Source: a virus
Virus record (IMG/VR): IMGVR_UViG_3300026521_000527
Coordinates: 32,001 to 96,000 of that record
DNA: 64,000 nucleotides
Reading direction: 5' to 3' (one strand)
In this document: positions 1-64,000 of the stretch, piece by piece
How positions within the stretch are numbered: the first letter of the stretch is position 1
Layout: every line of letters starts with the position of its first letter
Translations under genes and position numbers: made by a program
Notes under the pieces: generated by a model
What the model was told of the DNA's origin: nothing
Seen by the model: the letters and a program-made list of their open reading frames with translations, nothing else
Databases searched by the model: none

Positions 1-302
1 CTAGCTTGTTTTTTTAAATAAGCATAACCAGCAGATGTATTCCATTCAATAACAGCTGGTGTAAATCGATGATGCCTATATCCAAATTGATAATACTCTT
101 TAGACATTTCATCAATCCAAGCAGGACCATCATCTCGATGAATTAGATCGAATTTAAATGTTGCTAGAGCATCTTGTTCTTCAGTCTCAATATAAACTGA
201 AGATCTAAAATTATCTGGAGTATGATCCATACCGAACATTTTTGGCATTAATCTTGCTTTTGGGTTGTGTTCTAAACCGAACACTTTATTTTTATTTCCC
301 AT
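1..302 (-). CDS. Hypothetical protein, runs off the left edge; contains an LHRxDGPA-type motif
   Basis: Manual translation from ATG at 302 with SD GGGG: MGNKNKVFGLEHNPKARLMPKMFG...LIHRDDGPAWIDEMSKEYYQFGYRHHRFTPAVIEW...; open to the window edge. The motif resembles the LHREDGPA repeats of large-virus proteins. Confidence 0.65.
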   Translation of the reverse strand, partial: MGNKNKVFGLEHNPKARLMPKMFGMDHTPDNFRSSVYIETEEQDALATFKFDLIHRDDGPAWIDEMSKEYYQFGYRHHRFTPAVIEWNTSAGYAYLKKQA

Positions 303-312
303 TTTTATCCCC
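285..312. repeat. 28-bp direct repeat, copy 1 (SD + first 6 codons, MGNKNK)
   Basis: tttatttttatttcccatttttatcccc at 285-312 is identical to 590-617. Confidence 0.9.
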
Positions 313-341
313 TTTTTTTAAATATAAAAAATAGTTGTTTT

Positions 342-366
342 AGGATCTGCGTAAAACACAGATCCT
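342..366. terminator. Hairpin, possible intrinsic terminator
   Basis: aggatctg-N9-cagatcct between two minus-strand genes; the T-run follows on the plus strand only. Confidence 0.45.
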
Positions 367-370
367 TTTT

Positions 371-607
371 TCATTTTTTAACCGAATTCTTACATCTTTT
401 CGGCAATCCGGTCTTTTTATCGAATATAGGGGCCATTCCTGTATTTAATACAGCTATATACAAAAAATCATGAGAGCAGATTTCTCTACCCTCAACAACA
501 CTAACTTTGTCAGTTTTCATAACAGTATTAATTATTATGAAAATAATGACTGGCATTATTATAATGCCAGTCAATGCTAATATTATCTCTTTATTTTTAT
601 TTCCCAT
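371..607 (-). CDS. Small hypothetical membrane protein
   Basis: 78 aa with N-terminal hydrophobic stretch IILALTGIIIMPVIIFIII; SD upstream. Confidence 0.7.
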   Translation of the reverse strand: MGNKNKEIILALTGIIIMPVIIFIIINTVMKTDKVSVVEGREICSHDFLYIAVLNTGMAPIFDKKTGLPKRCKNSVKK

Positions 608-617
608 TTTTATCCCC
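590..617. repeat. 28-bp direct repeat, copy 2
   Basis: Identical to 285-312. Confidence 0.9.
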
Positions 618-619
618 CC

Positions 620-934
620 TTAAATTTCTGTTAATCTTGATCTCTTGGGATCAAAGTCAAAGACTTTAATCCCTTCCTGGAAGTACGAAAGCTCGCGAAG
701 AGCTTTCACAATATGGATTATAATATCCTCATAATCTATATTGTCTTCACCAATTAGTGGTAGATTAATACCACCACATAAATAACCCTCGTACGGGAGT
801 TGTTCATATTTTACTACAACTCTAATCTTTTTAGACTGGGGGTTGTAGATTTTTATCTCAACCCCCTGACAAGACACCCCTTGGAAGGGTTGTCTTGTGT
901 AATCGACCTCAGTTTTCAATGTGAGGATTTTCAT
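620..934 (-). CDS. Hypothetical protein
   Basis: 104-aa ORF with SD AAGGAG, abutting the downstream gene. Confidence 0.7.
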   Translation of the reverse strand: MKILTLKTEVDYTRQPFQGVSCQGVEIKIYNPQSKKIRVVVKYEQLPYEGYLCGGINLPLIGEDNIDYEDIIIHIVKALRELSYFQEGIKVFDFDPKRSRLTEI

Positions 935-1009
935 CTTTTCTCCTTTAAAAAATAAAAAAAATTAGCCTATTTTGGGCAACCTTAAAGAACTTACCCGATG
1001 TAAGTTCAA

Positions 1010-1027
1010 TATAATTATTTATATACT
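1010..1027 (-). promoter_or_regulatory. Candidate promoter motif AGTATATAAATAATTATA
   Basis: 18-bp identity with 29776-29793 and near-identity with 42166-42182; all intergenic and upstream of minus-strand genes; contains TATAAATA. Confidence 0.45.
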
Positions 1028-1094
1028 AAATTAAGTAATTCTAATTTTTTAGGAGGGGCAAAAACAAAGAGCTGTTATTTCAATATAAAGGAAA

Positions 1095-1985
1095 GTGATG
1101 ACAGATATTGCACCAAATTTAGATAATTTGAATCTCGATCTTCGAGGAACTTGGAATGAAGCAGTTGATACTCAAATTATGCAATTAGCAGAACAGTATA
1201 GTCAAACAGAAAACGTAAAAAATATTTTATTTAATTGGCATAAAAATATTACAACCGGTATTAGATATTCATACAGCCCACATATTAATGGATTCTATAT
1301 GGTTTTTATGCAACATGGAACTTGGTACGACGATTATTTAGCCTATATGAAAGAACATAAAAGTGGAGATAGTTTAACACTAAGTCAGCTCCCAGACACA
1401 AATTTCGATTTAAAAAAAACATTTCCAATTTTAGCAACAGATATAGATCTTCCAGATATTACTAAAGAATATATTACTGTATCAAGTAGACTTAGAAATA
1501 GTTTCGTGGCGGCAAGAGATTACTTTGTGTCAGATTTCACTGTAAGTTATATTGAAAATATAAATATGGATGTTATGCGATATCATGAAGCATGGAATAA
1601 ATATATCACTCTTGCTAAAACAGGAGCACTTAATAATAAATCTAATATTTTAAATTGCAGTACTCAAAAACTCAATAGTGATTATTTTATAGATGTTCCT
1701 TATGCTAATGCTATTTGGATTGCAGTCTTTAAACCATTTACAACAGATATACAACTCCTTATAAAAATCATGGGAGTAATGCCAGTCAATAATCCATTAA
1801 AACAACTCATTGGTAATAGAAGTCAGTCAAAAATGACTGTACTGAATTTATCTTATAAAGGTGCAGATATGTTTTATAAATTTTATGATGGAACTGAGCA
1901 AGTTTATAATGATCCTGGTGTTTTAGCAACATCATTTAAAAGGGAAATACTTGATCTTGAGGCAAACGCCTATACTAAAAAATAA
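1095..1985 (+). CDS. Tail tube / tube-initiator-like structural protein (T4 gp19/gp54-like fold)
   Basis: Pattern ATDIDLPD...FTVSYIEN...YHEAW...IKIMGVMP...LNLSY is typical of the tube fold; first gene of the structural operon, before the baseplate wedge. Confidence 0.5.
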   Translation: MMTDIAPNLDNLNLDLRGTWNEAVDTQIMQLAEQYSQTENVKNILFNWHKNITTGIRYSYSPHINGFYMVFMQHGTWYDDYLAYMKEHKSGDSLTLSQLPDTNFDLKKTFPILATDIDLPDITKEYITVSSRLRNSFVAARDYFVSDFTVSYIENINMDVMRYHEAWNKYITLAKTGALNNKSNILNCSTQKLNSDYFIDVPYANAIWIAVFKPFTTDIQLLIKIMGVMPVNNPLKQLIGNRSQSKMTVLNLSYKGADMFYKFYDGTEQVYNDPGVLATSFKREILDLEANAYTKK

Positions 1986-2002
1986 AAAGGAAACGAGTAA
2001 TA

Positions 2003-4459
2003 ATGCAATCTACATTTAATCAAACTCTTGATAAATATGAAGATATCGTTCGTATAAATATGAAAGTTACGAACCCAACTCTTCTTAAATCGGGGACGCT
2101 TGGAGTTATTACTAACTATATAGCTAATTTAAAATTCGATACTTATCAGTACTATACTAAAATTTTTAAAGAAATGAATATAGGATTGGCTGAGGATTTT
2201 AAAAGTCTTCTTTTCCATAGCACAATATACGATACAGAAATCGAATTGGCGAAGCCAGCGACTTTCGGAGTTAGTTTTATTATACCTGAGATTAACCTCA
2301 GTGAAATTAAGTACTTAAAATACATTATTCCAAAGAATAAAGAATTTACATCAAGAGAAGGAATCCCTTTTATAATCGAAGATGAAATAATTATTGAAAT
2401 AAGTCAGAATAATATTATAGCGTATACTTGGAGTGAGATTAATGGTAAACAGGAATTGACTGTCATTAATACTCAGAATCCCAACTCCCCAGGAACGACA
2501 GTAAATCTAATAAATTATAATAATGTTAGACAGTATCAAAGAACATTTTATAAATTTATAGTCCCAAAATATGATGTCGGGGAGACTTTTAACTTCAGTG
2601 TTACAATTCAAGATTATAAAATGTTTAAGAAATTAAATGCATGGTATAATCCAGATCCAAAAAATAATCCAATTAAATTATTCGAATTGCAAAATCAAAA
2701 CTCAGAAGACATAATGAGTTTATTTGAACTCAAAGATTTTGATATAAAATATTATAATTATGGATCTTCTAGATATGATCTTGACTTATTTTTAGATATC
2801 CAGCCAACTTCATTAAGATTAACGACTGGTAATGGTATTAATGGAATGCTTTTGCAACCAGATTCTGAAATAATAATTGAGAGTCAATTAACGCTAGGTG
2901 AGCAAGGAAATTTACCAAACATGGAATTTCTAGTTGAAGATATAATTATCCAAGAATTCAATCTAGATAATAAAATTCAATCTTACACTGGAAATATTAA
3001 TGGATTATCTATTGCTGGCGGAACTGGTGGTCAGAATATTCAAGATGTTAAAGATATTCGTAGAAATATATTTGATAAAATATCAACACGAAATTCAATT
3101 ATAACCGAAAATGATTATGAGAAATCATTTGCTTATAATGGAGTTGAGCCTTTTGTCGATGCGAAATTTATAGATGCAAAATCATATATATTTTTATTTA
3201 ATGTATTAAAATCGCAAGATATTATTATTGACACAACCTCAATAAATATTCAAGAGTATATTATAGCAAATGATCCGTTCTATCCAAAATACGATTACAA
3301 TGGAAAAGAATTAATATCTCCCTTTTATTTTAAAAGAGTAAATACTAATGAAACTGAGGGATATATTGTCAATCCAGATGTAATATTAACTTTAACTTCT
3401 CCTGCTGGGACACCGAAAGAAACATCAATTGAATATTTAGTAAGCCTAAGTATTCAATATGACTTCAGTGCCAGAAAAACATATATAACCATTAAAGATG
3501 GTGCTAAATCAGGAACTACTTATAATTTTAAAAGTTCTGTGTTCAACTGCACTCTAGACTTTGGTAATAATTATAAATATGAAGTTAATACTAGATACAC
3601 AGATACGTATTGTATTATTAGAGACATCCTTAGAGATGTTCGTCTAGATGTTTATAATGAAGACGGTGCTTTTATTACAACATATTATGCTTTCGGTGAG
3701 TGGACACAATTAATAAAAAAACAGACATTTTTTAAATATTATAAGCATATTCCAGAACTAGAAGGTGTTGATGTTTATACGTCAGATGATGCATATTCGT
3801 ATTTGGATAATGCATTGGCAGATATATTAAACGATATTAATGAATTGGTGGCGGCCACTAAAGACCAAGGAGATGTTCCGTACTTATTAAGAGTTCCGTT
3901 CATAGACATTGAATTTTTTAATAGAACAGACTGGTTGGAATTTTATAGGTTAATTGATAATTTTTTTATGGTGGATTCATTGTATCCTAGAATTTCGTAC
4001 AATACGCGTGTTGCTCAAGCATTTTATAATACAATTGACATACCTGAGGTTTACCAACCGCTAATTTTTAAACAAACGTCTATGGGGGTAATGGATAAAC
4101 CCAAAATGAATGTTGAATTGGGCATAGTGATCGATGAGCAAAATCTTCTTTTATCAAAATTCAATAGTATTTTTGATTTTGAGATAGAAGTAAAATTAGA
4201 CATTGTAAATTATTTAAAAGACTATGAAGGTTTCAAAGTTGAGTTTTTTGAGACTGAACTCGAGACTTTTTTATACGGAAAATATAATTCGATAATTAGA
4301 AATATAGAATTAAAAAGTCCAAAGATGTTTAAAATTAACTCAGCTGATGAAATTTTTGCATTGATTAATGAAAATTTAGACTTAGATCATATGTTAAATT
4401 TCGTACCGAATTATTTTTCATATGATTATAATTCAATTCATATAGATATTACAACTTAG
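2003..4459 (+). CDS. Baseplate wedge subunit (T4 gp6/baseplate-J-like)
   Basis: 818 aa; LTTGNGING and AGGTGGQNIQDVKDIRRNI...RNSIITENDYEK match the conserved gp6/J segment. Confidence 0.7.
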   Translation: MQSTFNQTLDKYEDIVRINMKVTNPTLLKSGTLGVITNYIANLKFDTYQYYTKIFKEMNIGLAEDFKSLLFHSTIYDTEIELAKPATFGVSFIIPEINLSEIKYLKYIIPKNKEFTSREGIPFIIEDEIIIEISQNNIIAYTWSEINGKQELTVINTQNPNSPGTTVNLINYNNVRQYQRTFYKFIVPKYDVGETFNFSVTIQDYKMFKKLNAWYNPDPKNNPIKLFELQNQNSEDIMSLFELKDFDIKYYNYGSSRYDLDLFLDIQPTSLRLTTGNGINGMLLQPDSEIIIESQLTLGEQGNLPNMEFLVEDIIIQEFNLDNKIQSYTGNINGLSIAGGTGGQNIQDVKDIRRNIFDKISTRNSIITENDYEKSFAYNGVEPFVDAKFIDAKSYIFLFNVLKSQDIIIDTTSINIQEYIIANDPFYPKYDYNGKELISPFYFKRVNTNETEGYIVNPDVILTLTSPAGTPKETSIEYLVSLSIQYDFSARKTYITIKDGAKSGTTYNFKSSVFNCTLDFGNNYKYEVNTRYTDTYCIIRDILRDVRLDVYNEDGAFITTYYAFGEWTQLIKKQTFFKYYKHIPELEGVDVYTSDDAYSYLDNALADILNDINELVAATKDQGDVPYLLRVPFIDIEFFNRTDWLEFYRLIDNFFMVDSLYPRISYNTRVAQAFYNTIDIPEVYQPLIFKQTSMGVMDKPKMNVELGIVIDEQNLLLSKFNSIFDFEIEVKLDIVNYLKDYEGFKVEFFETELETFLYGKYNSIIRNIELKSPKMFKINSADEIFALINENLDLDHMLNFVPNYFSYDYNSIHIDITT

Positions 4460-4477
4460 AATAGGAGATGACCAGAT

Positions 4478-7400
4478 ATGGCAGATTTTGATAATAGTAT
4501 AGAAGATTATGGAAATGATACACAGACAGATTCATCAGGTGATGCATACCTTGACCAATCTGTTAGCTCGATGACTATTGAAGATTTAAAAAATTATATA
4601 GATTATTTAATTACCAGAAGTGGAATATTAACGGCTGATGAAATAGAGGCTAAAGTTCAAGAAATTGCCAGAGCATCTGGTATGATGTCAGTGCAGGAAA
4701 TTCAAAATCTAGTAATGCTTACGCTAAATAATGCTCAAGCTTTGACTAGAGATACTGCTGAAGAAATAATCAATCTTAAAGTTGCTAAAGCAATCCTTGA
4801 TTTAAATGATAATAAAGATTTTATCGCTGATGTAAAATCTCAATTAGAGTTAGAAATAAACAGAGTTCGTGAAGAACTCAATTCAGCTAGAAATGATTTC
4901 CAAGCAACTGAAGATGACTTGGAATTGGTAAAACAAGAGTTCAAATTCAACCAAGAGAATGTAAAAAGAAGTCTAAATCTTTTCGAAAGTCTTTTGAATA
5001 GTTCTCTTGAAAATAAAGAAGTTTATAATTTATTATCAATTGAAAGAAATACAAGAGCTACTCAGATTGATGAAGTTAGAACAGATATTTCTACAATCGA
5101 GTCAAAATTAACTGAAACATTTAATAGTATAGAAAAAAAGTTAAATTCCCAAGGCAATCTTTTTAAAATCCAGGATACTAACCTTAAAAATACTCTTGAT
5201 ATTCTTAAAACAGAATTCGAGGGCAAAATTAAGTTAATTGAGAATGAAGTTCGTGATGCTGGTGAGATGCTAAGTAGTCTAATGCTTAGCACATCTGATT
5301 TAACATCGAAACTTCAAGCAATTAACTCAATCGATATGACTGAAGATGGTAATGTAATAATTGCATTCCAAGATCAAGTTGATGGGATTCAAACAGATAT
5401 TAATAATTTAACTATAGAATTACAAGAAGCAGTAAGTAATCTCACGCAAGCTAGTTCTAAATTTTCGGATTTAGAGTCAAATGTTCAAAATGAACTCATT
5501 GCTAATAAAACTCTTTTGGTTTCTGAGCTTTCGAATATCAGTGGGCGTCTAGATATGGAAACTCAAGATAGAAAATCACATGATAATGCTATTTTAAACG
5601 CTTGGGTAGATTACACAACAGATGTTAATTCTAAAATCCAATTAATGAATTCAGAAATTAATAAACTTAGTACTCAACTAAATGAATTCCCTAGAGTTCT
5701 TGATGAACTTATTCAAGTTGAGCAAGAAGTTAGAATTAAATCTGATGAGACTCTTTTGACTAAAATGAATGTCGAGCTTCAAAAAATTAGAGATAATATT
5801 GATAATACAACCCTAAGAACAGATATTGAATTACTTAGCCAAAGATTATCAAGAGCAATTGAGAAGTATGATAAAGCAATTGTTCAAGAAATCAAGCTTA
5901 TGTTTGATACAATAAATAATGAACTTGTTAATGTAAAGAGTGATATTGAACTCAATAAATCAATTCAAAATGGAAATCTTAGAACTGAATCTACTTTAAG
6001 AGAACAAGGCGATTCAAATCTAAATCAATTGATTCAATTAGAGTCAAGTATTCGTCAAACGAGGGTTCAAGAAATAACTAATCTGGCTAATAAATTAGCT
6101 GAAGATGTTAATAGGCTTCAAATTGCAGTAGGTTCTGGAGATAATACTAATATACAAGATGCTGTTGATTCATTAAATGCCAGATATTTAAATGTTTTTA
6201 ATACAATTAATGAGTCTAAAGATAAATTTACAAAAGATATTACTAAATTAACTCTAGATTTTAAAAATCTGGATGATATCGTAACTACATTCAAAGAAAC
6301 ACTTCTTGATAATATTAAATCAGAAGCTGACGCAAGACTCGCAGGTGACAATGGAATTCAAGTGATTCTTAATAAATTATTGACTGATTTTAATAATTTT
6401 ATTGGTATTCTGGATCCTTCGAAAGTTAGTCTATCTAAAGTTTATGATACTATTGAGTCAGTCAGAACTGAACTCAATAAATTTAAAATAGATTTCGATG
6501 ACAATATCGAGTTAAAAATCAACTTAATCAATACATCTCTTGATGAAATTAAAAATACTCAAAGAGCTTATTCTAAAGATATTCAAACCGAAATACAGGC
6601 TAGAGAGACAGCTGACTTGAACTTAGATTCTAAAATTAGAATTGTAGATAATAAATTACCTGAATTAAGAGCAGAATTGAGTTCAGAATTAAGAATTCTT
6701 GAGTCAAATCTAACTGATTCAGTAAGTAAATTGACAAGCGACTTAGCTATTGAAACACAGGTGCGTGAAGATGGAGATGCTTCAAGAGAAGCTGATTTCA
6801 ATGCTTTTAAAGATAACGTTGATCTTAAACTAAATAATTTTAATACCGCTCTAAGTACTGAGCAAGCCGACAGATTAAATAGCATATCTGATCTTACTAA
6901 TTCAATCAATAGAGAAGTTCAAGAAAGAACAGAAGTTGTTACTAATATTGAAATAGCTATCGCTAATGAAACACAAGCAAGAGCCAAAGGTGATGCCGAT
7001 CTTAAAAAATTAATCCAAGCACAGAACGCTACAATTCAAAGTATTCTATCAAGTGAAAGTGAAATAGATCTTGAAAACCTCCAAGCAGTTTTAGATATTG
7101 TAAAATATTTAAATGAAAATCCAGACGCTAATCCAACAGCCGAACTTCTAGAAGGGTTGCATTCAATAGAAGAAAATTTAACAACTTTAGTTGAAAATGA
7201 AGCTCAGTTAAGAACACAAGCCGATGGTATTTTAGACGGTAAAATTGGATCATTGAATTCAAAAGTTCTTGAAGAAGCTCAAAAGAATATAGAAGAATTC
7301 AGTAGAGTTAGAAATGAACTTAACACATCTGTTCAAGATTTAATTACTAAAATAGATGCTAGCCTTGTATCAGCAACTGATTTAATTAATACTGAAAAAC

Positions 7401-9097
7401 AAGATAGATTATCAAGTGAAGCTGATATAATTTCAACGATCACTACTGAAACAACAAGAGCACAAGATAAAGAAAATGAGTTATTGGCTTCAATTGGTGA
7501 CGAGCAAAGAGCTAGGATAGAAGCTGATAATATAATTTCAAATGAGTTAAGTAACACCCAAACTAATGTTTCCGAATTATATACAAGAATGAGTACACAA
7601 GAAGCAAATTACGGTGCTCTAATTGATGGGTTACCGGATGATGTTAAAAATCTAAAAGATCTTCTTGATATAATTAATGGAAATTATACAAATATTACTA
7701 CCAGAATTGATAATGAAGTAACTGATTTAACCGATGGGATTAATTCAAATAAGAATTCAATTCAAGCTGAAGTATCCGCTAGACTACTTGGAGATAGTGA
7801 ATTACATGATGCTCTTGATGATTTTAAAGAAGAGTTCCAAAACACTCAAGATGAAATAAATTCTAAAATAGATGACGAAGCTGCTGCAAGAATCAATAGA
7901 GATAATAGTTTACAAGATAGTATTACTGCGGTTGAGAATGTTAATGCTGAACAGGCAGAATCAATAGAAGCTAATGATTTAGCAATAGCTAATGAAATTA
8001 ATAATAGAATTGATCATTTCAATAAATTCTTGACGTTGAATGAGGATTATACTACAGAAAACCCAGCTGTACTAAAAGATGTAACTGGATTTGATACTGT
8101 TGAAGATCTAGATACAGCTTATAAAAATAGATTCGGGACAATCGAAGACAATATAACTTCTATTGATACTAGAGTTCAAGATAACTCTACAGCAATATCT
8201 ACAAACGCCGATAATATTTCTAAAGAAATCCAGGATAGACAAGACGCTGATGAAACACTTGATACTAGAATTACTGACGAAACATCAGCGATAAAATCTG
8301 ATTTAAATAATACTAAAGATAGAGTTGGGACACTTGAAACTGAAGTTAATGAAATATTAAAAGACGCTGATGATACAGCAAATAGTTTTAAAGAGATTAA
8401 AACTATAATTGATGATAATAAATCAGATATTGAGACTAAGTTAGGTGATACTAAATCAGAATTACAAGATAATATCGATAATAATTCATCTAGAATTGAT
8501 TCTGAAGAAACTTCAAGAATCAATGGAGATAATAATCTTAACTCTAAAATAGATGATGAAATTACTGATAGACAAGATGCTGATGACGCTTTGGATACTA
8601 AAATTAGTGATGAAGCAACAGCCAGAAATGATGCGGATGACGCATTACAATCAAGTATCAATGATGAAGTTTCTGCAAGAAAATCAGCGGATGATTCATT
8701 GCAAGCAAATATAGATGCATTGCCTAAGAAATTTATTGATTTATATGATGTTGATGATGTTACTGATCATGAAAATTATTTAGTGCAATTGAACTCTGAC
8801 GCGACAGGAGTAGAATTTATTTCTATCCAGGCAGTTCAAAGACCAATTAGACTAGACAAAATTTTAGAAGAAGAAGACATTACTGAGACAAAATATGTCG
8901 TTGAAGATGATACTGAGACTGATAAGATAGATAAAATAACTTTTGGTAATAATTATTACACAGTCTATAGTTACAATACAGATGATTTATTGACAGCTAT
9001 TGATTATTATGATCCAGATGATAATAATGTAGCTACTAAATCATTTACATATAATGATAATAATAGATTGGATACTATTACTTGGGAAAATAAATAA
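4478..9097 (+). CDS. Long acidic coiled-coil fibre protein
   Basis: 1539 aa; many E-x-x-x-R-x-x-[AG]-D-x-x-L repeats with ~18-aa period near the C-terminus; C-terminal FIDLYDV...LVQLNSDATGVEF fibre-type motif; structural operon context. Confidence 0.65.
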   Translation: MADFDNSIEDYGNDTQTDSSGDAYLDQSVSSMTIEDLKNYIDYLITRSGILTADEIEAKVQEIARASGMMSVQEIQNLVMLTLNNAQALTRDTAEEIINLKVAKAILDLNDNKDFIADVKSQLELEINRVREELNSARNDFQATEDDLELVKQEFKFNQENVKRSLNLFESLLNSSLENKEVYNLLSIERNTRATQIDEVRTDISTIESKLTETFNSIEKKLNSQGNLFKIQDTNLKNTLDILKTEFEGKIKLIENEVRDAGEMLSSLMLSTSDLTSKLQAINSIDMTEDGNVIIAFQDQVDGIQTDINNLTIELQEAVSNLTQASSKFSDLESNVQNELIANKTLLVSELSNISGRLDMETQDRKSHDNAILNAWVDYTTDVNSKIQLMNSEINKLSTQLNEFPRVLDELIQVEQEVRIKSDETLLTKMNVELQKIRDNIDNTTLRTDIELLSQRLSRAIEKYDKAIVQEIKLMFDTINNELVNVKSDIELNKSIQNGNLRTESTLREQGDSNLNQLIQLESSIRQTRVQEITNLANKLAEDVNRLQIAVGSGDNTNIQDAVDSLNARYLNVFNTINESKDKFTKDITKLTLDFKNLDDIVTTFKETLLDNIKSEADARLAGDNGIQVILNKLLTDFNNFIGILDPSKVSLSKVYDTIESVRTELNKFKIDFDDNIELKINLINTSLDEIKNTQRAYSKDIQTEIQARETADLNLDSKIRIVDNKLPELRAELSSELRILESNLTDSVSKLTSDLAIETQVREDGDASREADFNAFKDNVDLKLNNFNTALSTEQADRLNSISDLTNSINREVQERTEVVTNIEIAIANETQARAKGDADLKKLIQAQNATIQSILSSESEIDLENLQAVLDIVKYLNENPDANPTAELLEGLHSIEENLTTLVENEAQLRTQADGILDGKIGSLNSKVLEEAQKNIEEFSRVRNELNTSVQDLITKIDASLVSATDLINTEKQDRLSSEADIISTITTETTRAQDKENELLASIGDEQRARIEADNIISNELSNTQTNVSELYTRMSTQEANYGALIDGLPDDVKNLKDLLDIINGNYTNITTRIDNEVTDLTDGINSNKNSIQAEVSARLLGDSELHDALDDFKEEFQNTQDEINSKIDDEAAARINRDNSLQDSITAVENVNAEQAESIEANDLAIANEINNRIDHFNKFLTLNEDYTTENPAVLKDVTGFDTVEDLDTAYKNRFGTIEDNITSIDTRVQDNSTAISTNADNISKEIQDRQDADETLDTRITDETSAIKSDLNNTKDRVGTLETEVNEILKDADDTANSFKEIKTIIDDNKSDIETKLGDTKSELQDNIDNNSSRIDSEETSRINGDNNLNSKIDDEITDRQDADDALDTKISDEATARNDADDALQSSINDEVSARKSADDSLQANIDALPKKFIDLYDVDDVTDHENYLVQLNSDATGVEFISIQAVQRPIRLDKILEEEDITETKYVVEDDTETDKIDKITFGNNYYTVYSYNTDDLLTAIDYYDPDDNNVATKSFTYNDNNRLDTITWENK

Positions 9098-9112
9098 AAA
9101 TAAGGAGAATTA

Positions 9113-9367
9113 ATGCAGGAAGGTATTTCGATATCGAATCATAACGACCTTGTTGGTTTTAAAACCAACAAGGATCAAATTCTCCTTAATGTTGAAAAAA
9201 TTTATTCAGATGGTAATACAGATGGCCTTTTACCTTATTATTTAAAAGACGAAATTGATTTAGCTTTATCCAATATCGAGGATCAATTTAATAACATTAT
9301 TGATTTATTAAATTCTTTGGATGAACGAGTTCAAGCTCTAGAAGATGCAGAGGAAGATGATGGCTAA
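9113..9367 (+). CDS. Hypothetical protein (virion operon)
   Basis: 84 aa with SD AAGGAG. Confidence 0.7.
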   Translation: MQEGISISNHNDLVGFKTNKDQILLNVEKIYSDGNTDGLLPYYLKDEIDLALSNIEDQFNNIIDLLNSLDERVQALEDAEEDDG

Positions 9368-10076
9368 TTTTACTGGTGATATTAATGAATTGATAGAACT
9401 AGTAGCTGAGAAGAATAAGAAATATGTTGATTCAAATATCAATAGTTCATTAGCTGCTCAGGCGAAAGTCTTTCAAAAGGAAATTGAAAAAGATTTAAGC
9501 AAATTAGCTTCATTAATTCAAGCTCTAGAAGATATTGAATATGAAGATGGTGATGTTGATCCAGAGGATATTATTGCTGAAATAGCTGTTGTTCGGGCAA
9601 CAGCCGAAGCAAACACCCAGGAATTGGTAGACCTTAGAGAAGCTTTAGCTAATGAAGTTAAAGCTAGAATAAATTTAATGTATAGTGAATCGTTGACCGA
9701 AGATGATTTCAATGATACTAAATATAAAACTATATTAGAGTTAAGTTCCAACTTAACTCTTTTAGAAAGAATCGTTCAAGATATTGATGATGCAGTATCA
9801 GGCGATATACATCAGGTCCCAGCTGATTGGAATCAAGAAGACGAAACAGCAAGAGATTATATTAAAAATAAACCACAGATTCCGAAAATTATAAGATCAA
9901 TTTATAATTTTTATGAATTCCTCGATAATGATATTATTCGATATGATGTTTTTGGAGATACGAATTCTTGGAAAGTTGAGCGTTTTTCAACACAAACCAA
10001 CTCAATTAAAATATCAACTGGTTCAGGTGAAATACCTGATACTTTAGCTGATTGTCAAGTTCTTGAGTACAATTAA
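9345..10076 (+). CDS. Hypothetical fibre-associated protein (true start probably 9357/9360)
   Basis: Coiled-coil N-half; ADWNQEDETARDYIKNKPQIP resembles the DW...DYIKNKP motif of phage fibre proteins. Confidence 0.65.
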   Translation: MQRKMMANFTGDINELIELVAEKNKKYVDSNINSSLAAQAKVFQKEIEKDLSKLASLIQALEDIEYEDGDVDPEDIIAEIAVVRATAEANTQELVDLREALANEVKARINLMYSESLTEDDFNDTKYKTILELSSNLTLLERIVQDIDDAVSGDIHQVPADWNQEDETARDYIKNKPQIPKIIRSIYNFYEFLDNDIIRYDVFGDTNSWKVERFSTQTNSIKISTGSGEIPDTLADCQVLEYN

Positions 10077-10114
10077 ATTTATATTTATTTAAAGGAAGAA
10101 TATTACATTAAGGA

Positions 10115-11698
10115 TTGCATATGGCAAAAATTATAGATCCTGATGGATTAGTAAGATCTTCAACTCGCGAAAAACTTGGAGAAGATGGAAATATTTGGAT
10201 AGATACTGCAACAAGAACCATAAGTCTAGCTGAATATGATCAATTAACATCTGATGGTGTTACAATTCAAGCATTGTATTCTTATTTAAAAGAAGAATGG
10301 AATACCGATCCAGAATTAATTAAATTCCCTTTCCCTATGGTTGCGATTACTTCAGAGCAATTTGAGTTCGTTGAAGATTGGCAACCCGCAGATTTTACTA
10401 CGGTTAATTTATTTAAAGATGGTGGGTTCGCGGTACAAGATTCTGCAGGATATGCTTCAAGCATGTTTGCCGGAATTATTACATTGGGTGAAATTGGATC
10501 AGAAGACCAAGTTTATTATCAACAACGTCAAGACGGTGAAGCAAGAAATGTTGTTCTTACTGGAGCGGTGAATCAATCAATTAAAGTTTATTCATATGCT
10601 AAAGGTACAGATATATCTTTCGCAGAAACAGATAGTAAAATTACTTCAACTGATACAAACTTAGCTGCATTTACCACAGGCGATATTATAGAAATATCTG
10701 GTACTTCAAATAATGATGGTGAGTTCACGATTACTGAAATTGTAAGCCCGAATGAAATTAAAGTTCAGGAAGCTTTAGTTGATGAAGACGCTGGTTCCGA
10801 AGTGGAATTAAAAGCGGATTATCGCTCTTATTTCAAAATTTTCGTAAGAGAGCAGGCTAAACTTTATGCACAATCTGAGCAATCAGATATTGGTGTATCT
10901 TCATTTACATATCAAGCTTATCGTTTCCCTCTGGCGAATGCAAGTGACCTTAAAATTACACATAATGATGATGATATTGCAAGTGATCTTCCATATACTG
11001 ATATGAGCATCACTTATTATTCAGAAAATCAGACAAGGACAATCGGTTCTGATGATTATGATTTTAATATTATTATTGATGCAGATGTTGCTGATGATGG
11101 AAATCTACCAACAGCTGAAGAAATTTATGAGTTTGTACAATATAGCTTGCGTCAAAATAATGACATTGATTCGGGAGATGGTACAGTTATTGGTAAAACA
11201 GCCTCGTCTCTTTTGAAATTCGTAGGAGATACACTTGTAACTTCAGATGGCGTATTTATCGATAATTTCTCAGAAACTGATATCAACAGAATTGAATTCT
11301 ATGATGTAACAGGAATTAAAAGGGTATTCCCATTCGTCGCAGCTGGTTCAATTAACTTTAATGATAACCTTGTGCAAGATGAAGGTGCTGAATATAGAAT
11401 GTTCTTTACAGACGCAAATGGGCATAAATTTGGTGAACCTGATGCAATTATCGTTCAAGATAATGATGGTGATGAAATTGCTGGATCTGTTCCAGGATCA
11501 CAAGTTCAATTTACTTTCGATTATGATGGTAATGATCAAGGTGGGCGTACACCAGGTGAAGATGCTCCAATCACAATTGTTGCAATTGGACTCAATAGAG
11601 CGCAATATATTAAAGCGAATGGTGTTATAGCAAGAACTAACGCGAATAGTATATCGCTGGTTGCATCTTTAGAAAGAAATTACAGTAATCCTGAGTAA
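10115..11698 (+). CDS. Virion structural protein
   Basis: 527 aa, acidic and beta-rich; N-terminal GVTIQALYSYLKEEW...FPFPM...FEFVEDWQPAD domain shared with 14381 and 14923 ORFs; ends ERNYSNPE. Confidence 0.65.
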   Translation: MHMAKIIDPDGLVRSSTREKLGEDGNIWIDTATRTISLAEYDQLTSDGVTIQALYSYLKEEWNTDPELIKFPFPMVAITSEQFEFVEDWQPADFTTVNLFKDGGFAVQDSAGYASSMFAGIITLGEIGSEDQVYYQQRQDGEARNVVLTGAVNQSIKVYSYAKGTDISFAETDSKITSTDTNLAAFTTGDIIEISGTSNNDGEFTITEIVSPNEIKVQEALVDEDAGSEVELKADYRSYFKIFVREQAKLYAQSEQSDIGVSSFTYQAYRFPLANASDLKITHNDDDIASDLPYTDMSITYYSENQTRTIGSDDYDFNIIIDADVADDGNLPTAEEIYEFVQYSLRQNNDIDSGDGTVIGKTASSLLKFVGDTLVTSDGVFIDNFSETDINRIEFYDVTGIKRVFPFVAAGSINFNDNLVQDEGAEYRMFFTDANGHKFGEPDAIIVQDNDGDEIAGSVPGSQVQFTFDYDGNDQGGRTPGEDAPITIVAIGLNRAQYIKANGVIARTNANSISLVASLERNYSNPE

Positions 11699-11744
11699 AG
11701 CCCATGTTGCCAACAGGCCGGAATAGTTTATTTAATTAGCTTCT

Positions 11745-11764
11745 TAAGGGGGTTCGCCCCCTTA
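11745..11764 (+). terminator. GC-rich UUCG-tetraloop hairpin
   Basis: taaggggg-ttcg-ccccctta downstream of the 10115..11698 gene; U-tract is weak. Confidence 0.55.
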
Positions 11765-11796
11765 GTTAGATATCAGAATTAAAACTGGAGAAAACT

Positions 11797-12816
11797 ATGA
11801 ATTTATCTTTTGAATCAATGCACAAGTGTTTTCCAAATAATAAATACAAACATTGGTATATTAATTTAATAGAAAAAGCTAATCTCAGAAGGGGTGGGGA
11901 TATCCCCACCCCTTCTGAGAAACATCATGTGTTTCCAGTTTCAATCTTCGGCAAAAATAAATTAACCGTTAAATTATCTCTTCGTGAGCATTTTATAGCT
12001 CACCTTTTACTCGCAAATATCTATAAAAATAACCCAGAAAATCTTCAAATAAATAAAATAAATTATCAAAAGATGTCAAAAGCAGTTATGTGTTTAATGG
12101 ACACTGATAAATTAAAAAACAGAACTCGATTGGCTTCGAAAGAGTTCGAGTGCACTCGAACTCAAATGCATTTAAATCAAAAGAGATTCTGGAAAAAATA
12201 TTGGTCCGATATTAAAAATAGGAAAGCTGCGAGTCTCAGGCGCAAAAGGTTTCTAAAGAACTCGATCAATAAAAATAAATTAATTCAAATCAATAGAGAA
12301 ATTACTTCACACCCTGAGTTTAAAGCAAAACGTAGTCAATTTCAAAAAGAGTTCTTTAGAAACCTATCTGAAGAAGAAAAAGTAAAACGTATTAGGTTAC
12401 TGAATTCTCCAGAGGCTAAAGAAAAAGCTAGAATTAAACGCAAAGAAACAATTGAAAGAATGACGCCAGAAGAACGTAAAGCGAAGTTTGCAAATAATTT
12501 CACTTTTGAACGGAAAGAGAGACAACGAAATCAAATTAAAGATAGGCTCGCCCTTTTCAAGGGCTCCGAAAAAAGAATGATTGATGTAAAAAACACGACA
12601 GAATTATTTAAATTAATAAAATCTGGTTGGGTTCCGTTGTTTATAAAACATTCCAAATTAATTCAAGCAGTTGAGTCAAAAAAATACTCTCAGAAAGAAG
12701 CAGCTGAAAAAGCACAGATGAGTCACTCTGCTTTTAATAAATTATATAATAAATATATCAGTATTTATAAAAATAAATATAAAGGAATAGAATGTCAATT
12801 AGAGATCACATCCTAG
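11797..12816 (+). CDS. Free-standing HNH homing endonuclease (T4 Mob-like) with basic DNA-binding region and C-terminal HTH
   Basis: YINLIEKA...EKHHVFPVS...LSLREHFIAHLLL; K/R-rich middle; YSQKEAAEKAQMSHSAFNK HTH; basic composition contrasts with acidic neighbours. Confidence 0.8.
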   Translation: MNLSFESMHKCFPNNKYKHWYINLIEKANLRRGGDIPTPSEKHHVFPVSIFGKNKLTVKLSLREHFIAHLLLANIYKNNPENLQINKINYQKMSKAVMCLMDTDKLKNRTRLASKEFECTRTQMHLNQKRFWKKYWSDIKNRKAASLRRKRFLKNSINKNKLIQINREITSHPEFKAKRSQFQKEFFRNLSEEEKVKRIRLLNSPEAKEKARIKRKETIERMTPEERKAKFANNFTFERKERQRNQIKDRLALFKGSEKRMIDVKNTTELFKLIKSGWVPLFIKHSKLIQAVESKKYSQKEAAEKAQMSHSAFNKLYNKYISIYKNKYKGIECQLEITS

Positions 12817-14369
12817 ATTTAGGTGCAAGACATTTTTTTACTTTCGATAATAAAGAAAAAGATGAAGATGGGATTGAGTCAGAGACACCGACAAAAATAA
12901 AAGATGGTGAATACAGTTTTGTAGAGAGGCCTGTTTGTGAGGGATTTAGATATAGTTTAAAATCAACGAATGCTGATGATGACACGACGAGAACTAACGG
13001 CGCAACTCTTAAAAATCAAAAAGATATTAATACATCATCTGCTAATAAATATTGGAATAATTCAAATGGGACTTGGATGTTCTGGACTAGAATTTATAAA
13101 GCGGATAACCCTTCAGTTATTTATGAACAAGGAGCTAGTGTTAATAATATCGCTTTTATTTCAGGAACAGGGGGACTTTTTTCATTCCAAGCAGCGGATG
13201 ATGAAAGACCATTTTTGATTGCTTTTACTAAATGGCCTATCGAAGAAATGAGAAATTATTTTCTCGTTGGTCGTTGGGAAAAAGCAAGTTATTCTGGAGA
13301 AAGTGACAATAGAATTCTATTTTATGTCAATGGAGTTCTTCAACGAACGATTATGATTTCTGAAAATACTGATGAATTTCCAACACACAGTGGGGATATA
13401 AATGTCGGCAATTCAGACGATAGTCTAAAATATTATAATGATGATACTGTAAAATTCGCAACCAGAAGAAAATGGTTTAATCTTTTCGCTATGTTTACGA
13501 ATAAGGATTTAGCTGAAGCTGATTTTAGAGAAGTGTTCGAAAGAACTGTAATCCCAGAAATTACAATTCAAGCAGATACTGTCATAAATCAACAGAAAGC
13601 TCTTGATGATTTAATTGGTACTCGTTTCGGAAGTGTCAATTGTGCAATCAGAATAGTTCAAGCAACCGACGCAACCGATTATAAATTAATCATCGAAGAT
13701 ATTATGTTTAAACAGAATGAATACATAAAAGATATAAATATTCAGTTCGTTGGAACTGGAAGTCTTTTAGTTGATTGTGCTAATGGAACTAACGTTGAAA
13801 TAGTAAGTACCCCTCCGGAAGTCGAATTGGTTGATGAAACACTTGATGGTGGTGGATCAATATCTGTTCAGCTAGATAGTCTAAGAATTCATAATACTGA
13901 TGACTTAGAAAATATAAATATATCCGGAAATTTATATTTAAAAATAGATTCTGAAGATGATCATCTAGAATTAAATTATCATAATGTTAGAGTCCAAGGG
14001 AAAGTTTTTAACGAGACTGATAAATCAATAACTATCAACGCTAATACAACATGTCATTTAGAAGCAGATCAACCTGGAATTGGGTCAGGTGAGGTAAATA
14101 TTCAAACAACCCATAACTTAACTCTAAATAATGTCATTATTGGATCAGAAGTCCGTCTATATAATAATGATTTAACTGAAGAAATATTTGGAGTAGAAGA
14201 AGCAGATGATAGTGATATTTCAATAGATTATCTTAATAGTTATCCTGGTGCTGTCCTTGTAATTTTCAAAAAAGACTATGAAGTAATAAGAATGGCACTT
14301 GATTTGGGTAATGGTGATATTACTATCCCAATCCAACAACGCAAAGATAAATGGTACACTAACCCATAA
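12792..14369 (+). CDS. Virion protein with N-terminal concanavalin-A/LamG-like domain
   Basis: HFFTFD...TWMFWTR...YFLVGRW...LFYVNGVL...INVGN fits the LamG pattern; C-terminus LTLNNVIIGSEVRLY...IPIQQRKDKWYTNP. Confidence 0.6.
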   Translation: MSIRDHILDLGARHFFTFDNKEKDEDGIESETPTKIKDGEYSFVERPVCEGFRYSLKSTNADDDTTRTNGATLKNQKDINTSSANKYWNNSNGTWMFWTRIYKADNPSVIYEQGASVNNIAFISGTGGLFSFQAADDERPFLIAFTKWPIEEMRNYFLVGRWEKASYSGESDNRILFYVNGVLQRTIMISENTDEFPTHSGDINVGNSDDSLKYYNDDTVKFATRRKWFNLFAMFTNKDLAEADFREVFERTVIPEITIQADTVINQQKALDDLIGTRFGSVNCAIRIVQATDATDYKLIIEDIMFKQNEYIKDINIQFVGTGSLLVDCANGTNVEIVSTPPEVELVDETLDGGGSISVQLDSLRIHNTDDLENINISGNLYLKIDSEDDHLELNYHNVRVQGKVFNETDKSITINANTTCHLEADQPGIGSGEVNIQTTHNLTLNNVIIGSEVRLYNNDLTEEIFGVEEADDSDISIDYLNSYPGAVLVIFKKDYEVIRMALDLGNGDITIPIQQRKDKWYTNP

Positions 14370-14380
14370 AAGGAGATAAA

Positions 14381-14914
14381 ATGAAATATAAAATTATGTC
14401 AAGTACTGGTGGAAATAAAGATTATTTAAATGGAATAATATTTGATTATGTTATACCAAATAAAGAAATAGGTACTGTAGTAAAATGTTTTGGAGATGAG
14501 TACAAAATAACTCAAACTGGAAAAATTTTGGTGCTTAGTAATCTCAATAATGTTTTGACTCTAATGGAAATTGAAGACCCTTTAGATAAAATTAAAAAAG
14601 AAAGTCAAAAGAGTGCAAAAGAACTCAAACCCAATAGAGATTTCGATTTATTTTTAGAAGACAAAACACTAAAATTATATAAAACTCCAGCAACTGAAAA
14701 TTTAACATTCGATGAGTTATTTGGAACTCTAAAGAAAGAATTTTCTTTCATAAAAGAATTAAGAGGAATTGATTTTAATACAGTCTTTGATTACAATGAA
14801 GAATTTGATATATTCACATTCCTTAATGATTGGAATTGGGCAGATGATGAGAGCAAAGAAATTATTAAAAAAGGAACTTGGGGTAGAAAAAACAAGTTCG
14901 ATAGATCTATTTAA
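14381..14914 (+). CDS. Hypothetical virion-operon protein, paralogous domain to the 10115 ORF
   Basis: LTFDELFGTLKKEF...FTFLNDWNWADDESKEIIKKGTW aligns by eye with VTIQALYSYLKEEW...FEFVEDWQPADFTTVNLFKDGGF. Confidence 0.6.
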   Translation: MKYKIMSSTGGNKDYLNGIIFDYVIPNKEIGTVVKCFGDEYKITQTGKILVLSNLNNVLTLMEIEDPLDKIKKESQKSAKELKPNRDFDLFLEDKTLKLYKTPATENLTFDELFGTLKKEFSFIKELRGIDFNTVFDYNEEFDIFTFLNDWNWADDESKEIIKKGTWGRKNKFDRSI

Positions 14915-14922
14915 AAGGATAG

Positions 14923-15414
14923 TTGATGAAAGTTACATTCGATGGTCCAAATAAATTAATTAAAATAAATGATGATGTAACTTATATTGATGTTGGTACT
15001 GATTTATATAGCGCGTGGAAACATTGGTGGTTAGAAGATGATAATTCTAAATACTCTCAAGCTTTTCGAACATTCGGTGGGGATCCGACAAATGCTGATG
15101 GAACCCAGTTCGCCCCTCAATATTTTTTTCTAATGAATGGTTGGCGAGTGGTCGTCGATGGAACTAATGTTACCTTTCATACGAATCTTTATACAGATGA
15201 GGGGGATTCACCTTATATTGTCGAAAATAATGGTTCAGTAAGTGCAGCTATATCTGACGCTCAAGTTGTAGATCTAAGTAAAAGTATAAATAATAATATC
15301 TGGGAGTTATTATTATCAGAACATCATGAACCTGGATCATTCGGTGAGATAATTCAAAAAATATTAGTAAACACAAGCAGATCAGCCAGCATTGGTATAG
15401 ACCAAGGAGAATAA
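14923..15414 (+). CDS. Virion structural protein (same domain family)
   Basis: VTFDGPNKLI...DLYSAWKHWW...NSKYSQAFRTFGGDP...YFFLMNGWRV. Confidence 0.6.
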   Translation: MMKVTFDGPNKLIKINDDVTYIDVGTDLYSAWKHWWLEDDNSKYSQAFRTFGGDPTNADGTQFAPQYFFLMNGWRVVVDGTNVTFHTNLYTDEGDSPYIVENNGSVSAAISDAQVVDLSKSINNNIWELLLSEHHEPGSFGEIIQKILVNTSRSASIGIDQGE

Positions 15415-16722
15415 ATGCAAGACGTAAAAAATAATATTATACAATTAGAAGAAAAACTTCAAAAAGAAATTATTCAGAGAAAACATCTGGTTCAAATTTT
15501 TGAAAATAAATATAATAATTTTGAAAAAGAACTAGAGTATTTTATAGATGATTTAAAAACTGATTTTGAAGGGATTAGATTAAATAAACCACCATCTGAT
15601 ATTAATATAGAATTAACTACCTTTAAATTAAATTTTAGAAAATTACTAAAAGTGGTTAAAAATGACACAAAAGAATCATTAAAAAATTTGGCTGATCAAT
15701 TGAAGTTAAGTCATGAAAATTTAGAAAGTATTTTCAATAAAAAACTTCAACAGGCAATAGAGTCACAAAGAACTCTTTTGACGCAAAAATTTAAAAATAT
15801 AAACAATCAATACTCAACATTAAAAGATTCTTTTAGGTTTATAACAGACACAACATTACCAAATTTTGATAAAAGATTAACATCCAGTATTAATAAAATG
15901 CAGAATAATGTTAATCGTATGCAGAATGAATTAAAATCATTGGACACTAGAGTTCAAAAGAACTCAATTGAGCTTCAAAATAAATTCGATGCAGTTATGA
16001 GTTTCTATAAAAAAGAGAATCAATCTTTTAAAGAAAAAATATCGAGCCTGGAGTTCAAAAGAACTCAAACTCTGGAAAATAAAATAAAAAATCTAGAGAC
16101 TCAATTAAAAGATTTACTTGATTCTTTTAATAAAACAAGTAAATCTCCAGCAAGAAATACCATACAAAAAGATTTAAATGAATTAATAACTTCTCAAAAA
16201 GAAATTCAATTAAATTTGGAAATGGTTGAGTCTAGACTCACTCAAGTGAATAAAAATTCAAAAGAGATTGATAACCTAAAAAAAGAAAATATATCTTTAT
16301 CTGAAATAATTAATTCAACTCAAAATACAATAAACCAACATCAATTAAAAATTACATCAATTATTGAGAGGCATCAATCTATTTTAAATACTCAAGATAC
16401 CATTAATAATTCCATAAATCTCATAAAAAAGACTGCATTGGATACTAGAAAAGAGTTTATTCAAGAATTTGAAGATTTAACTATTGAATTTTTAAAGGCA
16501 CGGGGTATATTTGAAAAACATTCGAGAAAAGCAGACGAAAAAATTATCTACCTGGAGTCAAAAATAACTCAAATTGTATCACAAAAAGATAAAGAAATAA
16601 AAGAAGCAAATAAAAAAATTAAAGCTTTGGAGAATAGTCAAAAAGAACTCAAAGAGCAAAATATTTTATTTGAAAATGAATTAAGAGGAATTAAAGAGAG
16701 TATTGATTTATTATCAATATAG
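15415..16722 (+). CDS. Coiled-coil hypothetical protein
   Basis: 435 aa, continuous heptad-like K/E/L/I composition. Confidence 0.7.
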   Translation: MQDVKNNIIQLEEKLQKEIIQRKHLVQIFENKYNNFEKELEYFIDDLKTDFEGIRLNKPPSDINIELTTFKLNFRKLLKVVKNDTKESLKNLADQLKLSHENLESIFNKKLQQAIESQRTLLTQKFKNINNQYSTLKDSFRFITDTTLPNFDKRLTSSINKMQNNVNRMQNELKSLDTRVQKNSIELQNKFDAVMSFYKKENQSFKEKISSLEFKRTQTLENKIKNLETQLKDLLDSFNKTSKSPARNTIQKDLNELITSQKEIQLNLEMVESRLTQVNKNSKEIDNLKKENISLSEIINSTQNTINQHQLKITSIIERHQSILNTQDTINNSINLIKKTALDTRKEFIQEFEDLTIEFLKARGIFEKHSRKADEKIIYLESKITQIVSQKDKEIKEANKKIKALENSQKELKEQNILFENELRGIKESIDLLSI

Positions 16723-16739
16723 ATAAGAATGGAGAAGAT

Positions 16740-17135
16740 ATGGAAAAAAATAATATCAAACAAGTCGCCGAAAATACAAAGGATATCTATTCTAGAAAAT
16801 TAAATATCCTTATTAAAAAGATCCAAGATCAATCTAAAATTATAAAAGATTTTAAATTAGAATCATACAAAGAGAATTATGATGATTTATTAAAAGAATT
16901 TGATATTTTGAAAAATAAATACATAAAGAGTTCAGAAGAACTCATTGAATTAAAAAAAGAAATGGTTTTACTAAAAAAATTAATTAAAAGTAAAACAGAA
17001 GTTCTAGAAGAAGTTAAAAATAGTAGTAGTTTATTATTTGAAAGCATCTCACAAAATAATAATAAATTAAAAAAAGAAATAATAGAAGATATAGATAAAT
17101 ATGTTGAAAAAAAATTATTAAAGTTATTATCATGA
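16740..17135 (+). CDS. Coiled-coil hypothetical protein
   Basis: 131 aa, heptad pattern, SD GGAG. Confidence 0.65.
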   Translation: MEKNNIKQVAENTKDIYSRKLNILIKKIQDQSKIIKDFKLESYKENYDDLLKEFDILKNKYIKSSEELIELKKEMVLLKKLIKSKTEVLEEVKNSSSLLFESISQNNNKLKKEIIEDIDKYVEKKLLKLLS

Positions 17136-17626
17136 TGAAATGTCCGAATGATGCTTTGCTAAAAACTTATAAATTATTTCCAAGATTACATGAGTTTAAT
17201 TATATGAGAGATAAATATTTTATTTATGTTTATCTTAATCCTTTTAAAGAATACAGTACCTCCTATAAATTCAAGGTAAAGGATATTAACTTCTGTTCAG
17301 CATTTGAGCCAATTTATGTGGGTAAAGGGACTAATGGGAATGGTTATAGACACAACCAACATATAAGTGCATTTTTAAATAATAAAGAAAATAACAGTAT
17401 CAAAATAAATATGTTTAAAAACATTGAAAAAGAGATGCAGAAAGCGAAAGAATTAAAACTTGTAAATAAGCCGTGGAATTGGCAAGAATATCAGAAGAGT
17501 TGGGTATTCGTAGTTAGATCATTGAATTCTCAAGAAGAACTTAAACAATTTGAGATGGCAATGATTAATGAAATAGGTACTCGTTGGGATGCAACAGGAC
17601 CTCTAGTAAATAAAATTAAAAATTAA
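17132..17626 (+). CDS. GIY-YIG family nuclease (catalytic domain only)
   Basis: YFIYVYL...PIYVGKG...YRHNQH...FEMAMINEIG...GPLVNK gives the GIY-YIG Y/Y/G/R/E/N set. Confidence 0.7.
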   Translation: MMKCPNDALLKTYKLFPRLHEFNYMRDKYFIYVYLNPFKEYSTSYKFKVKDINFCSAFEPIYVGKGTNGNGYRHNQHISAFLNNKENNSIKINMFKNIEKEMQKAKELKLVNKPWNWQEYQKSWVFVVRSLNSQEELKQFEMAMINEIGTRWDATGPLVNKIKN

Positions 17627-17633
17627 AAATTAA

Positions 17634-17661
17634 AAACTATCTTGGCTAACCAAGATAGTTT
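17634..17661. terminator. Hairpin at the convergence of the plus and minus gene blocks (possible bidirectional terminator)
   Basis: aaactatcttgg-ctaa-ccaagatagttt; overlaps the TAG of 17646..18041. Confidence 0.6.
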
Positions 17662-18041
17662 GATCTAATAAATTCCCATTCATTTAAAGAAATTATCTCC
17701 CTAAGAATAAGTCCATCCTTAAAAACAATCTCTAGATGAATTTCATCTATCTCCCCATTATAAACCTTTTTATCATTTATAAATAAAATCTCATTAAGAT
17801 TAATAAAATAATTATTTAGACTAAATAAACTATACTCATGAAATAATTTAAAAGTGCTGTAGTTATTTTTAAATCTCACTGGTTGGTGTTTAGTGCTGCT
17901 TTTATATTTCCAAAATAATTCAGTCTCTATAAACTTAGCACCTCGGTTAATGATTTTCAAATAAGAAATATTATTAAAATTCAAACGAGTACCTCCGAAA
18001 GAGGTACTCAAACCAGTCTTAACTCTATTAAATGTTTTCAT
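17646..18041 (-). CDS. Hypothetical protein
   Basis: 131-aa ORF with SD upstream. Confidence 0.65.
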   Translation of the reverse strand: MKTFNRVKTGLSTSFGGTRLNFNNISYLKIINRGAKFIETELFWKYKSSTKHQPVRFKNNYSTFKLFHEYSLFSLNNYFINLNEILFINDKKVYNGEIDEIHLEIVFKDGLILREIISLNEWEFIRSNYLG

Positions 18042-18055
18042 TAATTACCTTCATC

Positions 18056-19471
18056 TTATTTAAGGGTTTTCTTCATAAGGACTATAAATTTCTCCATAAA
18101 ATTAAGGTATTCATCAAATGACAATTGTAATGAATTATAATTATCATCAAGATAATGATTTATATTTAATTTTAACATCAAGTCTTTCGACATCGCCTCG
18201 AAAATCTCATCAACAATTTCCCTATCCCTAAAATGTTCGTAAAAATATCTCCATAAATGTTTATTTAATAATTCTTTTATGATAACTCTATTCTTTTTAG
18301 CATTAACTCTTTTAAAGAAATTACTATTTACTTTATGATATCTACTTTCCTTAAGAACAGCATTATTTGTAAATTTTAAACTAGTGCTGTAAAAATACAT
18401 ATGATCGACAAATGGCATATTATCTCTATATGAAGCAAATACGTCGAAATAATTTGGTTCGAAAAAATGCTGAGTATAATCATCATCAAGTAATGAAAAA
18501 TCTCTTTTTATTAATTTCTTATTTTTCATTATATGTGAAAATACTAATGAGTTTATAATAAACTTTTTAGGATCTGTTTGAGTTCCATGATCAAATAAGA
18601 GATCGAAATTTTCATGGAAAAGACCTTCAAGTTGTTTAAAATAACCTATCTTCACCTTAGTTAGATTTGTCGCATAAAAACTAAAAAGATTTTTATGAAT
18701 TAATGTTATATAACTACTAAAGATTGCTCTCAGAGTAAATGGATTTTTATTTCTAACAGCGACTAACATTATATATTTAAGAATTTTCTCGACAATAAAA
18801 TCTGGTGTTATCATTAACACATCATAATAAAATTCTCCAATTTTAGTTTTACTATTATATTTCATTAACCACTGTTCAATTAATGATTTGATAGTTAAAG
18901 TAAACTTAGTTAATTCTTCTTTATAAGCAATCAAATCATAAATCTCTCTGATGAAAATTTCAGCTGGATTTTTAGAACCATTAATATTTTTAATACCATT
19001 CTTTTCAAGATACGGCTTGGCAACCTGATCAATAACTTTAAGGAAATAATGATAACTAACTAAAGTCATTCTTTGAACGCCAGTTTCAAACATTGTTAAC
19101 GGAATTGGATCCATGATGTTATCAATAATTGCTTTGAATCTTTCTGCTTCCATCTCCCCCTTTGTGTCCAAAAGAAACTTATGTTCTGTTTTAACATTTT
19201 CATTAATTATTTTAGATACAACTAAACTAAACTCATCAAATAATTCAGCACCAAATTGAGGAATATAATTTTTTTTAGAAGCTTTAAGATTTTTGGAGAC
19301 TAAATTCCAGTCAATAATTTCTTCAAATTTATTATATAACCACGATTGAACTCGAGCATCTATGTTATATTTTTCGAGGTATGCTTCACATACCTCTTCA
19401 ATATCTTTATAATCATATTTTAACTTTACTTCTCGTGATGTGCTTAAATCTTTGCGGACTAACTTCATCAA
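18056..19471 (-). CDS. Hypothetical helical protein
   Basis: 471-aa ORF; no motif recognised. Confidence 0.75.
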   Translation of the reverse strand: MMKLVRKDLSTSREVKLKYDYKDIEEVCEAYLEKYNIDARVQSWLYNKFEEIIDWNLVSKNLKASKKNYIPQFGAELFDEFSLVVSKIINENVKTEHKFLLDTKGEMEAERFKAIIDNIMDPIPLTMFETGVQRMTLVSYHYFLKVIDQVAKPYLEKNGIKNINGSKNPAEIFIREIYDLIAYKEELTKFTLTIKSLIEQWLMKYNSKTKIGEFYYDVLMITPDFIVEKILKYIMLVAVRNKNPFTLRAIFSSYITLIHKNLFSFYATNLTKVKIGYFKQLEGLFHENFDLLFDHGTQTDPKKFIINSLVFSHIMKNKKLIKRDFSLLDDDYTQHFFEPNYFDVFASYRDNMPFVDHMYFYSTSLKFTNNAVLKESRYHKVNSNFFKRVNAKKNRVIIKELLNKHLWRYFYEHFRDREIVDEIFEAMSKDLMLKLNINHYLDDNYNSLQLSFDEYLNFMEKFIVLMKKTLK

Positions 19472-19998
19472 TTCTCCTCTGAGTCAAAATGATCCCAAGG
19501 AAATACGACCCATAAATTTTTATTGACCGATTTTCCAAAAATAATATCGGCTTGTGGTTTTTTATTATACGCAGCACACATAATTATATTTTGATTATCA
19601 GTTACTTGATCTTCCAGAAGAGTTCTAATAGACTCAAGTGTATCACCAGTATCATAAATATCATCAACTACAATAATATTCTTAAATTGATTAAAATCAA
19701 GATTGGGTAATTTTATAGACAATTCTCCTTTTTTAGTACCCGAATAGCTTTGAGCAGATACTAAGTCAATATTTCTATTATTAAAAATATAACTTAAAAT
19801 CTGTGCGCTATATAAACCACCTCTAGCGACTGCCAAAATCAAGGTTTCATCCGGGTCACAAATACCATCGTAAGATTCTAAAATTGTATTAGCTATCTTT
19901 TCGGTACTGTCTTCAATTCCTTTATTTGAGATATAATATTTAGTCATTATCAGCCTCCGTTCTTTCCGGAAATTTATATTTAAATACAGGAAATCCAT
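19468..19998 (-). CDS. Type I purine phosphoribosyltransferase (Gpt/XPRT-like; true start probably 19947)
   Basis: AVARGGL, PRPP-binding loop IIVVDDIYDTGDTL, C-terminal WVVFPWD. Confidence 0.85.
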   Translation of the reverse strand: MDFLYLNINFRKERRLIMTKYYISNKGIEDSTEKIANTILESYDGICDPDETLILAVARGGLYSAQILSYIFNNRNIDLVSAQSYSGTKKGELSIKLPNLDFNQFKNIIVVDDIYDTGDTLESIRTLLEDQVTDNQNIIMCAAYNKKPQADIIFGKSVNKNLWVVFPWDHFDSEEN

Positions 19999-20377
19999 TT
20001 TCTTTTAAGATATCTTGAATGCTTTCACTGACCTCATACATATCACCACCTGGAATATAATCCGGATCTACTGATTGAATAATTCCTTTTTTCGCAGTAG
20101 TTAATCGAATAATATATTTTTTCTCAGTATCAAGGATTAGGTAATTTTTAACTTCAGTATTATTTTTATAGAATTCTTCTGCTTCTTCTGATGTATTAAC
20201 CTCATCAGGTTTTCTAAGAACCTCAATGGATATTAGATTACTCTCTCCGAACATTTTTTGAATCTCTTCTTTTTGCTGTTCGATTTCTAAGTCGCTAATT
20301 AAATCATCTGTTGTTTTTATGCTACCTGATTTATCCACTGGGTTGTTTAGTACTTTTAACTCTGCTGTTTTTTCCAT
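19940..20377 (-). CDS. Hypothetical protein
   Basis: 145-aa acidic ORF with SD. Confidence 0.7.
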   Translation of the reverse strand: MEKTAELKVLNNPVDKSGSIKTTDDLISDLEIEQQKEEIQKMFGESNLISIEVLRKPDEVNTSEEAEEFYKNNTEVKNYLILDTEKKYIIRLTTAKKGIIQSVDPDYIPGGDMYEVSESIQDILKENGFPVFKYKFPERTEADND

Positions 20378-20421
20378 TTAAATATCCTTTAATATTTTAT
20401 AAGCTCATAAAAGCTTCGTAA

Positions 20422-21222
20422 TTAATTCTTTATATCGTGTTCCCAAACCAACTTAAAGTTTTCTTTATCAATATGTATTTTATTTATCAAATCACTGAGT
20501 TCAATTAAATAATCTTCTATTTTATTTGATTGAGGTCTTGAATTAGATATTAAATAACATTCAAAATACGGATCATCTGAATTTGGAATAATTAAAAATA
20601 TTTTCCAGAGCGCTGATGGAATATTTACCCGAACTTTATTTTTAATAAACTTATCACTTCTCAAGACTCCGGTAACTACATAAATTTTTTTATTAATTAA
20701 GGCGAGTTTTCTTTCGTATTTTTCAAGCTTTGACCACAATCCTCTATTTAAATTCTCTTCTTGTGGGACACATGCGTTTATTACATAAACCTCATCTGCT
20801 GCCTCAATATTTATATCAACACTACTTGATGCCGGCAAATGTCCAGCATCAAAACCATCATAAGAATATTCTTTGTATGATGGTCTATACTCCCTCGGAA
20901 TTCTTTTATCAGTTCTTAGATACTGTCTTTTATATTTCTCAACCAAAATGTCCGCTGAATCTAATGAATAAATCACAAAATCAGGCGTGTTGTAATAATA
21001 ATTATAACACTCCTGATATTTTATATTTATTAAAACTTGATTACAATCGTCTTTTATATAAAATCCAGTTGGTTTATGGGGAGCCAAATAAGACTCAACT
21101 TGATCGGGAACTTTTAAAGTATCTGCCCACCCAAATACAGAATTCAAAAATATTAGCAAAAAAAATAATTTAATCTTGGCTCGAGCCAAGATTAAATTAT
21201 TAAACTTCATGAATTTAAACAT
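20422..21222 (-). CDS. DNA/RNA non-specific endonuclease (NucA/Endonuclease_NS family) with signal-peptide-like N-terminus
   Basis: FDAGHLPAS (DRGH-like), PQEENLNRGLWSKLE, IYVVTG, IPSALWK; N-terminal KIKLFFLLIFLNSVFGWAD. Confidence 0.85.
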   Translation of the reverse strand: MFKFMKFNNLILARAKIKLFFLLIFLNSVFGWADTLKVPDQVESYLAPHKPTGFYIKDDCNQVLINIKYQECYNYYYNTPDFVIYSLDSADILVEKYKRQYLRTDKRIPREYRPSYKEYSYDGFDAGHLPASSSVDINIEAADEVYVINACVPQEENLNRGLWSKLEKYERKLALINKKIYVVTGVLRSDKFIKNKVRVNIPSALWKIFLIIPNSDDPYFECYLISNSRPQSNKIEDYLIELSDLINKIHIDKENFKLVWEHDIKN

Positions 21223-21238
21223 TATTTATCCAACCTTT

Positions 21239-23155
21239 TTATTTTTTAATAATTCCAATTCCAAGACAATGGGGACATTCCTGAATACCAATATCCTCCT
21301 GTAAACCATAAACTTTTGATTCAAACAATCTAACTGAATTTTGTGCTGTGTCCTTTAATTGATATAATATTTTATAATTCAGAATTGTATTTATATTATT
21401 GAGTATTTTATCTTTCGAATTAAATATCTCAAAAGAGTTCCGAAGAACTCTTTTCTCTTTTAATAAATTTCGGAATAATTTTATTAAAAGAATATTTCTC
21501 TGAATTGAGTTCTTTTGAACTCTTTTATTGTAAATTTTTATATTTATATTAGTATTGATATAAAAGTTAAGAATCCAATAATTATAAATTAATTTCTGTC
21601 TAAGTTGATTCTTTTTAATGTTGTGGTCTATTTTATCGATGCTGTTTTGATATACTCTTATCGAAGTCGATAATATCAAATGCCATAAAAGATAATTAAT
21701 TTTATTTAATATCTTTTCAGTTCTTTGGGACTCAAATAATTTATTTCTTTCAATATCTAGAATAGAATTACTATCTTGAAATTCTCTTATTAGATAATAA
21801 CTCTTTAATATTTTTAGCTTTTTAATTTCTAGTTGAGTTTGAGTTATTTTTGACTCAATTAAAATAATTTCTTCTTGAAATTGCTTATGTTTTTGATTCA
21901 TATCAATTAATGAATCTTTTATCTGGGCGACAGCCAGTGCAATATTTTCAGTATTGAATAAAAAAGAAAATATTTTTTCAGAATCAGTTGTTTTGGAACC
22001 TATTAAAAATAAACCATCGTATTGATTAGTATATGCAATTCTTTCTGTCTGTTCTTTTAACGCTCCTTTAAAATTTTTATATAGGTTTTTTACATCAATA
22101 TATTTGAAACCTATTTCTTCAACTGCTTCTTTTAATTTATCTGCGGCAAGATTTTTACCATAATAAGCTTCACCGTTGATAATAAATTGAACTTTTTTTC
22201 CTTTATAAAGTAATCCAATTTCTTTATGTTCTTTACCTTGCTCCTCTTCTTCTAATGTTGGTATATACCCAAAAGTAATTTCAGTTTCTAGATTTCGACC
22301 ACCTGGATTTAATCGAGGATAGTTATTAACATTAAAATTATTAAAAAGAATAGATTCAATTGCACGAAGCGAAGCACTTTTACCACTATTATTAGGCCCT
22401 CTGATAACAGTAAACCCACTATATACAAAATGTTGTTGTTTTATACTTTGAAAATTTTTGATACTGTTATAAAAGAATCCACTTTCTGGGAGTTCACCTT
22501 CTTGATTAACTATTTCTAAAGTAGGTATTCCATCTTTATCTGGAGTTGCTTGAACTTCATAAACAAGATGTGCATCAAAATCCAACTCTTCAGTTTGTGA
22601 GACAACAACTAAAGTGAATCCATAGGTATCACAAAATTTTCTAAGAAAACTACTCAATCTAATTCTATATTGTGGACTAACTTGACTGAGACTTTCATCA
22701 AAAATATAGAATTTATTTTGGCTGTATAAATAGCCTATTAGTATTTTGAAAAATAAACTTGCGATTGAAAGCACTCCACCACCATTACTCGCAGTTAGCT
22801 CATCGTTTTTTGCAATCTCAATCCCATTCTGATAAAAAATTATATCGTACTTTTGGGTTCCAGAAGCACTCTTTCCTCTTTGAATTCTGGGTTTTATATC
22901 TAATTTATAGTCAGCTTCGAAAACATCAACTAGAGCTGAATTTACAACTTTAAGAATAAAATCTTTCCTTTTTTCAAGCTTATGATTTTTTAATAATTCA
23001 AGAAGTACTTTTGCTTCAGTATGATGTTTAATTCTAACTTCGAGTGCTGCAGCACTCGAAGTTAGATTATTTTTTTCATGTTCAAGATGAATTAAATTAT
23101 CCTCTTGAACTCTGAGTTTAATATGAGTCTCATTGTAATTTGAAGTCAAATCCAT
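21239..23155 (-). CDS. sbcC: SbcC/Rad50-like ABC ATPase, circularly permuted
   Basis: Order seen: coiled coil, signature SNGGG (~aa123), Walker B FYIFDE (~aa149), VVVSQ, then IKNFQS and Walker A GPNNSGKS (~aa253), Q-loop, coiled coil, and C-terminal CPHC hook; adjacent to sbcD. Confidence 0.85.
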   Translation of the reverse strand: MDLTSNYNETHIKLRVQEDNLIHLEHEKNNLTSSAAALEVRIKHHTEAKVLLELLKNHKLEKRKDFILKVVNSALVDVFEADYKLDIKPRIQRGKSASGTQKYDIIFYQNGIEIAKNDELTASNGGGVLSIASLFFKILIGYLYSQNKFYIFDESLSQVSPQYRIRLSSFLRKFCDTYGFTLVVVSQTEELDFDAHLVYEVQATPDKDGIPTLEIVNQEGELPESGFFYNSIKNFQSIKQQHFVYSGFTVIRGPNNSGKSASLRAIESILFNNFNVNNYPRLNPGGRNLETEITFGYIPTLEEEEQGKEHKEIGLLYKGKKVQFIINGEAYYGKNLAADKLKEAVEEIGFKYIDVKNLYKNFKGALKEQTERIAYTNQYDGLFLIGSKTTDSEKIFSFLFNTENIALAVAQIKDSLIDMNQKHKQFQEEIILIESKITQTQLEIKKLKILKSYYLIREFQDSNSILDIERNKLFESQRTEKILNKINYLLWHLILSTSIRVYQNSIDKIDHNIKKNQLRQKLIYNYWILNFYINTNINIKIYNKRVQKNSIQRNILLIKLFRNLLKEKRVLRNSFEIFNSKDKILNNINTILNYKILYQLKDTAQNSVRLFESKVYGLQEDIGIQECPHCLGIGIIKK

Positions 23156-23469
23156 TACTTATTTTCCTTTAAAATATTCAAAGATAGATAAGTTTGGCAG
23201 GTAATTGCTTCTTTTAATGTACTAAAATCAAAAGTAATTAACTCCATTTTATCAGTTACATGAAATCTCAATTTCTTAATACTTATATCAGTCAGTAAAC
23301 TAACTGACCATAAATCTGGATGTTCTTTTCGTAATCCAATCATCTCAATATAATTTGACTGTAAATTTATACTAACACCAGAAGGAAATGTTACAAAAAT
23401 ATCTTCCTTTTCATTACCCTTACCAAGACCTCGACTGAAAATATAATCCCCAACATGCAATTCTTTCAT
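23155..23469 (-). CDS. Hypothetical protein between sbcD and sbcC
   Basis: 104 aa, overlaps both neighbours. Confidence 0.7.
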   Translation of the reverse strand: MKELHVGDYIFSRGLGKGNEKEDIFVTFPSGVSINLQSNYIEMIGLRKEHPDLWSVSLLTDISIKKLRFHVTDKMELITFDFSTLKEAITCQTYLSLNILKENK

Positions 23470-24521
23470 TCTAAATACTCCTTAGCTATCTGTAAAGCTT
23501 CATTTGAAATATTATGCTGATGCATAAATTTTTCTAATGTACTTAAATCATCTACTTCTACAAGATCCTCATCTAATGTAACTTCTTCAAAAAATTTAAA
23601 TTCTGTTTTTCCAATTTCTTGTAATAAGTTTATAACATCAATATTAAAAGCTTCACTGAATGGTTTAACTTTTAAAGGAATTGTTTTTGATAGTACTTGA
23701 AAATCATCAGAAGAATCTTCTGGTGCCTCCGATATACTAAAAACACAAAATTCTGGAATATGTTCATCCATTTTTGCAGCATAGTCTCGTGCAACTCTTG
23801 TTAAATTCCAAGGGTTGCAAAAAATAGTTCCTGATGTTTCAAATATAGATCCAAGTTGTGACTGAATATGATAATGTCCACAATTAAATAAATCTACATT
23901 GTATTGTGATAACTCCCCATAAGTGAAATCAGTTAATCTTTCAATATCCGAAGTTATATTTGAGTGTAATGTAACTACTTTAAAAGTTTTTTTATCAGGG
24001 ATAAAATCCATCTCAATTGATTTTAGCTGATTAATTATTTTTGATTTATCCTCACTGTAATCAATACCATAGAAAATTATATTTTTTCCCAAGGCAATAT
24101 CAAATACTTTTTTATTTCCTGCACCGATATATGTAATTAACCCACTTTCCACACAATCTTCAAAAAATGTTTCCTTGATAGTCTCATGACCGTCGAAATA
24201 ATCATGATTTCCTAAAATGGAAAATACTTCTATGCCTGCGTCATTAAACTTACGAAGACGTTTTTTATTCTGGAGCCCTTGGCTTAAACTCCAGTCTTTC
24301 TTTCGCGATTTCTCAAATATATCACCCGTAAATATAATTTTATTAATATTATTTTCCAGACAATAATTTATAATCTGATCAATTTTATCATCGATATCGA
24401 TTTCCCATTTTGATTTACGGATTCTATTTTTGAAGCCGAACATAAAATGAGGATCTTTAATTACAATGAAATCAAATGTGTCTGATGAGATCATTTGATC
24501 GGATGAATTTTCATAAATCAT
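23466..24521 (-). CDS. sbcD: SbcD/Mre11-like metallophosphoesterase nuclease
   Basis: DPH, GDIFE, GNHD, LHS and GHYH metallophosphoesterase motifs in order. Confidence 0.9.
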   Translation of the reverse strand: MIYENSSDQMISSDTFDFIVIKDPHFMFGFKNRIRKSKWEIDIDDKIDQIINYCLENNINKIIFTGDIFEKSRKKDWSLSQGLQNKKRLRKFNDAGIEVFSILGNHDYFDGHETIKETFFEDCVESGLITYIGAGNKKVFDIALGKNIIFYGIDYSEDKSKIINQLKSIEMDFIPDKKTFKVVTLHSNITSDIERLTDFTYGELSQYNVDLFNCGHYHIQSQLGSIFETSGTIFCNPWNLTRVARDYAAKMDEHIPEFCVFSISEAPEDSSDDFQVLSKTIPLKVKPFSEAFNIDVINLLQEIGKTEFKFFEEVTLDEDLVEVDDLSTLEKFMHQHNISNEALQIAKEYLE

Positions 24522-24607
24522 AGTTTTCCTTTTGAATTCAATAGCAGTAATCTGCTTATGTTATAGTTTATATTATAGTAAAAATAAACTCTAAATAAAA
24601 ACTAAAT

Positions 24608-24636
24608 AAAAAAAAAAGGGGGGGGGCATATGCCCC
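24608..24636 (-). terminator. Intrinsic terminator
   Basis: Minus strand: ggggcatatgcccc(ccccc) followed by ~10 T, directly after the stop of 24636..25346. Confidence 0.7.
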
Positions 24637-25346
24637 TATAAATAAAATTCATCCGATTCTAAGAAACTAAAATTTTGACTTATTAACACATCGTTATCAA
24701 TATCAATAAATTTTTCTAGAATTCTTTTTCTAAAACCTATTCGATTTGATTTATTATTTAGATTCATAATAATTTTTAGAACCTTTTTTCGACAAGTCTT
24801 TTTTTTTATAGGTTTAAAGTACCCATCATGCAAAAGATTATCAAAAACATGTTTATTAAAAACATGAGTTGTTATGCGCTGCCGATAACCCATATGTTTA
24901 ACCATCCAATCACCTTCAGTCCTAAAATATTCCAATTCGACGTCAAAATATAATGCTTTTGAATTAAATAAACGGTCAATGAACTTCTCTATACTACCAT
25001 TATAGTCATATATCTCGGTGTCATAATATAAATTAAAAAGGTACTTATAAAGTATATCTGCCCTAAAGATTATATTATGATTTTCTAAATCACTTACTGT
25101 TTTAAGTTTATGAATTAATGATACCCCATCCTGATAAGCATCATCAAATTCTTCTAGAGTACTTTCAATTTCTTTAATATCATCTTTTGATATTTTACAA
25201 GTAATTTTATATTTTTTATCAATAAAAAAAATTAGATGTGCTCTTGGCAAATAATTCATTAGTTTATGTTTTTTTATGGTTTCCAATAACCCAAATCTTT
25301 CAGCGACCAGTTCAAATAAATTTACTTTAATTTTCATAAGTTTCAT
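24636..25346 (-). CDS. Hypothetical protein
   Basis: 236-aa ORF with SD GGAG. Confidence 0.7.
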   Translation of the reverse strand: MKLMKIKVNLFELVAERFGLLETIKKHKLMNYLPRAHLIFFIDKKYKITCKISKDDIKEIESTLEEFDDAYQDGVSLIHKLKTVSDLENHNIIFRADILYKYLFNLYYDTEIYDYNGSIEKFIDRLFNSKALYFDVELEYFRTEGDWMVKHMGYRQRITTHVFNKHVFDNLLHDGYFKPIKKKTCRKKVLKIIMNLNNKSNRIGFRKRILEKFIDIDNDVLISQNFSFLESDEFYL

Positions 25347-25359
25347 TTTACACTCCAGT

Positions 25360-25386
25360 CGATCGGTGAGGTATCCTCACCGATCG
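25360..25386. repeat. Perfect inverted repeat (12-bp arms, 3-nt loop)
   Basis: cgatcggtgagg-tat-cctcaccgatcg just downstream of the JAB gene. Confidence 0.9.
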
Positions 25387-25394
25387 TTTATTTT

Positions 25395-26843
25395 TTAACC
25401 AAAAAGGGAACCCATTACTTTCCCAAGCCCAGTTAAACCATCATTTTCTGATTTTTTTGCATCAACATCAGTTGCATCAGTTGCATCATATATTTCAATA
25501 GAATCTTTGTCACTTGATATCAAACATGAATTTACTTGATTGATATCATAATCAAGTGTTCTCATTACGGATCTGATCTGTGGATCAGTGTAATGTTTAT
25601 ATTTTAACGCTTTAACGAAAGCTGCAGTATCTTCAGGGGTTGCACTTCCATCCACCCCAAATTTTTTAGGATCTAGTCCCAAAATATTCAGTTGTCTTTT
25701 CGCCTGCTGTTCTTTAAAAACAGGTCGTGTTGTTTGTGACAATTGAGTAGATTCATTGATTCCATCATAGATATCATCATAACCATCATAATCATATCCA
25801 GTATATATATTCCCTTTCCCAACACCACCTGAATATCTTGATGTATAATTGTAAGTTCTAGCCTTTATAAGATTCGGATCCATTATAAGGATCGGTTCAT
25901 ACTCACTGACCGTTAAAAATTCACTCAGTACTCTTTGAAGCTGCCCTTTTACAAAATCAACATCTTGTACTGGACAGTGTTTTGATTCCAGAACTCTAAA
26001 GTCAAAAATATTTTTAGCTTCCTCATTAACACCAGATTCATTGGAATCTGGTGTTCTAAAGAACTCATCGTACATTTTGATAACGGGAACATTTTCATCA
26101 ACCTCAGCGTCTTGTACAATAAAAGTCATTGTAGGCATTTCTGTATATGTACCATCAATACCACCATCTTCAAGTAAATTTACATTAACAACTTGTGTTT
26201 CTGTAACAACTATTTTAGTTGGTGTGTTAGTGCTAGGAATATACATAACACTATCTGTTTGTATTTTATCCTCTGCTACAGCGTTTCTAAAGATCACACC
26301 AGGATTCTCTGCTTTATTATCTCTATCAATTGTACTGAATCCAAAATCACCTGGATGTCTATGAATTGAACCCATCTCAAGTTCACGGGCTTCTAGTTCG
26401 AAGCCCCTTTCGATAAACTCTTCTTTTGGAAAAGCCTCTGCAAATTTTGCAACAAGTTGATCAGAAACAGGAATCAGTTGGTTTGAGATCTCACTAACTT
26501 CATCCAATGAAAAACTTACACTTGCTGTTGTAACTTCTTGAGAGAAGTTAAAGAACACAGTAGGTATTGTAAATACCATTCTTTGTCCTGTTTCCTGATG
26601 TTTAAATATCAGCTGAAGTCCTCTATAATGGACTTGATATTCTGCACCACCAGCTGCTGGTAAACCAAGGTCACGAACTTGGTTTAAAAGTTTTTGACTA
26701 TAAAGTACAACATTTAAAGTACTATTGCTTTTTCTTGTACTCGGTGTTTTTTTAACTCCAAAATAACTACCTACTTTTTTACCTATTCCCCATTTAGCCA
26801 TATTTTTTCCTTTATTTTTTTTTGATTTTTTTCTTTTTGCCAT
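25395..26843 (-). CDS. JAB/JAMM (MPN+) metallopeptidase-domain protein
   Basis: VVLYSQKLL...GGAEYQ (catalytic E) and GSIHRHPGDFGFSTID (HxH-x6-SxxD); Y/G/D-rich linker and helical C-terminal region. Confidence 0.75.
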   Translation of the reverse strand: MAKRKKSKKNKGKNMAKWGIGKKVGSYFGVKKTPSTRKSNSTLNVVLYSQKLLNQVRDLGLPAAGGAEYQVHYRGLQLIFKHQETGQRMVFTIPTVFFNFSQEVTTASVSFSLDEVSEISNQLIPVSDQLVAKFAEAFPKEEFIERGFELEARELEMGSIHRHPGDFGFSTIDRDNKAENPGVIFRNAVAEDKIQTDSVMYIPSTNTPTKIVVTETQVVNVNLLEDGGIDGTYTEMPTMTFIVQDAEVDENVPVIKMYDEFFRTPDSNESGVNEEAKNIFDFRVLESKHCPVQDVDFVKGQLQRVLSEFLTVSEYEPILIMDPNLIKARTYNYTSRYSGGVGKGNIYTGYDYDGYDDIYDGINESTQLSQTTRPVFKEQQAKRQLNILGLDPKKFGVDGSATPEDTAAFVKALKYKHYTDPQIRSVMRTLDYDINQVNSCLISSDKDSIEIYDATDATDVDAKKSENDGLTGLGKVMGSLFG

Positions 26844-26863
26844 TTTTAGAATTCCTCTTTATA

Positions 26864-27946
26864 TTAATCTGCATCAGATATTTGAGGATTTCTGGCCGCA
26901 CTGTATGCACCCCAAATCTCCGCACTAAATTTTTTACAAGCCATTATATATGGATATGTGCTTTTTTTCCAAAGAATATTACCGTAAAACATACTATTTA
27001 GGTTAACATTAGAAAGAGTCAACCATCCACTTCGTGCAGCTTTATTTTCAGAGCCAGTACAAACACTACCAGCACTTCTCAAATAAGACTCATTAATATT
27101 TCCACTCATCATCGGTGAAATATTATAACCAACCTGGTTATCCTTAGTTGGTTTTTCTATATACACCAATCCATAATATGGCGTACTAACGCCATCTGAT
27201 ATCTTTTGGAGCGGGATTAGAAGAGATTCTGGTTGAATACCACTTTGACTTATTTCTCTTATATTTATTTTAAGATTAACATCGTTCACTGATGAAATCT
27301 GAGGTCGTTCGATCATATTCAACATTTGATCTTTATCAACACTCACAGATCGTTCAATAATAGATGGTGACATTATTATATTTGGTGTCAGTTGCAAAAA
27401 CTTTACCAACTCATTAAAATACTCATCAGTTTTTGATTGAAGTGTTTCTGGTGCAATAGCCTCTTTAAAATAATTAACTCCCTGAATTCCATTACGCCAT
27501 TCATATATATGGAGTTTTCCCGTTTTTGGAAGCTCTATGATATTGGCATTATACATAAATGCAATTAAAGGGTGCAGTGGATTAATATTAAAGCCATCTT
27601 CAGTTGTCAGAAGGCAACCATATACTCCTTCATTTTGAGCAAGCTGTTGCAAAAATACTCCGATATCAATTGCATCCGAATTATATTCGATCGTTGTGAT
27701 CGCATCTTTACATGTCGATCTTATTTTATCCCATGATATTTTCGAATCATCATCCACTAATGAAAAAGATGGTAATGTATCACTAGTTATTGATGGTCTA
27801 ATATTCAACGGGATAAAAATATCTCCTTCTTGATTTAGCATCTGATTTCCCTCTTGCACTTCATCTGAAGTATATTTATTGATTGCATCCTGTGTGGACA
27901 TAATCAAAGAATGTGCTAAAATGGTTGTAGGTTGATTAAATTTCAT
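26864..27946 (-). CDS. Prokaryotic E2-like (Prok-E2 family D / PRTRC-B-like) protein
   Basis: C-terminal SPMMSGNI...GSVCTG resembles the P..N...G.VC.G core of prokaryotic E2s; lies between the ThiF and JAB genes. Confidence 0.6.
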   Translation of the reverse strand: MKFNQPTTILAHSLIMSTQDAINKYTSDEVQEGNQMLNQEGDIFIPLNIRPSITSDTLPSFSLVDDDSKISWDKIRSTCKDAITTIEYNSDAIDIGVFLQQLAQNEGVYGCLLTTEDGFNINPLHPLIAFMYNANIIELPKTGKLHIYEWRNGIQGVNYFKEAIAPETLQSKTDEYFNELVKFLQLTPNIIMSPSIIERSVSVDKDQMLNMIERPQISSVNDVNLKINIREISQSGIQPESLLIPLQKISDGVSTPYYGLVYIEKPTKDNQVGYNISPMMSGNINESYLRSAGSVCTGSENKAARSGWLTLSNVNLNSMFYGNILWKKSTYPYIMACKKFSAEIWGAYSAARNPQISDAD

Positions 27947-27955
27947 ATTTTCTCC

Positions 27956-28957
27956 TTATCCTAAAATATCCCACTCATCTTGAGTGCTCAGTTCAACAGC
28001 GTCTGGGTTAGCTTCTAAGTACTCAGCCATATTGAAAGTAAATATGTCAGAGTCATGTTCATAATCCTCACCTGTTCTTATCCTATTTGCCTCTTTTTTA
28101 ATCCAAGCAGCTGTTGCAACTTGAAAATTTAAAAGTAATACTGGGATATCGATACTCCCATAAGTTTCATTACCTAACTCGGTATTAACTACCGGCTGAT
28201 ATGTTAAATCAACTGATGTTCCTCCATGCCCAAAGAACATAAAATTCTTATCTTCAAGAAGCTTTCTGGTCTCAAAATCAGGTGCACCAATCATATTGTA
28301 TCCATTTTGAGCAAATAGATCAATTGCTTTTTGATCAACATACTCATTTTTATTCATTGGGCTAATGTCCTCAACCAACCATTTAAGATTTTTGGTGAGC
28401 ACTAATTTATATATACCACCGATCTCATCATCAATATCCCTAACCGTACTAGCACTTGTCTCCATCACAATATCTTCTCCAATTCGTGGGATATTTGTGA
28501 ACTCCAAGAAGTCCGCCTCCCTAACATGCATTCTATGGAAGATGCCTGGCACTTCTAATTTCATGCACCAGTATTGCAAGTTATAGAAGAAGTTAATCAT
28601 TGCACCGCCCATACCGATAGACAATATTTTATATTTGCTATCTTTTATGACTTTTAAATCATCTCTTGTTGGGACAATATCTAAATCTCTTATAATCTTC
28701 CAAAGCAACTTGTTATTGAAATGTCTAGGATATTTTCCATAGTCCTTTTTAATCTTTAAAAATAATCTAGCTTCCAATTTAGCTAAATTTGGATTCATGA
28801 TATTGAATCCAGATATATCCTGGAATGAGAAATTTTGCGGGTTTGCGTAATAATCAATGACAATTTTATTGTCATCAAACGGTAGAATTGAATTCGGTTT
28901 GTATCTCATTCTGAGATTCTCTTGAATCTCATTTTTAAGATTTATATCTGTGCTCAT
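27956..28957 (-). CDS. ThiF/E1-like adenylyltransferase
   Basis: KILSIGMGGA (GxGG), READFLEFTNIPRIG (D-x-D..E..N..R), IGAPDFETRKLL (Mg-binding D..R); ~100-aa N-terminal extension. Confidence 0.75.
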   Translation of the reverse strand: MSTDINLKNEIQENLRMRYKPNSILPFDDNKIVIDYYANPQNFSFQDISGFNIMNPNLAKLEARLFLKIKKDYGKYPRHFNNKLLWKIIRDLDIVPTRDDLKVIKDSKYKILSIGMGGAMINFFYNLQYWCMKLEVPGIFHRMHVREADFLEFTNIPRIGEDIVMETSASTVRDIDDEIGGIYKLVLTKNLKWLVEDISPMNKNEYVDQKAIDLFAQNGYNMIGAPDFETRKLLEDKNFMFFGHGGTSVDLTYQPVVNTELGNETYGSIDIPVLLLNFQVATAAWIKKEANRIRTGEDYEHDSDIFTFNMAEYLEANPDAVELSTQDEWDILG

Positions 28958-29040
28958 GTTTTTCCTTTAAATTTTTTGATTTCTTACTAGTTTCAATTCC
29001 AATTAAAAATATTTTTTAAGCTTAAAAAATAAAGAAGATT

Positions 29041-29116
29041 GAGGTGGGACGGGGGTGTCCTCTGACACCCCAACTCCGATAGATCTACATTAGATCAAAA
29101 TCGTTATCCCCACCTC
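29041..29116 (-). ncRNA. Candidate structured leader RNA (three-way junction)
   Basis: GC-rich island in AT-rich DNA: outer stem gaggtggg/cccacctc, inner hairpins cgat..gatcta-atg-tagatc..atcg and ggggtgtc-agag-gacacccc; upstream of the E1 gene. Confidence 0.4.
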
Positions 29117-29132
29117 CTACAATCACTTCCAT
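29085..29132 (-). CDS. Putative 15-aa peptide MEVIVGGGDNDFDLM
   Basis: AAGGAG-N5-ATG directly after the stop of 29143..29712; TAG stop; below the ORF track cutoff. Confidence 0.4.
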   Translation of the reverse strand: MEVIVGGGDNDFDLM

Positions 29133-29142
29133 CTTATCTCCT

Positions 29143-29712
29143 TTATAAGCGGATATTTAAGATCCATTTCATTTCTGAAAGACCTTTCAATCCACCTAGA
29201 TTTACTGCACCATAAAGCATATCTAGGACCTTTTTATGACGCAGATTAACTGGCAACATAATCCATTTCTCAAAGGTTTCACGATCATTAAGTTTAAGAT
29301 CGTTATCTTTAAGAACATTCGGCCACAAATCAGTAGCCGAAGTTTTCTCCAAGTCAGTATTGCTTAGAAAATGCAAGTACTTTATACTTGGAAAAAATGG
29401 ATTTTGCTCCTGAAGAACTTCTCTACTATACATGTAGAAACTTATATATTCTTCAGGAGCCAATTTTTTATACACTGGAATAAAGCGTTTAAAGCGATCG
29501 CCAGCTTTAGCTTTAAACGCTTTCGGGAAATGTTTCTTCAGTGTGTAATACTGAAGACCATCTTTCCCGCGATAAATTATCCGAGGTCCTTCTTCGAACT
29601 CTTTATCATATCCCAGGATGACGAATGGTTCCTGCCATCGCTGAACCAGCTTTTTTTTAAGCTGGTAAATATCATCAGCTATGTTCAGGAACCATTCAGG
29701 AATCTTGGCCAA
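29143..29712 (-). CDS. Hypothetical protein (first gene upstream of the E1-E2-JAB cluster)
   Basis: 189-aa ORF, SD AAGGAG, downstream of the candidate promoter at 29776. Confidence 0.75.
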   Translation of the reverse strand: MAKIPEWFLNIADDIYQLKKKLVQRWQEPFVILGYDKEFEEGPRIIYRGKDGLQYYTLKKHFPKAFKAKAGDRFKRFIPVYKKLAPEEYISFYMYSREVLQEQNPFFPSIKYLHFLSNTDLEKTSATDLWPNVLKDNDLKLNDRETFEKWIMLPVNLRHKKVLDMLYGAVNLGGLKGLSEMKWILNIRL

Positions 29713-29775
29713 AAATCCTCCTTAAAATTTTTTAGGAAGGGTCAAAAAAAAGAACAGTTTTTATCACCTTCCTAC

Positions 29776-29793
29776 TATAATTATTTATATACT
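29776..29793 (-). promoter_or_regulatory. Candidate promoter motif AGTATATAAATAATTATA
   Basis: Identical to 1010-1027. Confidence 0.45.
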
Positions 29794-30069
29794 TTATTGA
29801 TTTATTCTAAAATTCTTCCAGTCGAGTAATCTATCAAGATGTTTGATTTTAGAGCGCAGTAATTTATGAATCGCTCTAGATAATGGGTTATTATAATTTT
29901 CGGAAGCTACCTCTATATTGAATTCTTCTTGAAATCTTTTTTCCAGAAGAAGGATATCCTTCTGAACTTTTTCAATCAATGAATCTATAGAAACTCCATG
30001 AAAATCACAATACTCTTGAATATCTAAACCATAAATATCATCGTATGAAAATTCATTTGGTTTACTCAT
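29794..30069 (-). CDS. Hypothetical protein
   Basis: 91 aa, ATGA overlap with the topoisomerase gene. Confidence 0.7.
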   Translation of the reverse strand: MSKPNEFSYDDIYGLDIQEYCDFHGVSIDSLIEKVQKDILLLEKRFQEEFNIEVASENYNNPLSRAIHKLLRSKIKHLDRLLDWKNFRINQ

Positions 30070-31430
30070 ATCAAACCTTTTTCTTTAAGTTCGTCCTGTA
30101 CGAATTCTTTTATTTCAAGCAATTCAGTACAAAATAACTCTACTGGTTTTTGTCGTTTTTTTACTTTTAAAAGCTTTTTAAGTTCAGTGCTTTTTGAACG
30201 AAATTCTTTTATTTTTTCTGGTGTCAAATTCCATATCCGCATATTTAAAAGATAATCGAAAGAACCATCAATCTCAAGAATTTCTTTTTCTTTTAAATCT
30301 TTAATCAAATCTATTTTTTTCTTATTAACTATTATTTCACCAGAATTTACTAAATCAATAAAATGAATTCTATTTTCAAGAATAGTTAATTCTTCTTCAA
30401 TCTTCATAATTTCATAATCAATTCTTTTTTGATACCAAGGGAGTCTTTGAGTCAAAAAGAACTCTAAATATTCTTCGGCTGTCTCAAATGTCATTATTGG
30501 ATCGAAACTGGAGTTTGGGTAAATGAAAGTAAAATTCTCTTGAATTTTATCGCGGAGGCCTAATGTATTTATAATTTCTTCATCAGTTAAACTTTTAGGA
30601 TTCTCAGTAAACCTAATATTGAAAAAGAACTCATTCTCAATACATCTTTCGGTAAATGATTTTATTATTCCCTTTTCTTGAAGCTTCTTTAATTTTTTAA
30701 TATAAGATTCCCTAGTATAATTCGGAGGGATTTCAGTTACTTCAATTGAATTTCTTTTAGCTCTAGTAAAGCAACCGAGTATTTCATAAGAACCATTATT
30801 TTCACCTTTAACTATTGAACCTTTAAAATAAGGAAAGGCTACCTCAATTTCAGACATATTTTGAGTTCTAAGGAACTCGATACTTGAATCTATAATTGAT
30901 AATGGGTGTCTTGGTAAAAAACTACTCGCGAATCCATTCGCAATAGCTGAGTTTCCATTTATAAGCATTATTGGAATTATTGGTAAAAAATGTTCCGGTT
31001 CTATCTCAGCTCCCTCAAAATATTGAGGAGTCAAAAGAGGTTTATCTTCATTTCTAAAAATCAATCTGGCTGCATCACTAAAACGAGTATTGGTATATCT
31101 TGGTCCACCAGCAGTCTTATCAGTCCTTGTCCCAAAGTTACCTTCTTCTGTAAAAATATTTATATTATTGGTAGCAGATCTAGACATACTTTCAGATGTA
31201 TTAAATGCGCTTGCGTCACCATGCCTGTATTTCATTTTATTATATATTAATCCATATGTCTCAGCCGTCTTGAGCTTCCGAGACCTAGGAAGCTCACTAA
31301 GAACTTGAATTAATTTTCTTTGAGTATTCGCTAAGGTATCGAGAGCATGTGGGATTCTCTGAAGAACTTTATAAACTGAATAATTCGTGTAGCGATCTTC
31401 TAAGAAAGCTTTCAAATGATTATTTGACAT
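30066..31430 (-). CDS. Type IIA DNA topoisomerase, cleavage subunit (T4 gp52/GyrA-like)
   Basis: LANTQRKLI, YRHGDAS, GNFGTR...PRYT (catalytic Tyr), PIIPIMLINGNSAIANGF. Confidence 0.95.
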   Translation of the reverse strand: MSNNHLKAFLEDRYTNYSVYKVLQRIPHALDTLANTQRKLIQVLSELPRSRKLKTAETYGLIYNKMKYRHGDASAFNTSESMSRSATNNINIFTEEGNFGTRTDKTAGGPRYTNTRFSDAARLIFRNEDKPLLTPQYFEGAEIEPEHFLPIIPIMLINGNSAIANGFASSFLPRHPLSIIDSSIEFLRTQNMSEIEVAFPYFKGSIVKGENNGSYEILGCFTRAKRNSIEVTEIPPNYTRESYIKKLKKLQEKGIIKSFTERCIENEFFFNIRFTENPKSLTDEEIINTLGLRDKIQENFTFIYPNSSFDPIMTFETAEEYLEFFLTQRLPWYQKRIDYEIMKIEEELTILENRIHFIDLVNSGEIIVNKKKIDLIKDLKEKEILEIDGSFDYLLNMRIWNLTPEKIKEFRSKSTELKKLLKVKKRQKPVELFCTELLEIKEFVQDELKEKGLI

Positions 31431-31450
31431 TTATTATAATCTCCTTATAT

Positions 31451-33343
31451 TTATATTAAATTGATGTCGAAATTATCTATTGCTGAAGAAATTTTTCGTT
31501 TTCTAAAAGCAATGTCATCACTCAACCAACCGATTAATTCAGCTATCTCTTCTTCAGTGTTTTCAGACTCTTTTAAATGCAATGGTTCTAATAATTCATC
31601 AAGAGTGTATCTTTTAAATAACTCTTTCCATTCCAACTTCTCTAGAGTACCAAGTCCTTTTTTATAGTCAAATATCAACCCAGCTTTTTTATTTTTCGCT
31701 TGGAATTCTTCCAGCTCTTGCATAGAGAATATAAAACTATGTATTTTTCCAATGCCAGAATAAACAGTAATTAATGGGGTGATGAATCTAAATACTTTAC
31801 CCTCGTATAAATATTTAGGAAAATATTTATAAATAAACCCGAGCACCAATCCTGCGATATGGTCTCCGTCTACATCCATATCAGTAGCTATAGCTATTGA
31901 ATCGTAAACTAGATTTTCATTATCATTTTTCGATAAATCCAATCCAAGAATTGTCGCCAGTTGTTTTATTTCAGCATTTGATAGAACTTTTTTACTATCT
32001 TTTATAACATTGAGAATTACACCCTTCAATGGGAAGAAACCATTTTCCGAACGTCCTATTCTAGATATAATTGAAGTAATTGCAGTATCTCCTTCAGCTA
32101 TGAATAATCTCTTTGGGTCATCAGTCGCTGGCCAGAATTTTTCAGGGAGATCTTGTTGCTTCGTCGCTTTCTTTAACGCTTTGCTTTCTTCAACAAGCAT
32201 CTTTGCTTTATATAAATCAGTAATTGGATCAATGATATTTTTATTTTTATAGACTCTGTTGATAAATAACAGGAACTTCTTTTTAATTTCTGGAGAATTG
32301 AAATCAAGATATCCTGTTATCTCAGCCTGGGTGTTCGTGAGGAATTCTTTCGTCTGTCCATCAAATTTAGCCCCAGGAAAATTCCTAAAAAAGATTACAC
32401 AAGACAATTTATTTTTTATGTCACCTGGCTTAATAGACTTAAATTTTCTAACTAGTTTTTCACGGAGAGCACCAGTTAATTGACGCACAAGAAATTCTAC
32501 ATGATTTCCACCTTTTTCTAACCATAAGCTATTAACATATGAATGAAATCTAAAATCGTTTGAGTCATTTGGAACACAAGCCATAAAGAAATCATCAGTG
32601 CTAAAAATTTCAAAAGTTTCATTAAATAATCCTATAAATTTTTTAGGATCGTATTTTACAACTCTATTATTAAATTTAAATCTAATCTCGGGATAGAGAA
32701 CACTGAGATTTATTATTCTTTGGTGTATTAGTGAAGTATGTAAATCGTCTATTTCTTTAAGCCCAAACCGTTCTAAATCCGGTTCGAAAAGAACTGCAGT
32801 TCCTTGTGTCTCAGTCTTGAGTTCAGTAATTGATGTTGAACTTAAGTTATCTTTGAACTCAACACGAAGTCTTTTTTCACCATCATCTGTTACACCAATA
32901 AATTTTTTACTGAATACAGTAGTTGCAAAAGATCCAATACCATTCATCCCAGCGGAGACTCTTTTATCATCATCTTCGAAATTTGAACCAGCTCTTGCTT
33001 GTCCCCAAGCTATTTCTGGAAGCCAATGACCACCTTCTTTTTTAACAGGGATCCCGTAACCATTATCTTGGACTTTAACTCTTTTTGGGGTTATATTGAT
33101 ATTAATTTCATTTGCAAATTTGAAGTTACTTTTTATGGCAACATCTATACTATTATCAATAATCTCATTAATAATCTTTACAAGGCCGGGAATGTATAAA
33201 TATTCTGTCCATTGAAAACAGGAACCTTTTAATAAAAAGGATTCCTGTTTAACTGTCTGCAAACTACCAATTATATTATGTCCTCTTATTAATAGCCAAT
33301 CTCTATCCGAGAGAACTTTTATATCATTTGAATTTTTACTCAT
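31451..33343 (-). CDS. Type IIA DNA topoisomerase, ATPase+TOPRIM subunit (T4 gp39+60/GyrB-like)
   Basis: EIIDNSID, DNGYGIP, GMNGIG, FDGQTKE, IAEGDTA, FPLKG, ATDMDVDGDHI. Confidence 0.95.
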   Translation of the reverse strand: MSKNSNDIKVLSDRDWLLIRGHNIIGSLQTVKQESFLLKGSCFQWTEYLYIPGLVKIINEIIDNSIDVAIKSNFKFANEININITPKRVKVQDNGYGIPVKKEGGHWLPEIAWGQARAGSNFEDDDKRVSAGMNGIGSFATTVFSKKFIGVTDDGEKRLRVEFKDNLSSTSITELKTETQGTAVLFEPDLERFGLKEIDDLHTSLIHQRIINLSVLYPEIRFKFNNRVVKYDPKKFIGLFNETFEIFSTDDFFMACVPNDSNDFRFHSYVNSLWLEKGGNHVEFLVRQLTGALREKLVRKFKSIKPGDIKNKLSCVIFFRNFPGAKFDGQTKEFLTNTQAEITGYLDFNSPEIKKKFLLFINRVYKNKNIIDPITDLYKAKMLVEESKALKKATKQQDLPEKFWPATDDPKRLFIAEGDTAITSIISRIGRSENGFFPLKGVILNVIKDSKKVLSNAEIKQLATILGLDLSKNDNENLVYDSIAIATDMDVDGDHIAGLVLGFIYKYFPKYLYEGKVFRFITPLITVYSGIGKIHSFIFSMQELEEFQAKNKKAGLIFDYKKGLGTLEKLEWKELFKRYTLDELLEPLHLKESENTEEEIAELIGWLSDDIAFRKRKISSAIDNFDINLI

Positions 33344-33361
33344 TCTTATCCCTTAAATTAT

Positions 33362-34885
33362 TTAAAGTCCATTGAAAATATCGTCTATTTCTTTTAAAAC
33401 AGTTACACCGTATTCTTTATTTAGGGTTTCTTTAATCTCAATGCGTTTTATTTTTTTTGGTGTCCAATTTAAAATCTTCTCGAAAGCATTTATAATAGAA
33501 ATAATGCCATGAGTATCATCAAATTCATAACCTCTATTTAAATATTTGGTGAGTCTGTATTTTAAAACTCTAGGAATTCTCCGCAATGCTACACTATTTG
33601 AAATTTGATTTAATAAATTATTTATTTTTTTATGAACCAGTTCTTCAGTTAGATCTTTAAATTCTGGATCTTTAAGATATTTTTCATTAAGTCTAAAAAT
33701 AGTTTTAACATCGGATACATATTTTAGAATGAATAATAAGTTACTCATGGTATTATACGATAGAGTTATTTTATTATAATCAAATTCCTCGTACGATTTT
33801 ATAAGCTCCTCAAATATTTTCTCACCACTTACTGAAGGTTGTGTTCTTAATGAAGAAAAATTATCTTTTGATCGAAAGATTTCAATCAGTTTTGGAGTAT
33901 TTAATGACGAATTTATCACGGATGATTTTATAAGCTTATTCATCAAATCATAATTATGAATTACTATAACCTCATTATATCTTCTTTCAAGAGCATCATC
34001 TTCCGAAGAAAGCCTATCAATGGATTCCAATGTTCTTGTATTTTTAAAGTATAAAAAACCTTTCAGAAAAAGAGCATTTACATGTGAAATATTTTTCGTT
34101 TTTGGATTATATACTAACCCGGCACCAAAAAAATCAAAATCAAGCATTATTTTTAAAATATGACTTGCTTTTTGAACTTGATTGATTTCATGCTGAGTAA
34201 AACTATAAAAATCACCAGATTCATTAATCATTGTGGTTATTATATTTAATTTAAAAAATAACGTCTGGATCATAAAAACACCCATAGAAAAAAGGTTGTT
34301 TGAAGAACTTCCCTCTTCATATAAATTATTCAAAGGATTTTGGGTAATTTTCATTCCGGGCTCTTCAAAACCATTATCGAAATTATCTGTCAATCCTAAA
34401 AGACAATCTGCTTTATTTTCTTTAAAATAACTTGATTCTTGAAATACTCTAGAATGATTTTTTAAATATCTTTCTATTAAATATCTCATCAGGTCGTGCT
34501 GGAAAATCATCTTTAAATTAAGAGGAGTTTCGCTTGTAAAAATATCTATATCTGGTGCAAAATCAACAAGATTTGCATTTGAATTGGATGCAAATACAAC
34601 TTTTTTTAGGCTATCAATATCATATAATTTATTGGTCTTTTTCATCCAAACTGAACCACCCACAATTAAACTTCGATTATATGAATTAAGAAAATTATAT
34701 AAAGTAGTATACCTTGATTTATATAATTTTGGAACAGTATCAATATCAAGAATAAACATCTTCGAAAAATTTTCCAGAGGATCTTGATAAAATTCTTCAG
34801 TTACTTCATCAAGTAATATATCTTGTCCCGTCTCGAGAGTAGCATCTACATCAGTTAAATTAACCATTTTTAATTTCTCCATCAT
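33362..34885 (-). CDS. Putative nucleotidyltransferase (Pol-beta/CCA/poly(A)-polymerase superfamily)
   Basis: LIVGGSV...PDIDIF, later MLDFDFFG and RLTKYLNRGYEF. Confidence 0.45.
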   Translation of the reverse strand: MMEKLKMVNLTDVDATLETGQDILLDEVTEEFYQDPLENFSKMFILDIDTVPKLYKSRYTTLYNFLNSYNRSLIVGGSVWMKKTNKLYDIDSLKKVVFASNSNANLVDFAPDIDIFTSETPLNLKMIFQHDLMRYLIERYLKNHSRVFQESSYFKENKADCLLGLTDNFDNGFEEPGMKITQNPLNNLYEEGSSSNNLFSMGVFMIQTLFFKLNIITTMINESGDFYSFTQHEINQVQKASHILKIMLDFDFFGAGLVYNPKTKNISHVNALFLKGFLYFKNTRTLESIDRLSSEDDALERRYNEVIVIHNYDLMNKLIKSSVINSSLNTPKLIEIFRSKDNFSSLRTQPSVSGEKIFEELIKSYEEFDYNKITLSYNTMSNLLFILKYVSDVKTIFRLNEKYLKDPEFKDLTEELVHKKINNLLNQISNSVALRRIPRVLKYRLTKYLNRGYEFDDTHGIISIINAFEKILNWTPKKIKRIEIKETLNKEYGVTVLKEIDDIFNGL

Positions 34886-34886
34886 G

Positions 34887-35135
34887 CTATTGAATTGATT
34901 CGTGATCTAATGTTTTTAATTCAGATTCAAGGCCAATTAAAATTTTATTTAATTCATCGACATCTAGAGTTCCGAATAACTCTTGAATCTGGTCTCTGTA
35001 TGGATTTATCTGCTCTTCGAGAATTATTAATTGCTTTTCAATTTGCTTTTTTTCCTCGAGCAATTTATTTAATTCATCTTTATAATGCTGAGCTTTTTGT
35101 CTAAGCTCGGAATCTGATATACTCTGTTGATTCAT
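34887..35135 (-). CDS. Small coiled-coil protein
   Basis: 82 aa with heptad pattern. Confidence 0.7.
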   Translation of the reverse strand: MNQQSISDSELRQKAQHYKDELNKLLEEKKQIEKQLIILEEQINPYRDQIQELFGTLDVDELNKILIGLESELKTLDHESIQ

Positions 35136-36396
35136 TATATTTTCCTTCCTTTATATCTTTATCAATTTTTGAAATAATTTCAGTACTAACTACTTGGAAT
35201 AATTTTATTCCGTAAATTTTTCCAGCTGTTGTTATTGAATTACCTATAATTGGTGAAGCAAATTGCCAAGTAATTAAACCATAAATACCATAAAGTGAGT
35301 TCAAAGTAACTTTAATTCCCTGCTGCATTGAATTAAATTGAGCTTCTCTTAGTGCAATAAATATTGGTATTTTTTCATGCGCATTTATTTTTTTATTTAT
35401 TTTATGAACTTCAAATTCAATTGTAGTTAGTGAAAAAAGACGTCCCTCTCTGGATTCAGTATCCTCAATCTCATTCAGGATTTGATTAGCCTGCCTTTCA
35501 CTTAAATATAAACCATTCTCTGGGTTTAAAAAGAACTCTTTAGTTTCTTCTGATAGTTTATTATACGCTGATAAAATAGCACCGAGCATTAGACTTCTGT
35601 TTTTAATTATTTTCCTATCATCTAATCCTATTTTAATTAATTCAACATCAAAAGCTAAATTTTCATCATGAAGATCATAAAGCACGCCATAAGGGTTAAC
35701 TATTTTGCGAGAAAATATTTCCCTCATTTCTTTAAGATTTAATTTTTTAAAACTAACTTTAGTTGAATTAAAATTCAGCATAATATAAATATATTTATTG
35801 CGATATTTTTGATCAAAATCATGATTGAAAAAAACATAATCTATTGTCGTTTGATTATATCCTCTATTTTGCGGGCTAACCCAAGTTACCAATTCAAGAA
35901 TTGGATAAAGATAACTTCTAAGTAAAAAATATGAAGTATCATCTTTAGGTTCAAAAATATCTTCTAGAGTTCCTTGGAACTCTAGAAGTTTTCTCAGAAG
36001 TGCTACATAATAATTTGAAGCAAATTCCAACATATCTGCTTTATTCTGTACTGTTTTTCTAGTAAAAAAATCTTTTAATGAACCTATTATAGCATTTGAA
36101 AATCCGGAACATGCTTGGTCAATAATTTCCGGATTATCCTTTTTCTTAGTAAGAACTGTGGCTATTAAATTTAACGTGCGATCAATAATCGCTGGTTCAT
36201 ATATTCTTGCGAATAAAGTATCATACCCAATATTTTGATGCATTAGACTAATTGGATATAGTGCATTAGCATCATTACTACTAACAACCATATCCGGTTC
36301 CAGTCCATAAATTCCAGGCACTGGTTGCTGAACATAAGCACCCTGCACTTTTAGATGCATCGCGAAATTTTTAATTTCTTCAATGGTAAATGCCAT
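35101..36396 (-). CDS. Family B DNA polymerase, middle fragment (motifs A and B)
   Basis: QGAYVQQPVPGIY, VSSNDANALYPIS (motif A), QQGIKVTLNSLYGIYG (motif B), GNSITTAGK; no exonuclease motifs or YGDTDS. Confidence 0.9.
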   Translation of the reverse strand: MAFTIEEIKNFAMHLKVQGAYVQQPVPGIYGLEPDMVVSSNDANALYPISLMHQNIGYDTLFARIYEPAIIDRTLNLIATVLTKKKDNPEIIDQACSGFSNAIIGSLKDFFTRKTVQNKADMLEFASNYYVALLRKLLEFQGTLEDIFEPKDDTSYFLLRSYLYPILELVTWVSPQNRGYNQTTIDYVFFNHDFDQKYRNKYIYIMLNFNSTKVSFKKLNLKEMREIFSRKIVNPYGVLYDLHDENLAFDVELIKIGLDDRKIIKNRSLMLGAILSAYNKLSEETKEFFLNPENGLYLSERQANQILNEIEDTESREGRLFSLTTIEFEVHKINKKINAHEKIPIFIALREAQFNSMQQGIKVTLNSLYGIYGLITWQFASPIIGNSITTAGKIYGIKLFQVVSTEIISKIDKDIKEGKYNESTEYIRFRA

Positions 36397-36416
36397 TTTT
36401 AAAAACCGTTTCTATT

Positions 36417-37262
36417 TTAAAGTTTTTTCATATTTAGATAATATTTTCTCAGATTACCAAGTACTGGGGCAATTGATATATCATTTATATCTGTCGGACA
36501 ATCAATTTTATTAATCATCTTATAAAAATTATTCCTGATAAGGACCGCTTGTTTGACAAGAGTTTTTAATTCAGTAAAGTTATACGCTATACCAACTGCT
36601 TTATAGAACTCTCTGGTCTTTCCTGTCATTCTAATAACATCAATTTTAAATTTATTATCTTTGAATGTAATTCTTACATTTTTAATTAACGATTCTGGTT
36701 TACTACCACCAACTATTTTTTCTTTATAGTTCAATGACACTCTTGGGTTTAATTTAATAATGTCTCCCATAATATCTTCACGATATTCTAGTGCATCTTT
36801 TAGAGCCTTTTTAGCTTCAATTCTATTTCCGTATTCGAATTTAAATAATCTTGAATGGTGTACTCCATCTTTATTTCTTAACATCACTGTCCAATTAGCT
36901 GGACTATTCTCGTCTTTAACATATCTTGTTAAATATATCCCTCTGTAATCATTTTCAGTAATATCAATTCCATGATACATTAAAGCAATCTGTGTTGTTC
37001 CTGGTTTTGTCCCTGATCTCTTTAAAAATTTATACCAAAGATAAGCGTATTCCAATGCTTCCTCTGATGTATCAAAATCACAAACTTTGATAGTTTCATT
37101 AAAAGATTTTGAGTTCTTTGTAACTCTAACCAAGATTGTTTTGAATTCTGAGTCGATATATAAACCTCTTATTTTCGAAAGATCAATGCATGTTAAATTC
37201 AGTTCTCTTTGACTCAATGTTTCGATAAAATTTTGAAGATTGCTTTTTGTATAAGATGTCAT
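36417..37262 (-). CDS. Protein with three tandem AP2-like DNA-binding domains
   Basis: Three units: IRGLYI...EEALEYAYLW; YRGIYL...WTVML...FEYG...ALKDALEYRE; IKNVRI...VKQAVLIRN. No nuclease motif. Confidence 0.5.
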   Translation of the reverse strand: MTSYTKSNLQNFIETLSQRELNLTCIDLSKIRGLYIDSEFKTILVRVTKNSKSFNETIKVCDFDTSEEALEYAYLWYKFLKRSGTKPGTTQIALMYHGIDITENDYRGIYLTRYVKDENSPANWTVMLRNKDGVHHSRLFKFEYGNRIEAKKALKDALEYREDIMGDIIKLNPRVSLNYKEKIVGGSKPESLIKNVRITFKDNKFKIDVIRMTGKTREFYKAVGIAYNFTELKTLVKQAVLIRNNFYKMINKIDCPTDINDISIAPVLGNLRKYYLNMKKL

Positions 37263-37349
37263 TTTATTTCCTTTTGATAATATATTTTGATGTTTTGGTA
37301 TTCAGCGTATTAAAATTATTAAAATTAATGAGAAAATCTGGGCACAGGA

Positions 37350-37385
37350 AATCGGAGTGGTTGGCTTAAGCCAACCACTCCGATT
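37350..37385. repeat. 36-bp perfect palindrome
   Basis: aatcggagtggttggctt|aagccaaccactccgatt, 11 bp after the folE stop. Confidence 0.95.
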
Positions 37386-37396
37386 ATTTAAATTAT

Positions 37397-38407
37397 TTAA
37401 AGGTCTTTTCTAAACTCTTCATCATTATATAGTCCGCCGTATCTCTCAGATGTAAAACAACCATCTTTTGATTTAGCCCCTCTTATGCTTTCACATGTGT
37501 GGACTATATTATTTAAACGAACATAAACATTTTCTGTTCCAGCTGCCTCAGAAACCTTTTTATAAATTTCTTCAGTAAGTTCTTCTTGCAACCAACCTCT
37601 TTGTCCAACCCAATCAACTATTCTTTGTAATTTACTAATTCCAAGAACGTTATCTTCTGGAACATAAGAAATTATTGCATAAGCATCTTCTCTAAATGTT
37701 GATGAAAAAGGAGCAGCATGATGACTACAAACTGCAGTTAAATCAACACGTTTTGTAATTCTATGTTTGATTTTATTATTATTTGGAAATGTTGCCATTC
37801 TTGGAGGTTTGCTCCATCTCCCACTCATTAACTCTCTATCGTCTGTTGTTGATGCACCACACCACATTTTAGCAATTCTTTGGGCAGTTCCAATATTACC
37901 TGTTTCCAAATCGCTCATTACATTTGGATCACTGAGGTCAATTTTCATAGCTCTGAATGATTCCTCAATAAGTTTACCAGTTTTATATCTCATAATAAAA
38001 TGGGCTTCATCTGTCCATTTATAATCTTGCTCAAATATATTTTCATTTATTTTAAAAATAGGAGCCTGCTTATAAGTCTGCAGAGCTTTTGCAAATCCAA
38101 CCACCGTGTTAAATTTGCGATGATATGCCTCAAGTATCTCAAAGAATTCGATAACTTTAGGGTTCGGACTATCTGTTTCATAAAGTTCAATTACTTGATC
38201 TATGATCGGGTTCCCAAACTCAGTGTAATAACCTCTAGGTAAATATAATGTATAGGAATTATTTTTTTTATCGAACTCAATATTTTCCCAAGGTTTATAA
38301 AAATTATTTAATCTAATTTTTACATTATCAGATGATTCTATATGATCTTGGGTACAGATTCTATTTTCCTGTTTTTCAGGAAAATAGATTATTTCAGTAA
38401 CTTCCAT
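37397..38407 (-). CDS. folE: GTP cyclohydrolase I with ~120-aa N-terminal extension
   Basis: TAQRIAKMW, AVCSHHAAPF, YVPEDNVLGISKLQRIV, LQEELT, HTCESIRG. Confidence 0.9.
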   Translation of the reverse strand: MEVTEIIYFPEKQENRICTQDHIESSDNVKIRLNNFYKPWENIEFDKKNNSYTLYLPRGYYTEFGNPIIDQVIELYETDSPNPKVIEFFEILEAYHRKFNTVVGFAKALQTYKQAPIFKINENIFEQDYKWTDEAHFIMRYKTGKLIEESFRAMKIDLSDPNVMSDLETGNIGTAQRIAKMWCGASTTDDRELMSGRWSKPPRMATFPNNNKIKHRITKRVDLTAVCSHHAAPFSSTFREDAYAIISYVPEDNVLGISKLQRIVDWVGQRGWLQEELTEEIYKKVSEAAGTENVYVRLNNIVHTCESIRGAKSKDGCFTSERYGGLYNDEEFRKDL

Positions 38408-38418
38408 TTAAGTTTCCT

Positions 38419-38853
38419 TTACTCTGCTTCTGTTGCTTCTGTTGCTTCTGTTGCTTCTGTTGCTTCTGTTGCTTCTGTTGCTTCTGTTGCTTCTGTTGCT
38501 TCTGTTGCTTCTGTCGCAGCCATTAAAATTTCAATCACACTTTCAAGAACCTGTTTGCCTTCTTCTTCAGTATACTCATCTGGACCTGCAAAATCAAGTG
38601 TGCTTAGATTCTGGTTGTCGTCAAAATTTAATATAATTTCACAAGGGATTTGTGCATCCATGTGTAGTTTAGAAACAACATTGAATACCATAACATCTTT
38701 ATTATCCCTAGTTTCTTTTTGGGCAGCAATTATATAAACACCAGTTTTTTCCATAGCCTCCATTATTTCAGGATTCTCGATAAAAGGTGCAGACCCATCC
38801 ATTTGATAAGAATCCATCTCTACTTTATTTTCAACATTTTCAACATTTTCCAT
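38419..38853 (-). CDS. Acidic hypothetical protein with C-terminal (ATE)10 tract
   Basis: 144 aa; tail encoded by a 9-bp tandem repeat. Confidence 0.75.
   Translation of the reverse strand: MENVENVENKVEMDSYQMDGSAPFIENPEIMEAMEKTGVYIIAAQKETRDNKDVMVFNVVSKLHMDAQIPCEIILNFDDNQNLSTLDFAGPDEYTEEEGKQVLESVIEILMAATEATEATEATEATEATEATEATEATEATEAE
38425..38514. repeat. Tandem repeat (tgcttctgt) x10
   Basis: Counted directly; in frame. Confidence 0.95.
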
Positions 38854-38864
38854 GATAATTCCTT

Positions 38865-39446
38865 TTAATTTAATTGTGCTTCTGGTGCAGTTAACATGCT
38901 ACCAATACCATGATTTCTATAGAAATCAAAATTCATCGTGCCGATAGCCAACACTTTCTGTACTTGTTCCAAATAACTACAAAAAGTTTCGATCTGAAAT
39001 AAAGACTCAATTTCAAATAATGTTTGATTTCCCTTATGTAAAATATTAAAAACTATTTTATCTTTATTAGGAAATCTAATGTATGCTGGTTTTTGATAAC
39101 CAGCATACTCCTCTAATGTACTCGATCCAATTAATATAAATGATGTATTCGAAGCATTTTCAATTATCTCCTTTCTAAGTTTAATTGACTGAATTAATTT
39201 TATAATATTTGCCAAATCCAATTCTATTGTCGGTTCATCTCTAAGATCCCGAGGAATTATATTTGGTGAAGATTGTTTGGAAAATCTCATGATTAGACGA
39301 CCGACTTCATATTGCAATTTAAAATTAATTATAAATTGACAACCCTCATCTGAATGGAATCCTTCAGTTGATCCATAAACTGGAAAATTACCGAAATGAA
39401 GATTACTTTTAAGAGTAATTTTTTGGGAGGTTTTAGATGAAGACAT
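38865..39446 (-). CDS. Hypothetical protein (possible Whirly/PC4-like fold)
   Basis: 193 aa; two beta-beta-beta-alpha-like units (GRLIMRF...IELDLANIIKLI; IVFNI...LFEIESLFQIETF). Confidence 0.6.
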   Translation of the reverse strand: MSSSKTSQKITLKSNLHFGNFPVYGSTEGFHSDEGCQFIINFKLQYEVGRLIMRFSKQSSPNIIPRDLRDEPTIELDLANIIKLIQSIKLRKEIIENASNTSFILIGSSTLEEYAGYQKPAYIRFPNKDKIVFNILHKGNQTLFEIESLFQIETFCSYLEQVQKVLAIGTMNFDFYRNHGIGSMLTAPEAQLN

Positions 39447-39564
39447 AATTTACTTCTTCATATTATTTAAAATCTTTGTCATTAGATGATGCCTGGCATC
39501 CATAAATGGGTTAATATATACCGGCCAGAGATGGGGTGCCAGTACTTTACTTAATTGGATTTTT

Positions 39565-39990
39565 TTAGTCTGATCTTGTTGCATAGAACTCCTTTATAAG
39601 TTTTTTCTGTTTTTCATGTGCAACCGTTATTGCATCTAATACGTCTGGAACATGATCATGATATTTTTGATGACAATGTTTGCAAAGCACTATATAATCA
39701 ACTTCTCTTGCGAAATGTTTTTCCATAACCTCTTCAACAATTTGCAAATCAGTATATTCATATAAATCATCAAGATCAATATGTTTCTGAACGCATGTTT
39801 CAAAAATATCAAAGATTGTTAAAGGATGATGATGGGATTCTGGTTTAACATATTCGAAACTTTCTTTGCAGATAGGACATTCCTTTACTGGATATTTTGT
39901 AATTTTTTGCCAGCTCGCATAACTCATACTACCTCTTGCAATTTTTACTAAGTGTTTAATACATTTTACGAAAGATCTTTCATTAGTCAA
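39565..39990 (-). CDS. Zn-binding HNH-like protein
   Basis: CPIC...ESHHHP...IVLCKHCHQKYH. Confidence 0.6.
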   Translation of the reverse strand: MTNERSFVKCIKHLVKIARGSMSYASWQKITKYPVKECPICKESFEYVKPESHHHPLTIFDIFETCVQKHIDLDDLYEYTDLQIVEEVMEKHFAREVDYIVLCKHCHQKYHDHVPDVLDAITVAHEKQKKLIKEFYATRSD

Positions 39991-40025
39991 ATCGTAATTG
40001 TACCAAATATTACTTCCTTTTTTAT

Positions 40026-40877
40026 TTATCCCAAGTATCCTCCTTTTAAATTTATCTCTTTTTTATAAGCACTATTTAATGCGAATTTGAATTTAGTCAA
40101 AGTATTATGATCTGTTGTGATATATTCAATAAATTGATCTCCATCCTCCGAAAGAGACATTATGTAATCATTGTAAATTATTGATCTATTTTTACTAACA
40201 TAAAATTTAAATGAAAATCCTTTTCGGTAGTATCTTTTTTTATTTTCGACATCAATAAAAATAAAAAGAATTTCATTTGTCTTTTTTAGAACTTTTATAT
40301 CAAAAAGAGTTAATTCTAATTCATCAATTATTTCTTGATTTATCTCTTTTAAAAAAGTATTGTCCGATTTGTATTGCTTAAGAAGTTCTTGTTCTTTTAA
40401 ATCCTTTTCTTTTTCAGCAACTTCGAGTGCTTTAGTAACAATTTCTTTTCTATCTTTTGATTTAATATTTATTTTTTTATCAAGTGTTTGGCTTTGGATA
40501 TTTTTAGCCTCATGTATACTTAATGCAGCTTTTGAGTCAATTAACTGACAATCCCTTAACTTATGAAATTCTTCTAACTTATTATCTCGTTGAGGAAAAA
40601 ACTTCCAGGTGTTAAAACGAGAAGCGATTGGATTCCATTTTACCAATAACTGAATAGTTTTTATACTTTCAATTGGATCTGGAATATTAAATAGATCGTT
40701 AAAATATTTGCCGAAAATCCTTGTTAAGTGTGGACTGAACCAGAATTGTTCATGCAAATAAGGTACTATACCATTGAGTCTAGATTTATTAAAAATAAAA
40801 TCTTCTGGTATTTTAGCACCTGAAAAAATTAAGTTATTAACCTGACTAAAAGTAATCTGTTGTGACTTTTGCATCAA
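40026..40877 (-). CDS. Hypothetical protein
   Basis: 283-aa ORF. Confidence 0.7.
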   Translation of the reverse strand: MMQKSQQITFSQVNNLIFSGAKIPEDFIFNKSRLNGIVPYLHEQFWFSPHLTRIFGKYFNDLFNIPDPIESIKTIQLLVKWNPIASRFNTWKFFPQRDNKLEEFHKLRDCQLIDSKAALSIHEAKNIQSQTLDKKINIKSKDRKEIVTKALEVAEKEKDLKEQELLKQYKSDNTFLKEINQEIIDELELTLFDIKVLKKTNEILFIFIDVENKKRYYRKGFSFKFYVSKNRSIIYNDYIMSLSEDGDQFIEYITTDHNTLTKFKFALNSAYKKEINLKGGYLG

Positions 40878-40886
40878 TGACCTTTA

Positions 40887-41570
40887 TCAACTACTTCCGT
40901 AGGTATATGATTTATTATATAATTCTTTAAATTTTTTAACCTCTTTGGAGTACGTAAAAAATTTATCCAGATTTACTGTCTTTGTCACTTTATCGAATTC
41001 ATAATGCCCTAAACAATAATCATTAATATATCTCGGCTCAAAATTAAACCCATAAGTTATTGAATCTCCTTGAATTGAAATCTCAGGATGAGTCTCTTTT
41101 AACTCTTTTAACACTTCTACCGGAATTACCCTAAATTTTACTACAACTTTGGTTTCATCATTAAATTTAACGATATCTGGATTTAATAAAATATAATAAT
41201 CTGCTTCAGTTACTGAAAGACCGGATGGTTTTTTCCTTGGGAGATTCCCAATAGAATTATCTTCTTTATATGTCTCAATAAAAATATTCTTAGATACAAA
41301 GCTTGATATTTTAATTTCCAATTTTGTATTATCAGATAATTGAACATCGAACTCTGGTGCAAATCCTAAAGAATAATACTTAGGTTGAATACCATTGTTT
41401 AATAATTGGCAAAATTTCTTCGAGACTAAAGTCTCAAAGAAATAATCCAAGTATTCTTTATCAGATCTTGTCCAATCAGAAAGAGTTCCAATATTTATTT
41501 TTTTATCTTGAGTCCAGTAGAACTCTTTCATTGCGCAAGAACCTTTACATGACTTTTCGGAGTCTCCCAT
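40887..41570 (-). CDS. PD-(D/E)XK nuclease-family protein (true start probably 41531)
   Basis: PEFDVQL...LEIKIS...NIFIET...KPSGLSVTEADYY; ATGA overlap with the queD stop. Confidence 0.6.
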   Translation of the reverse strand: MGDSEKSCKGSCAMKEFYWTQDKKINIGTLSDWTRSDKEYLDYFFETLVSKKFCQLLNNGIQPKYYSLGFAPEFDVQLSDNTKLEIKISSFVSKNIFIETYKEDNSIGNLPRKKPSGLSVTEADYYILLNPDIVKFNDETKVVVKFRVIPVEVLKELKETHPEISIQGDSITYGFNFEPRYINDYCLGHYEFDKVTKTVNLDKFFTYSKEVKKFKELYNKSYTYGSS

Positions 41571-42136
41571 AACTCAACTCCAGTTACTTTGACATGTTCA
41601 AGATCTTTTAATTTATTAGTAGCTATTCTTAGTAACCAGCCAGCAATATTTTCAGAAGTTGGTATAAAATCGACTAATACTATCCCTTCATATTTTTCTT
41701 TTACAGCTTTATCTTTTTCTTCATCGGACTGCAAATCAATACCTAATTTATTCAGATCTGGTATAAAATATTCATCTATTTTAAATACATTTTTTAACTC
41801 ATTATCCTCAAATAATCTTGGTAATTCATCTTGCAAAAGAGGATCATTTATGTCAAAAAGCATTTTGTGATCCAATACATCATCTATAAAATCTTTCATG
41901 AACCCAATCATTTTAAAGTCTAAAACCATTCCGGTATCTTTTATATTGTCACCTGGAATTGTCTCCTCGAGTAAAATCTTTGCTCTATAAGAATGCCCAT
42001 GAAGATGCCTACAAGCACAGCACGAATCTCCTCTATGAGTATATTTTGTATCAAGAGTTTGACTCCATACCCTATGTCCAGCTTCCCAGTGAAATTCTTT
42101 ATCGATGATTGTTTTTGTAGTTTGTATTCTTTGCAT
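41528..42136 (-). CDS. queD: 6-carboxy-5,6,7,8-tetrahydropterin synthase
   Basis: KEFHWEAGHR, CRHLHGHSY, GMVLDFK, LDHK, PTSENIA, VELWETP. Confidence 0.9.
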   Translation of the reverse strand: MQRIQTTKTIIDKEFHWEAGHRVWSQTLDTKYTHRGDSCCACRHLHGHSYRAKILLEETIPGDNIKDTGMVLDFKMIGFMKDFIDDVLDHKMLFDINDPLLQDELPRLFEDNELKNVFKIDEYFIPDLNKLGIDLQSDEEKDKAVKEKYEGIVLVDFIPTSENIAGWLLRIATNKLKDLEHVKVTGVELWETPKSHVKVLAQ

Positions 42137-42165
42137 AATTTTCCTTTAGCTTTAACTATTTGCTT

Positions 42166-42182
42166 TAATATTTTTATATACT
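42166..42182 (-). promoter_or_regulatory. Candidate promoter motif AGTATATAAAAATATTA
   Basis: Variant of the 1010/29776 motif, 30 bp upstream of queD. Confidence 0.4.
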
Positions 42183-42188
42183 GTTTAA

Positions 42189-42222
42189 CTTGGACTAGAG
42201 TGATTAATCACTCTAGTCCAAG
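42189..42222. repeat. 34-bp perfect palindrome
   Basis: cttggactagagtgatt|aatcactctagtccaag. Confidence 0.95.
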
Positions 42223-42338
42223 GCTAGTTTAAAAATCTTTTATATTGATAAATTTAAAAACATTATGTTGGTTTCTGACTGACTCTTTCTTTTTTGATTT
42301 AATTTTAATTAATTTAAAAAATATTTTATTTATGAATT

Positions 42339-43214
42339 TCATGTGTCTCCTTGTGTACTATTGAATTCATTTCGAAGTCTACCCGAAATATCAACAATTC
42401 TCCTAATTAAAGTAGTTGAATTAAGTATGCCCTTAACTGTATTGACATTCTTTTCCCTAAGTATTTTTTGCAGTTGATGATTGAATCTAGAAATTCTCGT
42501 AAGTCTAGAAACACTTGTAAAAAATTCATGAATCGAAACCCACCAAAGAAATTTTTCATCTTCGGTAAAATTAGGATTCACATGTGAGTTTTCAATCAAA
42601 TATCTCGAATTCCTAAGCAAATTTAAAATTCGATTATACATAAAAGACGATATTACTTCAGTAATTGCATCAACTGTATTCTCCACATTTTCAATCGGCT
42701 CTGTAAATTCTTTAGAAAAAAACTGAGTGAATTCGGCACTAAAAATTGTAATTCTTGCATCTATTCGGTTTGTCAAAATTTGCTCTAATGGGTATAATTT
42801 ACTTGGCCTTTTAAAATTCGGGCTCAGTACTATTAAACCATCTTCTATAAAAGTAACCAACCACTTATGATCTAACCTTAGTAAATTTGACTGCAATTTA
42901 TTTACAGTCATTATTTTCTTGCCATCGAAAAGCTCTTTATGTTGGTATATATTTTCAAAAACAGAATCCAGAATGAATTTAACATCTGCTTCATTTGGAC
43001 CTCCGTATTTGATTTTACCACATCTCCAAGGAGTTAAAACATCAGATAGAACTATCTTAAGCAGTTTTCTAAAAATTTGCGTATTGTATTTAGACTGAGC
43101 AGCTGATCTAAAAGCTATTTTTATTTTGAATTCATTATCTGAATAAAGTGCCTCAATAATCATATCAATTAGCTTATCTATTTCTACGCCACTTTCAGTT
43201 GCTATTCTACTCAT
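42339..43214 (-). CDS. Hypothetical protein, paralog of 43207..44148
   Basis: IKIAF...SKY..QIFRKLLK...HKELFDGKKIMT...NLLRLDHK.L..FIEDGLIVLSPNF. Confidence 0.75.
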   Translation of the reverse strand: MSRIATESGVEIDKLIDMIIEALYSDNEFKIKIAFRSAAQSKYNTQIFRKLLKIVLSDVLTPWRCGKIKYGGPNEADVKFILDSVFENIYQHKELFDGKKIMTVNKLQSNLLRLDHKWLVTFIEDGLIVLSPNFKRPSKLYPLEQILTNRIDARITIFSAEFTQFFSKEFTEPIENVENTVDAITEVISSFMYNRILNLLRNSRYLIENSHVNPNFTEDEKFLWWVSIHEFFTSVSRLTRISRFNHQLQKILREKNVNTVKGILNSTTLIRRIVDISGRLRNEFNSTQGDT

Positions 43215-44148
43215 TCATATCCTTTTCTTTAAAACTTTTAAAATTCAAATCTTCTTTTGTATATTTTAACATTGATTCAGCAACTAGAGAATTCAATTCT
43301 ATTAAATTTTCTGTTAATGTTTCCGGGCTGTCTTTTATTGGACTTCGATCAATTAAAAAAGTAGTTCTAAATAACCGTTGAATTTTTTTATACCCCAAAA
43401 AATTATTTAAAAACTTCTGTCGATGTAAAAATATATGAGTACCGGCCTGTTTTTTTTCTAGGATCATTATATCTTTTGATAGATATATATCTCTAAAAAG
43501 TGATATATTTTCATTAGTATTATTTATAAAATTTAAAATAATATCTTTTACTTCATTGAATGTGTAAATTGCGTCTCTCCCAGTTGGTCCACCGAAATTA
43601 ATAAACCCAAAATCATAAAATATTTGATTTAGATTTGCAGCCATACCGCCGGTTGATGTTGCCAAATCATCTGTCTTTTTTGATCCACCATAAATTGAAA
43701 ACTTTTGGCTAATTTCGAGCAATCCACTATCAAGCATTTCTCTAAGAAGTTTATTATCAATAATCAATAAATTATTTCCTGGAGAGTCGAAAGTTGTAAT
43801 TTTTTTACTATCGAATAAATGTTTTCTGGAAAGAACTTCTGCAGCAATAGTATTTACAACTAATTGCTCATTTTTAAATTTTTCAATAGGCGTCCAAGTA
43901 TTTGGTAAATTATCAACTTGCGCATTTGAATTTACTACAAACTTTTTAAGAGCTTCTCTAATTGTCGTTCTTTTTAAAGTCAAAAGTTTAAAAAGTTTTC
44001 TAAGGATTTTTGTAGCGTGTTTTGACGAGGTAATCTTTTTAAAAGCCATTTTAATTCCAAGAACTTCACCTCTTAATAGTGAAGTTGATACTAAAAGAAG
44101 AAGTTCATCTTCAGTTGGCTCCATTGTTGATTGGCTAATTGTACTCAT
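43207..44148 (-). CDS. Hypothetical protein, paralog of 42339..43214
   Basis: IKMAF...SKH..KILRKLFK...RKHLFDSKKITT...NLLIIDNK.L..MLDSGLLEISQKF. Confidence 0.75.
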   Translation of the reverse strand: MSTISQSTMEPTEDELLLLVSTSLLRGEVLGIKMAFKKITSSKHATKILRKLFKLLTLKRTTIREALKKFVVNSNAQVDNLPNTWTPIEKFKNEQLVVNTIAAEVLSRKHLFDSKKITTFDSPGNNLLIIDNKLLREMLDSGLLEISQKFSIYGGSKKTDDLATSTGGMAANLNQIFYDFGFINFGGPTGRDAIYTFNEVKDIILNFINNTNENISLFRDIYLSKDIMILEKKQAGTHIFLHRQKFLNNFLGYKKIQRLFRTTFLIDRSPIKDSPETLTENLIELNSLVAESMLKYTKEDLNFKSFKEKDMNE

Positions 44149-44166
44149 GTTTATCCTTTGATTAAT

Positions 44167-45390
44167 TTACTCTATAATTCCGTTTTTAATGCCAGATCCA
44201 TCATAATAAGATGAAATGATTTTTTTAACTTCATTATGAATTTCAAATGTTTCTGTTGCAACATCACTCTTTAAAATTTTTAGAAGACGTTTGATTAAAG
44301 TTAGATTATTAACCATTTCATTCGCTAGTCGACCTAGATTAAATACTGGACTATATCTTTTAAAGTCATCAGATGTCCAATTCATTAATTCTTCCAATTC
44401 GATATTGTCTACAAGTTCATCTGCGAAATGCATAACACTTTTTATATTCAATGAAATTATTTCGACAAATGTTTGATTTGAAACATTTCCTTGAATTAAC
44501 TCATTCTTGAATTCATTAATTTCGTCTTCTGTTAAACTATCAAACTCACTATGATGTTCAATCATTTTTGTCATTTCATTTAAATCATTTATCACATCAA
44601 ATGACATATCTGTTTTCAATACCATTGGTGTTTTATATTTTATCGGACTAAATCGAATAACCTCTGAACTATCCATAGTAATTTCTATATCAAAAAGTTT
44701 TTCGAGTATTCTTCCAGTAATTAAAGCAACTCTTGAACTCTGACCAAGCATATGTATATGTTTCGGTTTTATTCCTTTTTTCTGCAAATATGTCATTAAC
44801 CAGATTGTCATTGGCACGAAATGATTAAAATGAACTCTAGTTTCAGACTTTAATCCAACCAGGCCGCCGAATGAATACCTATCAAAATATTTATAACATT
44901 CGGTTGAATCCATTAATTGAAGCCAATCGTCGAGTAATTCTGGTGTCCTACTCTGAACGACAAAAATCTGTTTATCTCTAAGTTCAGAATATTTTTTATG
45001 CAATAAAATACTTTCAGTTATACTGTACTCATTGTACTTTAAAATTTTTGATTTATTAAACTTAGGATTATTTATATCCAGAGTAAAAATATAATCAATA
45101 TTGCCCCTAAATTTTTCAAGAATAAAATGATAAACATCAGTGTATTCTCTTAATCTTCTTTCTGTTATATGACCAGTAATTATCTGATATCCACCACTAT
45201 CCAAATATAATTTCATATTCGGTAATCGTTTGACTTCAATTTTATTCATCTGGCGGGCAATATCTTGTAAACTCCAACCACGAGCTGTGGTTGGTTCGGC
45301 TATCGAAACTAGATAATCATCAAAATGATGAACAACTGGTTTTATAGTTGATTCGGAAGGTGCGACACCAAGAACTGCAACATATTTCAT
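44167..45390 (-). CDS. dpdA: TGT-fold transglycosylase, DpdA-like (7-deazaguanine insertion into DNA)
   Basis: LYLDSGGYQ, FTLDI, FVVQ, SFGGLVG, HIHMLG, TMDSS in TGT-barrel order; no CxCxxC Zn site of tRNA TGTs; co-occurs with folE/queD/queE/gat-queC. Confidence 0.75.
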   Translation of the reverse strand: MKYVAVLGVAPSESTIKPVVHHFDDYLVSIAEPTTARGWSLQDIARQMNKIEVKRLPNMKLYLDSGGYQIITGHITERRLREYTDVYHFILEKFRGNIDYIFTLDINNPKFNKSKILKYNEYSITESILLHKKYSELRDKQIFVVQSRTPELLDDWLQLMDSTECYKYFDRYSFGGLVGLKSETRVHFNHFVPMTIWLMTYLQKKGIKPKHIHMLGQSSRVALITGRILEKLFDIEITMDSSEVIRFSPIKYKTPMVLKTDMSFDVINDLNEMTKMIEHHSEFDSLTEDEINEFKNELIQGNVSNQTFVEIISLNIKSVMHFADELVDNIELEELMNWTSDDFKRYSPVFNLGRLANEMVNNLTLIKRLLKILKSDVATETFEIHNEVKKIISSYYDGSGIKNGIIE

Positions 45391-45816
45391 TTAGATCCTT
45401 TCATTATCCCAAACTAAAGTTTTAATTTGAAATCTTTTTAAAATATTATTAAAAATATTATAGAACTCTCTATCAACACTTATCTCTATTATTTCCTCAT
45501 CAGAACCTCCGGATAAAATTTTTAAAGTTACTTTGTGTTCAAAAACAACCTTTACCGCAATTGATTTAATTATATCAATCGCTTGTTTTATTTCATCATC
45601 ATTTATAAGTACAGAAATATCTGTTTTTTCCCACGGCCATTTTTCTTCATTAATAAAAATCAAACCACCTTTTGAATATCCAAGAAATCCTTTTAATTCC
45701 TGAGTTGAATGTCTCTGTAGATTAAAATTTTTATCAACTATAAGAATATCATTAATTATAAAAGGAACTAGATTATTTTTTATAGTTCCTTGATCGCACT
45801 CTTTAAATTCTTGCAA
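45391..45816 (-). CDS. Hypothetical protein
   Basis: 141-aa ORF abutting dpdA. Confidence 0.7.
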   Translation of the reverse strand: MQEFKECDQGTIKNNLVPFIINDILIVDKNFNLQRHSTQELKGFLGYSKGGLIFINEEKWPWEKTDISVLINDDEIKQAIDIIKSIAVKVVFEHKVTLKILSGGSDEEIIEISVDREFYNIFNNILKRFQIKTLVWDNERI

Positions 45817-45830
45817 ATATATTCTCCTTT

Positions 45831-47378
45831 TTATTTTACTAATAAACCTTCTTCAAGAGATATCTGAATACCTTGAACACCTTTTAATGGAATACCACCT
45901 TGTGTCATAATCCAAAAACTAAATACATTTTTAAAGATTTCAGCATTATACACCTGTTCGATATCACTATAGTTATCACTGAATGATAAATATGTAAATT
46001 TTAATTTAGGATGTTTTTCTTTAATATCGAGAATTGCATCAAAAACTTCTTTATGACTTGTACCTCCACAAGCAATCCTTTTTTGAATAAATTCAGAGAT
46101 ACTTAATTTATCATTCTTTTGGAATCTTTTAATTTCAGCAATTTTATGATCATGAATAATTATATCAACGAACACTGTTTTTTCAACAAGTTCATTAATT
46201 ACGAAATTTATTTTTTTAAGATCAGAATCAGACATTGAGCCACTTTGATCTATCGATATTATCGCAGCAAGATTATCCTCATAATAAATTCTACCAGGCA
46301 TTGGTGAAATATGTCTAAATTTAGATTTTAATTTCCCCCAGGTTTGATCACTCTTATTCGTATGGTGTCTTACTAAAGCCTGCAAGCTTCCTTTTAATAA
46401 ATGAAACCAGTCAACTGGAACTTCGTAATCAACACCAAGATCTCTAAGGGTTCCAGATGAACTGGAACCAGGTTCTCTTGTTTTATCTAAAAGATCTTTA
46501 TATGCCCTCTCAAGCATCTCTTTAGCCTCGTTATCAATGTTCTCACCGTTTGATCCATTTAAATCATCTTCATTTTCACCAAAATTCGGTTTTCCTTCAA
46601 GTTCAAGAAGGGTTGAAGTATTCCCCATAACTGTAATTTTCGTCATCGTACCTAAACCGTCTATTTTGGTACACTCGATTTCAGCATCTTTTAAAATACT
46701 TTCAAGAATTTCGACTTGTGATAATTTATTTGGAGATAAATTTTTATCGTAGAGTCCATTGAAGTTTTCATTATATAATGAAAACATATGACCTTGTCGC
46801 GCTTGTTCAATTAAGTAACCATTAATATAATAATCAAAAGCGTAATTAAGAATTTGATGCATGGCTTTTTCCGGAATATCAGGACGCACTCTTTTTATGA
46901 CTTTTTTATATTTAATATTTAAATAAAAATCATAATGTCTGTTCATAATATGTAGAGTTTCATGTAAATATATAAAAGCAACTTGCGCAGTAACTTTTTG
47001 ACTATATAGCGCAATTTTAAAAAAATCATCCCAGGATTCATCTTCTTTTTTAGATAATGTTATGTTTACAACTAACTCATTTGATTTATTTTTATCAGTT
47101 TCTGCTTTGATAAATCCACCAATCCTAAAATCATCATAATCAAAATTTTTATTTTGAGAAATATGTTTTGGGTTTTTTTCAAATGCTTCCTGCATCTGAG
47201 CAAGTTCTGCGTTTGAAGTCTCGTGAAATTCAAATTTCACTGGCATCAACATCAATAACTCAAGCAAATCTGGATTGCTTGAGTATGCTGATTTCATAAT
47301 AGGGACTGATTTTACCATCAGTCTACTAGTCATTGCGCTATATTTTTTAATTAATTTATATTGGTCTTCCGATATCAT
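45831..47378 (-). CDS. DUF2201-like metallopeptidase-VWA protein
   Basis: YLHETLHIMNRH (HExxH) and IISIDQSGSMS (MIDAS DxSxS), GGTSH; follows a MoxR-like ATPase. Confidence 0.85.
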   Translation of the reverse strand: MISEDQYKLIKKYSAMTSRLMVKSVPIMKSAYSSNPDLLELLMLMPVKFEFHETSNAELAQMQEAFEKNPKHISQNKNFDYDDFRIGGFIKAETDKNKSNELVVNITLSKKEDESWDDFFKIALYSQKVTAQVAFIYLHETLHIMNRHYDFYLNIKYKKVIKRVRPDIPEKAMHQILNYAFDYYINGYLIEQARQGHMFSLYNENFNGLYDKNLSPNKLSQVEILESILKDAEIECTKIDGLGTMTKITVMGNTSTLLELEGKPNFGENEDDLNGSNGENIDNEAKEMLERAYKDLLDKTREPGSSSSGTLRDLGVDYEVPVDWFHLLKGSLQALVRHHTNKSDQTWGKLKSKFRHISPMPGRIYYEDNLAAIISIDQSGSMSDSDLKKINFVINELVEKTVFVDIIIHDHKIAEIKRFQKNDKLSISEFIQKRIACGGTSHKEVFDAILDIKEKHPKLKFTYLSFSDNYSDIEQVYNAEIFKNVFSFWIMTQGGIPLKGVQGIQISLEEGLLVK

Positions 47379-47388
47379 TTTAAATCCT

Positions 47389-48576
47389 TTACATTAAATC
47401 AGTCATTGATGAGCAAATTAAATCAATAAGTTCATTGTCATCAGAATCCATTAATAAGGATGCGAGTTCCTCAACAGGTTCTTTTATTGGATGATCTTGA
47501 TTTTTATTAACCATTGTGTTTAAAATATTGTATTCATTAAGAAGAGTAGATACAAATGTTCTTTTATCTTTATTTGCATTGATTAAATCCAAAATAAATT
47601 TTGCATCTTTTTTAGTATTCATATACCTAATTACAAATCCTGTTAAAATTTGCTCTGTTAAATCATCACTAACTTCAAATACTTCACCTTTTTTTATCTT
47701 AGCGCTAAAATTATATTTTTGAAATAGCTTTGAGTGTTTTATAAACTCTCTTGTTGCTTCATCACCCACTCTAGATGCACTTGCAATCCTAGTCATTCTT
47801 AAGAACTCATCTTCATCTCTTGCATTTTCTTCAAGAACTTCCAAGAATGTACTTAACTCAGTCCACGATCTTGGAGATGGCGAAACGGTATCCATCTCAT
47901 TTGCACCTAATAATAAATTCATATTTGAATTATCTTTGGTAAATGATGCTATAAGTGGATGCAAAGTTGCTCCAATTTTATCATACCAATAATCTCTATC
48001 AAATTTAGCTGAATAAATACTCATTCTATCAAGGACTGCTTCATTAAATCCTTCAAAGCCAGCACTTGAACTTATATTCATAGCCGCAACCAAATAAGCC
48101 TTTTCGGGTAATCTAAAATTCTGAAGTGTTTTATTCTGGAAAAATTCAAATAAATACTTTTGAGTATACGGTTCAACTAGATGTAAATCATCTAAAAGAA
48201 TTATCAAACCATCTTTTCCATTTGCAAGAGCATGTTCAGTTTTAAGCATTATAATTCTTACAATATCAGACATTGTCCATTCAGTAACTTTGACTTCATC
48301 TAATTCAATTAATGAAATATCTTTATTGATTTTAATTTTATTAAAATCAGGAAGACCTGAGAACCATTCCATTGGTAGCGCACCAAGTGACATAATTAAA
48401 CAATCTGTATTCATTTCTTCAGCTAGAGCTTTTATTGAAGCACTTTTACCAATTCCTGGATCACCTGCAATTGCTGGTACTAGATTGCTTTTTTTACTAG
48501 CTTGCGCAATAATCTCAAAACGCATAAGCTCCATAACTTCTCTTAAAAAATAATTTTGCCCTTTAAATTGTGCCAT
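47389..48576 (-). CDS. MoxR-like AAA+ ATPase
   Basis: GDPGIGKS (Walker A), IILLDDL (Walker B variant), VAAMN, AVLDRM, PSPRSW. Confidence 0.85.
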   Translation of the reverse strand: MAQFKGQNYFLREVMELMRFEIIAQASKKSNLVPAIAGDPGIGKSASIKALAEEMNTDCLIMSLGALPMEWFSGLPDFNKIKINKDISLIELDEVKVTEWTMSDIVRIIMLKTEHALANGKDGLIILLDDLHLVEPYTQKYLFEFFQNKTLQNFRLPEKAYLVAAMNISSSAGFEGFNEAVLDRMSIYSAKFDRDYWYDKIGATLHPLIASFTKDNSNMNLLLGANEMDTVSPSPRSWTELSTFLEVLEENARDEDEFLRMTRIASASRVGDEATREFIKHSKLFQKYNFSAKIKKGEVFEVSDDLTEQILTGFVIRYMNTKKDAKFILDLINANKDKRTFVSTLLNEYNILNTMVNKNQDHPIKEPVEELASLLMDSDDNELIDLICSSMTDLM

Positions 48577-48639
48577 TATATATTCCTTTTATTTTTTTGA
48601 TTTTAATTTTATTATAATAAGTTTATGGGTTGTAGTCTT

Positions 48640-48729
48640 TTCAAAGAGTTCGGAAATGATTAAAATCATTTCCCTTTATCTAGTCAATTAAAAATTGACT
48701 AGAGTTATGTTCCAACATAACTCTTTGAA
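48640..48729. other. Nested multi-hairpin intergenic element
   Basis: Outer ttcaaagagtt/aactctttgaa enclosing ggaaatgatt-aa-aatcatttcc, tctagtcaatt-aaa-aattgactaga and agagttatgtt-cc-aacataactct. Confidence 0.8.
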
Positions 48730-48972
48730 TTAATTTTTATGTAGATCTTTTACAAAGACACCTTTATTCGATTTCCACCAGACTATTAGTCCAAAAATCA
48801 TCCCGATTGAAACCGTAATAATTCCAAAATAATCCTCTTGTTTTAATGCCAAAACTAACCACATACAATCAGCTATAAAGTATAAAAAAACTGATTTTAG
48901 TAAATCGCCTTTATTTAAAAAATAAGCACCTAGTATTAAAAATATTCCACCTATAGTAGCTGGCTCAATCAT
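48730..48972 (-). CDS. Small 3-TM membrane protein (PnuC-like half transporter, tentative)
   Basis: Three hydrophobic segments, CMW and IVWWK tryptophans. Confidence 0.55.
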   Translation of the reverse strand: MIEPATIGGIFLILGAYFLNKGDLLKSVFLYFIADCMWLVLALKQEDYFGIITVSIGMIFGLIVWWKSNKGVFVKDLHKN

Positions 48973-49487
48973 AGTGTTTTTTCCAACTCTAAAGTGTTTA
49001 ATGACCCTATAATGAAATCTAATTTTTCATCAATTGTTTTTTGACGCTGTTCTATTTTATCAATTTTAATATTTATTGATTCGATATCAGTTCTTGTCCT
49101 TGATAGATTGCCCATCTGTTCAGTAGCTATGCCTCGTAGATGTGCAATAGACCTATGCAAACTATCTAATGAATTATCAATTCTGGCTGGATTTAATTCG
49201 GATGTTCGTTGATAATAATCGGCTCTAGCTTGAGCTGATGACATTTCTTCACATAATCCACCCCACATATTCATATACCTTCTTGAATTATATTGATTAT
49301 TTATCATTTCATTGATATTGTCAAGAGTCACACTTGTAGTTTCTTCAGATTGATTATCTTCAGTTACTTGTGTTTCTTCAGATTGATTATAACCCAAATC
49401 ATCAAGTGTTATTGTATTGGCTGATAAACCTCTCATATTTTCTCCTATAAAAATTAAGCACAGAAGGTGCAGGCTATGTTGGTTCAA
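48969..49487 (-). CDS. Hypothetical protein (true start probably 49436, MRGLSAN)
   Basis: SD AGGAGA at 49441-49446; C-terminal coiled coil. Confidence 0.65.
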   Translation of the reverse strand: MNQHSLHLLCLIFIGENMRGLSANTITLDDLGYNQSEETQVTEDNQSEETTSVTLDNINEMINNQYNSRRYMNMWGGLCEEMSSAQARADYYQRTSELNPARIDNSLDSLHRSIAHLRGIATEQMGNLSRTRTDIESINIKIDKIEQRQKTIDEKLDFIIGSLNTLELEKTL

Positions 49488-49557
49488 GATATGTTGGTTT
49501 ATAAACCAACATATCTTCCGAAGGAATAAAATTCCTTGTTATAAACCAACATAGCCT
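49471..49557. other. Nested multi-hairpin intergenic element
   Basis: Outer aggctatgttggtt/aaccaacatagcct; inner 32-bp palindrome aagatatgttggttta|taaaccaacatatctt (49486-49517); aaggaat-aaa-attcctt. Confidence 0.85.
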
Positions 49558-50127
49558 CTAAATTTTATTATTATTTTCTGCTTTAAATTTCGCTTTCTGT
49601 GTTTCATCAGCCAATGTTTTTAATTGACCGGCCAATCCTATCGCATGCCATTTTTCAAGAGCTAAAGTAATTTTAGCATTACCTTTATATGATAAAAATA
49701 TTTTAATTTTATTATTATTACCCATTGCTGCGCCGACGGAAACCTGTTTAGTTTGACCTTGGCCTGCTGCAGTTCCTGCAAATTTTGAACTATCAGTAAA
49801 TACCATAAAATCACATTTTTGATAAACAGCAGCTTGTATTAGTGCCTCACTAAGCGCATATAAATCACGGATACTTATTTTTTGAGTTTCTTTTCTTGAT
49901 TGATCATAAGTCCTTCCAGATGCTTTTGATTGATCAGGAACTCCAGGTACAAACATTAAAAAAGCATTCGCTGTAGGAAATTCTTTTGCTTTATCAATAA
50001 AACCAGTTGCTTCAAATAATTGAGTTGCTGGAAAATTAACTCTACCAACGACTTCAATTGAAGAAGCTTGTGGTGCTTGTGGTGCTTGTGGTGCTTGTGG
50101 TGCTTGTGGTGCTTGTGGTGTATTCAT
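49558..50127 (-). CDS. Putative Whirly-fold ssDNA-binding protein with N-terminal (PQA)6
   Basis: FLMFVPG...GRTYDQSRKETQKISIRDLYAL...FTD...KQVSV...IFLSY...ITLAL recalls Whirly LLLQFAPA...RQYDWSRKQVFSLSVTEIGSL...FHDP...KVLKV. Confidence 0.55.
   Translation of the reverse strand: MNTPQAPQAPQAPQAPQAPQASSIEVVGRVNFPATQLFEATGFIDKAKEFPTANAFLMFVPGVPDQSKASGRTYDQSRKETQKISIRDLYALSEALIQAAVYQKCDFMVFTDSSKFAGTAAGQGQTKQVSVGAAMGNNNKIKIFLSYKGNAKITLALEKWHAIGLAGQLKTLADETQKAKFKAENNNKI
50066..50119. repeat. Tandem repeat (gcttgtggt) x6
   Basis: Counted directly; encodes PQA x6. Confidence 0.95.
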
Positions 50128-50139
50128 ATTAATCTCCTG

Positions 50140-50571
50140 TTAAAATAAATCATCAGCTGACACATCATCATCAACTGATAGTCCAAAATCATCTTGTGAT
50201 TCATCTTCAAACATTTCGCCAAGAACTGAGTGCCCAGTCACTTTACTCATATAAATTCTTGGCTTATCATCCTTAAATTTATCTATATATTTTTCTAAAT
50301 CCTCAAGGAACATTTCTTTTGATTCTTGTATTAATTTATCTCCTTCTATTGTATTTGGGATTGGTAGTGTTACATATTTATAATCTAATTTATCCGCCAT
50401 TTTATTGAGTAGACCAAGACTTGGTCTACTCTTTCGACCAAGCATAAAAAATCTATAACCCGAATAATTAGAAGGTAACCCAATATCTTTTAAGAATTTG
50501 GCACCGACTGGAATCTTTTCGAAAATTTTCTTTAATGAATGAAGAAAATGATCATCTATTATAATACTCAT
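50140..50571 (-). CDS. Hypothetical protein, possible HTH with acidic tail
   Basis: RPSLGLLNKMADKL resembles the end of a Cro/Xre HTH; tail DDFGLSVDDDVSADDLF. Confidence 0.6.
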   Translation of the reverse strand: MSIIIDDHFLHSLKKIFEKIPVGAKFLKDIGLPSNYSGYRFFMLGRKSRPSLGLLNKMADKLDYKYVTLPIPNTIEGDKLIQESKEMFLEDLEKYIDKFKDDKPRIYMSKVTGHSVLGEMFEDESQDDFGLSVDDDVSADDLF

Positions 50572-50588
50572 GTTTAACCTTTTAAAAT

Positions 50589-53210
50589 TTATACTTTATT
50601 AAATTCTGGATCTACACCTTTTGCTTGTAGAAATCTATCTAAATCTTTCACATAACTTTTTGCTCCAGTATAAGAATAATAATGCATATTTGCTCGCATG
50701 TTTTTTTCCCGAGATGATGAAACATTACCGTCGTCACTCGATTGTGACGCATGAATTATATCAAGTGCTCCTTTTGCGCCCTGTTGCCAAGCCATATACA
50801 CATTTCTTAAATTCGCAGGTAATCCATGATTATTTAGATATTTAATAATGTACTTTTCGCGTTCAGCGCACATTCTATCCTGATTCTCCGGAGTCCATAT
50901 TTCAGGACTATTTGGATCCAATCCAATTTTTTTAGCGTACTCGTTTGCAGTACCATCTAAAAATTGATACGCTCCTCTAGCACCTGTTGTTGGATTTATC
51001 GCTTCGTATCCTTCAGGAACATTACCCGCAAGTCCAGTTGATTCAACTTTAGCAATTTCCGCACAATAAACTCCAGCTGATATTTTATCTAGAGTTTTTG
51101 ATGAACCATTACCTTCAATTCTAAAAGCTCCAGCAAATTGCTTATCCCAATATGCTACACGATTACCTCCTTTACCAGTAGTGTATCTTTTTTCAATACT
51201 TGCTCCTTTACATGGATTTGATTTGGTACAAGAACTTGCTGGACGATATGGAGTAACTCTAGAACTACTTGCCATAACTTCAGTTTGACTTTTAGCAATC
51301 CCAACATGATGCACTCGATTAATATCAGCAGTTGTAGATAAAAATATAATATCTCCAGCTTGAACTTCATCATAATCTATTGGGGACGCATATCGTCTAC
51401 ACCAATCTGCTTGTGCCTGCGAACCTTTTGGAAAAGCATCTTTTGACATTCTCCCACCATATTTTTTTAAACCAGTTGCTAAACACACAGAGGTCATTAC
51501 AAAACCACTACAATCATACCATCCAGATTCAGCACCACCCCAAAGATATCTAAATCCTTTTTTAATTAAGGCTTCCGCTGTTTTAGCAATATCATTTGAT
51601 GTTCCTTTTATATTCAATTGCCCATTATAAGGAGAACCAGCACCATATATAACACCATTTATAGAAACACTTCCAGTTGATGGATTAATAGTTTCTATTA
51701 TATTATTCTTTAATTTGGATATCTGTTTAGAAATATCTAGAAGTATATTGGTATCTTGAGGTTCAACATTCTCAGTCATTAAGAACTCAATCTTAGCTTT
51801 ACATTTAAATGTTTTTTGATTATCTTCATTATTAGTCTCGCTTTCAAAGAATGAAATAGTTTCGACTACAGTTGGTGTGAAAACCCACTCAATTCTATAA
51901 GCAGGCCCTTTTCTAGCATTTTCAATAACAGTATTATCTTCACTAATAAATTTATCTTTAAAAAGGGCTTTTTTTATATCCAAATGTCCCCAGGCAATAT
52001 TATCCACTTCATAAGTTTCATAATTAGGGTTCATTTCATAATACTTTCTAAAATAACTTAATTGTTTAATTAAATCATTCTCAGATAAAAAAGAATATAT
52101 TCTTTTTACTTTTGGGTTAGGAATTTGCTTAACTTGTAGATGATCCCCACATGAAATATACTTTTCAGTGATTTTATTAATTGATGTTGAATCAATTATG
52201 GTTGGTACATTATCCGATGTCTGGACTAATTGAATTAAAGGATCTTTTGAATTAGATTCAAATTTTAATTTATCAAAATATGGTCTATCCTCTATTTTAC
52301 TGATTTTAAAATATCTAGCTTCGTCCAAATATGTTTGATGTCTAGGTCTAATCAAAGGTGTAAGAAATTTATCTTCTTCCCATGACCGAGGAATATAAAA
52401 ATCAGTTACAATTAGCTCTGTTGAGTTTTTTGAATTTAATGGCAAATCATCTTGAATCCAATTAAAAGGCGTAAGATATGGAGGGTAATTTTTAAAAAAT
52501 TCTTCTAGAATTTTAAAATTATTATCTGATTTAAATACATAACCGCTTGTTGGAATAGAGGTTGATATTGTTTTTAAATCGGTTGAACTATCATTCATGT
52601 AAATAAGATGAGTTGAGTTCGAACTCAACTCATCTGAATTTTCTATATAATCACCATAACCTTCGGTTCCCATTTTAGGAGATACTTTTGAACCATAATT
52701 AGTGTATGTTTCTAAAAATATTTGCTCTATGTGTCCGAGCAAAAATATACGTGGATTTGATTTACCATATTTAAGACTGGTTTGACTAGTAAACCCAAAA
52801 TTATTTTCAAGAAGCATTCTTCCAAGAGTCCAAGATATAAGTCTTAAGTTCACAGAGTATAAATTATTTCCACCAATTCTTTTCGTTTCAATTTTTCCCA
52901 TCTCCTCAATTTTAAAAACATTACTACTTGATGAAAGATTCGTGGTATCTGTATTGTCTTTTTCATGAATATAACCAGATGTTATTGTAATTGATATTGA
53001 ACACCCACCGGATGTAATTATATTTAACTGATCTATAGTTAATAATTTTAATTCTAGATATAGTTCAGTTTTATGAGATTCATAAGACTTTAAAACTCTA
53101 AGTTCATTGATGTTGTAATGAGTTAAATCAAACTCTTTTATTTGGCCATTTTCTTTTGAATCTATAACTTCATGAATCTTAATTTTCAGATCATTAAAAT
53201 AGGCTTGCAT
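50589..53210 (-). CDS. Baseplate hub / tail-associated lysin with NlpC/P60 and lytic transglycosylase-like domains
   Basis: YLWGG...YDCSGFV...AGDIIFL...HHVGI (NlpC/P60); IAKVES...ARGAYQFLDGT...AWQQG (SLT/lysozyme-like); long N-terminal hub-like region. Confidence 0.75.
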   Translation of the reverse strand: MQAYFNDLKIKIHEVIDSKENGQIKEFDLTHYNINELRVLKSYESHKTELYLELKLLTIDQLNIITSGGCSISITITSGYIHEKDNTDTTNLSSSSNVFKIEEMGKIETKRIGGNNLYSVNLRLISWTLGRMLLENNFGFTSQTSLKYGKSNPRIFLLGHIEQIFLETYTNYGSKVSPKMGTEGYGDYIENSDELSSNSTHLIYMNDSSTDLKTISTSIPTSGYVFKSDNNFKILEEFFKNYPPYLTPFNWIQDDLPLNSKNSTELIVTDFYIPRSWEEDKFLTPLIRPRHQTYLDEARYFKISKIEDRPYFDKLKFESNSKDPLIQLVQTSDNVPTIIDSTSINKITEKYISCGDHLQVKQIPNPKVKRIYSFLSENDLIKQLSYFRKYYEMNPNYETYEVDNIAWGHLDIKKALFKDKFISEDNTVIENARKGPAYRIEWVFTPTVVETISFFESETNNEDNQKTFKCKAKIEFLMTENVEPQDTNILLDISKQISKLKNNIIETINPSTGSVSINGVIYGAGSPYNGQLNIKGTSNDIAKTAEALIKKGFRYLWGGAESGWYDCSGFVMTSVCLATGLKKYGGRMSKDAFPKGSQAQADWCRRYASPIDYDEVQAGDIIFLSTTADINRVHHVGIAKSQTEVMASSSRVTPYRPASSCTKSNPCKGASIEKRYTTGKGGNRVAYWDKQFAGAFRIEGNGSSKTLDKISAGVYCAEIAKVESTGLAGNVPEGYEAINPTTGARGAYQFLDGTANEYAKKIGLDPNSPEIWTPENQDRMCAEREKYIIKYLNNHGLPANLRNVYMAWQQGAKGALDIIHASQSSDDGNVSSSREKNMRANMHYYSYTGAKSYVKDLDRFLQAKGVDPEFNKV

Positions 53211-53222
53211 ATTAATTCACCT

Positions 53223-54053
53223 TTAATCTAATTGTCTATCTATATGAATCCTAGGGCTGTATGTTATACCAAGTGATAGTGCTTTTCTGCTAGTTGCATC
53301 CATTGATTTTTTCCAAACGGTGCTATCTTTATCCAGAGGATCATTTGGTGTAAACGGCATTAAGATTATATTTTTTTTTGGAACATTTAATTCCTCAGTC
53401 AGATATTTTATAAACATCTGAGTAGTATTAAATGAAATTGATTCATCAGTGTAATCATAAATAAATTTATAGAATACATTATATTGACGAAGATATGAGT
53501 TTATATTATTAAAAACATTAAAGTACATAGCATTGACTTCAGCTTGAGTTAGTTGATCCTCATAACAACTGGTTGCGTTTATTTTTGGAGATATTGTTAA
53601 GGTTGGAGTTACTCCTAAATCATGAATAATTTCATTAAATGATTTTATTAAAGCCAAACAATTCTTTTCATCACTTAAAAGGTTTCCATTTGACTCAATT
53701 CCAAGGAATTCAAAATGTTTAAAATTTACCGAGTCTGCAGTTCTAAATATATCTGGAAACCACTCCATAAAATGTAATGGTTCACCACCAGTGATCGTTA
53801 ATCTCTCAGGAGATACTTTTTCAAGTTCTTTTGCCATATCGATCATCAATTTACGGTCATCAAATGCTTTATATTGAGGAGCATCACCCCATGAGAATTT
53901 AGTATCACAGAAAGAACAAGCTGCCGAATAACAACCAGCTAACCTTAAATATAAACTAGGCTCTCCTATTGAATTTCCTTCACCTTCTAATGAAATAAAC
54001 CACTGAGATATTTTTGGAGCAATTACTGACTGGTTAAAATTTAATTCTTTCAT
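53223..54053 (-). CDS. queE: 7-carboxy-7-deazaguanine synthase (radical SAM)
   Basis: SLEGEG...LRLAGCYSAACSFCDT, TITGGEPL, IESNG, SPK, PRIH. Confidence 0.9.
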   Translation of the reverse strand: MKELNFNQSVIAPKISQWFISLEGEGNSIGEPSLYLRLAGCYSAACSFCDTKFSWGDAPQYKAFDDRKLMIDMAKELEKVSPERLTITGGEPLHFMEWFPDIFRTADSVNFKHFEFLGIESNGNLLSDEKNCLALIKSFNEIIHDLGVTPTLTISPKINATSCYEDQLTQAEVNAMYFNVFNNINSYLRQYNVFYKFIYDYTDESISFNTTQMFIKYLTEELNVPKKNIILMPFTPNDPLDKDSTVWKKSMDATSRKALSLGITYSPRIHIDRQLD

Positions 54054-54093
54054 ATTTTTCCTTTTATATTATTATTTAATTTATTTAAAAAAT

Positions 54094-54127
54094 GATTAAT
54101 GAGTGAGTCTAGACTCACTCATTAATC
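54094..54127 (-). terminator. 34-bp perfect palindrome overlapping the stop of the Pol exonuclease gene; T-run follows on the minus strand
   Basis: gattaatgagtgagtct|agactcactcattaatc followed by atttttt on the minus strand. Confidence 0.75.
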
Positions 54128-55162
54128 CAATAAAGGAAAGAATATTTCCCTATTGAATTTTTTGACACGAGTTATTTTAGACTGTTTTGTATAAATTAAA
54201 TTATTTCTATAACTATACATTCTGCTTCTTCCAGAGACTGCCGCACTCATTGGACTTGTATTATATTTAGTCAACATCCAAACCTGCTCCATAAATTCTA
54301 ATTTTTCATCAATTTTAAATGTCAAAATAGTATCTAGAAGGTTGTATGTTAAAAATCGAACTATGTTGTTTATGTACTCATAATTCATATCCTCCAAATC
54401 CAATTTTGTAATTCCAAGTTCTTGCATTGCTACAGTACCCAATTTATAATTTGGTAATGATGAACCGAGACCGCTTCCACCTTGATCAACTGGTTTATAT
54501 AATTTTAATAGATCAATTAATAGATAATCCGGCCAATCATAATTATTATCTGAGAATTTATGAACCTCATTAAATTCAGAAATAAAACTATAAATGCTAT
54601 CGCCTGCTAATCTATGTCCTCTGTTTACAACATAAGGGTCATCAAAAATACTACTATTAAACCCAATAAGAAAAAGAGGATTATTACTCCGAGTATCTAA
54701 GAAGAACTCTTTTAAGAGTTCTTCTTCACTCTGAAATGTTCTAATTTCTAACTCCATTCCAGGAACTTCATAAACCGGATTTTCTTTAATTAATTCATTA
54801 TATAATTCTTGAACCCCAGTTTTTAATACACTTGCTTCTGTTATATTTGAATTATATGGTGTACAATAAATAATAGCTTTATTTAATAAGTTATTATACA
54901 CTGCAATTGAATTAACAGGATAGTCAACTCTTACCGCATCAGGAAATACCTCAGGATCATAATGAACCTCAATATCATAATATGACTTATTAAGTGTTTT
55001 TTTGACTGGATCGCTCTCCTTAAACTTAGTCATGAAATCTTGAAATTCACTCTCATCTGGGCTCAATTCTAGATTATAAAACTGGTGAAATTTTAATTCA
55101 CCAGTTTTAAGTGACTGCATCATCTTATAAAGATCGCCAGAATTTAATTTATATTTATCCAT
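54122..55162 (-). CDS. Family B DNA polymerase, 3'-5' exonuclease fragment
   Basis: ExoI YYDIEV, ExoII IGFNSSIFDDPYV, IDLLKLYK...NYKLGTVA..ELG, ExoIII YNLLDT; no polymerase motifs. Confidence 0.9.
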   Translation of the reverse strand: MDKYKLNSGDLYKMMQSLKTGELKFHQFYNLELSPDESEFQDFMTKFKESDPVKKTLNKSYYDIEVHYDPEVFPDAVRVDYPVNSIAVYNNLLNKAIIYCTPYNSNITEASVLKTGVQELYNELIKENPVYEVPGMELEIRTFQSEEELLKEFFLDTRSNNPLFLIGFNSSIFDDPYVVNRGHRLAGDSIYSFISEFNEVHKFSDNNYDWPDYLLIDLLKLYKPVDQGGSGLGSSLPNYKLGTVAMQELGITKLDLEDMNYEYINNIVRFLTYNLLDTILTFKIDEKLEFMEQVWMLTKYNTSPMSAAVSGRSRMYSYRNNLIYTKQSKITRVKKFNREIFFPLLD

Positions 55163-55176
55163 TTATATAAACTCTT

Positions 55177-55986
55177 CTAGAATAATTTATTTTTTAATTG
55201 AGTTATTTTTGACTCAATTGAAGTTATTAAATCATTAATCTCGTCATCTTTCGTATTTTTAAATTCGTCCAGAATATTTGGATGAACTTTAAGTATATTT
55301 TTTAAGGTTTTGGTGTAGCTGTATGATTTGGGACTCTTTTGAGTGCTTTGTAACTCATCATAAGAATATTTATCAACCAACTCAATATATAAGTCTGATG
55401 GTATTTCAATATCCCCGACAATAATATGAGTAGCCAGTCCTCGTTGACACATTTCATAAGCACCGAAATATAAATCATTACCCGATAATATATTATTGAT
55501 CTCATCGGAAGTTAATTGTGGAACCAACTCGTCTATTATATCAAAAGTTAATTTATTATAATATTCAGTATATGAAGTAATCACTTGTCCTCTTCCAGAT
55601 ACAGTTGATTTATAATTATGAAACATTAATGTACTTGATTCATATATTACTCTTTTTTCTCCAATCATGAAGATATATGCTGCCGCGCTCATCGCCTCCG
55701 GATTAATTTTAGTAATTATTCTTGCACCAGTGTTTTGGAACTCATTTATCAATCTATATGCTTCATCCATATAACCCCCAGGCGAAGCAAGATTTAACTC
55801 AATTATATCTTTAGATTGTATTTCTTTAATATTTTTAATTATATTAAATAAACTAACTCTTGACCCCTCAAGCTCATGAATATAAAAGGAGTGAATTTTT
55901 ACATCATGATTTTGAATTAAGCCAATGTTATTTTGATTATAGCTATGAAAACACTCTTTATCAGAATATGTATCTTTTCTCGCCAT
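55177..55986 (-). CDS. ClpP-like (S14) serine protease
   Basis: LNLASPGG, AMSAAAYIF (Ser), LMFHN (His), DLYFGA..GLA. Confidence 0.8.
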   Translation of the reverse strand: MARKDTYSDKECFHSYNQNNIGLIQNHDVKIHSFYIHELEGSRVSLFNIIKNIKEIQSKDIIELNLASPGGYMDEAYRLINEFQNTGARIITKINPEAMSAAAYIFMIGEKRVIYESSTLMFHNYKSTVSGRGQVITSYTEYYNKLTFDIIDELVPQLTSDEINNILSGNDLYFGAYEMCQRGLATHIIVGDIEIPSDLYIELVDKYSYDELQSTQKSPKSYSYTKTLKNILKVHPNILDEFKNTKDDEINDLITSIESKITQLKNKLF

Positions 55987-55990
55987 ATTT

Positions 55991-56497
55991 TTAATCCTTT
56001 ATTAAATCTTGAATTGCTGACGCCAGATCTCTTATCTCCCATAAAGCATCTTTAGAAGTTCTAAGCTTAATAAAATTATCTAGTTTGTCGTGACTAATTG
56101 TCATAGTTAAAGTTGTTTTGTAACTCTCAGGTAAAGCGTATTTAATTTTATCATTGGATTTATTTTGAAGAATTAATTTTCTGACATTTTCGAGTGCCGA
56201 AATACTGGCTCGATCAATTTCAACATCTCCTGTCATAACTAGATATTTTTCAGCCCTGATAAAATCATCTGGTTTCTTTTTTTTAAATTTATCTTCCATC
56301 TTCAATTCTTTTAAAGTATATCTGGTTGATTTTACACTGAAGACAGCTTCATGCCTAACTATCTCTTGCAGACATCCTCTAGAAATACCCTCAATAAAAA
56401 AAGTGTAAAATCCAAAATTAGATGAGTCATCACCTATAAAATGTTTTAATGTTATTTTCATTCTATTCTCCCTCAAAATATTCTTTATATAATTCAT
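55991..56497 (-). CDS. thyX: Flavin-dependent thymidylate synthase, catalytic-core fragment (true start probably 56461)
   Basis: YTFFIEGISRGCLQEIVRH..FSVKSTRY, KYALPESYKT, NFIKLR, ALWEIRDLA; lacks the N-terminal RTC/H.S..H segment. Confidence 0.8.
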   Translation of the reverse strand: MNYIKNILRENRMKITLKHFIGDDSSNFGFYTFFIEGISRGCLQEIVRHEAVFSVKSTRYTLKELKMEDKFKKKKPDDFIRAEKYLVMTGDVEIDRASISALENVRKLILQNKSNDKIKYALPESYKTTLTMTISHDKLDNFIKLRTSKDALWEIRDLASAIQDLIKD

Positions 56498-57053
56498 CTA
56501 TTTTCTTTTCGATTGGAAACACACCAACTTTACCAAATAATATTACAGTACCATCAACAACTTCTATTTTTTTATCATTTGAGTCAGTAATAACTCCACT
56601 TTCATAAAAATTATATTTATTTCCTTCTATGTCAATTATTTTTTTATTTATCAATAATTGAATAATTTCAGAATAATCATATAAATCTACAATTAAATCC
56701 CCTAAAATTTTTTTATTTTGGTATAATGTTCTTGCATTTATGACACCAACTTTCGTCGATTGATTATAAAAACTATACTGATCGGTTTTTAAGAACTCAA
56801 TTATACTTTTTTGAGCTGCATTAATAGATGGGTTATTATATGAACTATCTATATTTAATTTAAAAATTATATTCAGATGAGCAAGTATAGAGAAATGTTT
56901 AAATTTTTTACCAACTCTTACAATGAGTTTTTTATCACTCTCTCCTATGGTATCACATACAGAATCAGATTTTGAAAAACTATCCCAACATGTTCTTGTG
57001 GCATTAGCCGCAACAATCAAAGGTGTCTCTTTTAATAGTGTAAAATTTTTCAT
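56463..57053 (-). CDS. ThyX N-terminal segment fused to an unrelated C-terminal region
   Basis: TPLIVAANATRTCWDS...DKKLIVRVGKKFKHFSILAHLNIIF matches the N-terminus of Campylobacterota-type ThyX as I recall it. Confidence 0.7.
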   Translation of the reverse strand: MKNFTLLKETPLIVAANATRTCWDSFSKSDSVCDTIGESDKKLIVRVGKKFKHFSILAHLNIIFKLNIDSSYNNPSINAAQKSIIEFLKTDQYSFYNQSTKVGVINARTLYQNKKILGDLIVDLYDYSEIIQLLINKKIIDIEGNKYNFYESGVITDSNDKKIEVVDGTVILFGKVGVFPIEKKIDELYKEYFEGE

Positions 57054-57073
57054 CTATTTCCTTTTTATTTTTA

Positions 57074-58054
57074 TTATGAATTACGATGCGACATAAACTC
57101 AATATTATTTCGCCTAGTTTCATCAGAAAATATCTTTTGAAACTGATCAATTTTTTTATCAAGATTAAATTCTATAATTGACTTTAAATCAAATTTAATA
57201 TCGATTTCTTTAAAAACCTCGAAAACATTTTTAATTTCATCATCGGTCATATCTACTGGGAATGAAATTGTTTTTAATTTATGATTAATATCCTCCTTTT
57301 GAATTTGGTATTTAGTCTTACTTGGATGTTCGTCATAATACTGCAATAATCTTGATGGGTTTATAATTAACTGAACTTGAAATAAACTCTCACCTGGCCG
57401 CAAAACATCCCTAAATAAATAATTATAGAGCATCGCACCAATTACTTGTGGAGGTACCTGTTTGTATTTATTATTAGACCATTTTTTCGGTATACCAAAG
57501 TCAGTAAAATGTTTCTGTTGAACTGATTTTATAATTCTATTTAAGTATTTTTTATAAATTCTTCCATATATCTCTTTATAAAGAGTATCTTCATCCTGAA
57601 TTGATAAATCAAGGAGTACTTTTTTATAAATTTCAGTCAATAAATCAAAAACTATTCGAGTACTATCAGACTTAAGAATTTGACCACCTGTTTTCTTAAG
57701 AGCTAAATTTTCAAATAATTTTCCTTCATCATACATCTTTGCCATTCCGTAATTTTTTTTAGTATTATACATTGCCCGTGCGGCGATAATCTCACTCTTA
57801 AAAAACATATGATTATATTTTGGATTAACATTACCAAATTTTTCGACGGTTTCTGTAAAAATATCCCGATATATTTTATTAATATCCTCGGCCATATCCA
57901 GACAAAATTTTACGGTCCTATTTAAATCATCCAATTTATTAAATGGTATTTTAGACTGGGAGTAAGATGAATCTGTATCCCCATATAAAGACCATTCACT
58001 GAAGTCAATTGTTTCAATAAACCCAGGTTGTATTAAGTTATTTAAAACATTCAA
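57074..58054 (-). CDS. Family B DNA polymerase, C-terminal fragment (motif C and thumb)
   Basis: LYGDTDSSY, FKSEII, KKNYG, KTGGQILKSD. Confidence 0.9.
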   Translation of the reverse strand: MNVLNNLIQPGFIETIDFSEWSLYGDTDSSYSQSKIPFNKLDDLNRTVKFCLDMAEDINKIYRDIFTETVEKFGNVNPKYNHMFFKSEIIAARAMYNTKKNYGMAKMYDEGKLFENLALKKTGGQILKSDSTRIVFDLLTEIYKKVLLDLSIQDEDTLYKEIYGRIYKKYLNRIIKSVQQKHFTDFGIPKKWSNNKYKQVPPQVIGAMLYNYLFRDVLRPGESLFQVQLIINPSRLLQYYDEHPSKTKYQIQKEDINHKLKTISFPVDMTDDEIKNVFEVFKEIDIKFDLKSIIEFNLDKKIDQFQKIFSDETRRNNIEFMSHRNS

Positions 58055-60512
58055 TAATTTCTCCTCGAATACTATTTTTTAGTATTAATTTAATACCATG
58101 AATTAAGTTATTTAATTCATCATTTATATATCCATCTTTAAATGAATCCATATTTTTGATATTTTTAATAGAATCAACTGGAATCGATCTATTTAATATT
58201 CTAATACAGTTTGAAGTATTTACATTATATCTATACTCTTCTAGAATATTTGGGCAGCCGATTGTTCGAGAGGTTTTAAAGAGATTATCAGATATAAATC
58301 TTTTGAATTCATTATCTGGTAGAGTTCTTTGGAACTCAATTAGCCAAAAATCTAAAATTGATTGATATACTAAATTATTTAACTTTTCATATAGACTATT
58401 ATTATCTGTAAATTTCGTAAATTCATTGACCTCCTGTTTTTGGATTAGGTTGAGTTCCGAAGAACTCAACCTTAATAAATTTTTTGGAAGAGTTAGCCTA
58501 TTGCTGTTGGATAATTTTAATAAGTTTTGAATGGTGTTTTCTGGATCGAAAACACCATTCACATCATACGATAGTATGAAATCTCTTGCCACTAATATAG
58601 ACGAATCATAGTCATCTATTATTTCCTTAAATTCATTCTGAATGGATAACGGCAATGTAAAAAAATTAAAATTATAAAATATATTGCCTAAAATATTGGA
58701 TAACTCACAACCATACTTATTTAAAAAATCATAGGATATCAGTTTATTAATAAACTCATCTCGATTGGAATTAATAAATTCGTCAAGTAATTGTGGTTTA
58801 ATTTTCATAGTTCTATAGTCACCAGCATTCAAAAATATAATATTTTTTGAATAGTTGTCCTCAATTATTTTTTTAATTAAAGCAAATTCTTTCATAAAAT
58901 CATCTTGTTTGTATTTTATAGAATTCATTAAATATTTATTATCTGAATACCTAATAACAACCAAGTCATTGGTATTTATTTTAATTTTATCGTTTTGAAC
59001 ATCATCTATTTTTATTTGACTGACCTGTTTTAAATCATCGTCTAAAATAACATTAAAACCAGATTTTTTTAGGAATCTATAGACAAGATGAATCATTAAG
59101 TTATTCTTCGAGCTAAAAATAACAACAGCTTCTGAATTCTGATTAGCCAATTTTTTAATATTTTTTGATACACGATTGAGTTCTTTTTGACTCAAAAGCA
59201 CAATAATTTTTTGATTTTTAAGATGATGCCATAACATCGTATCAATAAATCGCCCCAAGGTTTCTACATCATTTGAATATAATTTTATGAATCGATTTCC
59301 ATTAAGTAAATGCCTGCAATAACTATATTCATCATTGAGCATTTTAGACAAGATTCTAATAAAATGATTCTTATTGAATACATTCAATGTGTCTAAAATA
59401 TTATCCGATAGTTTAGTAATATTTTGCAGGAATGTTCTATCAGATATTTTGGAAAATTTATTAGAAATGTTCTCATATAAGAAAACAAGTCTATCGAATG
59501 ATTTTTCATAAGGACATTGAGTCATAAATAAATCAATATTTTCCTTCAAATAATTATCCAATTCATCAATATATTCATCAATTCCTTTAGAATAACCATC
59601 GTCAGTAAACTCGATTTCTCTGAAATTGAATTTATTGAAAATGTAATTTTCATTTGCCCAGATATTATCAAAAAGTTTTATATATTGTGCATCTATTTTA
59701 TTTTCAATTCTAGAGTTCAAAAAAAACATATTCTCTGATTCTGGTTGGACAAAGACTTCAAATCTATTTTGCAAGATTGCCCGATGAGTAATCTCTCTAA
59801 TATTATTATAACCACCACAGAATTGATTTATATTAATTTCGAATTCAATATCTTCCGAATTTATAAAATTTAATAACCGATCATAGAATTCATACCCAGA
59901 TATATCATAAATTTTGAAATTTTCTGGCAATTCAAAATATTCAAAATATGATTTAAATAATAATAGATAATATAATTGATTATCTTCAAAATCGTCAAAA
60001 AAAGAATCTGAATTTTGAATTATATCCACATGCGTGCGCTGAAACATTTTTGATTCAATGTAAAGAAAACCAGGACTATGAAAATTATCAGTTATTGTAT
60101 CACTATTTGATTGAATGAATAAATTAATTTTATTATTCGATATTGAAATTTCAGTGAATTTTTTTTCTTGCGAATCCATTGCGTAAAAATTAATATTACT
60201 TGAATACACCAAAGTATTCAAAAGATCAATTAAATCACTTTCTAATGATTGATCTAATACCTCATCAATTAAATTTTGAAGATTAAAATAAAATACGGGT
60301 AATTTCAAAATTAACTGATTTTTAGTAATTTTAATTTCTAATTGATCATCTTTGAATATTTTGGATGCAATTTTAAATATCCTCATGAATAAAAAATCAT
60401 TATTTTGGATATATTTTCCAGGCTCAATTGATTTAGAAAAATACCCACAAAACATATTATTATTATCAACTTGTGGTTGAAATTTATAAGGGAATGATCC
60501 AATTTTTTTCAT
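58038..60512 (-). CDS. Large hypothetical protein
   Basis: 824-aa ORF overlapping the Pol fragment; no motif recognised. Confidence 0.75.
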   Translation of the reverse strand: MKKIGSFPYKFQPQVDNNNMFCGYFSKSIEPGKYIQNNDFLFMRIFKIASKIFKDDQLEIKITKNQLILKLPVFYFNLQNLIDEVLDQSLESDLIDLLNTLVYSSNINFYAMDSQEKKFTEISISNNKINLFIQSNSDTITDNFHSPGFLYIESKMFQRTHVDIIQNSDSFFDDFEDNQLYYLLLFKSYFEYFELPENFKIYDISGYEFYDRLLNFINSEDIEFEININQFCGGYNNIREITHRAILQNRFEVFVQPESENMFFLNSRIENKIDAQYIKLFDNIWANENYIFNKFNFREIEFTDDGYSKGIDEYIDELDNYLKENIDLFMTQCPYEKSFDRLVFLYENISNKFSKISDRTFLQNITKLSDNILDTLNVFNKNHFIRILSKMLNDEYSYCRHLLNGNRFIKLYSNDVETLGRFIDTMLWHHLKNQKIIVLLSQKELNRVSKNIKKLANQNSEAVVIFSSKNNLMIHLVYRFLKKSGFNVILDDDLKQVSQIKIDDVQNDKIKINTNDLVVIRYSDNKYLMNSIKYKQDDFMKEFALIKKIIEDNYSKNIIFLNAGDYRTMKIKPQLLDEFINSNRDEFINKLISYDFLNKYGCELSNILGNIFYNFNFFTLPLSIQNEFKEIIDDYDSSILVARDFILSYDVNGVFDPENTIQNLLKLSNSNRLTLPKNLLRLSSSELNLIQKQEVNEFTKFTDNNSLYEKLNNLVYQSILDFWLIEFQRTLPDNEFKRFISDNLFKTSRTIGCPNILEEYRYNVNTSNCIRILNRSIPVDSIKNIKNMDSFKDGYINDELNNLIHGIKLILKNSIRGEIIECFK

Positions 60513-60536
60513 TTAAATCCTTTTAATTATTAAACT

Positions 60537-61514
60537 TTAAACGATATTTTGATTATTATATGAAATTAAAAAATCATAATCATTTTTGTATAGATTCATA
60601 TATACATCCAGAGATGTAATCATTTTTTTTGGAATACTAACGCTAAAAATATTTTTAGGATTGCAATGCATATTATTACTCGAATGATTTTTTGATAAAA
60701 TTCTAGCTAGCTCATAAGATATGTCATTAAAATTTTTCCAATATTCATGACCACTAGGTGTACTACCCCATATCATATAATTATCAACGATTGAATGCAT
60801 TCTAATTAAAATTAAATCATTTTTAATTTTATGTCTGGCGACTTGATATATAAGAGAATCATCTCTTATTAAGTTATATTTTTTTTCATAATAAATTACA
60901 ACCTCATGATAGAATTTATAAGCTGCTTTTTTATAAAAAGAAAATTTTTCCATACTCTCACTATCAAATACTTGATCTTTTTTTCCAAGATAATTTAAAA
61001 TATCCATTACCAATTCTTCTGGTTGTTGGAAGATAGCTAATAATTTTATAAATGGAATTCCAGGTTTAAGAAACATATTATCAAAATTCATCCTGAGATT
61101 ATAACAAGAGCTTAATAATTCAATCTTTAATCCATATTCATATAAAATATTAATGGGATTACATCTAACTCCAAAAAAACGATATTTTTTTGAATATTCA
61201 ATGAACTCGAAAAATTTAGACATAATTTCAAACCAAGTGTCAATTTTTGTATCATAATCAATATCAGAATTATATATTAATCTGATCTTTATTTTTAAAT
61301 CATGAGACATCGTATTTTTAAAATCTTGCCATGCATCGATAACACCGTAATATGACATAATTAAATCAATAGTTGTGTAATTGAAGTTTTCATTATCATC
61401 AGATTCAACTGATAATTGCTGATTTTGCTCAATAGTATGAAATAATAGCTCAAAATTTTTTTGACTAATTTCAATATACTTTTCAGAATCTTTATTATTT
61501 ATAATAGATTTCAT
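60537..61514 (-). CDS. Hypothetical protein
   Basis: 325 aa; WGSTPSGHEYW motif of a type common in phage hypotheticals. Confidence 0.7.
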   Translation of the reverse strand: MKSIINNKDSEKYIEISQKNFELLFHTIEQNQQLSVESDDNENFNYTTIDLIMSYYGVIDAWQDFKNTMSHDLKIKIRLIYNSDIDYDTKIDTWFEIMSKFFEFIEYSKKYRFFGVRCNPINILYEYGLKIELLSSCYNLRMNFDNMFLKPGIPFIKLLAIFQQPEELVMDILNYLGKKDQVFDSESMEKFSFYKKAAYKFYHEVVIYYEKKYNLIRDDSLIYQVARHKIKNDLILIRMHSIVDNYMIWGSTPSGHEYWKNFNDISYELARILSKNHSSNNMHCNPKNIFSVSIPKKMITSLDVYMNLYKNDYDFLISYNNQNIV

Positions 61515-61571
61515 TTTTTTCCTTTAATGTTTTTAAAAAATATAGTAATAAAAAATAAGTACAGAAGGGTC

Positions 61572-61607
61572 TTGCTTCGAGTGATGTTTAAACATCACTC
61601 GAAGCAA
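61572..61607. repeat. 36-bp perfect palindrome overlapping the gat-queC stop
   Basis: ttgcttcgagtgatgttt|aaacatcactcgaagcaa. Confidence 0.95.
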
Positions 61608-62931
61608 TTGCTTCTTGTCTTAGTATACATGATCCACATTTGCCACAAGGTTCTCCATTTTTTGGAAAATAGCAACTAAATGAAATATCGAGGATTTCAT
61701 TTAGTATCTCATCACCAAATTCTTCTCTAAATGATTTAATCATATTTGTCTTTGTCAATCCAAAATAAGGTGAGATAACTCTATATCCTCCTGTAATTTT
61801 AAAATCTTTCCCACCAAATTTTACGACGGTTGATATAGCTTCCAACCAACCTTCACTATTATCCATAAAAACCATACCCTCGGATAAATTTAATCCAAAA
61901 AGAATATCTACATTTTTTAGATTCATTGATTCAGCAAGAGCCGCTAAATCTATAGCAAATTGACTATTTCTATATGGAACATAAGCTATTGGTGATTCCG
62001 TTTCGGATTTATCACCGATTGCATTTTTATTAGCTATTTTTGGCAACTGAGCATCAGTAATTTTAAAATAGTGCTTAAAGAATTTTTTAGCATTAATAAT
62101 ATTTACTTCAGCTCCTGGATAAATTCTCCTTTTGAAATCTTCAATTGCTTTGAGTTCTTTTGAACTCGCGCGAGTTCCCCAATCAAAATAATTTAAAATT
62201 ACTCTTCGATAATGAGTTGATAATAATTTATACGTTGATAACGATATATCCATTCCGCCGGAAAAAGCAACCATTAAAGTTCTTTGATTTGAATCTTTTT
62301 GACTTTTCTTTTCAAAGAGTTCAAAAGAACTGGTTCCCAAAATATTTTCAAAAATAACATTATCGAATTTATCCTTGATTACATTTCTTACCCATACTTT
62401 TAGTCCATGTTCAATAAACTTGAACATGTAATCAATTTTATCCAAATATATTATACTGAAGGAACCTTCAGCTTCATCTAGATTTGATAACTCTTGTAAG
62501 ATATCTGTATCTATCTTTATTTTAGTGTTATATTTTTCAGCTAATTTTTCAGCATTATAAACAGTCCCATGAACTGAAAAAATAATATCATCAAAATTGC
62601 AGGAAGTATATGGCTGTAATATATTTGGATATCCAATTTCCATTTCAGGTTCTTGTCGAGAGAAAATCATAAAATTGTATTTTTTTTCAGGATTGTATCC
62701 TTCAACAACTGCTTTTAAATTTTGCTCAAAAGCATATAATACTTCATCAATTGTATTTCCGGTAAATATAGTGTGCTTTTTATTGTCACTATCCGCGACT
62801 AACATTGATGTGTAATCATGTTTCCCATTCTGGGAGCCTTTTATTTTCAAATAGTTTTTTAAATATTTTTTAGCTTCTGGATTGTCAACAACAGTTGACC
62901 CTTTTGCAGTAAAAGATATTATTTGACACAT
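61588..62931 (-). CDS. queC: Gat-QueC fusion (class II glutamine amidotransferase + 7-cyano-7-deazaguanine synthase)
   Basis: N-terminal MCQI (Ntn Cys), QPY, VHGTVYN, IDTD, EGSFS; QueC part AFSGGMDI, YVPYRN, SCY...PCGKCGSC. Confidence 0.85.
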   Translation of the reverse strand: MCQIISFTAKGSTVVDNPEAKKYLKNYLKIKGSQNGKHDYTSMLVADSDNKKHTIFTGNTIDEVLYAFEQNLKAVVEGYNPEKKYNFMIFSRQEPEMEIGYPNILQPYTSCNFDDIIFSVHGTVYNAEKLAEKYNTKIKIDTDILQELSNLDEAEGSFSIIYLDKIDYMFKFIEHGLKVWVRNVIKDKFDNVIFENILGTSSFELFEKKSQKDSNQRTLMVAFSGGMDISLSTYKLLSTHYRRVILNYFDWGTRASSKELKAIEDFKRRIYPGAEVNIINAKKFFKHYFKITDAQLPKIANKNAIGDKSETESPIAYVPYRNSQFAIDLAALAESMNLKNVDILFGLNLSEGMVFMDNSEGWLEAISTVVKFGGKDFKITGGYRVISPYFGLTKTNMIKSFREEFGDEILNEILDISFSCYFPKNGEPCGKCGSCILRQEAIASSDV

Positions 62932-62934
62932 TTT

Positions 62935-63915
62935 TTAGTCCTTTTCCTTTGATTTATTAATATAATCAACGATAAAATTTTTAAAATCATTTAGATCATC
63001 ATAAGAAAATATTTGATTTCTTGGTGAGCCACCGATGGCTAATTTTCCCCCAGCGTCTTTTCCAAAAAATATATTTAAAGGTTCTATTACTCCTTGCAAT
63101 CCAAACACGGAAATAGCAATTTCATCATTTCGACAACTTAAAGTTATGGCTCCAGTAGTCTGATGTAATTGGATTATTATATCTGCCTTTTTTCCATTAA
63201 TCTCATATGCTGTTGTAAGTTTAAATGGTGCGGAGTATATAAAAATACCTAAATCCCCAAGAGACAATTCATCAATAATATATTTTTCTGCCTGTTCTTG
63301 TTGGGCATCAAGCCATTGATAAACTTCCGCCATTTTTTCATCAGGTATTTTTTCAAGTTTAAGAATATCAGAAATTCTAAGTAGTAATTTTTTAACTTCC
63401 TTGGTAACATCTTTTAAAGAATAACCATTATCGTGTATAATCCATGAGTTTACTAAATACCCAAGATATAAATATTTATCATGAATATTTGACGGTAATT
63501 CTCTTACATAATCTATTGTATTATGGATACCATAATTATCACAATATGCAATAATATTTGCAATAAAAAAATTTTCTCGAGTAGGTTTTATCCATTTCCC
63601 AGCCCATAACATACCAAAAATAGTATCTAAATCAATATGAGATACAATAAATTTATTATAACTTTTTTTATTTTTAAAAAGTGTATATGAGGCGGATGGA
63701 GGAATATTGTATTGGATTGGAAAATGATGATTTAAACATATTTCAACACCATCATAAGACTCATCCAATTTTTTATCACCATACTCTGTTTCAATTGCAA
63801 CAATATTGCTTTTGAGGGATTTTGATGCTGCTATAGCAGCATCAAAATCCTTAGCCAGTAATACTCTCATCTTGAAACTCTTGCTGTTGAGTGAGGATTT
63901 GAGCGGCCTCCTCAA
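62935..63915 (-). CDS. Hypothetical protein, possible DHH-like phosphoesterase (true start probably 63870)
   Basis: AIETEYG, LNHH, VSHIDLDTIFG, YCD; C-terminal DAGGKLAIGGSPR resembles the DHHA1 GGG loop. Confidence 0.55.
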   Translation of the reverse strand: MRRPLKSSLNSKSFKMRVLLAKDFDAAIAASKSLKSNIVAIETEYGDKKLDESYDGVEICLNHHFPIQYNIPPSASYTLFKNKKSYNKFIVSHIDLDTIFGMLWAGKWIKPTRENFFIANIIAYCDNYGIHNTIDYVRELPSNIHDKYLYLGYLVNSWIIHDNGYSLKDVTKEVKKLLLRISDILKLEKIPDEKMAEVYQWLDAQQEQAEKYIIDELSLGDLGIFIYSAPFKLTTAYEINGKKADIIIQLHQTTGAITLSCRNDEIAISVFGLQGVIEPLNIFFGKDAGGKLAIGGSPRNQIFSYDDLNDFKNFIVDYINKSKEKD

Positions 63916-64000
63916 TTTTTAATACAGCTTTTGCAATTGCCTCCAAAAGAGGATGTTCAAATCCTTCTTGATTTGCAATGTACTGGATGTATTTCATCAC
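63851..64000 (-). CDS. 3' end of a hypothetical protein entering from the right edge
   Basis: Open frame ...KYIQYIANQEGFEHPLLEAIAKAVLKIEEAAQILTQQQEFQDESITG*. Confidence 0.55.
   Translation of the reverse strand: MMKYIQYIANQEGFEHPLLEAIAKAVLKIEEAAQILTQQQEFQDESITG

Follow-up and report, generated by a model that had tools for sequence, protein, structure and literature searches.

Rad50, SbcC and SMC proteins have an ATPase head that is split in two by a long out-and-back arm, and how the length and rigidity of this arm and its zinc hook signal to the head is debated. In Rad50 and SbcC, the chain runs from the Walker A lobe through an ascending coil to a CxxC hook and then through a descending coil to the Walker B lobe. 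One gene in a 64,000-nucleotide stretch of viral DNA (positions 32,001 to 96,000 of IMG/VR record IMGVR_UViG_3300026521_000527; hereafter the window) departs from this order and raises the question whether its product is a genuinely rearranged Rad50/SbcC and, if so, how a chain that stops at its CxxC motif could work.

The product of this gene (P0001; Table 1) carries a complete set of ABC ATPase motifs, with Gln at the H-loop position, and runs from a short coil through the Walker B lobe, a linker and the Walker A lobe to a long helix and a CxxC, which is not the canonical Rad50/SbcC chain order. The terminal CPHC is followed by a G-x-G and by eight residues in all. A first-pass annotation of the DNA had located the gene at 21239-23155 and listed SNGGG, FYIFDE, VVVSQ, GPNNSGKS and the terminal CPHC in this order, with approximate positions for three of them; each motif is confirmed at its place in the translation and the gene coordinates hold as well, with the gene now placed on the minus strand.

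Table 1. Features of the ATPase gene P0001 and of the two genes next to it, with positions in the window
Feature	Residues	Window position	Strand	Remark
Whole ORF P0001	638 aa	23155..21239	minus	circularly permuted Rad50/SbcC-like ABC ATPase
N-terminal helix	7-79	22919..23137	minus	AlphaFold2 model, pLDDT 80-95
Lobe II (Rad50 C-terminal half)	83-219	22499..22909	minus	motifs, profiles and fold matches
Signature SNGGG	123-127	22775-22789	minus	within lobe II
Walker B FYIFDE	149-154	22694-22711	minus	within lobe II
H-loop position VVVSQT	183-188	22592-22609	minus	Gln187 instead of the usual His
Short linker	220-226	22478..22498	minus	connects former C-terminus to former N-terminus
Lobe I (Rad50 N-terminal half)	227-400	21956..22477	minus	contains beta-1 IKNFQS; AAA_23 match
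Walker A GPNNSGKS	253-260	22376-22399	minus	within lobe I
Q-loop TNQYD	376-380	22016-22030	minus	Q378-x-D380; within lobe I
Long arm	403-622	21290..21949	minus	single continuous helix in AlphaFold2 model
CPHC	627-630	21266..21277	minus	short beta-knuckle; presumed zinc-hook half-site
104-aa ORF P0093	104 aa	23155..23469	minus	conserved, between nuclease and ATPase genes
Mre11/SbcD-type nuclease	351 aa	23466..24521	minus	Pfam Metallophos 5.5e-10; PHROG SbcD-like; presumed partner

Recurrence and authenticity of the lobe order

In a word-indexed search, assemblies from JGI, ENA, NCBI and Logan yielded 92 homologues of full length (552 to 748 aa), several of which sit on contigs of 220 to 315 kb. 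All 92 retain K259, D153/E154, the GGG of the signature and Q378/D380, while C627 and C630 are found in 90 of them, G634 likewise in 90, and the H-loop position is Gln in 70 and His in 22. Such conservation goes well beyond chance. More distant relatives were collected by an exhaustive HMMER search of cluster representatives, and 233 relatives were sorted with separate profiles for lobe I and lobe II. By this lobe-profile classification, 135 of the 233 have both lobes on a single chain with lobe II first, mostly with a CxxC within the last 30 residues (123/135), and none of these nearest relatives is a protein of canonical order. The classification also yielded 78 proteins of at most 235 aa with lobe II only and 20 with lobe I only, 17 of the latter ending in CxxC. 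The former termini are connected by a linker whose median length across 119 complete members is 9 residues (range 3 to 45). Among cultured phages, tblastn with P0001, P0155 and P0188 against 50,697 phage records turned up split-type pieces only and no fused gene in permuted order. A scan of 185,579 cellular species genomes with two peptide patterns found no relative, and the public runs that contain the gene sequence are hydrothermal-vent metagenomes, with no RNA run listed among them; the source is an uncultured giant phage of such a vent.

An artefact, be it a mis-assembly or a sequencing error that merged two adjacent genes into one reading frame, has next to no probability left: the Logan assembly of the probable source run is interrupted twice within the gene (near 22191-22220 and near 23037-23062), but the contigs concerned overlap identically and neither interruption falls at the junction, contigs of that run tile the whole gene without difference, and uninterrupted ORFs of the same order, with a conserved short linker, recur among the 135 homologues from independent JGI, ENA, NCBI and Logan assemblies. 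One error-free contig of this probable source run contains the junction of the two halves (window 22466-22513), and a 252-nt contig assembled from a different study's run spans 22414-22665, including the junction, with 0 differences. Because contigs from two independent samples thus bridge the junction without difference, a mis-join, which had been named as the finding that would overturn the permutation, is excluded.

Head fold, nuclease partner and expected function

Aligned separately, as the first-pass annotation had advised, each half of P0001 matches its own part of Rad50 in profile and fold comparisons. With the family profile, residues 231-283 align to residues 6-59 of Pyrococcus furiosus Rad50, and residues 151-213 align to the stretch from Walker B to the C-terminus in the fused P. 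furiosus Rad50 crystal construct. More broadly, residues 57-219 resemble the Rad50 C-terminal half and residues 225-402 the N-terminal half of Rad50 or SMC, and the Rad50/SMC fold is found for both lobes. This two-part alignment, together with the practically invariant terminal CxxC, bears out the reading as a circular permutation, and we regard a genuine circular permutation of Rad50/SbcC as a supported account of the domain order in P0001. Among family models, AAA_23 (PF13476) matches the N-half part at 32.7 bits against a cut-off of 27 in a six-frame search, SMC_N reaches 20.5 to 21.3 bits against a cut-off of 40, the NCBIfam SbcC/Rad50 models gave no match to P0001, and residues 12-193 match phrog_15167, a family of free-standing "ATPase" proteins of 211 aa.

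An AlphaFold2 model built on the 92-sequence alignment (mean pLDDT 78; head 80-95) places the N-terminal helix antiparallel to residues 403-472. Since the same antiparallel pairing joins the two lobes in Rad50, the model can be read as a single ABC head in which both lobes would sit side by side, held by the coil of the N-terminal helix and residues 403-472; sequential structure aligners recover one half of the permuted head per match. The coil neck itself matches MukB (9gm6_A; model range 6..457, rmsd 1.9 over 110 residues) as well as two-helix stalks. The modelled coil at the base of the head would also preserve the place to which the C-terminal helices of Mre11 attach in solved complexes.

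The gene for an Mre11/SbcD-type nuclease lies two genes upstream of the ATPase gene, and the stop and start codons of all three genes overlap. Its product matches NCBIfam Mre11 models (1.9e-10) and has Rad32/Mre11 as top PDB matches. Synteny of nuclease, 104-aa ORF and ATPase extends to two further giant-phage contigs (L004 and L015), with identities of 49% for the nuclease (L004), 51-60% for the ATPase and 28-38% for the small ORF.

Compared to canonical Rad50/SbcC systems (P. furiosus Rad50-Mre11, Escherichia coli SbcCD and T4 gp46/gp47), P0001 and its gene neighbourhood share the two-lobe ABC head with an antiparallel coil at its base, the CxxC at the far end of the arm, the Mre11-type nuclease gene beside the ATPase gene and a context of replication and recombination genes. 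P0001 differs in that the lobe order is reversed, with the former termini joined by about 9 residues, in that the chain stops at the CxxC where the canonical chain turns back, in that a descending coil of about 73 residues faces an ascending one of about 220, and in the Gln that replaces the H-loop His here as in most relatives.

The alternative that P0001 is some other SMC-like ABC ATPase, for example in anti-defence or DNA compaction, with the CxxC as a generic zinc knuckle and no functional equivalence to Rad50/SbcC, appears quite improbable. The similarity to the Rad50 profile is weak (E about 1e-4) and hardly above the SMC score, and SMC heads come out nearly equal to Rad50 in both profile and structure comparison. 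SMC, MukB and RecN heads have the same fold, are split by a coiled-coil arm and give structural matches of similar strength; at the far end of their arms is a hinge or a dimer interface between coils, and they work with kleisin or other partners, whereas the arm of P0001 ends in CxxC and its neighbour is an Mre11-type nuclease. We know of no SMC, MukB or RecN protein in permuted order. The distant members L005 and L006 fit the alternative in that no nuclease is adjacent and their constant neighbours are proteins of 471 and 145 aa, for neither of which family-model searches found a family match; the 145-aa neighbour is not a coiled coil. Against this stand the translational coupling of the ATPase gene to the nuclease gene in the window's clade, the operons that split relatives share with a nuclease, the score of AAA_23, an SbcC-type N-terminal model, above its cut-off, and the source record itself, where Pfam six-frame and profile searches found no second SbcC-like gene besides P0001 in 136.9 kb. 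SbcCD is reported to be practically universal in jumbo phages (PMC7824862). It is the neighbouring nuclease, the CxxC and the AAA_23 match that carry most weight in assigning P0001 to Rad50/SbcC over other SMC-like ATPases.

With this assignment, P0001 is very probably a permuted single-chain Rad50/SbcC-type ATPase that acts together with the Mre11/SbcD-type nuclease in processing DNA ends, a step in recombination-dependent replication and repair that gp46/gp47 perform in T4. By sequence and model, its chain begins with about 73 residues of helix that correspond to the last part of the Rad50 descending coil, then builds lobe II with signature, Walker B, D-loop and H-loop position, crosses a linker of about 9 residues into lobe I with Walker A and Q-loop, and emerges from the head in a single helix, about 220 residues long, that ends in the CxxC knuckle. 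At the head base, the model shows the antiparallel coil known from Rad50, made of the N-terminal helix and the first 70 or so residues of the long helix. Two heads would sandwich two ATP molecules, in keeping with the invariance of all catalytic residues. Because head, head-proximal coil and nuclease partner are all present, ATP-driven head engagement and DNA-end processing are expected to proceed as in SbcCD and T4 gp46/47, and the His-to-Gln exchange at the H-loop position may slow hydrolysis.

Split relatives and the origin of the fused chain

Outside the fused clade, P0001 is most closely related to split systems in which an N-half ends at a CxxC and a C-half of about 200 aa carries a short coil. 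Bacillus phage vB_BboS-125 encodes a 471-aa protein (gp32) with Walker A and a long coil that ends in CPLC, a 211-aa protein (gp35) in which a short coil precedes signature, Walker B and H-loop and, directly before gp35, a helix-loop-helix coiled coil of 78 aa (gp34). In Bacillus phage 0305phi8-36, the N-half is fused to the nuclease (gp8), gp7 is a 92-aa coil and gp5 is the C-half; Yoshida et al. 2011 (PMC3175470) noted that the fusion protein lacks one P-loop NTPase segment, and no more. A third operon, on a 358-kb IMG/VR contig (L023), comprises an N-half of 375 aa ending in CDTC, a nuclease, an 84-aa coil and a C-half of 241 aa. There, the 84-aa protein and the N-terminal coil of the C-half (about 85 residues) together come close to the length of the ascending coil (about 200 residues), which suggests a three-piece arm. 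Some split N-halves have extra His or Cys residues after the CxxC, which could furnish the remaining ligands of a zinc site inside a single chain, in place of a dimerising hook. Two split forms (P0138 and P0136) come from contigs shorter than 1 kb. Other candidates were rejected: a 175-aa ORF after the N-half of L008 as a C-half, and Tunturi_5 gp23 ("exonuclease recombination-associated protein") as an N-half, the weak AAA_23 matches of Tunturi_5 lying far from its C-half gp14.

These systems are nearest to P0001 in sequence and share with it the CxxC-ended N-half and the short-coil C-half, with the nuclease in the same operon or fused to the N-half. They consist of separate polypeptides, usually with the N-half first, whereas P0001 is one chain with the C-half first, and where they have a coil gene of about 80 aa before the C-half, the window has a 104-aa alpha/beta protein.

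An unrooted tree of lobe II, built from 96 non-redundant sequences, places P0001 in a clade of 29 fused proteins and one short protein (SH-aLRT 99) that is nested among split C-halves. Two other fused proteins lie outside this clade, and an AU test does not reject a single origin of all fused forms (p-AU 0.26). The first-pass annotation had described a permutation opened at the hook, and the chain does end at the CxxC; but because the nearest relatives are split and their N-half already stops at the CxxC, the permuted chain most likely arose when the C-half gene of a split phage system was fused to the N-half gene, and not by re-opening of an intact Rad50 at its hook. For an unrooted tree, fusion of the two genes is the simplest reading.

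No published description of a permuted or split Rad50/SbcC was found in a full-text literature search, outside the reach of which lay the ABC ATPase classification of Krishnan et al. 2020, so the earlier remark that no described example was known held within that search. The split systems are annotated merely as "exonuclease" and "ATPase", and across the family and its split relatives the current labels extend to "chromosome segregation protein" and even "EcfA2". Because of these labels, surveys for full-length SbcC will score such phages as SbcC-less.

Distal arm, terminal CxxC and implications

The strong asymmetry of the coils, already noticed in the first-pass annotation, is confirmed by the AlphaFold2 model, with the helix of residues 7-79 set against that of residues 403-622. 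As the descending coil has about 73 residues and the ascending helix about 220, most of the arm can form no intramolecular antiparallel coil. The same follows from the family, since the C-arm (185 to 323 residues) varies in length without a matching change in the N-terminal segment (48 to 120 residues; r = 0.10, n = 119), so that most of it cannot pair with the N-terminal helix. In the model, the arm beyond the segment paired with the N-terminal helix, from about residue 476 to 622, has no partner in the monomer (distal pLDDT 55-75), and these last 150 or so residues would have no Rad50-type pairing within the chain.

It is tempting, if far from certain, to prefer for this part of the arm that the distal helices of two protomers pair and that their two terminal CxxC share one zinc. 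The conserved CxxC, a predicted zinc site, caps a single helix and has eight residues after it, and pairing of two protomers would allow ring closure with half as many arm residues as usual. To our knowledge, ring closure by paired single distal helices and a shared zinc has not been seen in any SMC-like protein. A dimer prediction for two copies of residues 470-638 with zinc, using a custom alignment, scored 0.02 in a run made without controls, a value that speaks on neither side of the question, and heptad analysis of the distal arm gave an odd period of 3.35 residues. The wider proposal that a Rad50-type machine works here without an intramolecular arm, with single distal helices paired between chains and pairs of C-terminal CxxC clamping one zinc, is to be held still a little more cautiously.

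Second in rank, and rather unlikely, comes a distal arm (about 476-622) that folds back or forms a small helical bundle within its own chain, which would make P0001 a short-armed Rad50; the CxxC would then come to lie part-way down the arm or near the chain's own N-terminus, with no far tip, a placement that we consider equally unlikely. The composition of the distal arm in P0001, with 43% large hydrophobic and 24% charged residues, exceeds what a minimal two-stranded coil needs, but its Ile, Leu, Tyr and Phe content is inflated by the AT-rich genome, and in the 605-aa clade conserved hydrophobic positions make up about 28% of the distal-arm columns, the share that a single partner strand calls for. 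In the same clade, a Pro is conserved some 45 residues ahead of the CxxC, and indels of the arm are large and clustered in the homologue alignment, as folding back would favour; yet the AlphaFold2 helix is unbroken and has no turn between residues 403 and 622, and residues 476-622 of P0001 contain no Pro and one Gly.

Least probable of the three is a separate small coiled-coil protein that supplies the missing descending strand, giving a three-piece antiparallel coil with the CxxC as a true apex hook. The idea draws on the split operons, in which a gene for a helix-loop-helix coil of about 80 aa stands just before the C-half (L023, vB_BboS-125 gp34 and 0305phi8-36 gp7), and on the arithmetic of the L023 arm. 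The window itself has an 82-aa coiled-coil ORF at 34887-35135, on the same strand as the ATPase, that matches the L023 coil protein marginally (E 0.01 among about 300 ORFs). However, the conserved neighbourhood of the fused clade has no coiled-coil gene, an 80-aa helix-loop-helix is too short for 147 residues, and the ORF in the equivalent position (P0093) is modelled as a small alpha/beta domain (pLDDT 75) with weak, PH-like folds as its sole matches. The product of 23155..23469, put forward in the first-pass annotation as a possible arm partner, is unlikely to supply the missing strand, since it models as alpha/beta and not as a coil. A profile of the three small coil proteins found nothing significant in the 136,864-bp source record, an absence that proves nothing since CheckV estimates the record to be only about 49% complete.

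If the preferred pairing of distal helices between two protomers and the proposed origin are true, these phages would offer a natural series from a four-gene split system through split systems with reordered genes to the permuted form on one chain. The chain has been rewired in three ways: the former termini are linked, the hook is where the chain ends, and the return strand has lost two thirds of its length. The family would thereby provide a ready-made test of what a Rad50-type machine needs, be it an intact antiparallel arm, an apex hook, or just the head-proximal coil and some means of holding two arms together, and its one-chain head with a short natural linker is possibly a convenient minimal construct for structural work.

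Candidate arm subunits and the gene between nuclease and ATPase

In split systems, where the Walker A and signature/Walker B lobes are encoded by separate N-half and C-half genes, a gene for a coiled coil of roughly 80 aa occupies the place that is held in the window by a 104-aa ORF between the genes of the Mre11/SbcD-type nuclease and the permuted Rad50/SbcC-like ATPase. The product of this ORF is instead predicted to fold into a small alpha/beta domain with weak, PH-like matches only, and it has syntenic counterparts of 28% to 38% identity at two loci with permuted relatives (L004 and L015). The split arrangement is illustrated by the operon on the 358-kb contig IMGVR_UViG_3300027759_006101 (L023), whose four overlapping or abutting genes encode, in order, an N-half of 375 aa ending in CDTC, an Mre11/SbcD-like nuclease of 333 aa, a coiled coil of 84 aa, and a C-half of 241 aa. 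Helix-loop-helix coiled-coil genes of about 80 to 90 aa are also present in the cultured Bacillus phages vB_BboS-125 and 0305phi8-36; in vB_BboS-125, an AP2-domain gene likewise lies between the N-half and C-half genes. An 82-aa ORF elsewhere in the window resembles the 84-aa protein of the split operon at marginal significance (E 0.01, with about 300 ORFs searched), and we regard it as a candidate third arm subunit strictly in the sense of a lead.

Features discussed in this section and their coordinates
Feature	Locus	Position	Strand	Remark
471-aa protein gene	Window	18056-19471	-	No family match
145-aa protein gene	Window	19940-20377	-	No family match
Endonuclease_NS gene	Window	20422-21222	-	Non-specific DNA/RNA nuclease; immediately downstream of ATPase gene
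104-aa ORF	Window	23155-23469	-	Stop/start codons overlap with flanking genes
82-aa ORF	Window	34887-35135	-	Helix-loop-helix coiled coil; between DNA polymerase B fragment gene and 507-aa unknown
431-aa ORF	Window	35101-36396	-	Similarity to DNA polymerase family B limited to a short segment
515-aa ORF	Window	45831-47378	-	Matches HNH endonuclease family
Split operon	L023	2548-5636		Four genes
0305phi8-36 gp7	L002	6301-6579		Unannotated helix-loop-helix coiled coil; adjoins C-half "ATPase" gene
vB_BboS-125 gp34	L003	5972-6208		Unannotated helix-loop-helix coiled coil; adjoins C-half "ATPase" gene

Other neighbors and possibly interrupted genes

The most constant neighbors of the permuted ATPase across 11 related loci are the 471-aa protein (8 loci, counting a longer form that contains it) and the 145-aa protein (7 loci), which stay nearby even where no nuclease gene is adjacent. 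No Endonuclease_NS gene is found at the corresponding position in L004 or L015, and the one in the window therefore looks like an insertion specific to its lineage. Farther away, the 431-aa polymerase-like ORF and the HNH-family ORF are consistent with genes of this phage having been interrupted by homing elements.

Variation within the permuted family

At the position of the H-loop histidine, the window's ATPase carries glutamine (residue 187; 22595-22597), as do 70 of 92 close relatives; the histidine is kept in more distant members with both lobes on one chain and in the split C-halves examined. Two different family members, P0020 and P0051, occur in a single NCBI assembly (GCA_029935855.1) on large contigs of 290 kb (L004) and 223 kb (L005), reflecting either two giant phages binned together or a single, very large genome that carries the gene twice.

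Follow-up and report, generated by a model that had tools for sequence, protein, structure and literature searches.

A jumbo phage operon that looks like a virus-only, previously undescribed form of ubiquitin-like protein tagging

The Bil system divides its chemistry among four proteins, with BilA as the ubiquitin-like protein (Ubl), BilB as the E2, BilC as the JAB, and BilD as the E1. The ThiF-family enzymes MccB and PaaA act on ribosomal peptides. In the Bub pathways (formerly '6E'), BubAB is a Ubl–E2 fusion and BubCD is a JAB–E1 fusion that cleaves BubAB after a conserved Gly, and these pathways set a precedent for an E1 that lacks a catalytic Cys (Ye et al. 2024, PMC11601596). Sulfur-carrier systems comprise an E1-like protein, a JAMM protease, and a small carrier whose C-terminal Gly bears a removable tail (Iyer et al. 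2006, PMC1779556). Here, we analyzed a 64,000-nucleotide stretch of viral DNA (the window) that encodes an E1-like protein, a protein with an invariant Cys (the Cys-protein), and a JAMM protease. This cassette looks like a virus-only, previously undescribed form of ubiquitin-like protein tagging, because in its relatives the operon is accompanied by tiny proteins that are not ubiquitin and end in Lys-Ser-Gly (KSG). What is new here are the KSG proteins encoded upstream in distant relatives, including a clade with a tandem polyprotein.

Operon organization and distribution

The cassette is carried by an uncultured jumbo phage with a record of 137 kb (G000), in keeping with the phage origin proposed by an initial, sequence-only reading. 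That reading had described three tightly packed minus-strand genes, and all three ORFs are present, at 27956–28957 (E1-like), 26864–27946 (Cys-protein), and 25395–26843 (JAMM), with spacers of 9 nt and 20 nt, respectively. Directly past the JAMM stop codon, a terminator scan and the sequence revealed a 12-bp palindromic hairpin (25360–25386, assigned to neither strand) that forms the 3' boundary of the three-gene unit. The motifs quoted in the initial reading were found in all three proteins and are beyond chance, because each forms the conserved columns of its family among metagenomic homologues.

The gene set, its conservation, and its synteny are established. In support of the initial reading, the order E1-like, Cys-protein, JAMM is kept in relatives to about 25% identity, including G001/L002, L019–L021, L027, and L045–L048, as confirmed by HMMs built in this analysis (E 1e-15 to 1e-97). 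The exception is the L016 clade, where the JAMM gene is not adjacent. Searches of 185,579 prokaryote species genomes and 50,697 phage records turned up no relatives, and the system was found on viral contigs only. The usual surroundings in relatives are replication and recombination genes, not anti-defence islands; in L045, genes for an anti-Pycsar Apyc1 homologue and a PARP-domain protein come after the cassette. PADLOC models gave no match to the cassette. QueC-like and QueE-like ORFs, counted here as nucleotide- and DNA-modification genes, occur in G000 and in L016.

The three cassette proteins

By predicted fold and by motif, the third gene (25395–26843, minus strand; 482 aa) encodes a true JAMM/MPN+ protease, as the initial reading had claimed. 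Its first ATG is preceded by the ribosome-binding site (RBS) AAGAGGAA, and the protein comprises a Lys-rich N-terminal tail (residues 1–14), an MPN core (about 35–245), a linker, and a small C-terminal helical domain (about 372–448). Within the motif E...HRHPGDFGFSTID, H161, H163, S170, and D173 are invariant across 70 homologues and E68 is at least 90% conserved. The AF2 model (pLDDT 80.5, core above 90) retrieved 67 PDB matches at E<=1e-3 with Foldseek, and every row among the matches listed was an MPN/JAB protein. In VIA comparisons, the model aligned best with P. furiosus JAMM1 (Z 10.4, 127/129 residues aligned), followed by Sst2 (Z 9.9), BubCD (Z 9.8), Cap3 (Z 9.1), and the bacterial Ubl-DUB 8tyy (Z 8.9).

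The alignments with Cap3 and 8tyy, the confinement of the system to viruses, and the Apyc1 homologue and PARP-domain gene of L045 raise the prospect of a counter-defence deconjugase, with the JAMM stripping host Bil, type II CBASS, or Bub conjugates while the E1-like protein and Cys-protein act as decoys or modifier redirectors. We regard this as improbable. Archaeal and eukaryotic MPN proteins match the JAMM equally well or better, the cassette comes with conserved modifier-like genes of its own, its usual setting is among replication and recombination genes, and PADLOC detects nothing in it.

The first gene (27956–28957, minus strand; 333 aa), identified from its ORF, homologue profiles, and weak ThiF-type signals, carries the motifs SIGMGGAM, EADFLEFTNIPR, and GAPDFETR behind an N-terminal domain of ~95 aa with a conserved [LI]R.RY...S.....DN pattern. 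Residues of about 96–316 most likely form a divergent ThiF-type Rossmann adenylation domain. This agrees with the initial reading, and we call the protein ThiF/E1-type because several weak signals agree. ESM Atlas gave a feature score of 0.91 to BilD_N/ThiF clusters and, for residues 96–316, TM values of 0.43–0.47 to ThiF families; its best family match was BilD_N, the N-terminal part of BilD. No Pfam domain was assigned in 28 homologues, and the family falls below the Pfam ThiF threshold; even so, ThiF was the top Pfam family among the members (3/28, best E 0.0061). NCBIfam and Pfam models did not match the protein. A profile of 21 diverse members returned UBA5 as the top PDB match (E 0.039), and hhalign against E. 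coli MoeB and ThiF yielded E values of 0.0037–0.023 over 174–194 colinear columns. Statistical links to E1s are weak, with a best E of 0.0037 and an hhalign probability of 9%.

An E1-like ATP-binding signature is nonetheless established. The G-x-G-G loop, the acidic residue ending beta-2, N155..R158, and K184 align colinearly with MoeB/ThiF/UBA5, and G115/G117/G118, N155, R158, K184, G224-A225-P226, and R231 are invariant among 21–28 homologues (20–87% identity). The initial reading had correctly noted the missing thioester Cys, as no Cys column is conserved among homologues. It had also pointed to the Asp of GAPD; the motif is present, but many close relatives have Thr or Asn in place of D227. 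In profile alignments, the canonical Mg-binding Asp of MoeB/UBA5 lies opposite the invariant Pro226. Given this Pro and the unconserved neighbouring Asp, adenylation by the E1-like protein is not assured.

The middle gene (26864–27946, minus strand) encodes a 360-aa protein of a large uncharacterised phage family, with 14 close homologues, 300 cluster representatives at E<=1e-3, and one uncharacterised BFVD homologue. The initial reading had designated it E2-like and noted a Cys in SGNI...GSVCTG. This Cys is present and invariant; N283, C296, and G298 are invariant columns in 80 members (17–33% identity), N122 is also invariant, and H125 is nearly so. The remainder of the designation fared less well, as neither a UBC fold nor an E2 HMM match emerged. 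Foldseek of the AF2 model (pLDDT 78, pTM 0.78) found nothing in the PDB at E<=1e-3, a wide VIA search peaked at Z 4.3 with an unrelated protein, and direct UBC comparison gave Z 2.7 for UBC13/UEV1a and Z 2.3 for UBE2A, with no clear UBC fold. Likewise, E2 Pfam models did not match any of the 80 members, nor did any other Pfam family. In the C-terminal half, the modeled succession of elements (helices, four strands, GN...C loop, long helix) could accommodate a minimal UBC. Because the confident model finds no clear UBC fold, the name "E2" is unproven.

These features bear on a processing-only explanation, to which we assign a small probability. Here, the JAMM would mature the KSG polyprotein, the micro-peptide described below, and perhaps other phage proteins without any conjugation. 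The E1-like protein would serve as a pseudo-E1, a scaffold that binds ATP or peptide but does not catalyse, and the Cys-protein would do something unrelated. The invariant Pro at the canonical Mg-Asp position suits a pseudo-E1, as does the best Atlas match, BilD_N, which we infer to be the inactive half of BilD; the undemonstrated E2 fold points the same way. Against this, the E1-like glycine loop, Arg158, Lys184, His244, Glu264, and about 10 more positions are invariant across 20–44% identity, which argues for an active rather than decayed site. The invariant Cys296 and Asn283 in 80 members and the strict linkage to the E1-like gene are also hard to explain without shared chemistry.

Candidate modifiers upstream of the E1-like gene

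The initial reading had seen no beta-grasp Ubl in the cassette, and ThiS and ubiquitin HMMs indeed found no match over the entire 137-kb record. It overlooked two modifier candidates, namely the KSG family (unlinked here) and a micro-ORF upstream of the E1-like gene. In distant relatives, a protein of 40–60 aa ending in (A/S)KSG plus 1–3 residues is encoded directly upstream of the E1-like gene, as in L027 (49 aa, ...KSKSGF), L046 (43 aa, ...DSKSGL), and L047 (40 aa, ...TSKSGC). These largely low-complexity proteins begin with an amphipathic helix, continue through a variable Ser/Thr/Gly/Ala linker, and close with ~18 residues ending in (A/S)-K-S-G. In one clade, the KSG protein is a head-to-tail tandem polyprotein with a polyubiquitin-like layout; the L016/L004 candidate has a mini-unit and four units of 54–57 aa before a final Lys, and that of L014 has a mini-unit and one full unit before a VFA tail. 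The Cys-protein of L012 starts with a ~20-aa ...LAKSG mini-unit, joined to it in frame. The linkage of candidate modifier genes to the operon and their tandem layout are established in these relatives. G000 and G001, a complete relative of 281 kb, also have KSG homologues, unlinked to the operon; the KSG gene of the phage under study lies outside the window, 58 kb away (G000 117489–117671, minus strand).

The slot occupied by the KSG gene in relatives, directly upstream of the E1-like gene, is filled here by a micro-ORF of 15 codons, MEVIVGGGDNDFDLM (29085–29132, minus strand), with an AGGAG ribosome-binding site. It is 100% nucleotide-identical in L005, where the flanking proteins are 74–87% identical, and equivalent 23–36-aa ORFs with an RBS occur in L002, L007, L008, L009, and L010 ([IVY]Y.G.D.[DE][DE]...hydrophobic end). 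With a hydrophobic strand, a Gly, and an acidic tail, its product may serve as a mini-substrate or precursor. A GC-rich, terminator- or attenuator-like hairpin followed by a T-run (29024–29077, minus strand) separates the micro-ORF from the E1-like gene. Alignment with L005 shows a conserved outer stem and a replaced inner stem, and the predicted RNA fold of 29010–29150 reaches −49.8 kcal/mol (z = −4.76, with 0/200 shuffles as stable). L002 and L010 lack this hairpin, and their micro-ORF directly adjoins the E1-like gene.

Substrates this tiny (15–60 aa) invite comparison with RiPP-like peptide maturation, in which the KSG proteins and micro-ORF would be precursors, the N-terminal helix a leader, and the product a modified free peptide rather than a conjugate. 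The E1-like protein would work like MccB/PaaA on a peptide carboxylate, the JAMM as a processing peptidase, and the Cys-protein as a tailoring enzyme. The amphipathic helix is conserved as in leader peptides, multi-core tandem precursors exist, the extra ~95-aa domain of the E1-like protein could clamp a peptide, and that protein lacks a catalytic Cys. We nevertheless judge this explanation fairly unlikely. Transporter, immunity, and other RiPP tailoring genes are absent from all loci; the conserved part is the extreme C-terminus, ending in Gly with a disposable tail, a hallmark of Ub-type modifiers; unlike microcin C, the peptides do not end in Asn; and the L012 mini-unit/Cys-protein fusion better fits the Ubl–E2 precedent.

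The Gly and removable tail also recall sulfur carriers. After adenylation, the KSG protein would acquire a C-terminal thiocarboxylate in the manner of ThiS, MoaD, CysO, and QbsE, with the JAMM trimming the tail like QbsD/Mec+ and the Cys-protein relaying or using the sulfur, for example in nucleic-acid thio-modification by a phage with DNA modification already in its repertoire. The cassette matches the known parts list of such systems (PMC1779556). Like a simple adenylase, the E1-like protein has no thioester Cys, and the QueC-like and QueE-like ORFs of G000 and L016 would suit such a pathway. Conversely, the end is K-S-G rather than G-G, no ThiS/MoaD protein is recognisable, and rhodanese, cysteine desulfurase, and PP-loop thiolase genes are unlinked in every locus. 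Sulfur transfer is not known to use carriers made as tandem polyproteins. A sulfur-carrier role seems decidedly unlikely.

A proposed conjugation cycle and its relation to known systems

We consider it an even call that the cassette carries out ubiquitin-type conjugation, as a phage-specific system whose modifier is not a beta-grasp protein. The initial reading had suggested that the phage might thereby modify its own proteins, hijack a host Ubl or sulfur carrier, or strip defence-related conjugates. Speaking for conjugation are the JAMM fold and full motif, the ThiF/BilD signals and E1-like alignment of the first protein, the invariant C296 and N283, the retained gene order, the KSG genes next to the operon in relatives, and the L012 fusion with its parallel in BubAB. 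In such a cycle, the JAMM would cut after the Gly of KSG, freeing the units and exposing a C-terminal glycine. The Cys-less ThiF-like enzyme would bind the modifier and adenylate this glycine, Cys296 of the 360-aa protein would attack the adenylate to form a thioester, and the modifier would pass from there to an amine, probably lysine, on phage or host targets. The JAMM may reverse the linkage as well. The micro-ORF product resembles a minimal strand-Gly-acidic-tail junction and could act as an additional tiny substrate or in regulation. Several observations weigh against conjugation: the modifier gene is unlinked to the operon in the phage under study and in G001; the candidate modifier is short and low in complexity, and to our knowledge, no E1 activates a protein of this kind; the Cys-protein lacks a demonstrable UBC fold or E2 HMM match; links to E1s are weak, with Pro226 at the Mg-Asp position; and the JAMM is non-adjacent in the L016 clade.

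Among peptide-modifying systems, those of MccB (microcin C) and PaaA (pantocin) likewise place a ThiF-like enzyme gene beside a very short peptide gene, with a hairpin between the two and an extra N-terminal enzyme domain. They differ from the cassette, which has JAMM and Cys-protein partners, lacks a C-terminal Asn as well as export and immunity genes, and is not matched by NCBIfam or Pfam models. The Pup–PafA system has a similar modifier, which is small (~60 aa) and probably disordered, contains a short helix, and is trimmed before ligation at a C-terminus that is rich in Gly or ends in it. Unlike the chemistry proposed here, Pup is ligated via a side-chain carboxylate by a glutamine-synthetase-like ligase, and pupylation proceeds without an E1, Cys carrier, or JAMM. 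Polyubiquitin parallels the tandem layout, with head-to-tail units each ending in Gly and one extra residue after the last (in L016, four units and a Lys), and the 1–3 residues after Gly in single-unit KSG genes recall Ub/Ubl precursors. KSG units are nevertheless not ubiquitin-like, being far shorter, low in complexity, and terminated by KSG instead of RGG, and KSG polyproteins begin with a ~20-aa mini-unit.

Type II CBASS combines E1, E2, and JAB chemistry but has no beta-grasp Ubl dedicated to it, activating the C-terminus of another protein instead, and its Cap3 resembles the JAMM model (Z 9.1). It differs in having a CD-NTase and effector, both absent here, in fusing E2 to E1 in Cap2 where the E1-like protein and Cys-protein are separate, and in lacking the dedicated small modifier family; hhalign showed no sequence relation of these two proteins to Cap2 (E 0.34–0.57), albeit in a test without power. 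Bil follows the four-part scheme proposed here, with a modifier, an E1, a Cys-dependent E2, and a JAMM. The E1-like protein comes out nearest to BilD_N/ThiF clusters in the Atlas feature search, and the JAMM model resembles the Bil-type Ubl-DUB complex 8tyy (Z 8.9). Bil departs from the cassette in that BilA is a beta-grasp protein, Bil serves the host against phage, the E1-like protein is one small domain without Cys, and PADLOC models do not match the phage genes.

Bub modifiers consist of one to three beta-grasp domains, whereas the candidate here is a low-complexity protein of 40–60 aa ending in KSG. The Bub E2 has a recognisable UBC fold and uses Ser (oxyester), in contrast to the invariant Cys of a protein in which no such fold was detected, and Bub is bacterial and defence-linked, in contrast to a cassette confined to viral contigs and devoid of a DUF6527/BubE-type protease. 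The likenesses are nonetheless several. Both systems have a Cys-less E1-type adenylase, putative in the phage, and a JAMM peptidase, that of Bub releasing the modifier by a cut after a conserved Gly; the JAMM model aligns with BubCD (Z 9.8); and the modifier–E2 fusion of Bub has its counterpart in the L012 Cys-protein, which carries the ...LAKSG mini-unit at its N-terminus.

A minus-strand cassette shared by large uncultured phages

The three tightly spaced minus-strand genes described in the sequence-only reading were confirmed as an E1-like ORF (27956-28957; 333 aa), an ORF encoding what we call the Cys-protein (26864-27946; 360 aa), and a JAMM protease ORF (25395-26843; 482 aa), separated by gaps of 9 and 20 nt. 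Both topoisomerase II subunits are encoded upstream, and Mre11-like and Rad50-like genes lie downstream. The E1-like gene is preceded by a GC-rich hairpin with a T-run, and another hairpin, of 12 bp, comes after the stop codon of the JAMM gene, the last of the cassette. Between topoisomerase II and a 15-codon micro-ORF that directly precedes the E1-like gene are a 189-aa gene (29143-29712) and a 91-aa gene (29794-30069), which are kept in a complete relative (G001) yet match no family. The GC content of the window is ~30%, and its parent record (G000) spans 136,864 bp at an estimated 49% completeness (CheckV). Given that G001 is complete at 281 kb, G000 derives from a jumbo phage. Even with the cutoff relaxed to E ≤ 1, the three cassette proteins had no match in Pfam, PHROGs, NCBIfam, or PADLOC; this includes the PADLOC and NCBIfam models for Bil, type II CBASS, and PRTRC systems, which were likewise searched at E ≤ 1. 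Scans of the neighboring genes against the same four collections were no more useful.

The succession of E1-like, Cys-protein, and JAMM genes is retained in the 281/285-kb relative at 35-40% identity, together with the topoisomerase and Mre11/Rad50 flanks, and it recurs in the loci L019, L020, and L021 as well as in the much more distant contigs L027 and L045-L048, where family membership was checked with HMMs built from our alignments (E values of 1e-15 to 1e-97). The synteny expected from the sequence-only reading is thus borne out by these relatives. Variations on this arrangement also occur. In the clade of L016, the JAMM gene is found elsewhere on the same contig, while L019 (4402-8994) and L020 (711-5268) contain a second E1-like paralogue, such that two E1-like genes (about 342-354 aa and 347 aa) flank the Cys-protein and JAMM genes. 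The E1 of this clade may accordingly be a heterodimer.

Hundreds of sequence clusters from uncultured phages share the cassette, with homologues drawn from metagenomes and IMG/VR contigs, several of which are 160-290 kb in length. Searches of 50,697 phage records (blastn and tblastn) with the cassette region, the E1-like protein, the JAMM protein, and a distant JAMM homologue gave no match, although near-identical records were possibly masked. A profile built from the JAMM alignment retrieved no relative from 185,579 prokaryote species genomes and therefore no clue to a host or prophage, and our literature search turned up no account of a comparable system in phages. In L045, the cassette is directly followed by genes for an anti-Pycsar Apyc1-type metallo-beta-lactamase and a WGR-PARP protein (4380-6349); this was the only locus seen in which the cassette borders counter-defense-like genes.

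Fold and motif evidence for the cassette proteins

The JAMM protease is the most securely assigned component. Across 70 metagenomic homologues, H161, H163, S170, and D173 are invariant and E68 is at least 90% conserved, the sole deviation from the textbook E...H-x-H-x(7)-S-x-x-D motif being a spacer of 6 rather than 7 residues between HxH and Ser. An AlphaFold model based on the 70-sequence alignment (mean pLDDT of 80.5, core above 90) returned 67 Foldseek matches in the PDB at E ≤ 1e-3, and all of the rows listed were MPN/JAB proteins. In a VIA search, which is independent of Foldseek, MPN domains made up 36 of the first 37 rows (rank 35 was a STIL domain), led by Pyrococcus furiosus JAMM1 (Z 10.4, rmsd 2.8, 127 of 129 residues aligned) and including Sst2/AMSH (Z 9.9), the BubCD JAB-E1 fusion (Z 9.8), Cap3 (Z 9.1), and a bacterial Ubl-deubiquitinase (Z 8.9). 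None of 35 family members matched any Pfam model at E ≤ 5, JAB and Prok-JAB included, and a profile search of PDB sequences yielded nothing; membership in the JAMM/MPN+ family is nonetheless certain from the predicted fold and the motif, which are both present in the 25395-26843 product. The matches to Cap3 and the deubiquitinase also bring in a rival explanation, that the protein acts as a counter-defense deconjugase. The cassette neighbors are mostly replication and recombination genes, and we regard this role as very unlikely.

Outside the catalytic core, the small helical C-terminal domain of the JAMM protein gave generic matches only. Its Lys/Arg-rich N-terminal tail (residues 1-14; window 26802-26843) is preceded by its own ribosome-binding site (RBS), and a second RBS-like AAAGGA precedes Met15. 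Most aligned homologues carry comparable Lys/Arg-rich tails of 14-60 residues before the conserved Met, possibly serving as acceptor lysines, as a nucleic-acid-binding element, or as the product of an alternative start.

For the E1-like protein, we compared 28 close homologues with a second alignment of 21 sequences that includes members from other phage clades at 20-25% identity. A G115-x-G117-G118-A-M loop is invariant in both sets and aligns to the GLGGLG of MoeB/ThiF, consistent with the Rossmann G-x-G-G-x-G pattern. The FE147xD...[FT][ST]N155..R158 stretch and K184 are conserved at the positions of the ATP-binding acidic residue (end of beta-2), Arg, and Lys, and align with LDFD..LSNLQR of MoeB and FDYD..LANMNR of UBA5; a final IK.LA helix also corresponds in the MoeB/ThiF/UBA5 alignments. 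Besides the loop glycines, the invariant residues are N122, N155, R158, K184, G224-A225-P226, R231, H244, E264, Y266, G267, and N277. Four independent, individually weak signals point to ThiF/E1. In the ESM Atlas, the protein reached a feature score of 0.91 against BilD_N/ThiF clusters, and over residues 96-316 its Atlas model (pLDDT 0.60) aligned with six ThiF/E1 cluster families at TM 0.43-0.47, all named rows being ThiF. When the 28 homologues were scanned singly, ThiF was the top Pfam family (3 of 28, best E 0.0061). The diverse profile best matched UBA5, the UFM1 E1, in the PDB (E 0.039), and hhalign placed 174-194 colinear columns on Escherichia coli MoeB/ThiF (E 0.0037-0.023, at a probability of only 2-9%). 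Matches of the first profile to FtsZ-type glycine loops among PDB sequences were dismissed as chance. The window protein itself falls below the ThiF (PF00899) threshold and has no Pfam or NCBIfam match. The E1 claim therefore stands as likely from the glycine loop, the SN..R arginine, and the ThiF/UBA5/MoeB signals, but not by family threshold; the protein is probably a divergent ThiF-type enzyme.

The suspected lack of the usual E1 thioester Cys was upheld, as neither alignment contains a conserved Cys column. All three profile alignments set the invariant Pro226 opposite the Mg-binding Asp130 of MoeB (DN of UBA5), with a one-residue shift possible; the residue after Pro226 is Asp in the window protein and in the most distant clades, and Thr or Asn in many relatives. 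A Pro at the Asp130 position is what a processing-only system with a pseudo-E1 might display, an arrangement we consider improbable alongside the invariant glycine loop and conserved ATP-binding positions. An E1 that dispenses with a catalytic Cys has precedent in the Bub pathway, whose E1 the phage protein resembles in this respect (PMC11601596).

The Cys-protein belongs to a large, uncharacterized family. Its profile retrieved 300 proteins at E ≤ 1e-3 (226 at E ≤ 1e-10) from 1.84 billion representatives, and among 80 diverse members (17-33% identity), G110, N122, P256, N283, C296, G298, and S318 are invariant and H125 nearly so. None of these 80 members matches any Pfam family, nor an E2 model at E ≤ 0.1; single-sequence and profile searches of PDB sequences returned nothing, and the ESM Atlas gave no usable match. 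The full AlphaFold model (pLDDT 78, pTM 0.78) had no Foldseek counterpart in the PDB at E ≤ 1e-3 (UBC7 ranked 46th, E 2.1), and an exhaustive VIA search gave only unrelated rows, none above Z 4.3. A second look at the Foldseek candidates gave Z 2.7 for UBC13/UEV1a (103 residues aligned) and Z 2.3 for UBE2A, too weak to count, and BFVD contained one uncharacterized structural homologue. In the C-terminal half of the model, DSSP assigns helices, four strands, a loop bearing S-G-N283 and C296, and then one short and one long helix; we infer that this order of elements is that of a minimal UBC domain, a reading of the DSSP string rather than a fold match. The GNI...C of the family recalls PNI...C, but it lacks the His-Pro and spaces Asn and Cys by 13-30 residues instead of about 8. 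Given that a UBC fold is unproven, we use the name Cys-protein rather than E2; with its invariant C296, the protein may work like an E2. Alignment of the three families with hhalign against CBASS Cap2/Cap3 (two plasmids) gave E values of 0.34-0.57 and was rejected as powerless: the JAMM-Cap3 comparison failed as well despite the structurally proven fold, making the approach uninformative on the E2 question.

Overall, the original interpretation is partly supported, with the JAB assignment certain, the synteny confirmed, the E1 likely, and the E2 unproven.

Candidate modifiers ending in KSG

The region upstream of the E1-like gene was inspected in every locus, revealing a family of small proteins that end in (A/S)KSG plus a short tail. 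Directly upstream of the E1-like gene, L027 encodes a protein of 49 aa (...KSKSGF), L046 one of 43 aa (...DSKSGL), and L047 one of 40 aa (...TSKSGC), while L014 encodes a tandem in which a mini-unit of 21 aa is followed by a unit of 56 aa and a tail of 3 residues. A 246-aa polyprotein in L016 (5158-5898) and L004 is composed of a 20-aa mini-unit, four units of 54-57 aa that each end S-I-Q-A-T-A-K-S-G, and one final Lys, a layout like that of polyubiquitin genes. The L016 gene immediately precedes those for the E1-like protein and the Cys-protein, and partial copies occupy the position directly upstream of the E1-like gene in L013, L015, and L018. In G000, the KSG gene (117489-117671 on the minus strand, equal to L023 1494-1676; 60 aa, ...IQGRAKSGF) is outside the window, 58 kb from the operon, with its own RBS and following a strong terminator hairpin. 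Its G001 orthologue (276525-276680; 51 aa, ...AKSGKDL) is at the syntenic position; each genome has one such gene, unlinked to the cassette, and the G000 copy is a single-unit homologue. The linkage of the KSG family to the cassette elsewhere adds weight to the finding.

When aligned, the KSG proteins all begin with an amphipathic helix, continue with a variable Ser/Thr/Gly/Ala linker, and close with ~18 C-terminal residues ending in (A/S)KSG. KSG plus 1-3 residues forms the C-terminus in G000, G001, L027, L046, L047, and L014, and the Gly would be exposed by trimming of this tail or by cleavage of tandem units. The Cys-protein of L012 (1239-2339) is extended in frame at its N-terminus by ~20 aa that end ...LPVLAKSG immediately before the usual Met. 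This mini-unit fusion has a parallel in BubAB, a Ubl-E2 fusion that is cut behind a conserved Gly by the JAB domain of BubCD (PMC11601596). A prohead-protease site common to many virion proteins was rejected as an explanation for the motif, since [AG][KR]SG occurs in only four G000 ORFs, one of which matches the modifier family; in G001, only one ORF fits. In L027 (682-1062), L046 (3300-3665), and L047 (3269-3637), a gene of 121-126 aa with DUF7566 (PF24450) comes before the KSG gene, but it was rejected as a core part owing to its absence from G000-G002.

ThiS and ubiquitin HMMs found nothing in G000, in agreement with the earlier remark that the cassette has no beta-grasp Ubl. As judged from sequence, the 40-60-aa length, the low-complexity linker, and the lack of a ThiS or ubiquitin HMM match would argue against a beta-grasp fold for the KSG proteins. 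The same null result bears on a sulfur-carrier pathway, to which we attach little probability. Peptides this small, next to an E1-like enzyme, could alternatively belong to a RiPP-like pathway with an MccB/PaaA-type E1; we find this unlikely, if somewhat less so than the other rivals.

At the corresponding position in the window, the 15-aa micro-ORF (29085-29132, minus strand) has an AGGAG RBS and is 100% nucleotide-identical in L005, compared with 74-87% identity for the three enzymes between the same phages. Five further loci of this clade have 23-36-aa ORFs there, each with an RBS, and all follow a pattern in which a hydrophobic/Tyr strand leads into Gly, an acidic run, and a hydrophobic end. 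This pattern resembles a polyprotein mini-unit together with the start of the unit behind it. The micro-ORF may thus encode a minimal substrate for JAMM/E1, or else a regulator that descends from an ancestral gene for the modifier. Its acidic and hydrophobic end also resembles SSB C-terminal tails. The hairpin behind the micro-ORF is unusually stable (z = -4.76; window 29010-29150); in the predicted mRNA structure of this interval, the RBS region and the GGAGGUGGGG codons pair with sequence downstream of the ORF, so that read-through into the E1-like gene could depend on whether the micro-ORF is translated. A pure attenuation leader is not the main explanation, however, because L002 and L010, in which the ORF adjoins the E1-like gene, lack the hairpin and keep the peptide pattern.

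A putative conjugation cycle and its relation to known systems

The best-supported reading, for which we put the chances at about even, is a ubiquitin-type cycle. The JAMM would cut after the Gly of KSG, the Cys-less E1-like enzyme would adenylate the exposed Gly, and Cys296 would accept the modifier as a thioester before handing it to an amine, a linkage the JAMM may also undo. A more specific proposal, held tentatively and at somewhat less than even confidence, is that large uncultured phages carry out their own tagging with an E1-type enzyme, a new Cys carrier that is not a recognizable UBC, and a tiny, largely disordered, non-beta-grasp modifier made as KSG precursors or tandem polyproteins, with a dedicated JAMM for its maturation.

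If true, the ubiquitin and Pup families of small-protein modifiers would be joined by a third kind, so far seen in viruses only. Confirmation of the chemistry would widen the substrate range of E1-type enzymes, add a new Cys-carrier fold to the E2 concept, and raise the testable question of which proteins the phage tags during infection, whether its own replication or virion proteins or those of the host. The small size of the cassette parts should make reconstitution easy.

To our knowledge, all characterized prokaryotic E1/E2/JAB systems (Bil, Bub, and type II CBASS) are host systems that act mostly against phages, and we know of no modifiers among them other than beta-grasp proteins or the target's own C-terminus. 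Here, E1/E2/JAB-type enzymatic logic appears on the side of the virus and possibly with a new kind of modifier, the candidate for which is not ubiquitin-like, yet is arranged like polyubiquitin.

Follow-up and report, generated by a model that had tools for sequence, protein, structure and literature searches.

The window analyzed here is a stretch of 64,000 nucleotides that covers positions 32,001 to 96,000 of the viral record IMGVR_UViG_3300026521_000527. The complete record is 136.9 kb in length with a CheckV completeness estimate of 49%, its GC content is 29.7%, and a hydrothermal-vent metagenome is its probable source. Within the window, a very short open reading frame (micro-ORF) is surrounded by genes that, like the micro-ORF itself, are all oriented on the minus strand (Table 1). 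Read in this direction, the genes for topoisomerase II subunits are followed by genes for proteins of 91 aa and 189 aa, the micro-ORF, genes for proteins of 333 aa, 360 aa, and 482 aa, and then a palindromic GC-rich hairpin with a T-run. This hairpin is likely to be the operon terminator of the cassette. Genes resembling sbcD and sbcC are located farther downstream, which places the cassette between the topoisomerase II and SbcCD genes.

None of the proteins of the cassette has a name. The 189-aa, 333-aa, 360-aa, and 482-aa proteins have no match in Pfam, PHROGs, PADLOC, or NCBIfam, and the cassette is thus invisible to these resources. Likewise, neither a blastn search of a phage collection nor a protein-pattern scan of viral contigs recovered relatives. 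There are metagenomic relatives of the 333-aa protein (28) and of the 482-aa protein (67), none of which is named or carries a Pfam domain. Our comparisons are based on 25 related loci that were retrieved. The phages that carry the micro-ORF family described below form a group; they are large, and the samples in which they were found are of hydrothermal-vent and marine origin.

Table 1. Features at and around the micro-ORF, in the order in which they are met on the minus strand (positions are those of the window).
Feature	Position	Strand	Basis or remark
Topoisomerase II subunit genes	31451-33343 and 30066-31430	-	Upstream of the 91-aa gene
189-aa gene, conserved	29143..29712	-	Stop 10 nt ahead of the micro-ORF ATG
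Shine-Dalgarno AAGGAG of the micro-ORF	29138..29143	-	Overlaps the final A of the 189-aa stop TAA; 5 nt to the ATG
Micro-ORF MEVIVGGGDNDFDLM plus TAG stop (candidate acidic microprotein gene)	29085..29132	-	Sequence read
GC-rich three-way junction, 76 nt	29041..29116	-	Fold; overlaps micro-ORF codons 6-15 and the stop
Weak basal helix, 3' strand AUCUUCUUUA	29030..29039	-	MFE and centroid of 29020-29145; partner UAAAGGAGAU at 29136-29145
U6 run	29024..29029	-	Sequence; directly past the basal helix, terminator-like geometry
ThiF/E1-like adenylation enzyme gene (predicted), 333 aa	27956..28957	-	AF2 model, Foldseek, VIA
360-aa protein gene, formerly labeled E2	26864..27946	-	Invariant Cys296 (VCTGSE) and His125 (NPLHPL), alignment A3
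482-aa JAMM-like protein gene (motif-level call)	25395..26843	-	Alignment A5: E68; E156-GS-H161-R-H163-PGxFxF-S170-xx-D173
Palindromic GC hairpin plus T-run	25360..25386	.	Terminator scan; directly past the last cassette gene

The 333-aa protein encoded downstream of the micro-ORF had been called an E1 from the letters of its sequence, and structural comparison bears out this identification. Its AF2 model (pLDDT 88.8) is all-helical over residues 1-96 and has an adenylation domain at approximately residues 97-315. When this model was used with Foldseek, the proteins ThiF, MoeB, PaaA, MccB, AclA, UBA5, and Cap2 were matched at E values of about 1e-5 to 1e-4, and VIA-align produced Z scores of 10-11.7 with 176-249 residues aligned and rmsd values of 3.2-4.6 A. 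Small E1s align by VIA over approximately residues 97-315, with MoeB, ThiF, AclA, and Cap2 (Z 11) beginning near residue 97, and the BilD-type E1 8tz0 aligns from residue 10 (Z 11.7). MccB and PaaA appear in the Foldseek list only, without aligned ranges. On the strength of this model, we conclude that the neighboring gene encodes a protein with the E1/ThiF fold.

Several sequence features of the family agree in kind with nucleotide binding, as the motifs GxGGAMxN, ExD, N155..R158, and K184 are conserved, with G115, G117, G118, N155, R158, and K184 being invariant. The position that corresponds to the Mg-binding Asp of MoeB and ThiF is occupied by T, D, or N across the family (D in the window), and therefore adenylation activity is not assured. 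The family alignment also contains no conserved Cys. Membership at the level of sequence families is correspondingly faint: PF00899 does not match the window protein at its gathering score, nor anything in a six-frame search of the genome, and 3 of the 28 relatives match it, with a best E value of 0.006. An E1 profile produced chance matches only when PDB sequences were searched.

The next two genes had been labeled E2 and JAB. The first label is not supported, as the AF2 model of the 360-aa protein (pLDDT 80.6) matched no solved fold, either with Foldseek (best E value 0.18) or in a wide search with VIA (best Z 3.8). What this protein does offer is an invariant Cys that is located 171 residues past an invariant His. 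The second label survives in a weaker form. Alignment of the 482-aa family reveals an invariant Glu (E68) and an invariant HxH..S..D motif (H161-R-H163-x6-S170-xx-D173), the spacing of which is one residue below the canonical x7. However, this protein has no match in Pfam, to PF14464, or among PDB sequences searched with a JAMM-like profile, and a six-frame search of the genome with PF14464 was empty. "JAMM-like" is a motif-level call here. The N-terminus of this protein is rich in Lys and Arg (polybasic) in all members. The ESM Atlas yielded no usable match for either the 482-aa or the 360-aa protein.

Upstream of these genes, the micro-ORF is present as originally described. It follows the TAA stop (29143-29145) of the 189-aa gene and, with its own Shine-Dalgarno sequence and an ATAAG spacer, runs for 15 codons from an ATG at 29130-29132 to a TAG at 29085-29087, or 48 nt with the stop. 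Because 19 of the 24 sites in the 137-kb genome that have the form AAGGAG-N4-8-ATG open ORFs of at least 60 codons, the start signal of the micro-ORF is gene-like. The claim that it is located directly upstream of the E1 gene needs a qualification, since it does occupy the slot before the E1-like gene but 127 nt separate its stop (29085) from the start of that gene (28957). By eye, the encoded peptide has the order VIV-GGG-DNDFD-LM, which is to say hydrophobic, Gly, acidic, hydrophobic. A metatranscriptome from another study (X2) includes contigs that match parts of the cassette at full identity, one of which corresponds to 29103-29461 and includes the Shine-Dalgarno sequence and first 10 codons of the micro-ORF, and no RNA contig covers 28732-29102. 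Since X2 consists of contigs only and DNA carry-over is possible, it tells nothing about transcription, transcript ends, or levels; it shows that phage DNA or RNA was present in that library and nothing further.

Small ORFs on the same strand fill the slot before the E1-like gene in 15 of the 16 loci of the clade that shares the gene order of the window. These loci are the window, L002-L011 (among which L006 encodes exactly the peptide of the window), and L023-L026; the slot in L012 holds no small ORF. Apart from the window and L006, the products range from 22 to 39 aa, and the 15 aa of the window make its peptide the shortest. A common design is apparent, in which a hydrophobic or aromatic strand (IYDG or VWVDG, and VIVGGG in the window) is followed by a run of Asp and Glu residues and a hydrophobic C-terminus. 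Examples include ...GTYVYDGSDDEDTGIITFI (L007), ...TPIYDGADPDDDGNPIELLY (L008), ...KVWVDGMPDPDDDSESMTLN (L003), ...DYIYGDDDNDYDIFI (L009), ...NIYGDGHDDVDGQDGVIAIF (L026), and ...CGWFIDEDDDDVTITY (L025). The acidic run and the hydrophobic, often aromatic, end are the best-conserved features, and the N-terminal part is the least conserved and the most variable in both length and sequence. A Gly follows the hydrophobic strand in most members and is missing in L004, L024, and L025. The alignments contain neither a conserved C-terminal residue nor an invariant Gly, and the peptide sequences do not point to any specific chemistry.

Several observations indicate that these ORFs are genes. Five of them were called independently by gene callers, many have their own Shine-Dalgarno sequence, and in three loci the Shine-Dalgarno sequence of the E1-like gene comes directly after the peptide stop. 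Two of the ORFs (L002 and L003) overlap the upstream stop as ATGA. No slippery site was seen by eye at these overlaps, and a programmed frameshift that fuses the 189-aa protein to the peptide was rejected as a candidate.

Further comparisons concern conservation across related phage loci, which the sequence-only reading had proposed as a check. In leave-one-out profile searches, every member ranked between 1 and 6 among approximately 9,200 six-frame segments, with E values down to 2e-5. Between the L007 and L011 ORFs, which are 60% identical in nucleotides, 10 codons have changed synonymously and 6 non-synonymously; between those of L005 and L002, the counts are 4 and 1. As far as codon comparisons can tell, these synonymous changes show that selection acts on the peptide at the protein level. 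Furthermore, L005 has no 189-aa gene, and a gene homologous to that for the 91-aa protein (43% identity, E value 1e-15) comes immediately before the peptide ORF, which in turn precedes the E1-like gene; because the peptide is kept before E1 in this arrangement, it appears to travel with E1. In the protein collection, the family peptides are unnamed singletons. Most likely, then, the micro-ORFs constitute a conserved family of acidic mini-proteins encoded just before the E1-like gene in related giant phages. Annotation routinely misses short peptide genes; in this case, the position of a candidate links it with an E1-fold enzyme in many uncultured giant phages.

The membership of the window peptide in this family is less certain than that of its relatives and is best described as probable, since profile statistics provide no confirmation. 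With an alignment of 13 members, the profile ranks the window peptide 2,177 (E value 740), although the peptide is too short for such statistics; with the A7 profile, which was built without it, it ranks 4 of 8,969 segments (E value 3.8). Conceivably, then, its 15 codons arose by accident from a GC-rich terminator that follows the 189-aa gene, in a lineage that has lost the family gene. Short ORFs are common by chance, the peptide has only half the usual length, and it carries GGG where relatives have Y-D-G, a replacement that may reflect a second constraint imposed by formation of a GC-rich outer stem in the RNA (see below). However, an accident would not be expected to bring with it a strong start signal with gene-like spacing, the exact slot and strand, and the preserved order of hydrophobic, Gly, acidic, and hydrophobic residues. 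In addition, the pairwise score of the window peptide with that of L009 is 41, which ranks second among the 8,969 segments of the genome. An identical ORF is also present in L006, but this is weak evidence because an identity of approximately 95% spans the whole upstream segment. A regular expression that hits the window ORF alone among the 8,969 segments carries little weight as well, because the pattern was written after the sequence had been seen. We therefore consider a chance ORF improbable, and position, start signal, design, and the pairwise link to L009 together lead us to take the micro-ORF as probably a real member of the family.

A sister clade, whose E1-like and Cys proteins are approximately 30% identical to those of the window, fills the same slot in a different manner. 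Its gene before E1 encodes a precursor that is rich in Ser and Thr and built from units with the ending ...S(I/V)QATAKSG. In L017, a 20-aa leader ending in AKSG precedes four units of 54-57 aa in tandem, and a single Lys closes the precursor. The L019 precursor has at least three 54-aa units and a short tail, and the 80-aa precursor of L015 contains a single unit with a copy of a cleavage-like motif on either side. Polyubiquitin genes likewise join units head to tail, each with Gly as its last residue, and add a capping residue; the L017 precursor resembles them in this arrangement and in its one extra residue. The units are low in complexity and probably disordered, in which they resemble Pup, and the layout is also similar to that of multi-core RiPP precursors. 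Nevertheless, they differ from both polyubiquitin and Pup in being 54-57 aa long, Ser/Thr-rich, and unrelated in sequence. The window peptide, in contrast to these precursors, has no repeat and no AKSG motif. The sister-clade E1-like and Cys proteins also have acidic tails that finish with D/E-W. Because the sister clade fills the slot with tandem-unit precursors, genes for peptides of unrelated sequence are found repeatedly in the position before E1, and this recurrence is our best argument for favoring a substrate over a bystander.

It had been suggested that the micro-ORF encodes the missing substrate of the cassette. That it is a real peptide gene belonging with the E1-like gene is very likely, given the filled slot in 15 loci and the signs of selection on the protein. 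Whether the peptide is a substrate or some other partner of the enzyme is a matter for conjecture, and we put the chance that it is one or the other just short of even, with the substrate role favored. The pathway that we infer would begin with production of the peptide and its binding by the E1-fold enzyme, which would then adenylate the carboxylate of the peptide. Subsequently, the JAMM-like protein and the Cys/His protein encoded downstream might process or transfer the activated peptide. There is general precedent for such steps, as E1s adenylate the tails of ubiquitin-like proteins (Ubls), and Cap2 acts on a bare C-terminal protein tail rather than on a beta-grasp domain. When two copies of the L007 E1-like protein and its 31-aa peptide were modeled as a complex, the score of 0.18 fell below the mark of 0.32, a result that speaks neither for nor against binding.

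Among the closest known parallels are RiPP pairs in which ThiF-like enzymes adenylate the short ribosomal peptides MccA, PaaP, EnfA, and IndA (PMC12250964, PMC12596934). MccA is only 7 aa in length, and its ThiF-fold enzyme activates the peptide carboxylate with ATP (PMC12250964, PMC12596934). The pairs MccA/MccB, PaaP/PaaA, EnfA/EnfB, IndA/IndF, and GrcA/GrcB all resemble the window in having a very short peptide gene that adjoins the gene for a ThiF/E1-fold enzyme, and the solved structures matched by the enzyme of the window include those of MccB, PaaA, and AclA, all of which activate peptides. There are also differences. The helical N-terminal domain of the window protein contains no recognized RRE or "peptide clamp", the protein is not a member of the RiPP ThiF-like enzymes at the sequence level (no Pfam ThiF match at threshold), and the peptides of the window family lack a conserved C-terminal Asn or a Glu-Glu(-Asn) core. 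Moreover, the cassette has no transporter or immunity genes and is found in a phage replication/recombination setting with JAMM-like and Cys/His proteins encoded downstream. Two reviews of ThiF-like peptide chemistry mention neither phages nor JAB proteins. The pairing of a short peptide gene with an E1-fold enzyme is thus already known in kind and its phage form appears to be new, with a function that we can only propose from sequence. If the peptide is indeed the substrate of the enzyme, then the cassette would represent a phage-borne peptide-activation or tagging system of a new design. A synthetic 15-mer and one enzyme would then provide a simple test case for how E1-like proteins handle substrates that have no beta-grasp fold, and the tandem precursors of the sister clade would parallel polyubiquitin outside of the ubiquitin fold.

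A related and more specific proposal is that the peptide is a minimal ubiquitin-like modifier. By this scheme, the JAMM-like protein would cut VGG|G, E1 would adenylate the newly exposed Gly, and the Cys protein would conjugate the N-terminal peptide to targets. The hydrophobic strand with its Gly does resemble the tail of a Ubl, the Gly is found in most members, the neighboring protein has a predicted E1 fold, a JAMM-like motif is present, and the sister-clade units, which are joined head to tail and end in Gly and a capping residue, recall polyubiquitin. However, the Gly is missing at this place in L004, L024, and L025, which is difficult to reconcile with cleavage there, the would-be modifier is the most variable part of the peptide, and the acidic tail that would be discarded is the most conserved. 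It is also relevant that the 360-aa protein has no E2 fold match and that JAMM is assigned by motif only. The Gly-Gly of a Ubl is C-terminal, while the GGG of the window is internal, and a beta-grasp Ubl fold needs approximately 65-100 residues, compared to 15 in the window peptide and 22-39 in its relatives. For these reasons, we consider VGG|G cleavage to be disfavored and a minimal modifier of this kind unlikely, about as improbable as a chance ORF.

Bacterial operons for ubiquitin-like conjugation (Bil, Bub, and CBASS Cap2/Cap3) offer a further comparison. The cassette resembles these systems in that E1-fold proteins are the best structural class for its enzyme and in that a metalloprotease-like gene is present in the operon. 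In contrast, it has no beta-grasp Ubl gene, no recognizable E2 fold, and no PADLOC or NCBIfam match. Those systems are parts of host defense islands, whereas the window cassette is encoded by a phage and the catalytic Cys is not conserved in its E1-like protein. When the literature was searched for E1/JAMM systems encoded by phages, only bacterial defense and archaeal systems came up. One can still imagine that a group of large phages encodes a ubiquitin-like activation system with modifiers that are not beta-grasp proteins but rather tiny or disordered peptides, namely acidic peptides of 15-39 aa in the clade of the window and tandem Gly-ending units of 54-57 aa in the sister clade. These would be activated by the E1-fold enzyme and processed or transferred by a JAMM-like protease and a new Cys/His protein, and the system would be used in infection beside replication and recombination genes. 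Such a broad scheme is rather unlikely to be correct in full, although we rate it slightly above the minimal modifier.

Alternatively, the peptide might act without being modified. Acting as a docking or decoy peptide, its acidic run and hydrophobic end could bind a basic surface. Candidates include the polybasic N-terminal stretch of the JAMM-like protein and host proteins of replication or repair. A likeness, if only by analogy, is offered by single-strand-binding proteins (SSB, T7 gp2.5), whose acidic C-terminal tips serve in docking. Such a role would fit the fact that the Asp/Glu run and the hydrophobic, often aromatic, end are what the family conserves best, and it would find a possible partner in the Lys/Arg-rich start that all JAMM-like members share. 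The location of the cassette between topoisomerase II and SbcCD genes and the D/E-W acidic tails of the sister-clade E1-like and Cys proteins are also compatible with docking. Left unexplained would be why linkage with the E1-like gene is strict from clade to clade, as would the tandem-unit precursors of the sister clade, and consequently we judge this explanation to be a little less probable still than the minimal modifier. Even if the peptide is nothing more than a docking or decoy tail, it would belong to a new conserved microprotein family.

Overlapping the micro-ORF is an RNA structure that was likewise first noticed from the sequence alone and whose description is confirmed by folding. 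The 76-nt GC-rich element, with a local GC content of 0.51 in a genome of 0.30, consists of an outer stem and two hairpins that form a three-way junction. The outer stem has 8 bp (GAGGUGGG/CCCACCUC, with 29109-29116 paired to 29041-29048), and its 5' strand is formed by three Gly codons, GGA GGU GGG. Hairpin 1 (29077-29103) has the last sense codon AUG as its loop and the stop codon in its 3' strand, and hairpin 2 (29052-29071) is GC-rich. The predicted fold has a free energy of -38.5 kcal/mol compared to a shuffle mean of -22.4 (z -5.38), with none of 200 shuffled sequences being as stable. Below the junction, the MFE and centroid structures contain a weak helix in which UAAAGGAGAU, a segment made of the stop of the 189-aa gene and the Shine-Dalgarno region of the micro-ORF, pairs with sequence just before the U6 run. 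Because of this pairing, the structure as a whole has the geometry of a terminator. Intrinsic terminators and translation-coupled attenuators are similar in that a stable GC-rich structure at a gene end is followed by a U-run, and here an ORF and its Shine-Dalgarno sequence are embedded. Intrinsic terminators have a single hairpin, in contrast to this branched junction whose GC-rich stem is 11 nt from the U-run, a gap that is bridged only by the weak A-U basal helix. The site was not listed by a consensus terminator scan, which considers single hairpins only.

The junction occurs once in the genome, and viral contigs scanned with a DNA pattern built on the ORF and outer stem contained no additional copy. 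ARAGORN and Rfam searches gave no tRNA, tmRNA, or family at gathering score, with chance-level matches at E values up to 10. The only close relative is L006, whose E1-like protein is 87% identical to that of the window and which has the same Shine-Dalgarno sequence, ORF, and hairpin 1. At hairpin 2, L006 instead has a GC-rich sequence that differs in both identity and length, yet the junction architecture is kept (z -5.36). The basal helix in L006 has shifted onto the start codon rather than the Shine-Dalgarno sequence and pairs AUAUGGAAG with CUUCUAUAU. Identity between the window and L006 is approximately 95% through the upstream segment and approximately 80% from hairpin 2 onward, and by this measure hairpin 2 is at a mosaic boundary. 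Evidence for conservation of the junction therefore consists of one structure-preserving replacement event and not of statistics.

An earlier suggestion was that this RNA is a leader-peptide attenuator or riboregulator for the cassette, and the related loci speak against a conserved element of this kind. The corresponding region of the 13 other loci is no more stable when folded than shuffled sequences are (z +1.27 to -2.43), and what these loci conserve is the peptide sequence and not the base pairing. Because the junction is confined to the window and L006, it is a lineage-specific feature outside of the conserved cassette, and in itself it is an ordinary RNA element. We can propose a mechanism by which it might nevertheless operate in this lineage. 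The basal helix would pair the Shine-Dalgarno or start region with the tract just before the U6 run, and a ribosome on the micro-ORF would melt the structure. The junction would then separate the upstream genes from the E1 operon as a translation-sensitive terminator or attenuator, or perhaps as an mRNA-end stabilizer. That it acts as a terminator or attenuator is possible, with the prospects falling slightly below one half, and termination of transcription by this RNA is something that we only infer. Our preferred account accordingly keeps the two elements separate, with a real gene of an acidic family whose product is a partner or substrate of E1, and an independent lineage-specific RNA terminator/attenuator or mRNA-end stabilizer. 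We give this account, taken as a whole, an even chance of being right.

Least probable among the explanations considered here is a pure leader-peptide attenuator, in which the act of translation alone matters, the peptide has no function, and the junction and U-run gate transcription into E1: the ORF does lie inside the structure, the tract ahead of the U6 run is paired with the Shine-Dalgarno sequence in the window and with the start codon in L006, the stop codon is in hairpin 1, and the Gly codons form the outer stem, but 13 related loci keep the ORF and its amino-acid pattern, with many synonymous changes, where the structure is absent, and there is neither a regulatory codon run nor a demonstrated alternative antiterminator. 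In leader-peptide attenuators, the terminator and ORF are conserved together and the peptide is free, whereas here the structure is found in the window and L006 only and it is the peptide pattern that is conserved. Similarly, the structure differs from translation-coupled attenuators in not being conserved beyond one close relative. Separately, small hairpin-plus-U motifs are present near the peptide ORFs of L002 and L005.

In a sister clade of related metagenomic loci, whose E1-like and Cys proteins are about 30% identical to those of the window, a Ser/Thr-rich precursor gene lies immediately 5′ of the E1-like gene and is built of tandem 54-57-aa units. Every unit ends in ...QATAKSG, the leader carries this same terminal motif, and the last unit is followed by a short cap (K, VFA). 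This layout of leader, tandem units, and cap is similar to that of polyubiquitin or a multi-core RiPP.

In L026 the E1-like gene is possibly split or frameshifted, since gene calling divides it into two ORFs of 152 and 150 aa; a homing-endonuclease-like gene is located further downstream. Two loci, L020 and L021, carry a second E1-like copy 3′ of the JAMM-like gene, and their first E1 is preceded by a gene for a 112-aa hydrophobic protein with the C-terminal end ...YYLNYRCDCDYLLIEISEKK.

The 360-aa 'E2' protein of the window has an invariant Cys296 (VCTGSE) and His125 (NPLHPL). Structural comparison detected no known fold for this protein. Among its weak top matches (Z 2.9-3.8) are several Cys proteases of the papain-like type (UfSP1, interpain, AvrPphB, and SpeB), which align over residues 73-157.

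In an alignment of the JAMM-like proteins of the window and its relatives, the N-terminal 15-25 residues are Lys/Arg-rich in all, and a conserved Met-x-x-Trp follows. Acidic C-terminal tails (for example EEVA, ETEVA, and ELEEA) are a tendency among Cys proteins of the window's clade, and both E1 and Cys proteins of the sister clade have acidic tails with D/E-W at the very end.

An A/T-rich motif, AAAAA(T)TTAAAGGA(A/T), recurs 5′ of micro-ORF and E1 starts alike in many loci. Possibly this motif is the SD together with a TATAAA/TTTAAA box of late-promoter-like type. Comparison of the window with L006, its closest relative, shows a mosaic boundary: identity is about 95% from position 29757 down to hairpin 1 of the RNA junction but drops to about 80% at hairpin 2 and stays there across the genes for the E1-like, Cys, and JAMM-like proteins. 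Parts of the cassette are matched with full identity by contigs of a biofilm metatranscriptomic library, which comes from a different study than the window's probable source sample. These matches show that the parts are present in an RNA library but do not prove their transcription.

Coordinates of cassette features in the window and related loci
Feature	Locus	Position
Sister-clade precursor	L017	2158-2898
Sister-clade precursor	L019	1-560
Sister-clade precursor	L015	2644-2886
Sister-clade precursor	L014, L016	5′ of E1
E1-like gene, two ORFs	L026	2433-3337
Second E1-like copy	L020	6508-6960
Second E1-like copy	L021	4225-4671
360-aa 'E2' gene	window	26864-27946 (-)
JAMM-like gene	window	25395-26843 (-)
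A/T-rich motif, example	window	28960-28980
A/T-rich motif, example	L011	5-26
Mosaic boundary with L006	window	29048-29098
Identical metatranscriptome contigs	window	25602-26319; 26948-27505; 28143-28298; 28447-28731; 29103-29461

Follow-up and report, generated by a model that had tools for sequence, protein, structure and literature searches.

Can one family B DNA polymerase (PolB) be distributed over three genes that lie kilobases apart and out of domain order? The question is raised by a stretch of 64,000 nucleotides from an uncultured jumbo phage (positions 32,001 to 96,000 of the IMG/VR record IMGVR_UViG_3300026521_000527), hereafter the window, in which the original prediction recognised a PolB split into three unlinked genes without inteins.

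A polymerase profile tiled by three genes

The three open reading frames are all carried by the minus strand. The exonuclease piece (P0001; 54122..55162, 346 aa) consists of a short N-terminal region followed by the 3'-5' proofreading domain with Exo I-III. The middle piece (P0002; 35101..36396, 431 aa) comprises the first palm strands, motif A, an insertion, the fingers, motif B and a palm helix, and the thumb piece (P0003; 57074..58054, 326 aa) holds the last palm strands, motif C, KKNY, the thumb and a C-terminal tail. Placed on the PHROG profile of PolB (phrog_262, 856 positions), they occupy positions 99-349 (E 1e-32), 380-549 (E 2e-16) and 574-767 (E 2e-13), respectively. These complementary ranges tile the polymerase with no overlap and no loss, and bear out the proposal of a single PolB spread over these three frames. 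On RB69 gp43, they cover in succession residues 108-360 (exonuclease), 385-614 (middle) and 612-780 (thumb). The first segment is matched by P0001 at E 8e-23, and the last by a profile built from four thumb orthologues at E 2e-7; P0001 also matches the isolated exonuclease fragment of T4 gp43 (PDB 1noy). Pfam identified DNA_pol_B_exo1 in P0001 (PF03104, E 7e-13; 49 bits for a cut-off of 23) and DNA_pol_B in P0002 (PF00136; 33 bits for a cut-off of 23), and returned no match for P0003.

The translations show the motifs partitioned among the pieces as had been predicted. Exo I (YYDIEV), Exo II (FNSSIFDDPY) and Exo III (YNLLDT) are read in P0001, where all the patterns sought (DxE, NxxxFD and YxxxD) are present. 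P0002 displays GAYVQQP, motif A (DANALYP, residues 42-48) and motif B (KVTLNSLYG), found with the patterns DxxxLYPS and KxxxNSxYG; the motif A aspartate is D42 and the motif B lysine K362. Motif C (LYGDTDSS) followed by KKNY and the thumb, the expected succession of YGDTDS, KKxY and thumb, is found in P0003, which starts at a TTG codon six bases downstream of GAGGAG and ends in a conserved tail (..DQFQKIF..).

Along the coding strand the genes succeed one another as thumb, exonuclease and middle, with intergenic gaps of 1,911 bp and 17,725 bp, in agreement with the predicted distances of about 2 kb and 18 kb. The breaks correspond to approximately residues 365-385 and 605-612 of RB69, that is to domain borders, and the tails of the pieces do not exceed about 12 residues.

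Inteins and introns

Three genes could still yield one conventional PolB if the pieces were joined after synthesis, by split inteins or by RNA trans-splicing. Inteins are indeed active in this lineage: one relative (G003) presents a split intein within motif C, in a four-ORF version of the polymerase, another (G009) harbours inteins at motif A and beside motif C, and P0151, the one scanned by Pfam among five thumb relatives of 665-693 aa, proved to be a thumb piece with a LAGLIDADG intein inside it. Pfam, however, detected no intein domain in any of the window's three proteins (neither PF14890 nor any other Hint-domain match), and motif C is intact. A PolB carried by split inteins would show an IntN at the upstream C-terminus and an IntC ending in HN before C, S or T at the downstream N-terminus; G003 has this arrangement and the window pieces do not. 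The ends of the pieces align seamlessly with P0095, a natural fusion of the middle and thumb parts, and they cannot be intein halves because only about 10-12 residues are in excess of this protein. Moreover, the inteins of the relatives are located inside motifs rather than at the gene breaks, and an Rfam search of the window, including the interruption of thyX, revealed no intron. Joining after synthesis is therefore highly improbable. The prediction of a polymerase without inteins stands for the window proteins and has to be amended for their relatives, which do carry inteins at sites other than the gene breaks. Docking tags derived from dead inteins were also considered at the piece ends and ruled out, the tails being too short and aligning with native PolB sequence.

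Predicted fold and a large insertion

The AlphaFold2 model of P0002 has a pLDDT of 88.9. Compared with the PDB by VIA-align, it is closest to RB69 chain 3kd1_E (Z 11.2, rmsd 4.1, 210 residues aligned), model residues 8-427 superposing on residues 385-614 of that chain; Foldseek gave weak matches (best E 0.055), all of them to RB69 or T4. When P0002 is folded alone, the strands of motif A are unstructured (pLDDT of about 41-53). The equivalent strands of P0095 are formed beside the motif C hairpin in a model with a pLDDT of 91.3, which retrieves RB69 gp43 by Foldseek at E 6e-15. The alignment used to fold P0095 (A5) included five intein-bearing thumb proteins, and the model was still confident. 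Together, the models of P0002 and of its fused relative predict the palm-fingers-thumb fold of a PolB.

Between motif A and the fingers, the middle piece contains a conserved insertion of about 200 aa, for the most part helical (35599..36201, minus strand; residues ~66-266), that is absent from RB69 and T4 gp43. A profile search of the PDB aligned P0002 residues 21-65 with RB69 393-432 and residues 267-389 with RB69 465-591, leaving some 200 positions of P0002 for 32 residues of RB69. The insertion is modelled confidently as helices and a small sheet, and P150, Y156, E168, W172, N177, G237, R261 and K265 are invariant. No structural relative of this domain stood out against the PDB, the helical bundles retrieved at Z values of about 6 being uninformative. 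We consider the insertion a candidate scaffold that may hold the chains together.

Conservation of the three-piece layout

The pieces might alternatively be decaying fragments or an assembly artefact, replication being ensured by another polymerase, unseen or provided by the host; the record represents about half a genome and many neighbouring ORFs lack annotation. Against this, the trio is found again on many independent contigs that come from different samples. The middle family counts 110 homologues of the same length with 35-86% identity; its close IMG/VR members required a profile search, a scan with the single protein having given none. The exonuclease family comprises 142 database proteins at E<=1e-20, and among the 120 matches listed most measure 345-372 aa, the shorter ones spanning part of the query only. 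The thumb family has 146 cluster representatives, the stronger matches being mostly stand-alone proteins of 290-345 aa. Members of the middle and exonuclease families occur together on several contigs, for example of 290,373, 260,474 and 178,762 bp.

The catalytic residues are conserved as well. In P0002, D42, Y47, P48, K362, N366 and G370 are invariant among 81 sequences, as are the Exo I, II and III residues among four exonuclease orthologues; motif C is intact in three of the four aligned thumbs and holds an intein in the fourth. The closest relative of the middle piece lies on a contig from another sample, with flanking ORFs in the same order and of matching sizes, and comparison with it gives a dN/dS of about 0.07, a sign of purifying selection, at a dS near saturation (about 1.27). 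The three-piece layout is not the product of decay.

Five relatives, among them two genomes with completeness ratings of 100% and 97%, contain exactly three PolB matches each. The prediction was to be refuted by an intact PolB elsewhere, with the pieces as decayed fragments; the two near-complete relatives have none, nor any PolA or Pol III alpha above the family cut-off. PolA and Pol III alpha likewise gave no match above cut-offs in the record of the window itself or in G001, G003 and G004. The absence of another polymerase rests on the relatives, since the record of the window is only about 49% complete. Decay, or a misassembly, deserves next to no credence. The three loci are the only recognisable DNA polymerase of this uncultured jumbo phage, and well over a hundred relatives are alike; a three-way, intein-free and out-of-order split is thus confirmed as real and conserved. 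As for cultured phages, a tblastn search of about 50,000 GenBank phage records with P0002 and P0003 produced short, motif-level matches only, and hence no cultured relative was found.

The relatives also refine the description of the genes as unlinked. The pieces are separate ORFs, as predicted, but the thumb and exonuclease genes are unlinked only loosely: the thumb gene comes first and the exonuclease gene follows in all five three-piece relatives, and four relatives have the two genes overlapping, by 4, 4 and 1 nt, or separated by 13 nt. The middle gene is found 7-75 kb from this pair. Other layouts exist, namely a thumb gene followed by a fused exonuclease-middle gene and the middle-thumb fusion P0095, which lacks the exonuclease. 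Longer fused relatives of P0002 were also looked for and not found, which is weak evidence.

Comparison with known split polymerases

In Archaea, the PolBs of Nanoarchaeum equitans and Methanothermobacter are made in two pieces from two separated genes, and the halves of the N. equitans enzyme carry split-intein halves by which they are covalently rejoined. The relative G003 resembles the latter at motif C, whereas the window pieces carry no such halves.

A close parallel is offered by the chimallivirus PhiKZ, whose two-chain PolB, made of DNAP-N (gp82) and DNAP-C (gp50), is active (Basu et al. 2026, preprint, PMC13648687). Its cryo-EM structure places D562 on DNAP-N and D426 on DNAP-C, that is motif A and motif C on separate chains (PMC13648687); the original prediction had regarded a three-chain enzyme with this separation as more unusual, but the separation itself is not new. 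Multisubunit RNA polymerase genes are present in both jumbo phages, both encode PolB as separate chains without inteins and with motifs A and C apart, both have a large helical insertion after motif A, and in both the genes are distant and do not follow the domain order (in PhiKZ, gp50 lies at 40.6 kb and gp82 at 78 kb). The PhiKZ enzyme, however, has two chains produced by a single cut, which falls within the palm insertion that follows motif A and leaves this motif on the exonuclease-bearing chain. The window polymerase has three chains, with cuts before motif A and before motif C and an uncut insertion, and its motif A resides on the middle piece. A sequence link with gp50 and gp82 was looked for with hhalign and rejected (probabilities of 0.1-1.8%, no detectable similarity); the closest proteins to the window pieces are T4 and RB69 gp43.

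Two-part T4-type enzymes were already on record, as the prediction had noted. In PMC2988022, the PolB of Aeromonas phages 25 and 44RR is described as encoded by separate cistrons without protein splicing (Petrov, Ratnayaka and Karam 2010, cited therein), and gp43A and gp43B of phage 25 co-purify and polymerise. These are two adjacent pieces in normal order, unlike the thumb, exonuclease and middle succession of the window. In the two-part PolBs that phrog_2062 and phrog_1918 represent, the cut lies between motifs A and B; P0002 spans this cut, since it matches the end of the former (positions 380-445) and the start of the latter (positions 31-75).

In the literature we found two-part PolBs only and no three-part form, and papers on moraphages and on marine jumbo phages are silent about a split polymerase. 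The third chain and the positions of the breaks were encountered in no paper; the separation of motifs A and C was already known.

A polymerase probably assembled from three chains

The three genes most probably encode the subunits of one non-covalent, heterotrimeric replicative PolB. The exonuclease chain would provide proofreading and the middle and thumb chains would share the polymerase active site: the aspartate of motif A, the fingers and the dNTP-binding helix of motif B would come from the middle chain, and the aspartates of motif C, the primer contact made by KKxY and the thumb that grips the DNA from the thumb chain. With cuts at domain borders and tails of such short length, docking probably occurs through native interdomain surfaces, and the lineage-specific insertion of 200 aa beside the palm may assist it. 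Co-production of the thumb and exonuclease chains would be favoured by the close adjacency of their genes in most relatives. From these data we infer that the chains assemble and in what stoichiometry, that they are active and that the insertion has a part in this.

The exonuclease chain has no obvious docking extension and may therefore bind weakly. An arrangement comparable to epsilon and Pol III alpha can be envisaged, in which the stable polymerase is a middle-thumb heterodimer and the exonuclease is separate or loosely bound. The exonuclease part of T4 gp43 was solved as a stand-alone fragment of 388 aa (1noy), which P0001 matches at residues 103-356. The cut between the exonuclease and middle pieces falls at nearly the same place as the end of this fragment, the one being natural and conserved in the window lineage and the other made in the laboratory; the middle-thumb fusion without exonuclease and the lack of an added docking segment point in the same direction. 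However, the thumb contacts the exonuclease domain in PolBs, the tight adjacency of the thumb and exonuclease genes in four relatives suggests paired production, and the exonuclease is fused to the middle part in a distant relative. A free proofreader is unlikely on balance.

Within the heterotrimer reading, a more specific form can be proposed tentatively, its probability falling somewhat short of even: an obligate three-chain PolB whose palm would be completed only upon contact between the middle and thumb chains, with the insertion as a clamp and a dissociable exonuclease co-produced with the thumb.

Concluding remarks

In surveys based on PolB as a marker gene, such phages will be under-called or counted three times, and the annotations of the pieces are inconsistent, ranging from '3'-5' exonuclease' and 'hypothetical protein' to 'DNA polymerase elongation subunit'. 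The coexistence of several layouts (thumb with exonuclease-middle, middle-thumb, and the four-ORF version with a split intein) makes this clade suitable for studying the gene fission of an essential enzyme, and the steps of fission, reordering and re-fusion could be reconstructed because these other layouts survive in related phages.

If the chains assemble, a replicative PolB tolerates cuts both at the border of the exonuclease and palm domains and inside the palm sheet, extending the two-chain cases of PhiKZ and the Aeromonas phages and offering natural break points for the engineering of split polymerases. Should the obligate three-chain reading prove true, a whole clade of phages would have naturally rebuilt its PolB as a modular holoenzyme.

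Three genes share a single polymerase profile

The parent contig of the window, a 136,864-bp viral sequence of IMG/VR, is about 49% complete according to CheckV, and the window itself has a G+C content of about 30% and long, one-strand gene arrays. The original prediction described a family B DNA polymerase (PolB) split into three unlinked, intein-free genes. The three ORFs were found on the minus strand and, in a profile search, divide the single PolB profile phrog_262 (856 positions) with zero overlap. The exonuclease piece P0001 (54122-55162) takes positions 99-349, the middle piece P0002, with motif A, fingers and motif B (35101-36396), positions 380-549, and the thumb piece P0003, with motif C and thumb (57074-58054), positions 574-767. 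The classical PolB motifs are legible across the three translations, and the thumb ORF has a TTG start preceded by a GAGGAG Shine-Dalgarno sequence.

On RB69 gp43, profile comparisons place P0001 at residues 108-360 (E 8e-23) and P0003 at residues 612-780 (E 2e-7), P0002 being placed at residues 385-614 by VIA-align (Z 11.2, rmsd 4.1, 210 residues aligned) and by profile alignment. The cuts therefore fall at about RB69 365-385, the border of the N-terminal/exonuclease region with the palm, close to where 1noy, an exonuclease fragment from T4, ends, and at about 605-612, in the loop preceding the motif C hairpin.

An intact PolB elsewhere in the genome would have made these pieces decayed fragments. 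No further PolB, and no PolA or Pol III alpha, was matched across the whole 137-kb record, which being about 49% complete is best represented by its most complete relatives. Whole-record phrog_262 scans gave exactly three PolB matches in each of five related records (G001, G003, G004, G006 and G007), and nothing reached family cut-offs for PolA or Pol III alpha in G001, G003 and G004. In these nearest substitutes for a complete genome, the notion of an intact PolB elsewhere thus fails, G001 (100% complete) and G004 (97%) carrying only the three pieces.

Layout and conservation among relatives

The thumb gene lies upstream of the exonuclease gene in all five relatives. The window shares with G001 (281 kb) a layout in which thyX and a Clp-like protease gene separate the two; in G001 the middle gene lies about 24 kb from the exonuclease gene. 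Thumb and exonuclease genes are 13 nt apart in G004 (273 kb; middle gene at about 72 kb), and overlap by 4 nt in G003 (227 kb, 81% complete; about 38 kb), by 4 nt in G006 (92-kb fragment; about 9 kb) and by 1 nt in G007 (38-kb fragment; about 7 kb). The distant relative G009 (L021:1-3728) has a permuted, two-part arrangement, its thumb gene being followed directly by an 809-aa gene in which the exonuclease and middle pieces are fused. P0095, a 745-aa natural fusion of middle and thumb pieces from another relative, falls inside a well-supported 8-member clade that also holds the G004 middle piece, in a tree of middle pieces obtained by a quick search and with a long outgroup branch. Since both this clade-mate and the outgroup G009 have separate thumb genes, the fused form would more parsimoniously be a secondary re-fusion.

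The middle piece has 110 database homologues (35-86% identity), nearly all of 405-455 aa and with about 95% coverage; an 81-sequence alignment shows no variation at the Asp of motif A, at Lys, Asn and Gly of motif B or at eight positions of an insertion. P0001 has 142 homologues at E<=1e-20, nearly all of 345-372 aa among the 120 matches listed. An exhaustive HMMER search gave 146 cluster representatives for P0003, the closer ones mostly stand-alone, of 290-345 aa and with a common start point. Between the middle gene and its closest relative, from a different sample, dN is 0.086 and dS about 1.27, near saturation (dN/dS about 0.07), and the flanking ORFs have the same size and order on both contigs. 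To judge from these sequences, the three-piece layout is conserved and under selection. Annotation of split PolB pieces is inconsistent: the stand-alone exonuclease homologue P0320, whose NCBI name is 'MAG: 3'-5' exonuclease [Sphaerochaeta sp.]', probably comes from a contig of phage origin that binning placed in a bacterial MAG.

Inteins and the origin of the breaks

The intein-free character of the split is supported, a Pfam intein domain being absent from all three proteins; the window has zero Rfam matches, introns included, at gathering thresholds. Inteins do occur in relatives. G009 carries a mini-intein within motif A of its fused gene (..DLDQ | SLTG...LVHN | TSMYPS) and a second next to motif C, which precedes TDS in the thumb gene and within which the contig begins. 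In G003 (IMGVR_UViG_3300037010_003311; L019:420-2005), a split intein cuts the thumb gene exactly at motif C: a 152-aa upstream ORF runs through the extein end ..YSDTD into IntN, and beyond a 122-nt spacer a downstream ORF encodes an N-terminal IntC with the end ..VHN, then SAY.. and the thumb, so that PolB is spread over four ORFs. Several other thumb relatives have whole inteins at the motif C site, with a LAGLIDADG domain in P0151. All these inteins lie within catalytic motifs and none at a gene break. At the break points, the window's pieces have tails no longer than about 12 residues that can be aligned to native PolB, and the breaks are thus no scars left by inteins.

Some PolB pieces have homing endonuclease genes nearby, and endonuclease-driven gene fission has been proposed for T4-like phages (PMC2988022); by analogy, it would be a plausible origin of the PolB breaks. 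Homing/HNH endonuclease genes are scattered, at 11797-12816 (+) and 45831-47378 (-) in the window and, on a relative, directly upstream of the P0095 fusion gene (L017:1-543).

In a MAFFT alignment, the last 12 residues of P0002, YNESTEYIRFRA (C-terminal tail, 35101-35145), fall opposite YSDTDSAYLRY, the motif C stretch of the fused relative. The tail is confined to the window's own subclade, and the likeness may be chance or a relic.

Neighbouring genes

The window's thyX is interrupted (55991-57053, minus strand) by an insert of about 440 nt. ORF 56463-57053 encodes ThyX residues ~8-108, then about 130 unrelated residues, and ThyX resumes at about residue 102 in the overlapping ORF 55991-56497; an Rfam search found no intron there, and thyX of G001 is intact (262 aa). 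Interleaved with the polymerase pieces, all on the minus strand, are genes for GTP cyclohydrolase (37397-38407) and QueD-like (41528-42136), QueE-like (53223-54053) and QueC-like (61588-62931) proteins, which suggest synthesis of 7-deazaguanine (preQ0-type) compounds and, perhaps, modification of the phage DNA. Just downstream of the middle piece, two adjacent type II topoisomerase genes (30066-31430 and 31451-33343, minus strand) match the subunit families phrog_551 and phrog_543, both T4-style.

Outside the window, two RNA polymerase beta-prime-like (PF00623) segments (G000:C1:107603-107938 and 130033-130407 of the record) indicate that the phage encodes pieces of a multisubunit RNA polymerase, as PhiKZ and AR9 do. 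Such segments also occur in G001, G003 and G004, which makes the clade similar to the 'group 1' jumbo phages that Iyer et al. described in 2021 (PMC7824862). Despite this likeness, its PolB pieces are nearest to T4/RB69 gp43.

A polymerase probably assembled from separate chains

The predicted structure of P0002, confident overall (pLDDT 88.9, pTM 0.82), leaves the motif A strands, residues 20-43, unstructured (pLDDT ~41-53). In the model of P0095 (pLDDT 91.3; Foldseek match to RB69 gp43, E 6e-15), these strands are formed and adjoin the motif C hairpin, the middle/thumb junction being a lower-confidence linker (residues ~416-427). As indirect evidence, the two models fit a palm sheet that would be completed only when middle and thumb chains meet. 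The main alternative to a three-chain enzyme is a polymerase of two chains to which the proofreader would be loosely attached.

PolB comes in two parts in AR9 and PhiKZ and in three in the window. In PhiKZ the gene of the C-terminal subunit precedes that of the N-terminal one, by 35 kb, and the window's thumb gene likewise comes first. Between motif A and the fingers, P0002 has a conserved, mostly helical insertion of about 200 aa, similar in position to the PhiKZ palm insertion, which wraps the palm (PMC13648687); profile comparison to gp50 and gp82 found no sequence similarity. The original prediction held a three-chain enzyme with the catalytic Asp of motifs A and C on separate chains to be more unusual. 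The two-chain PhiKZ enzyme, with a cryo-EM structure and activity assays, is a precedent for that separation (PMC13648687), and phage 25 gp43A/B is another established two-chain PolB (PMC2988022); what stands is the third chain and the break points. No description of a PolB with three chains, or with breaks at these points, was found in the open-access literature, and this form is apparently new. Probably, the three genes provide these phages with a functional replicase of three non-covalently assembled chains.
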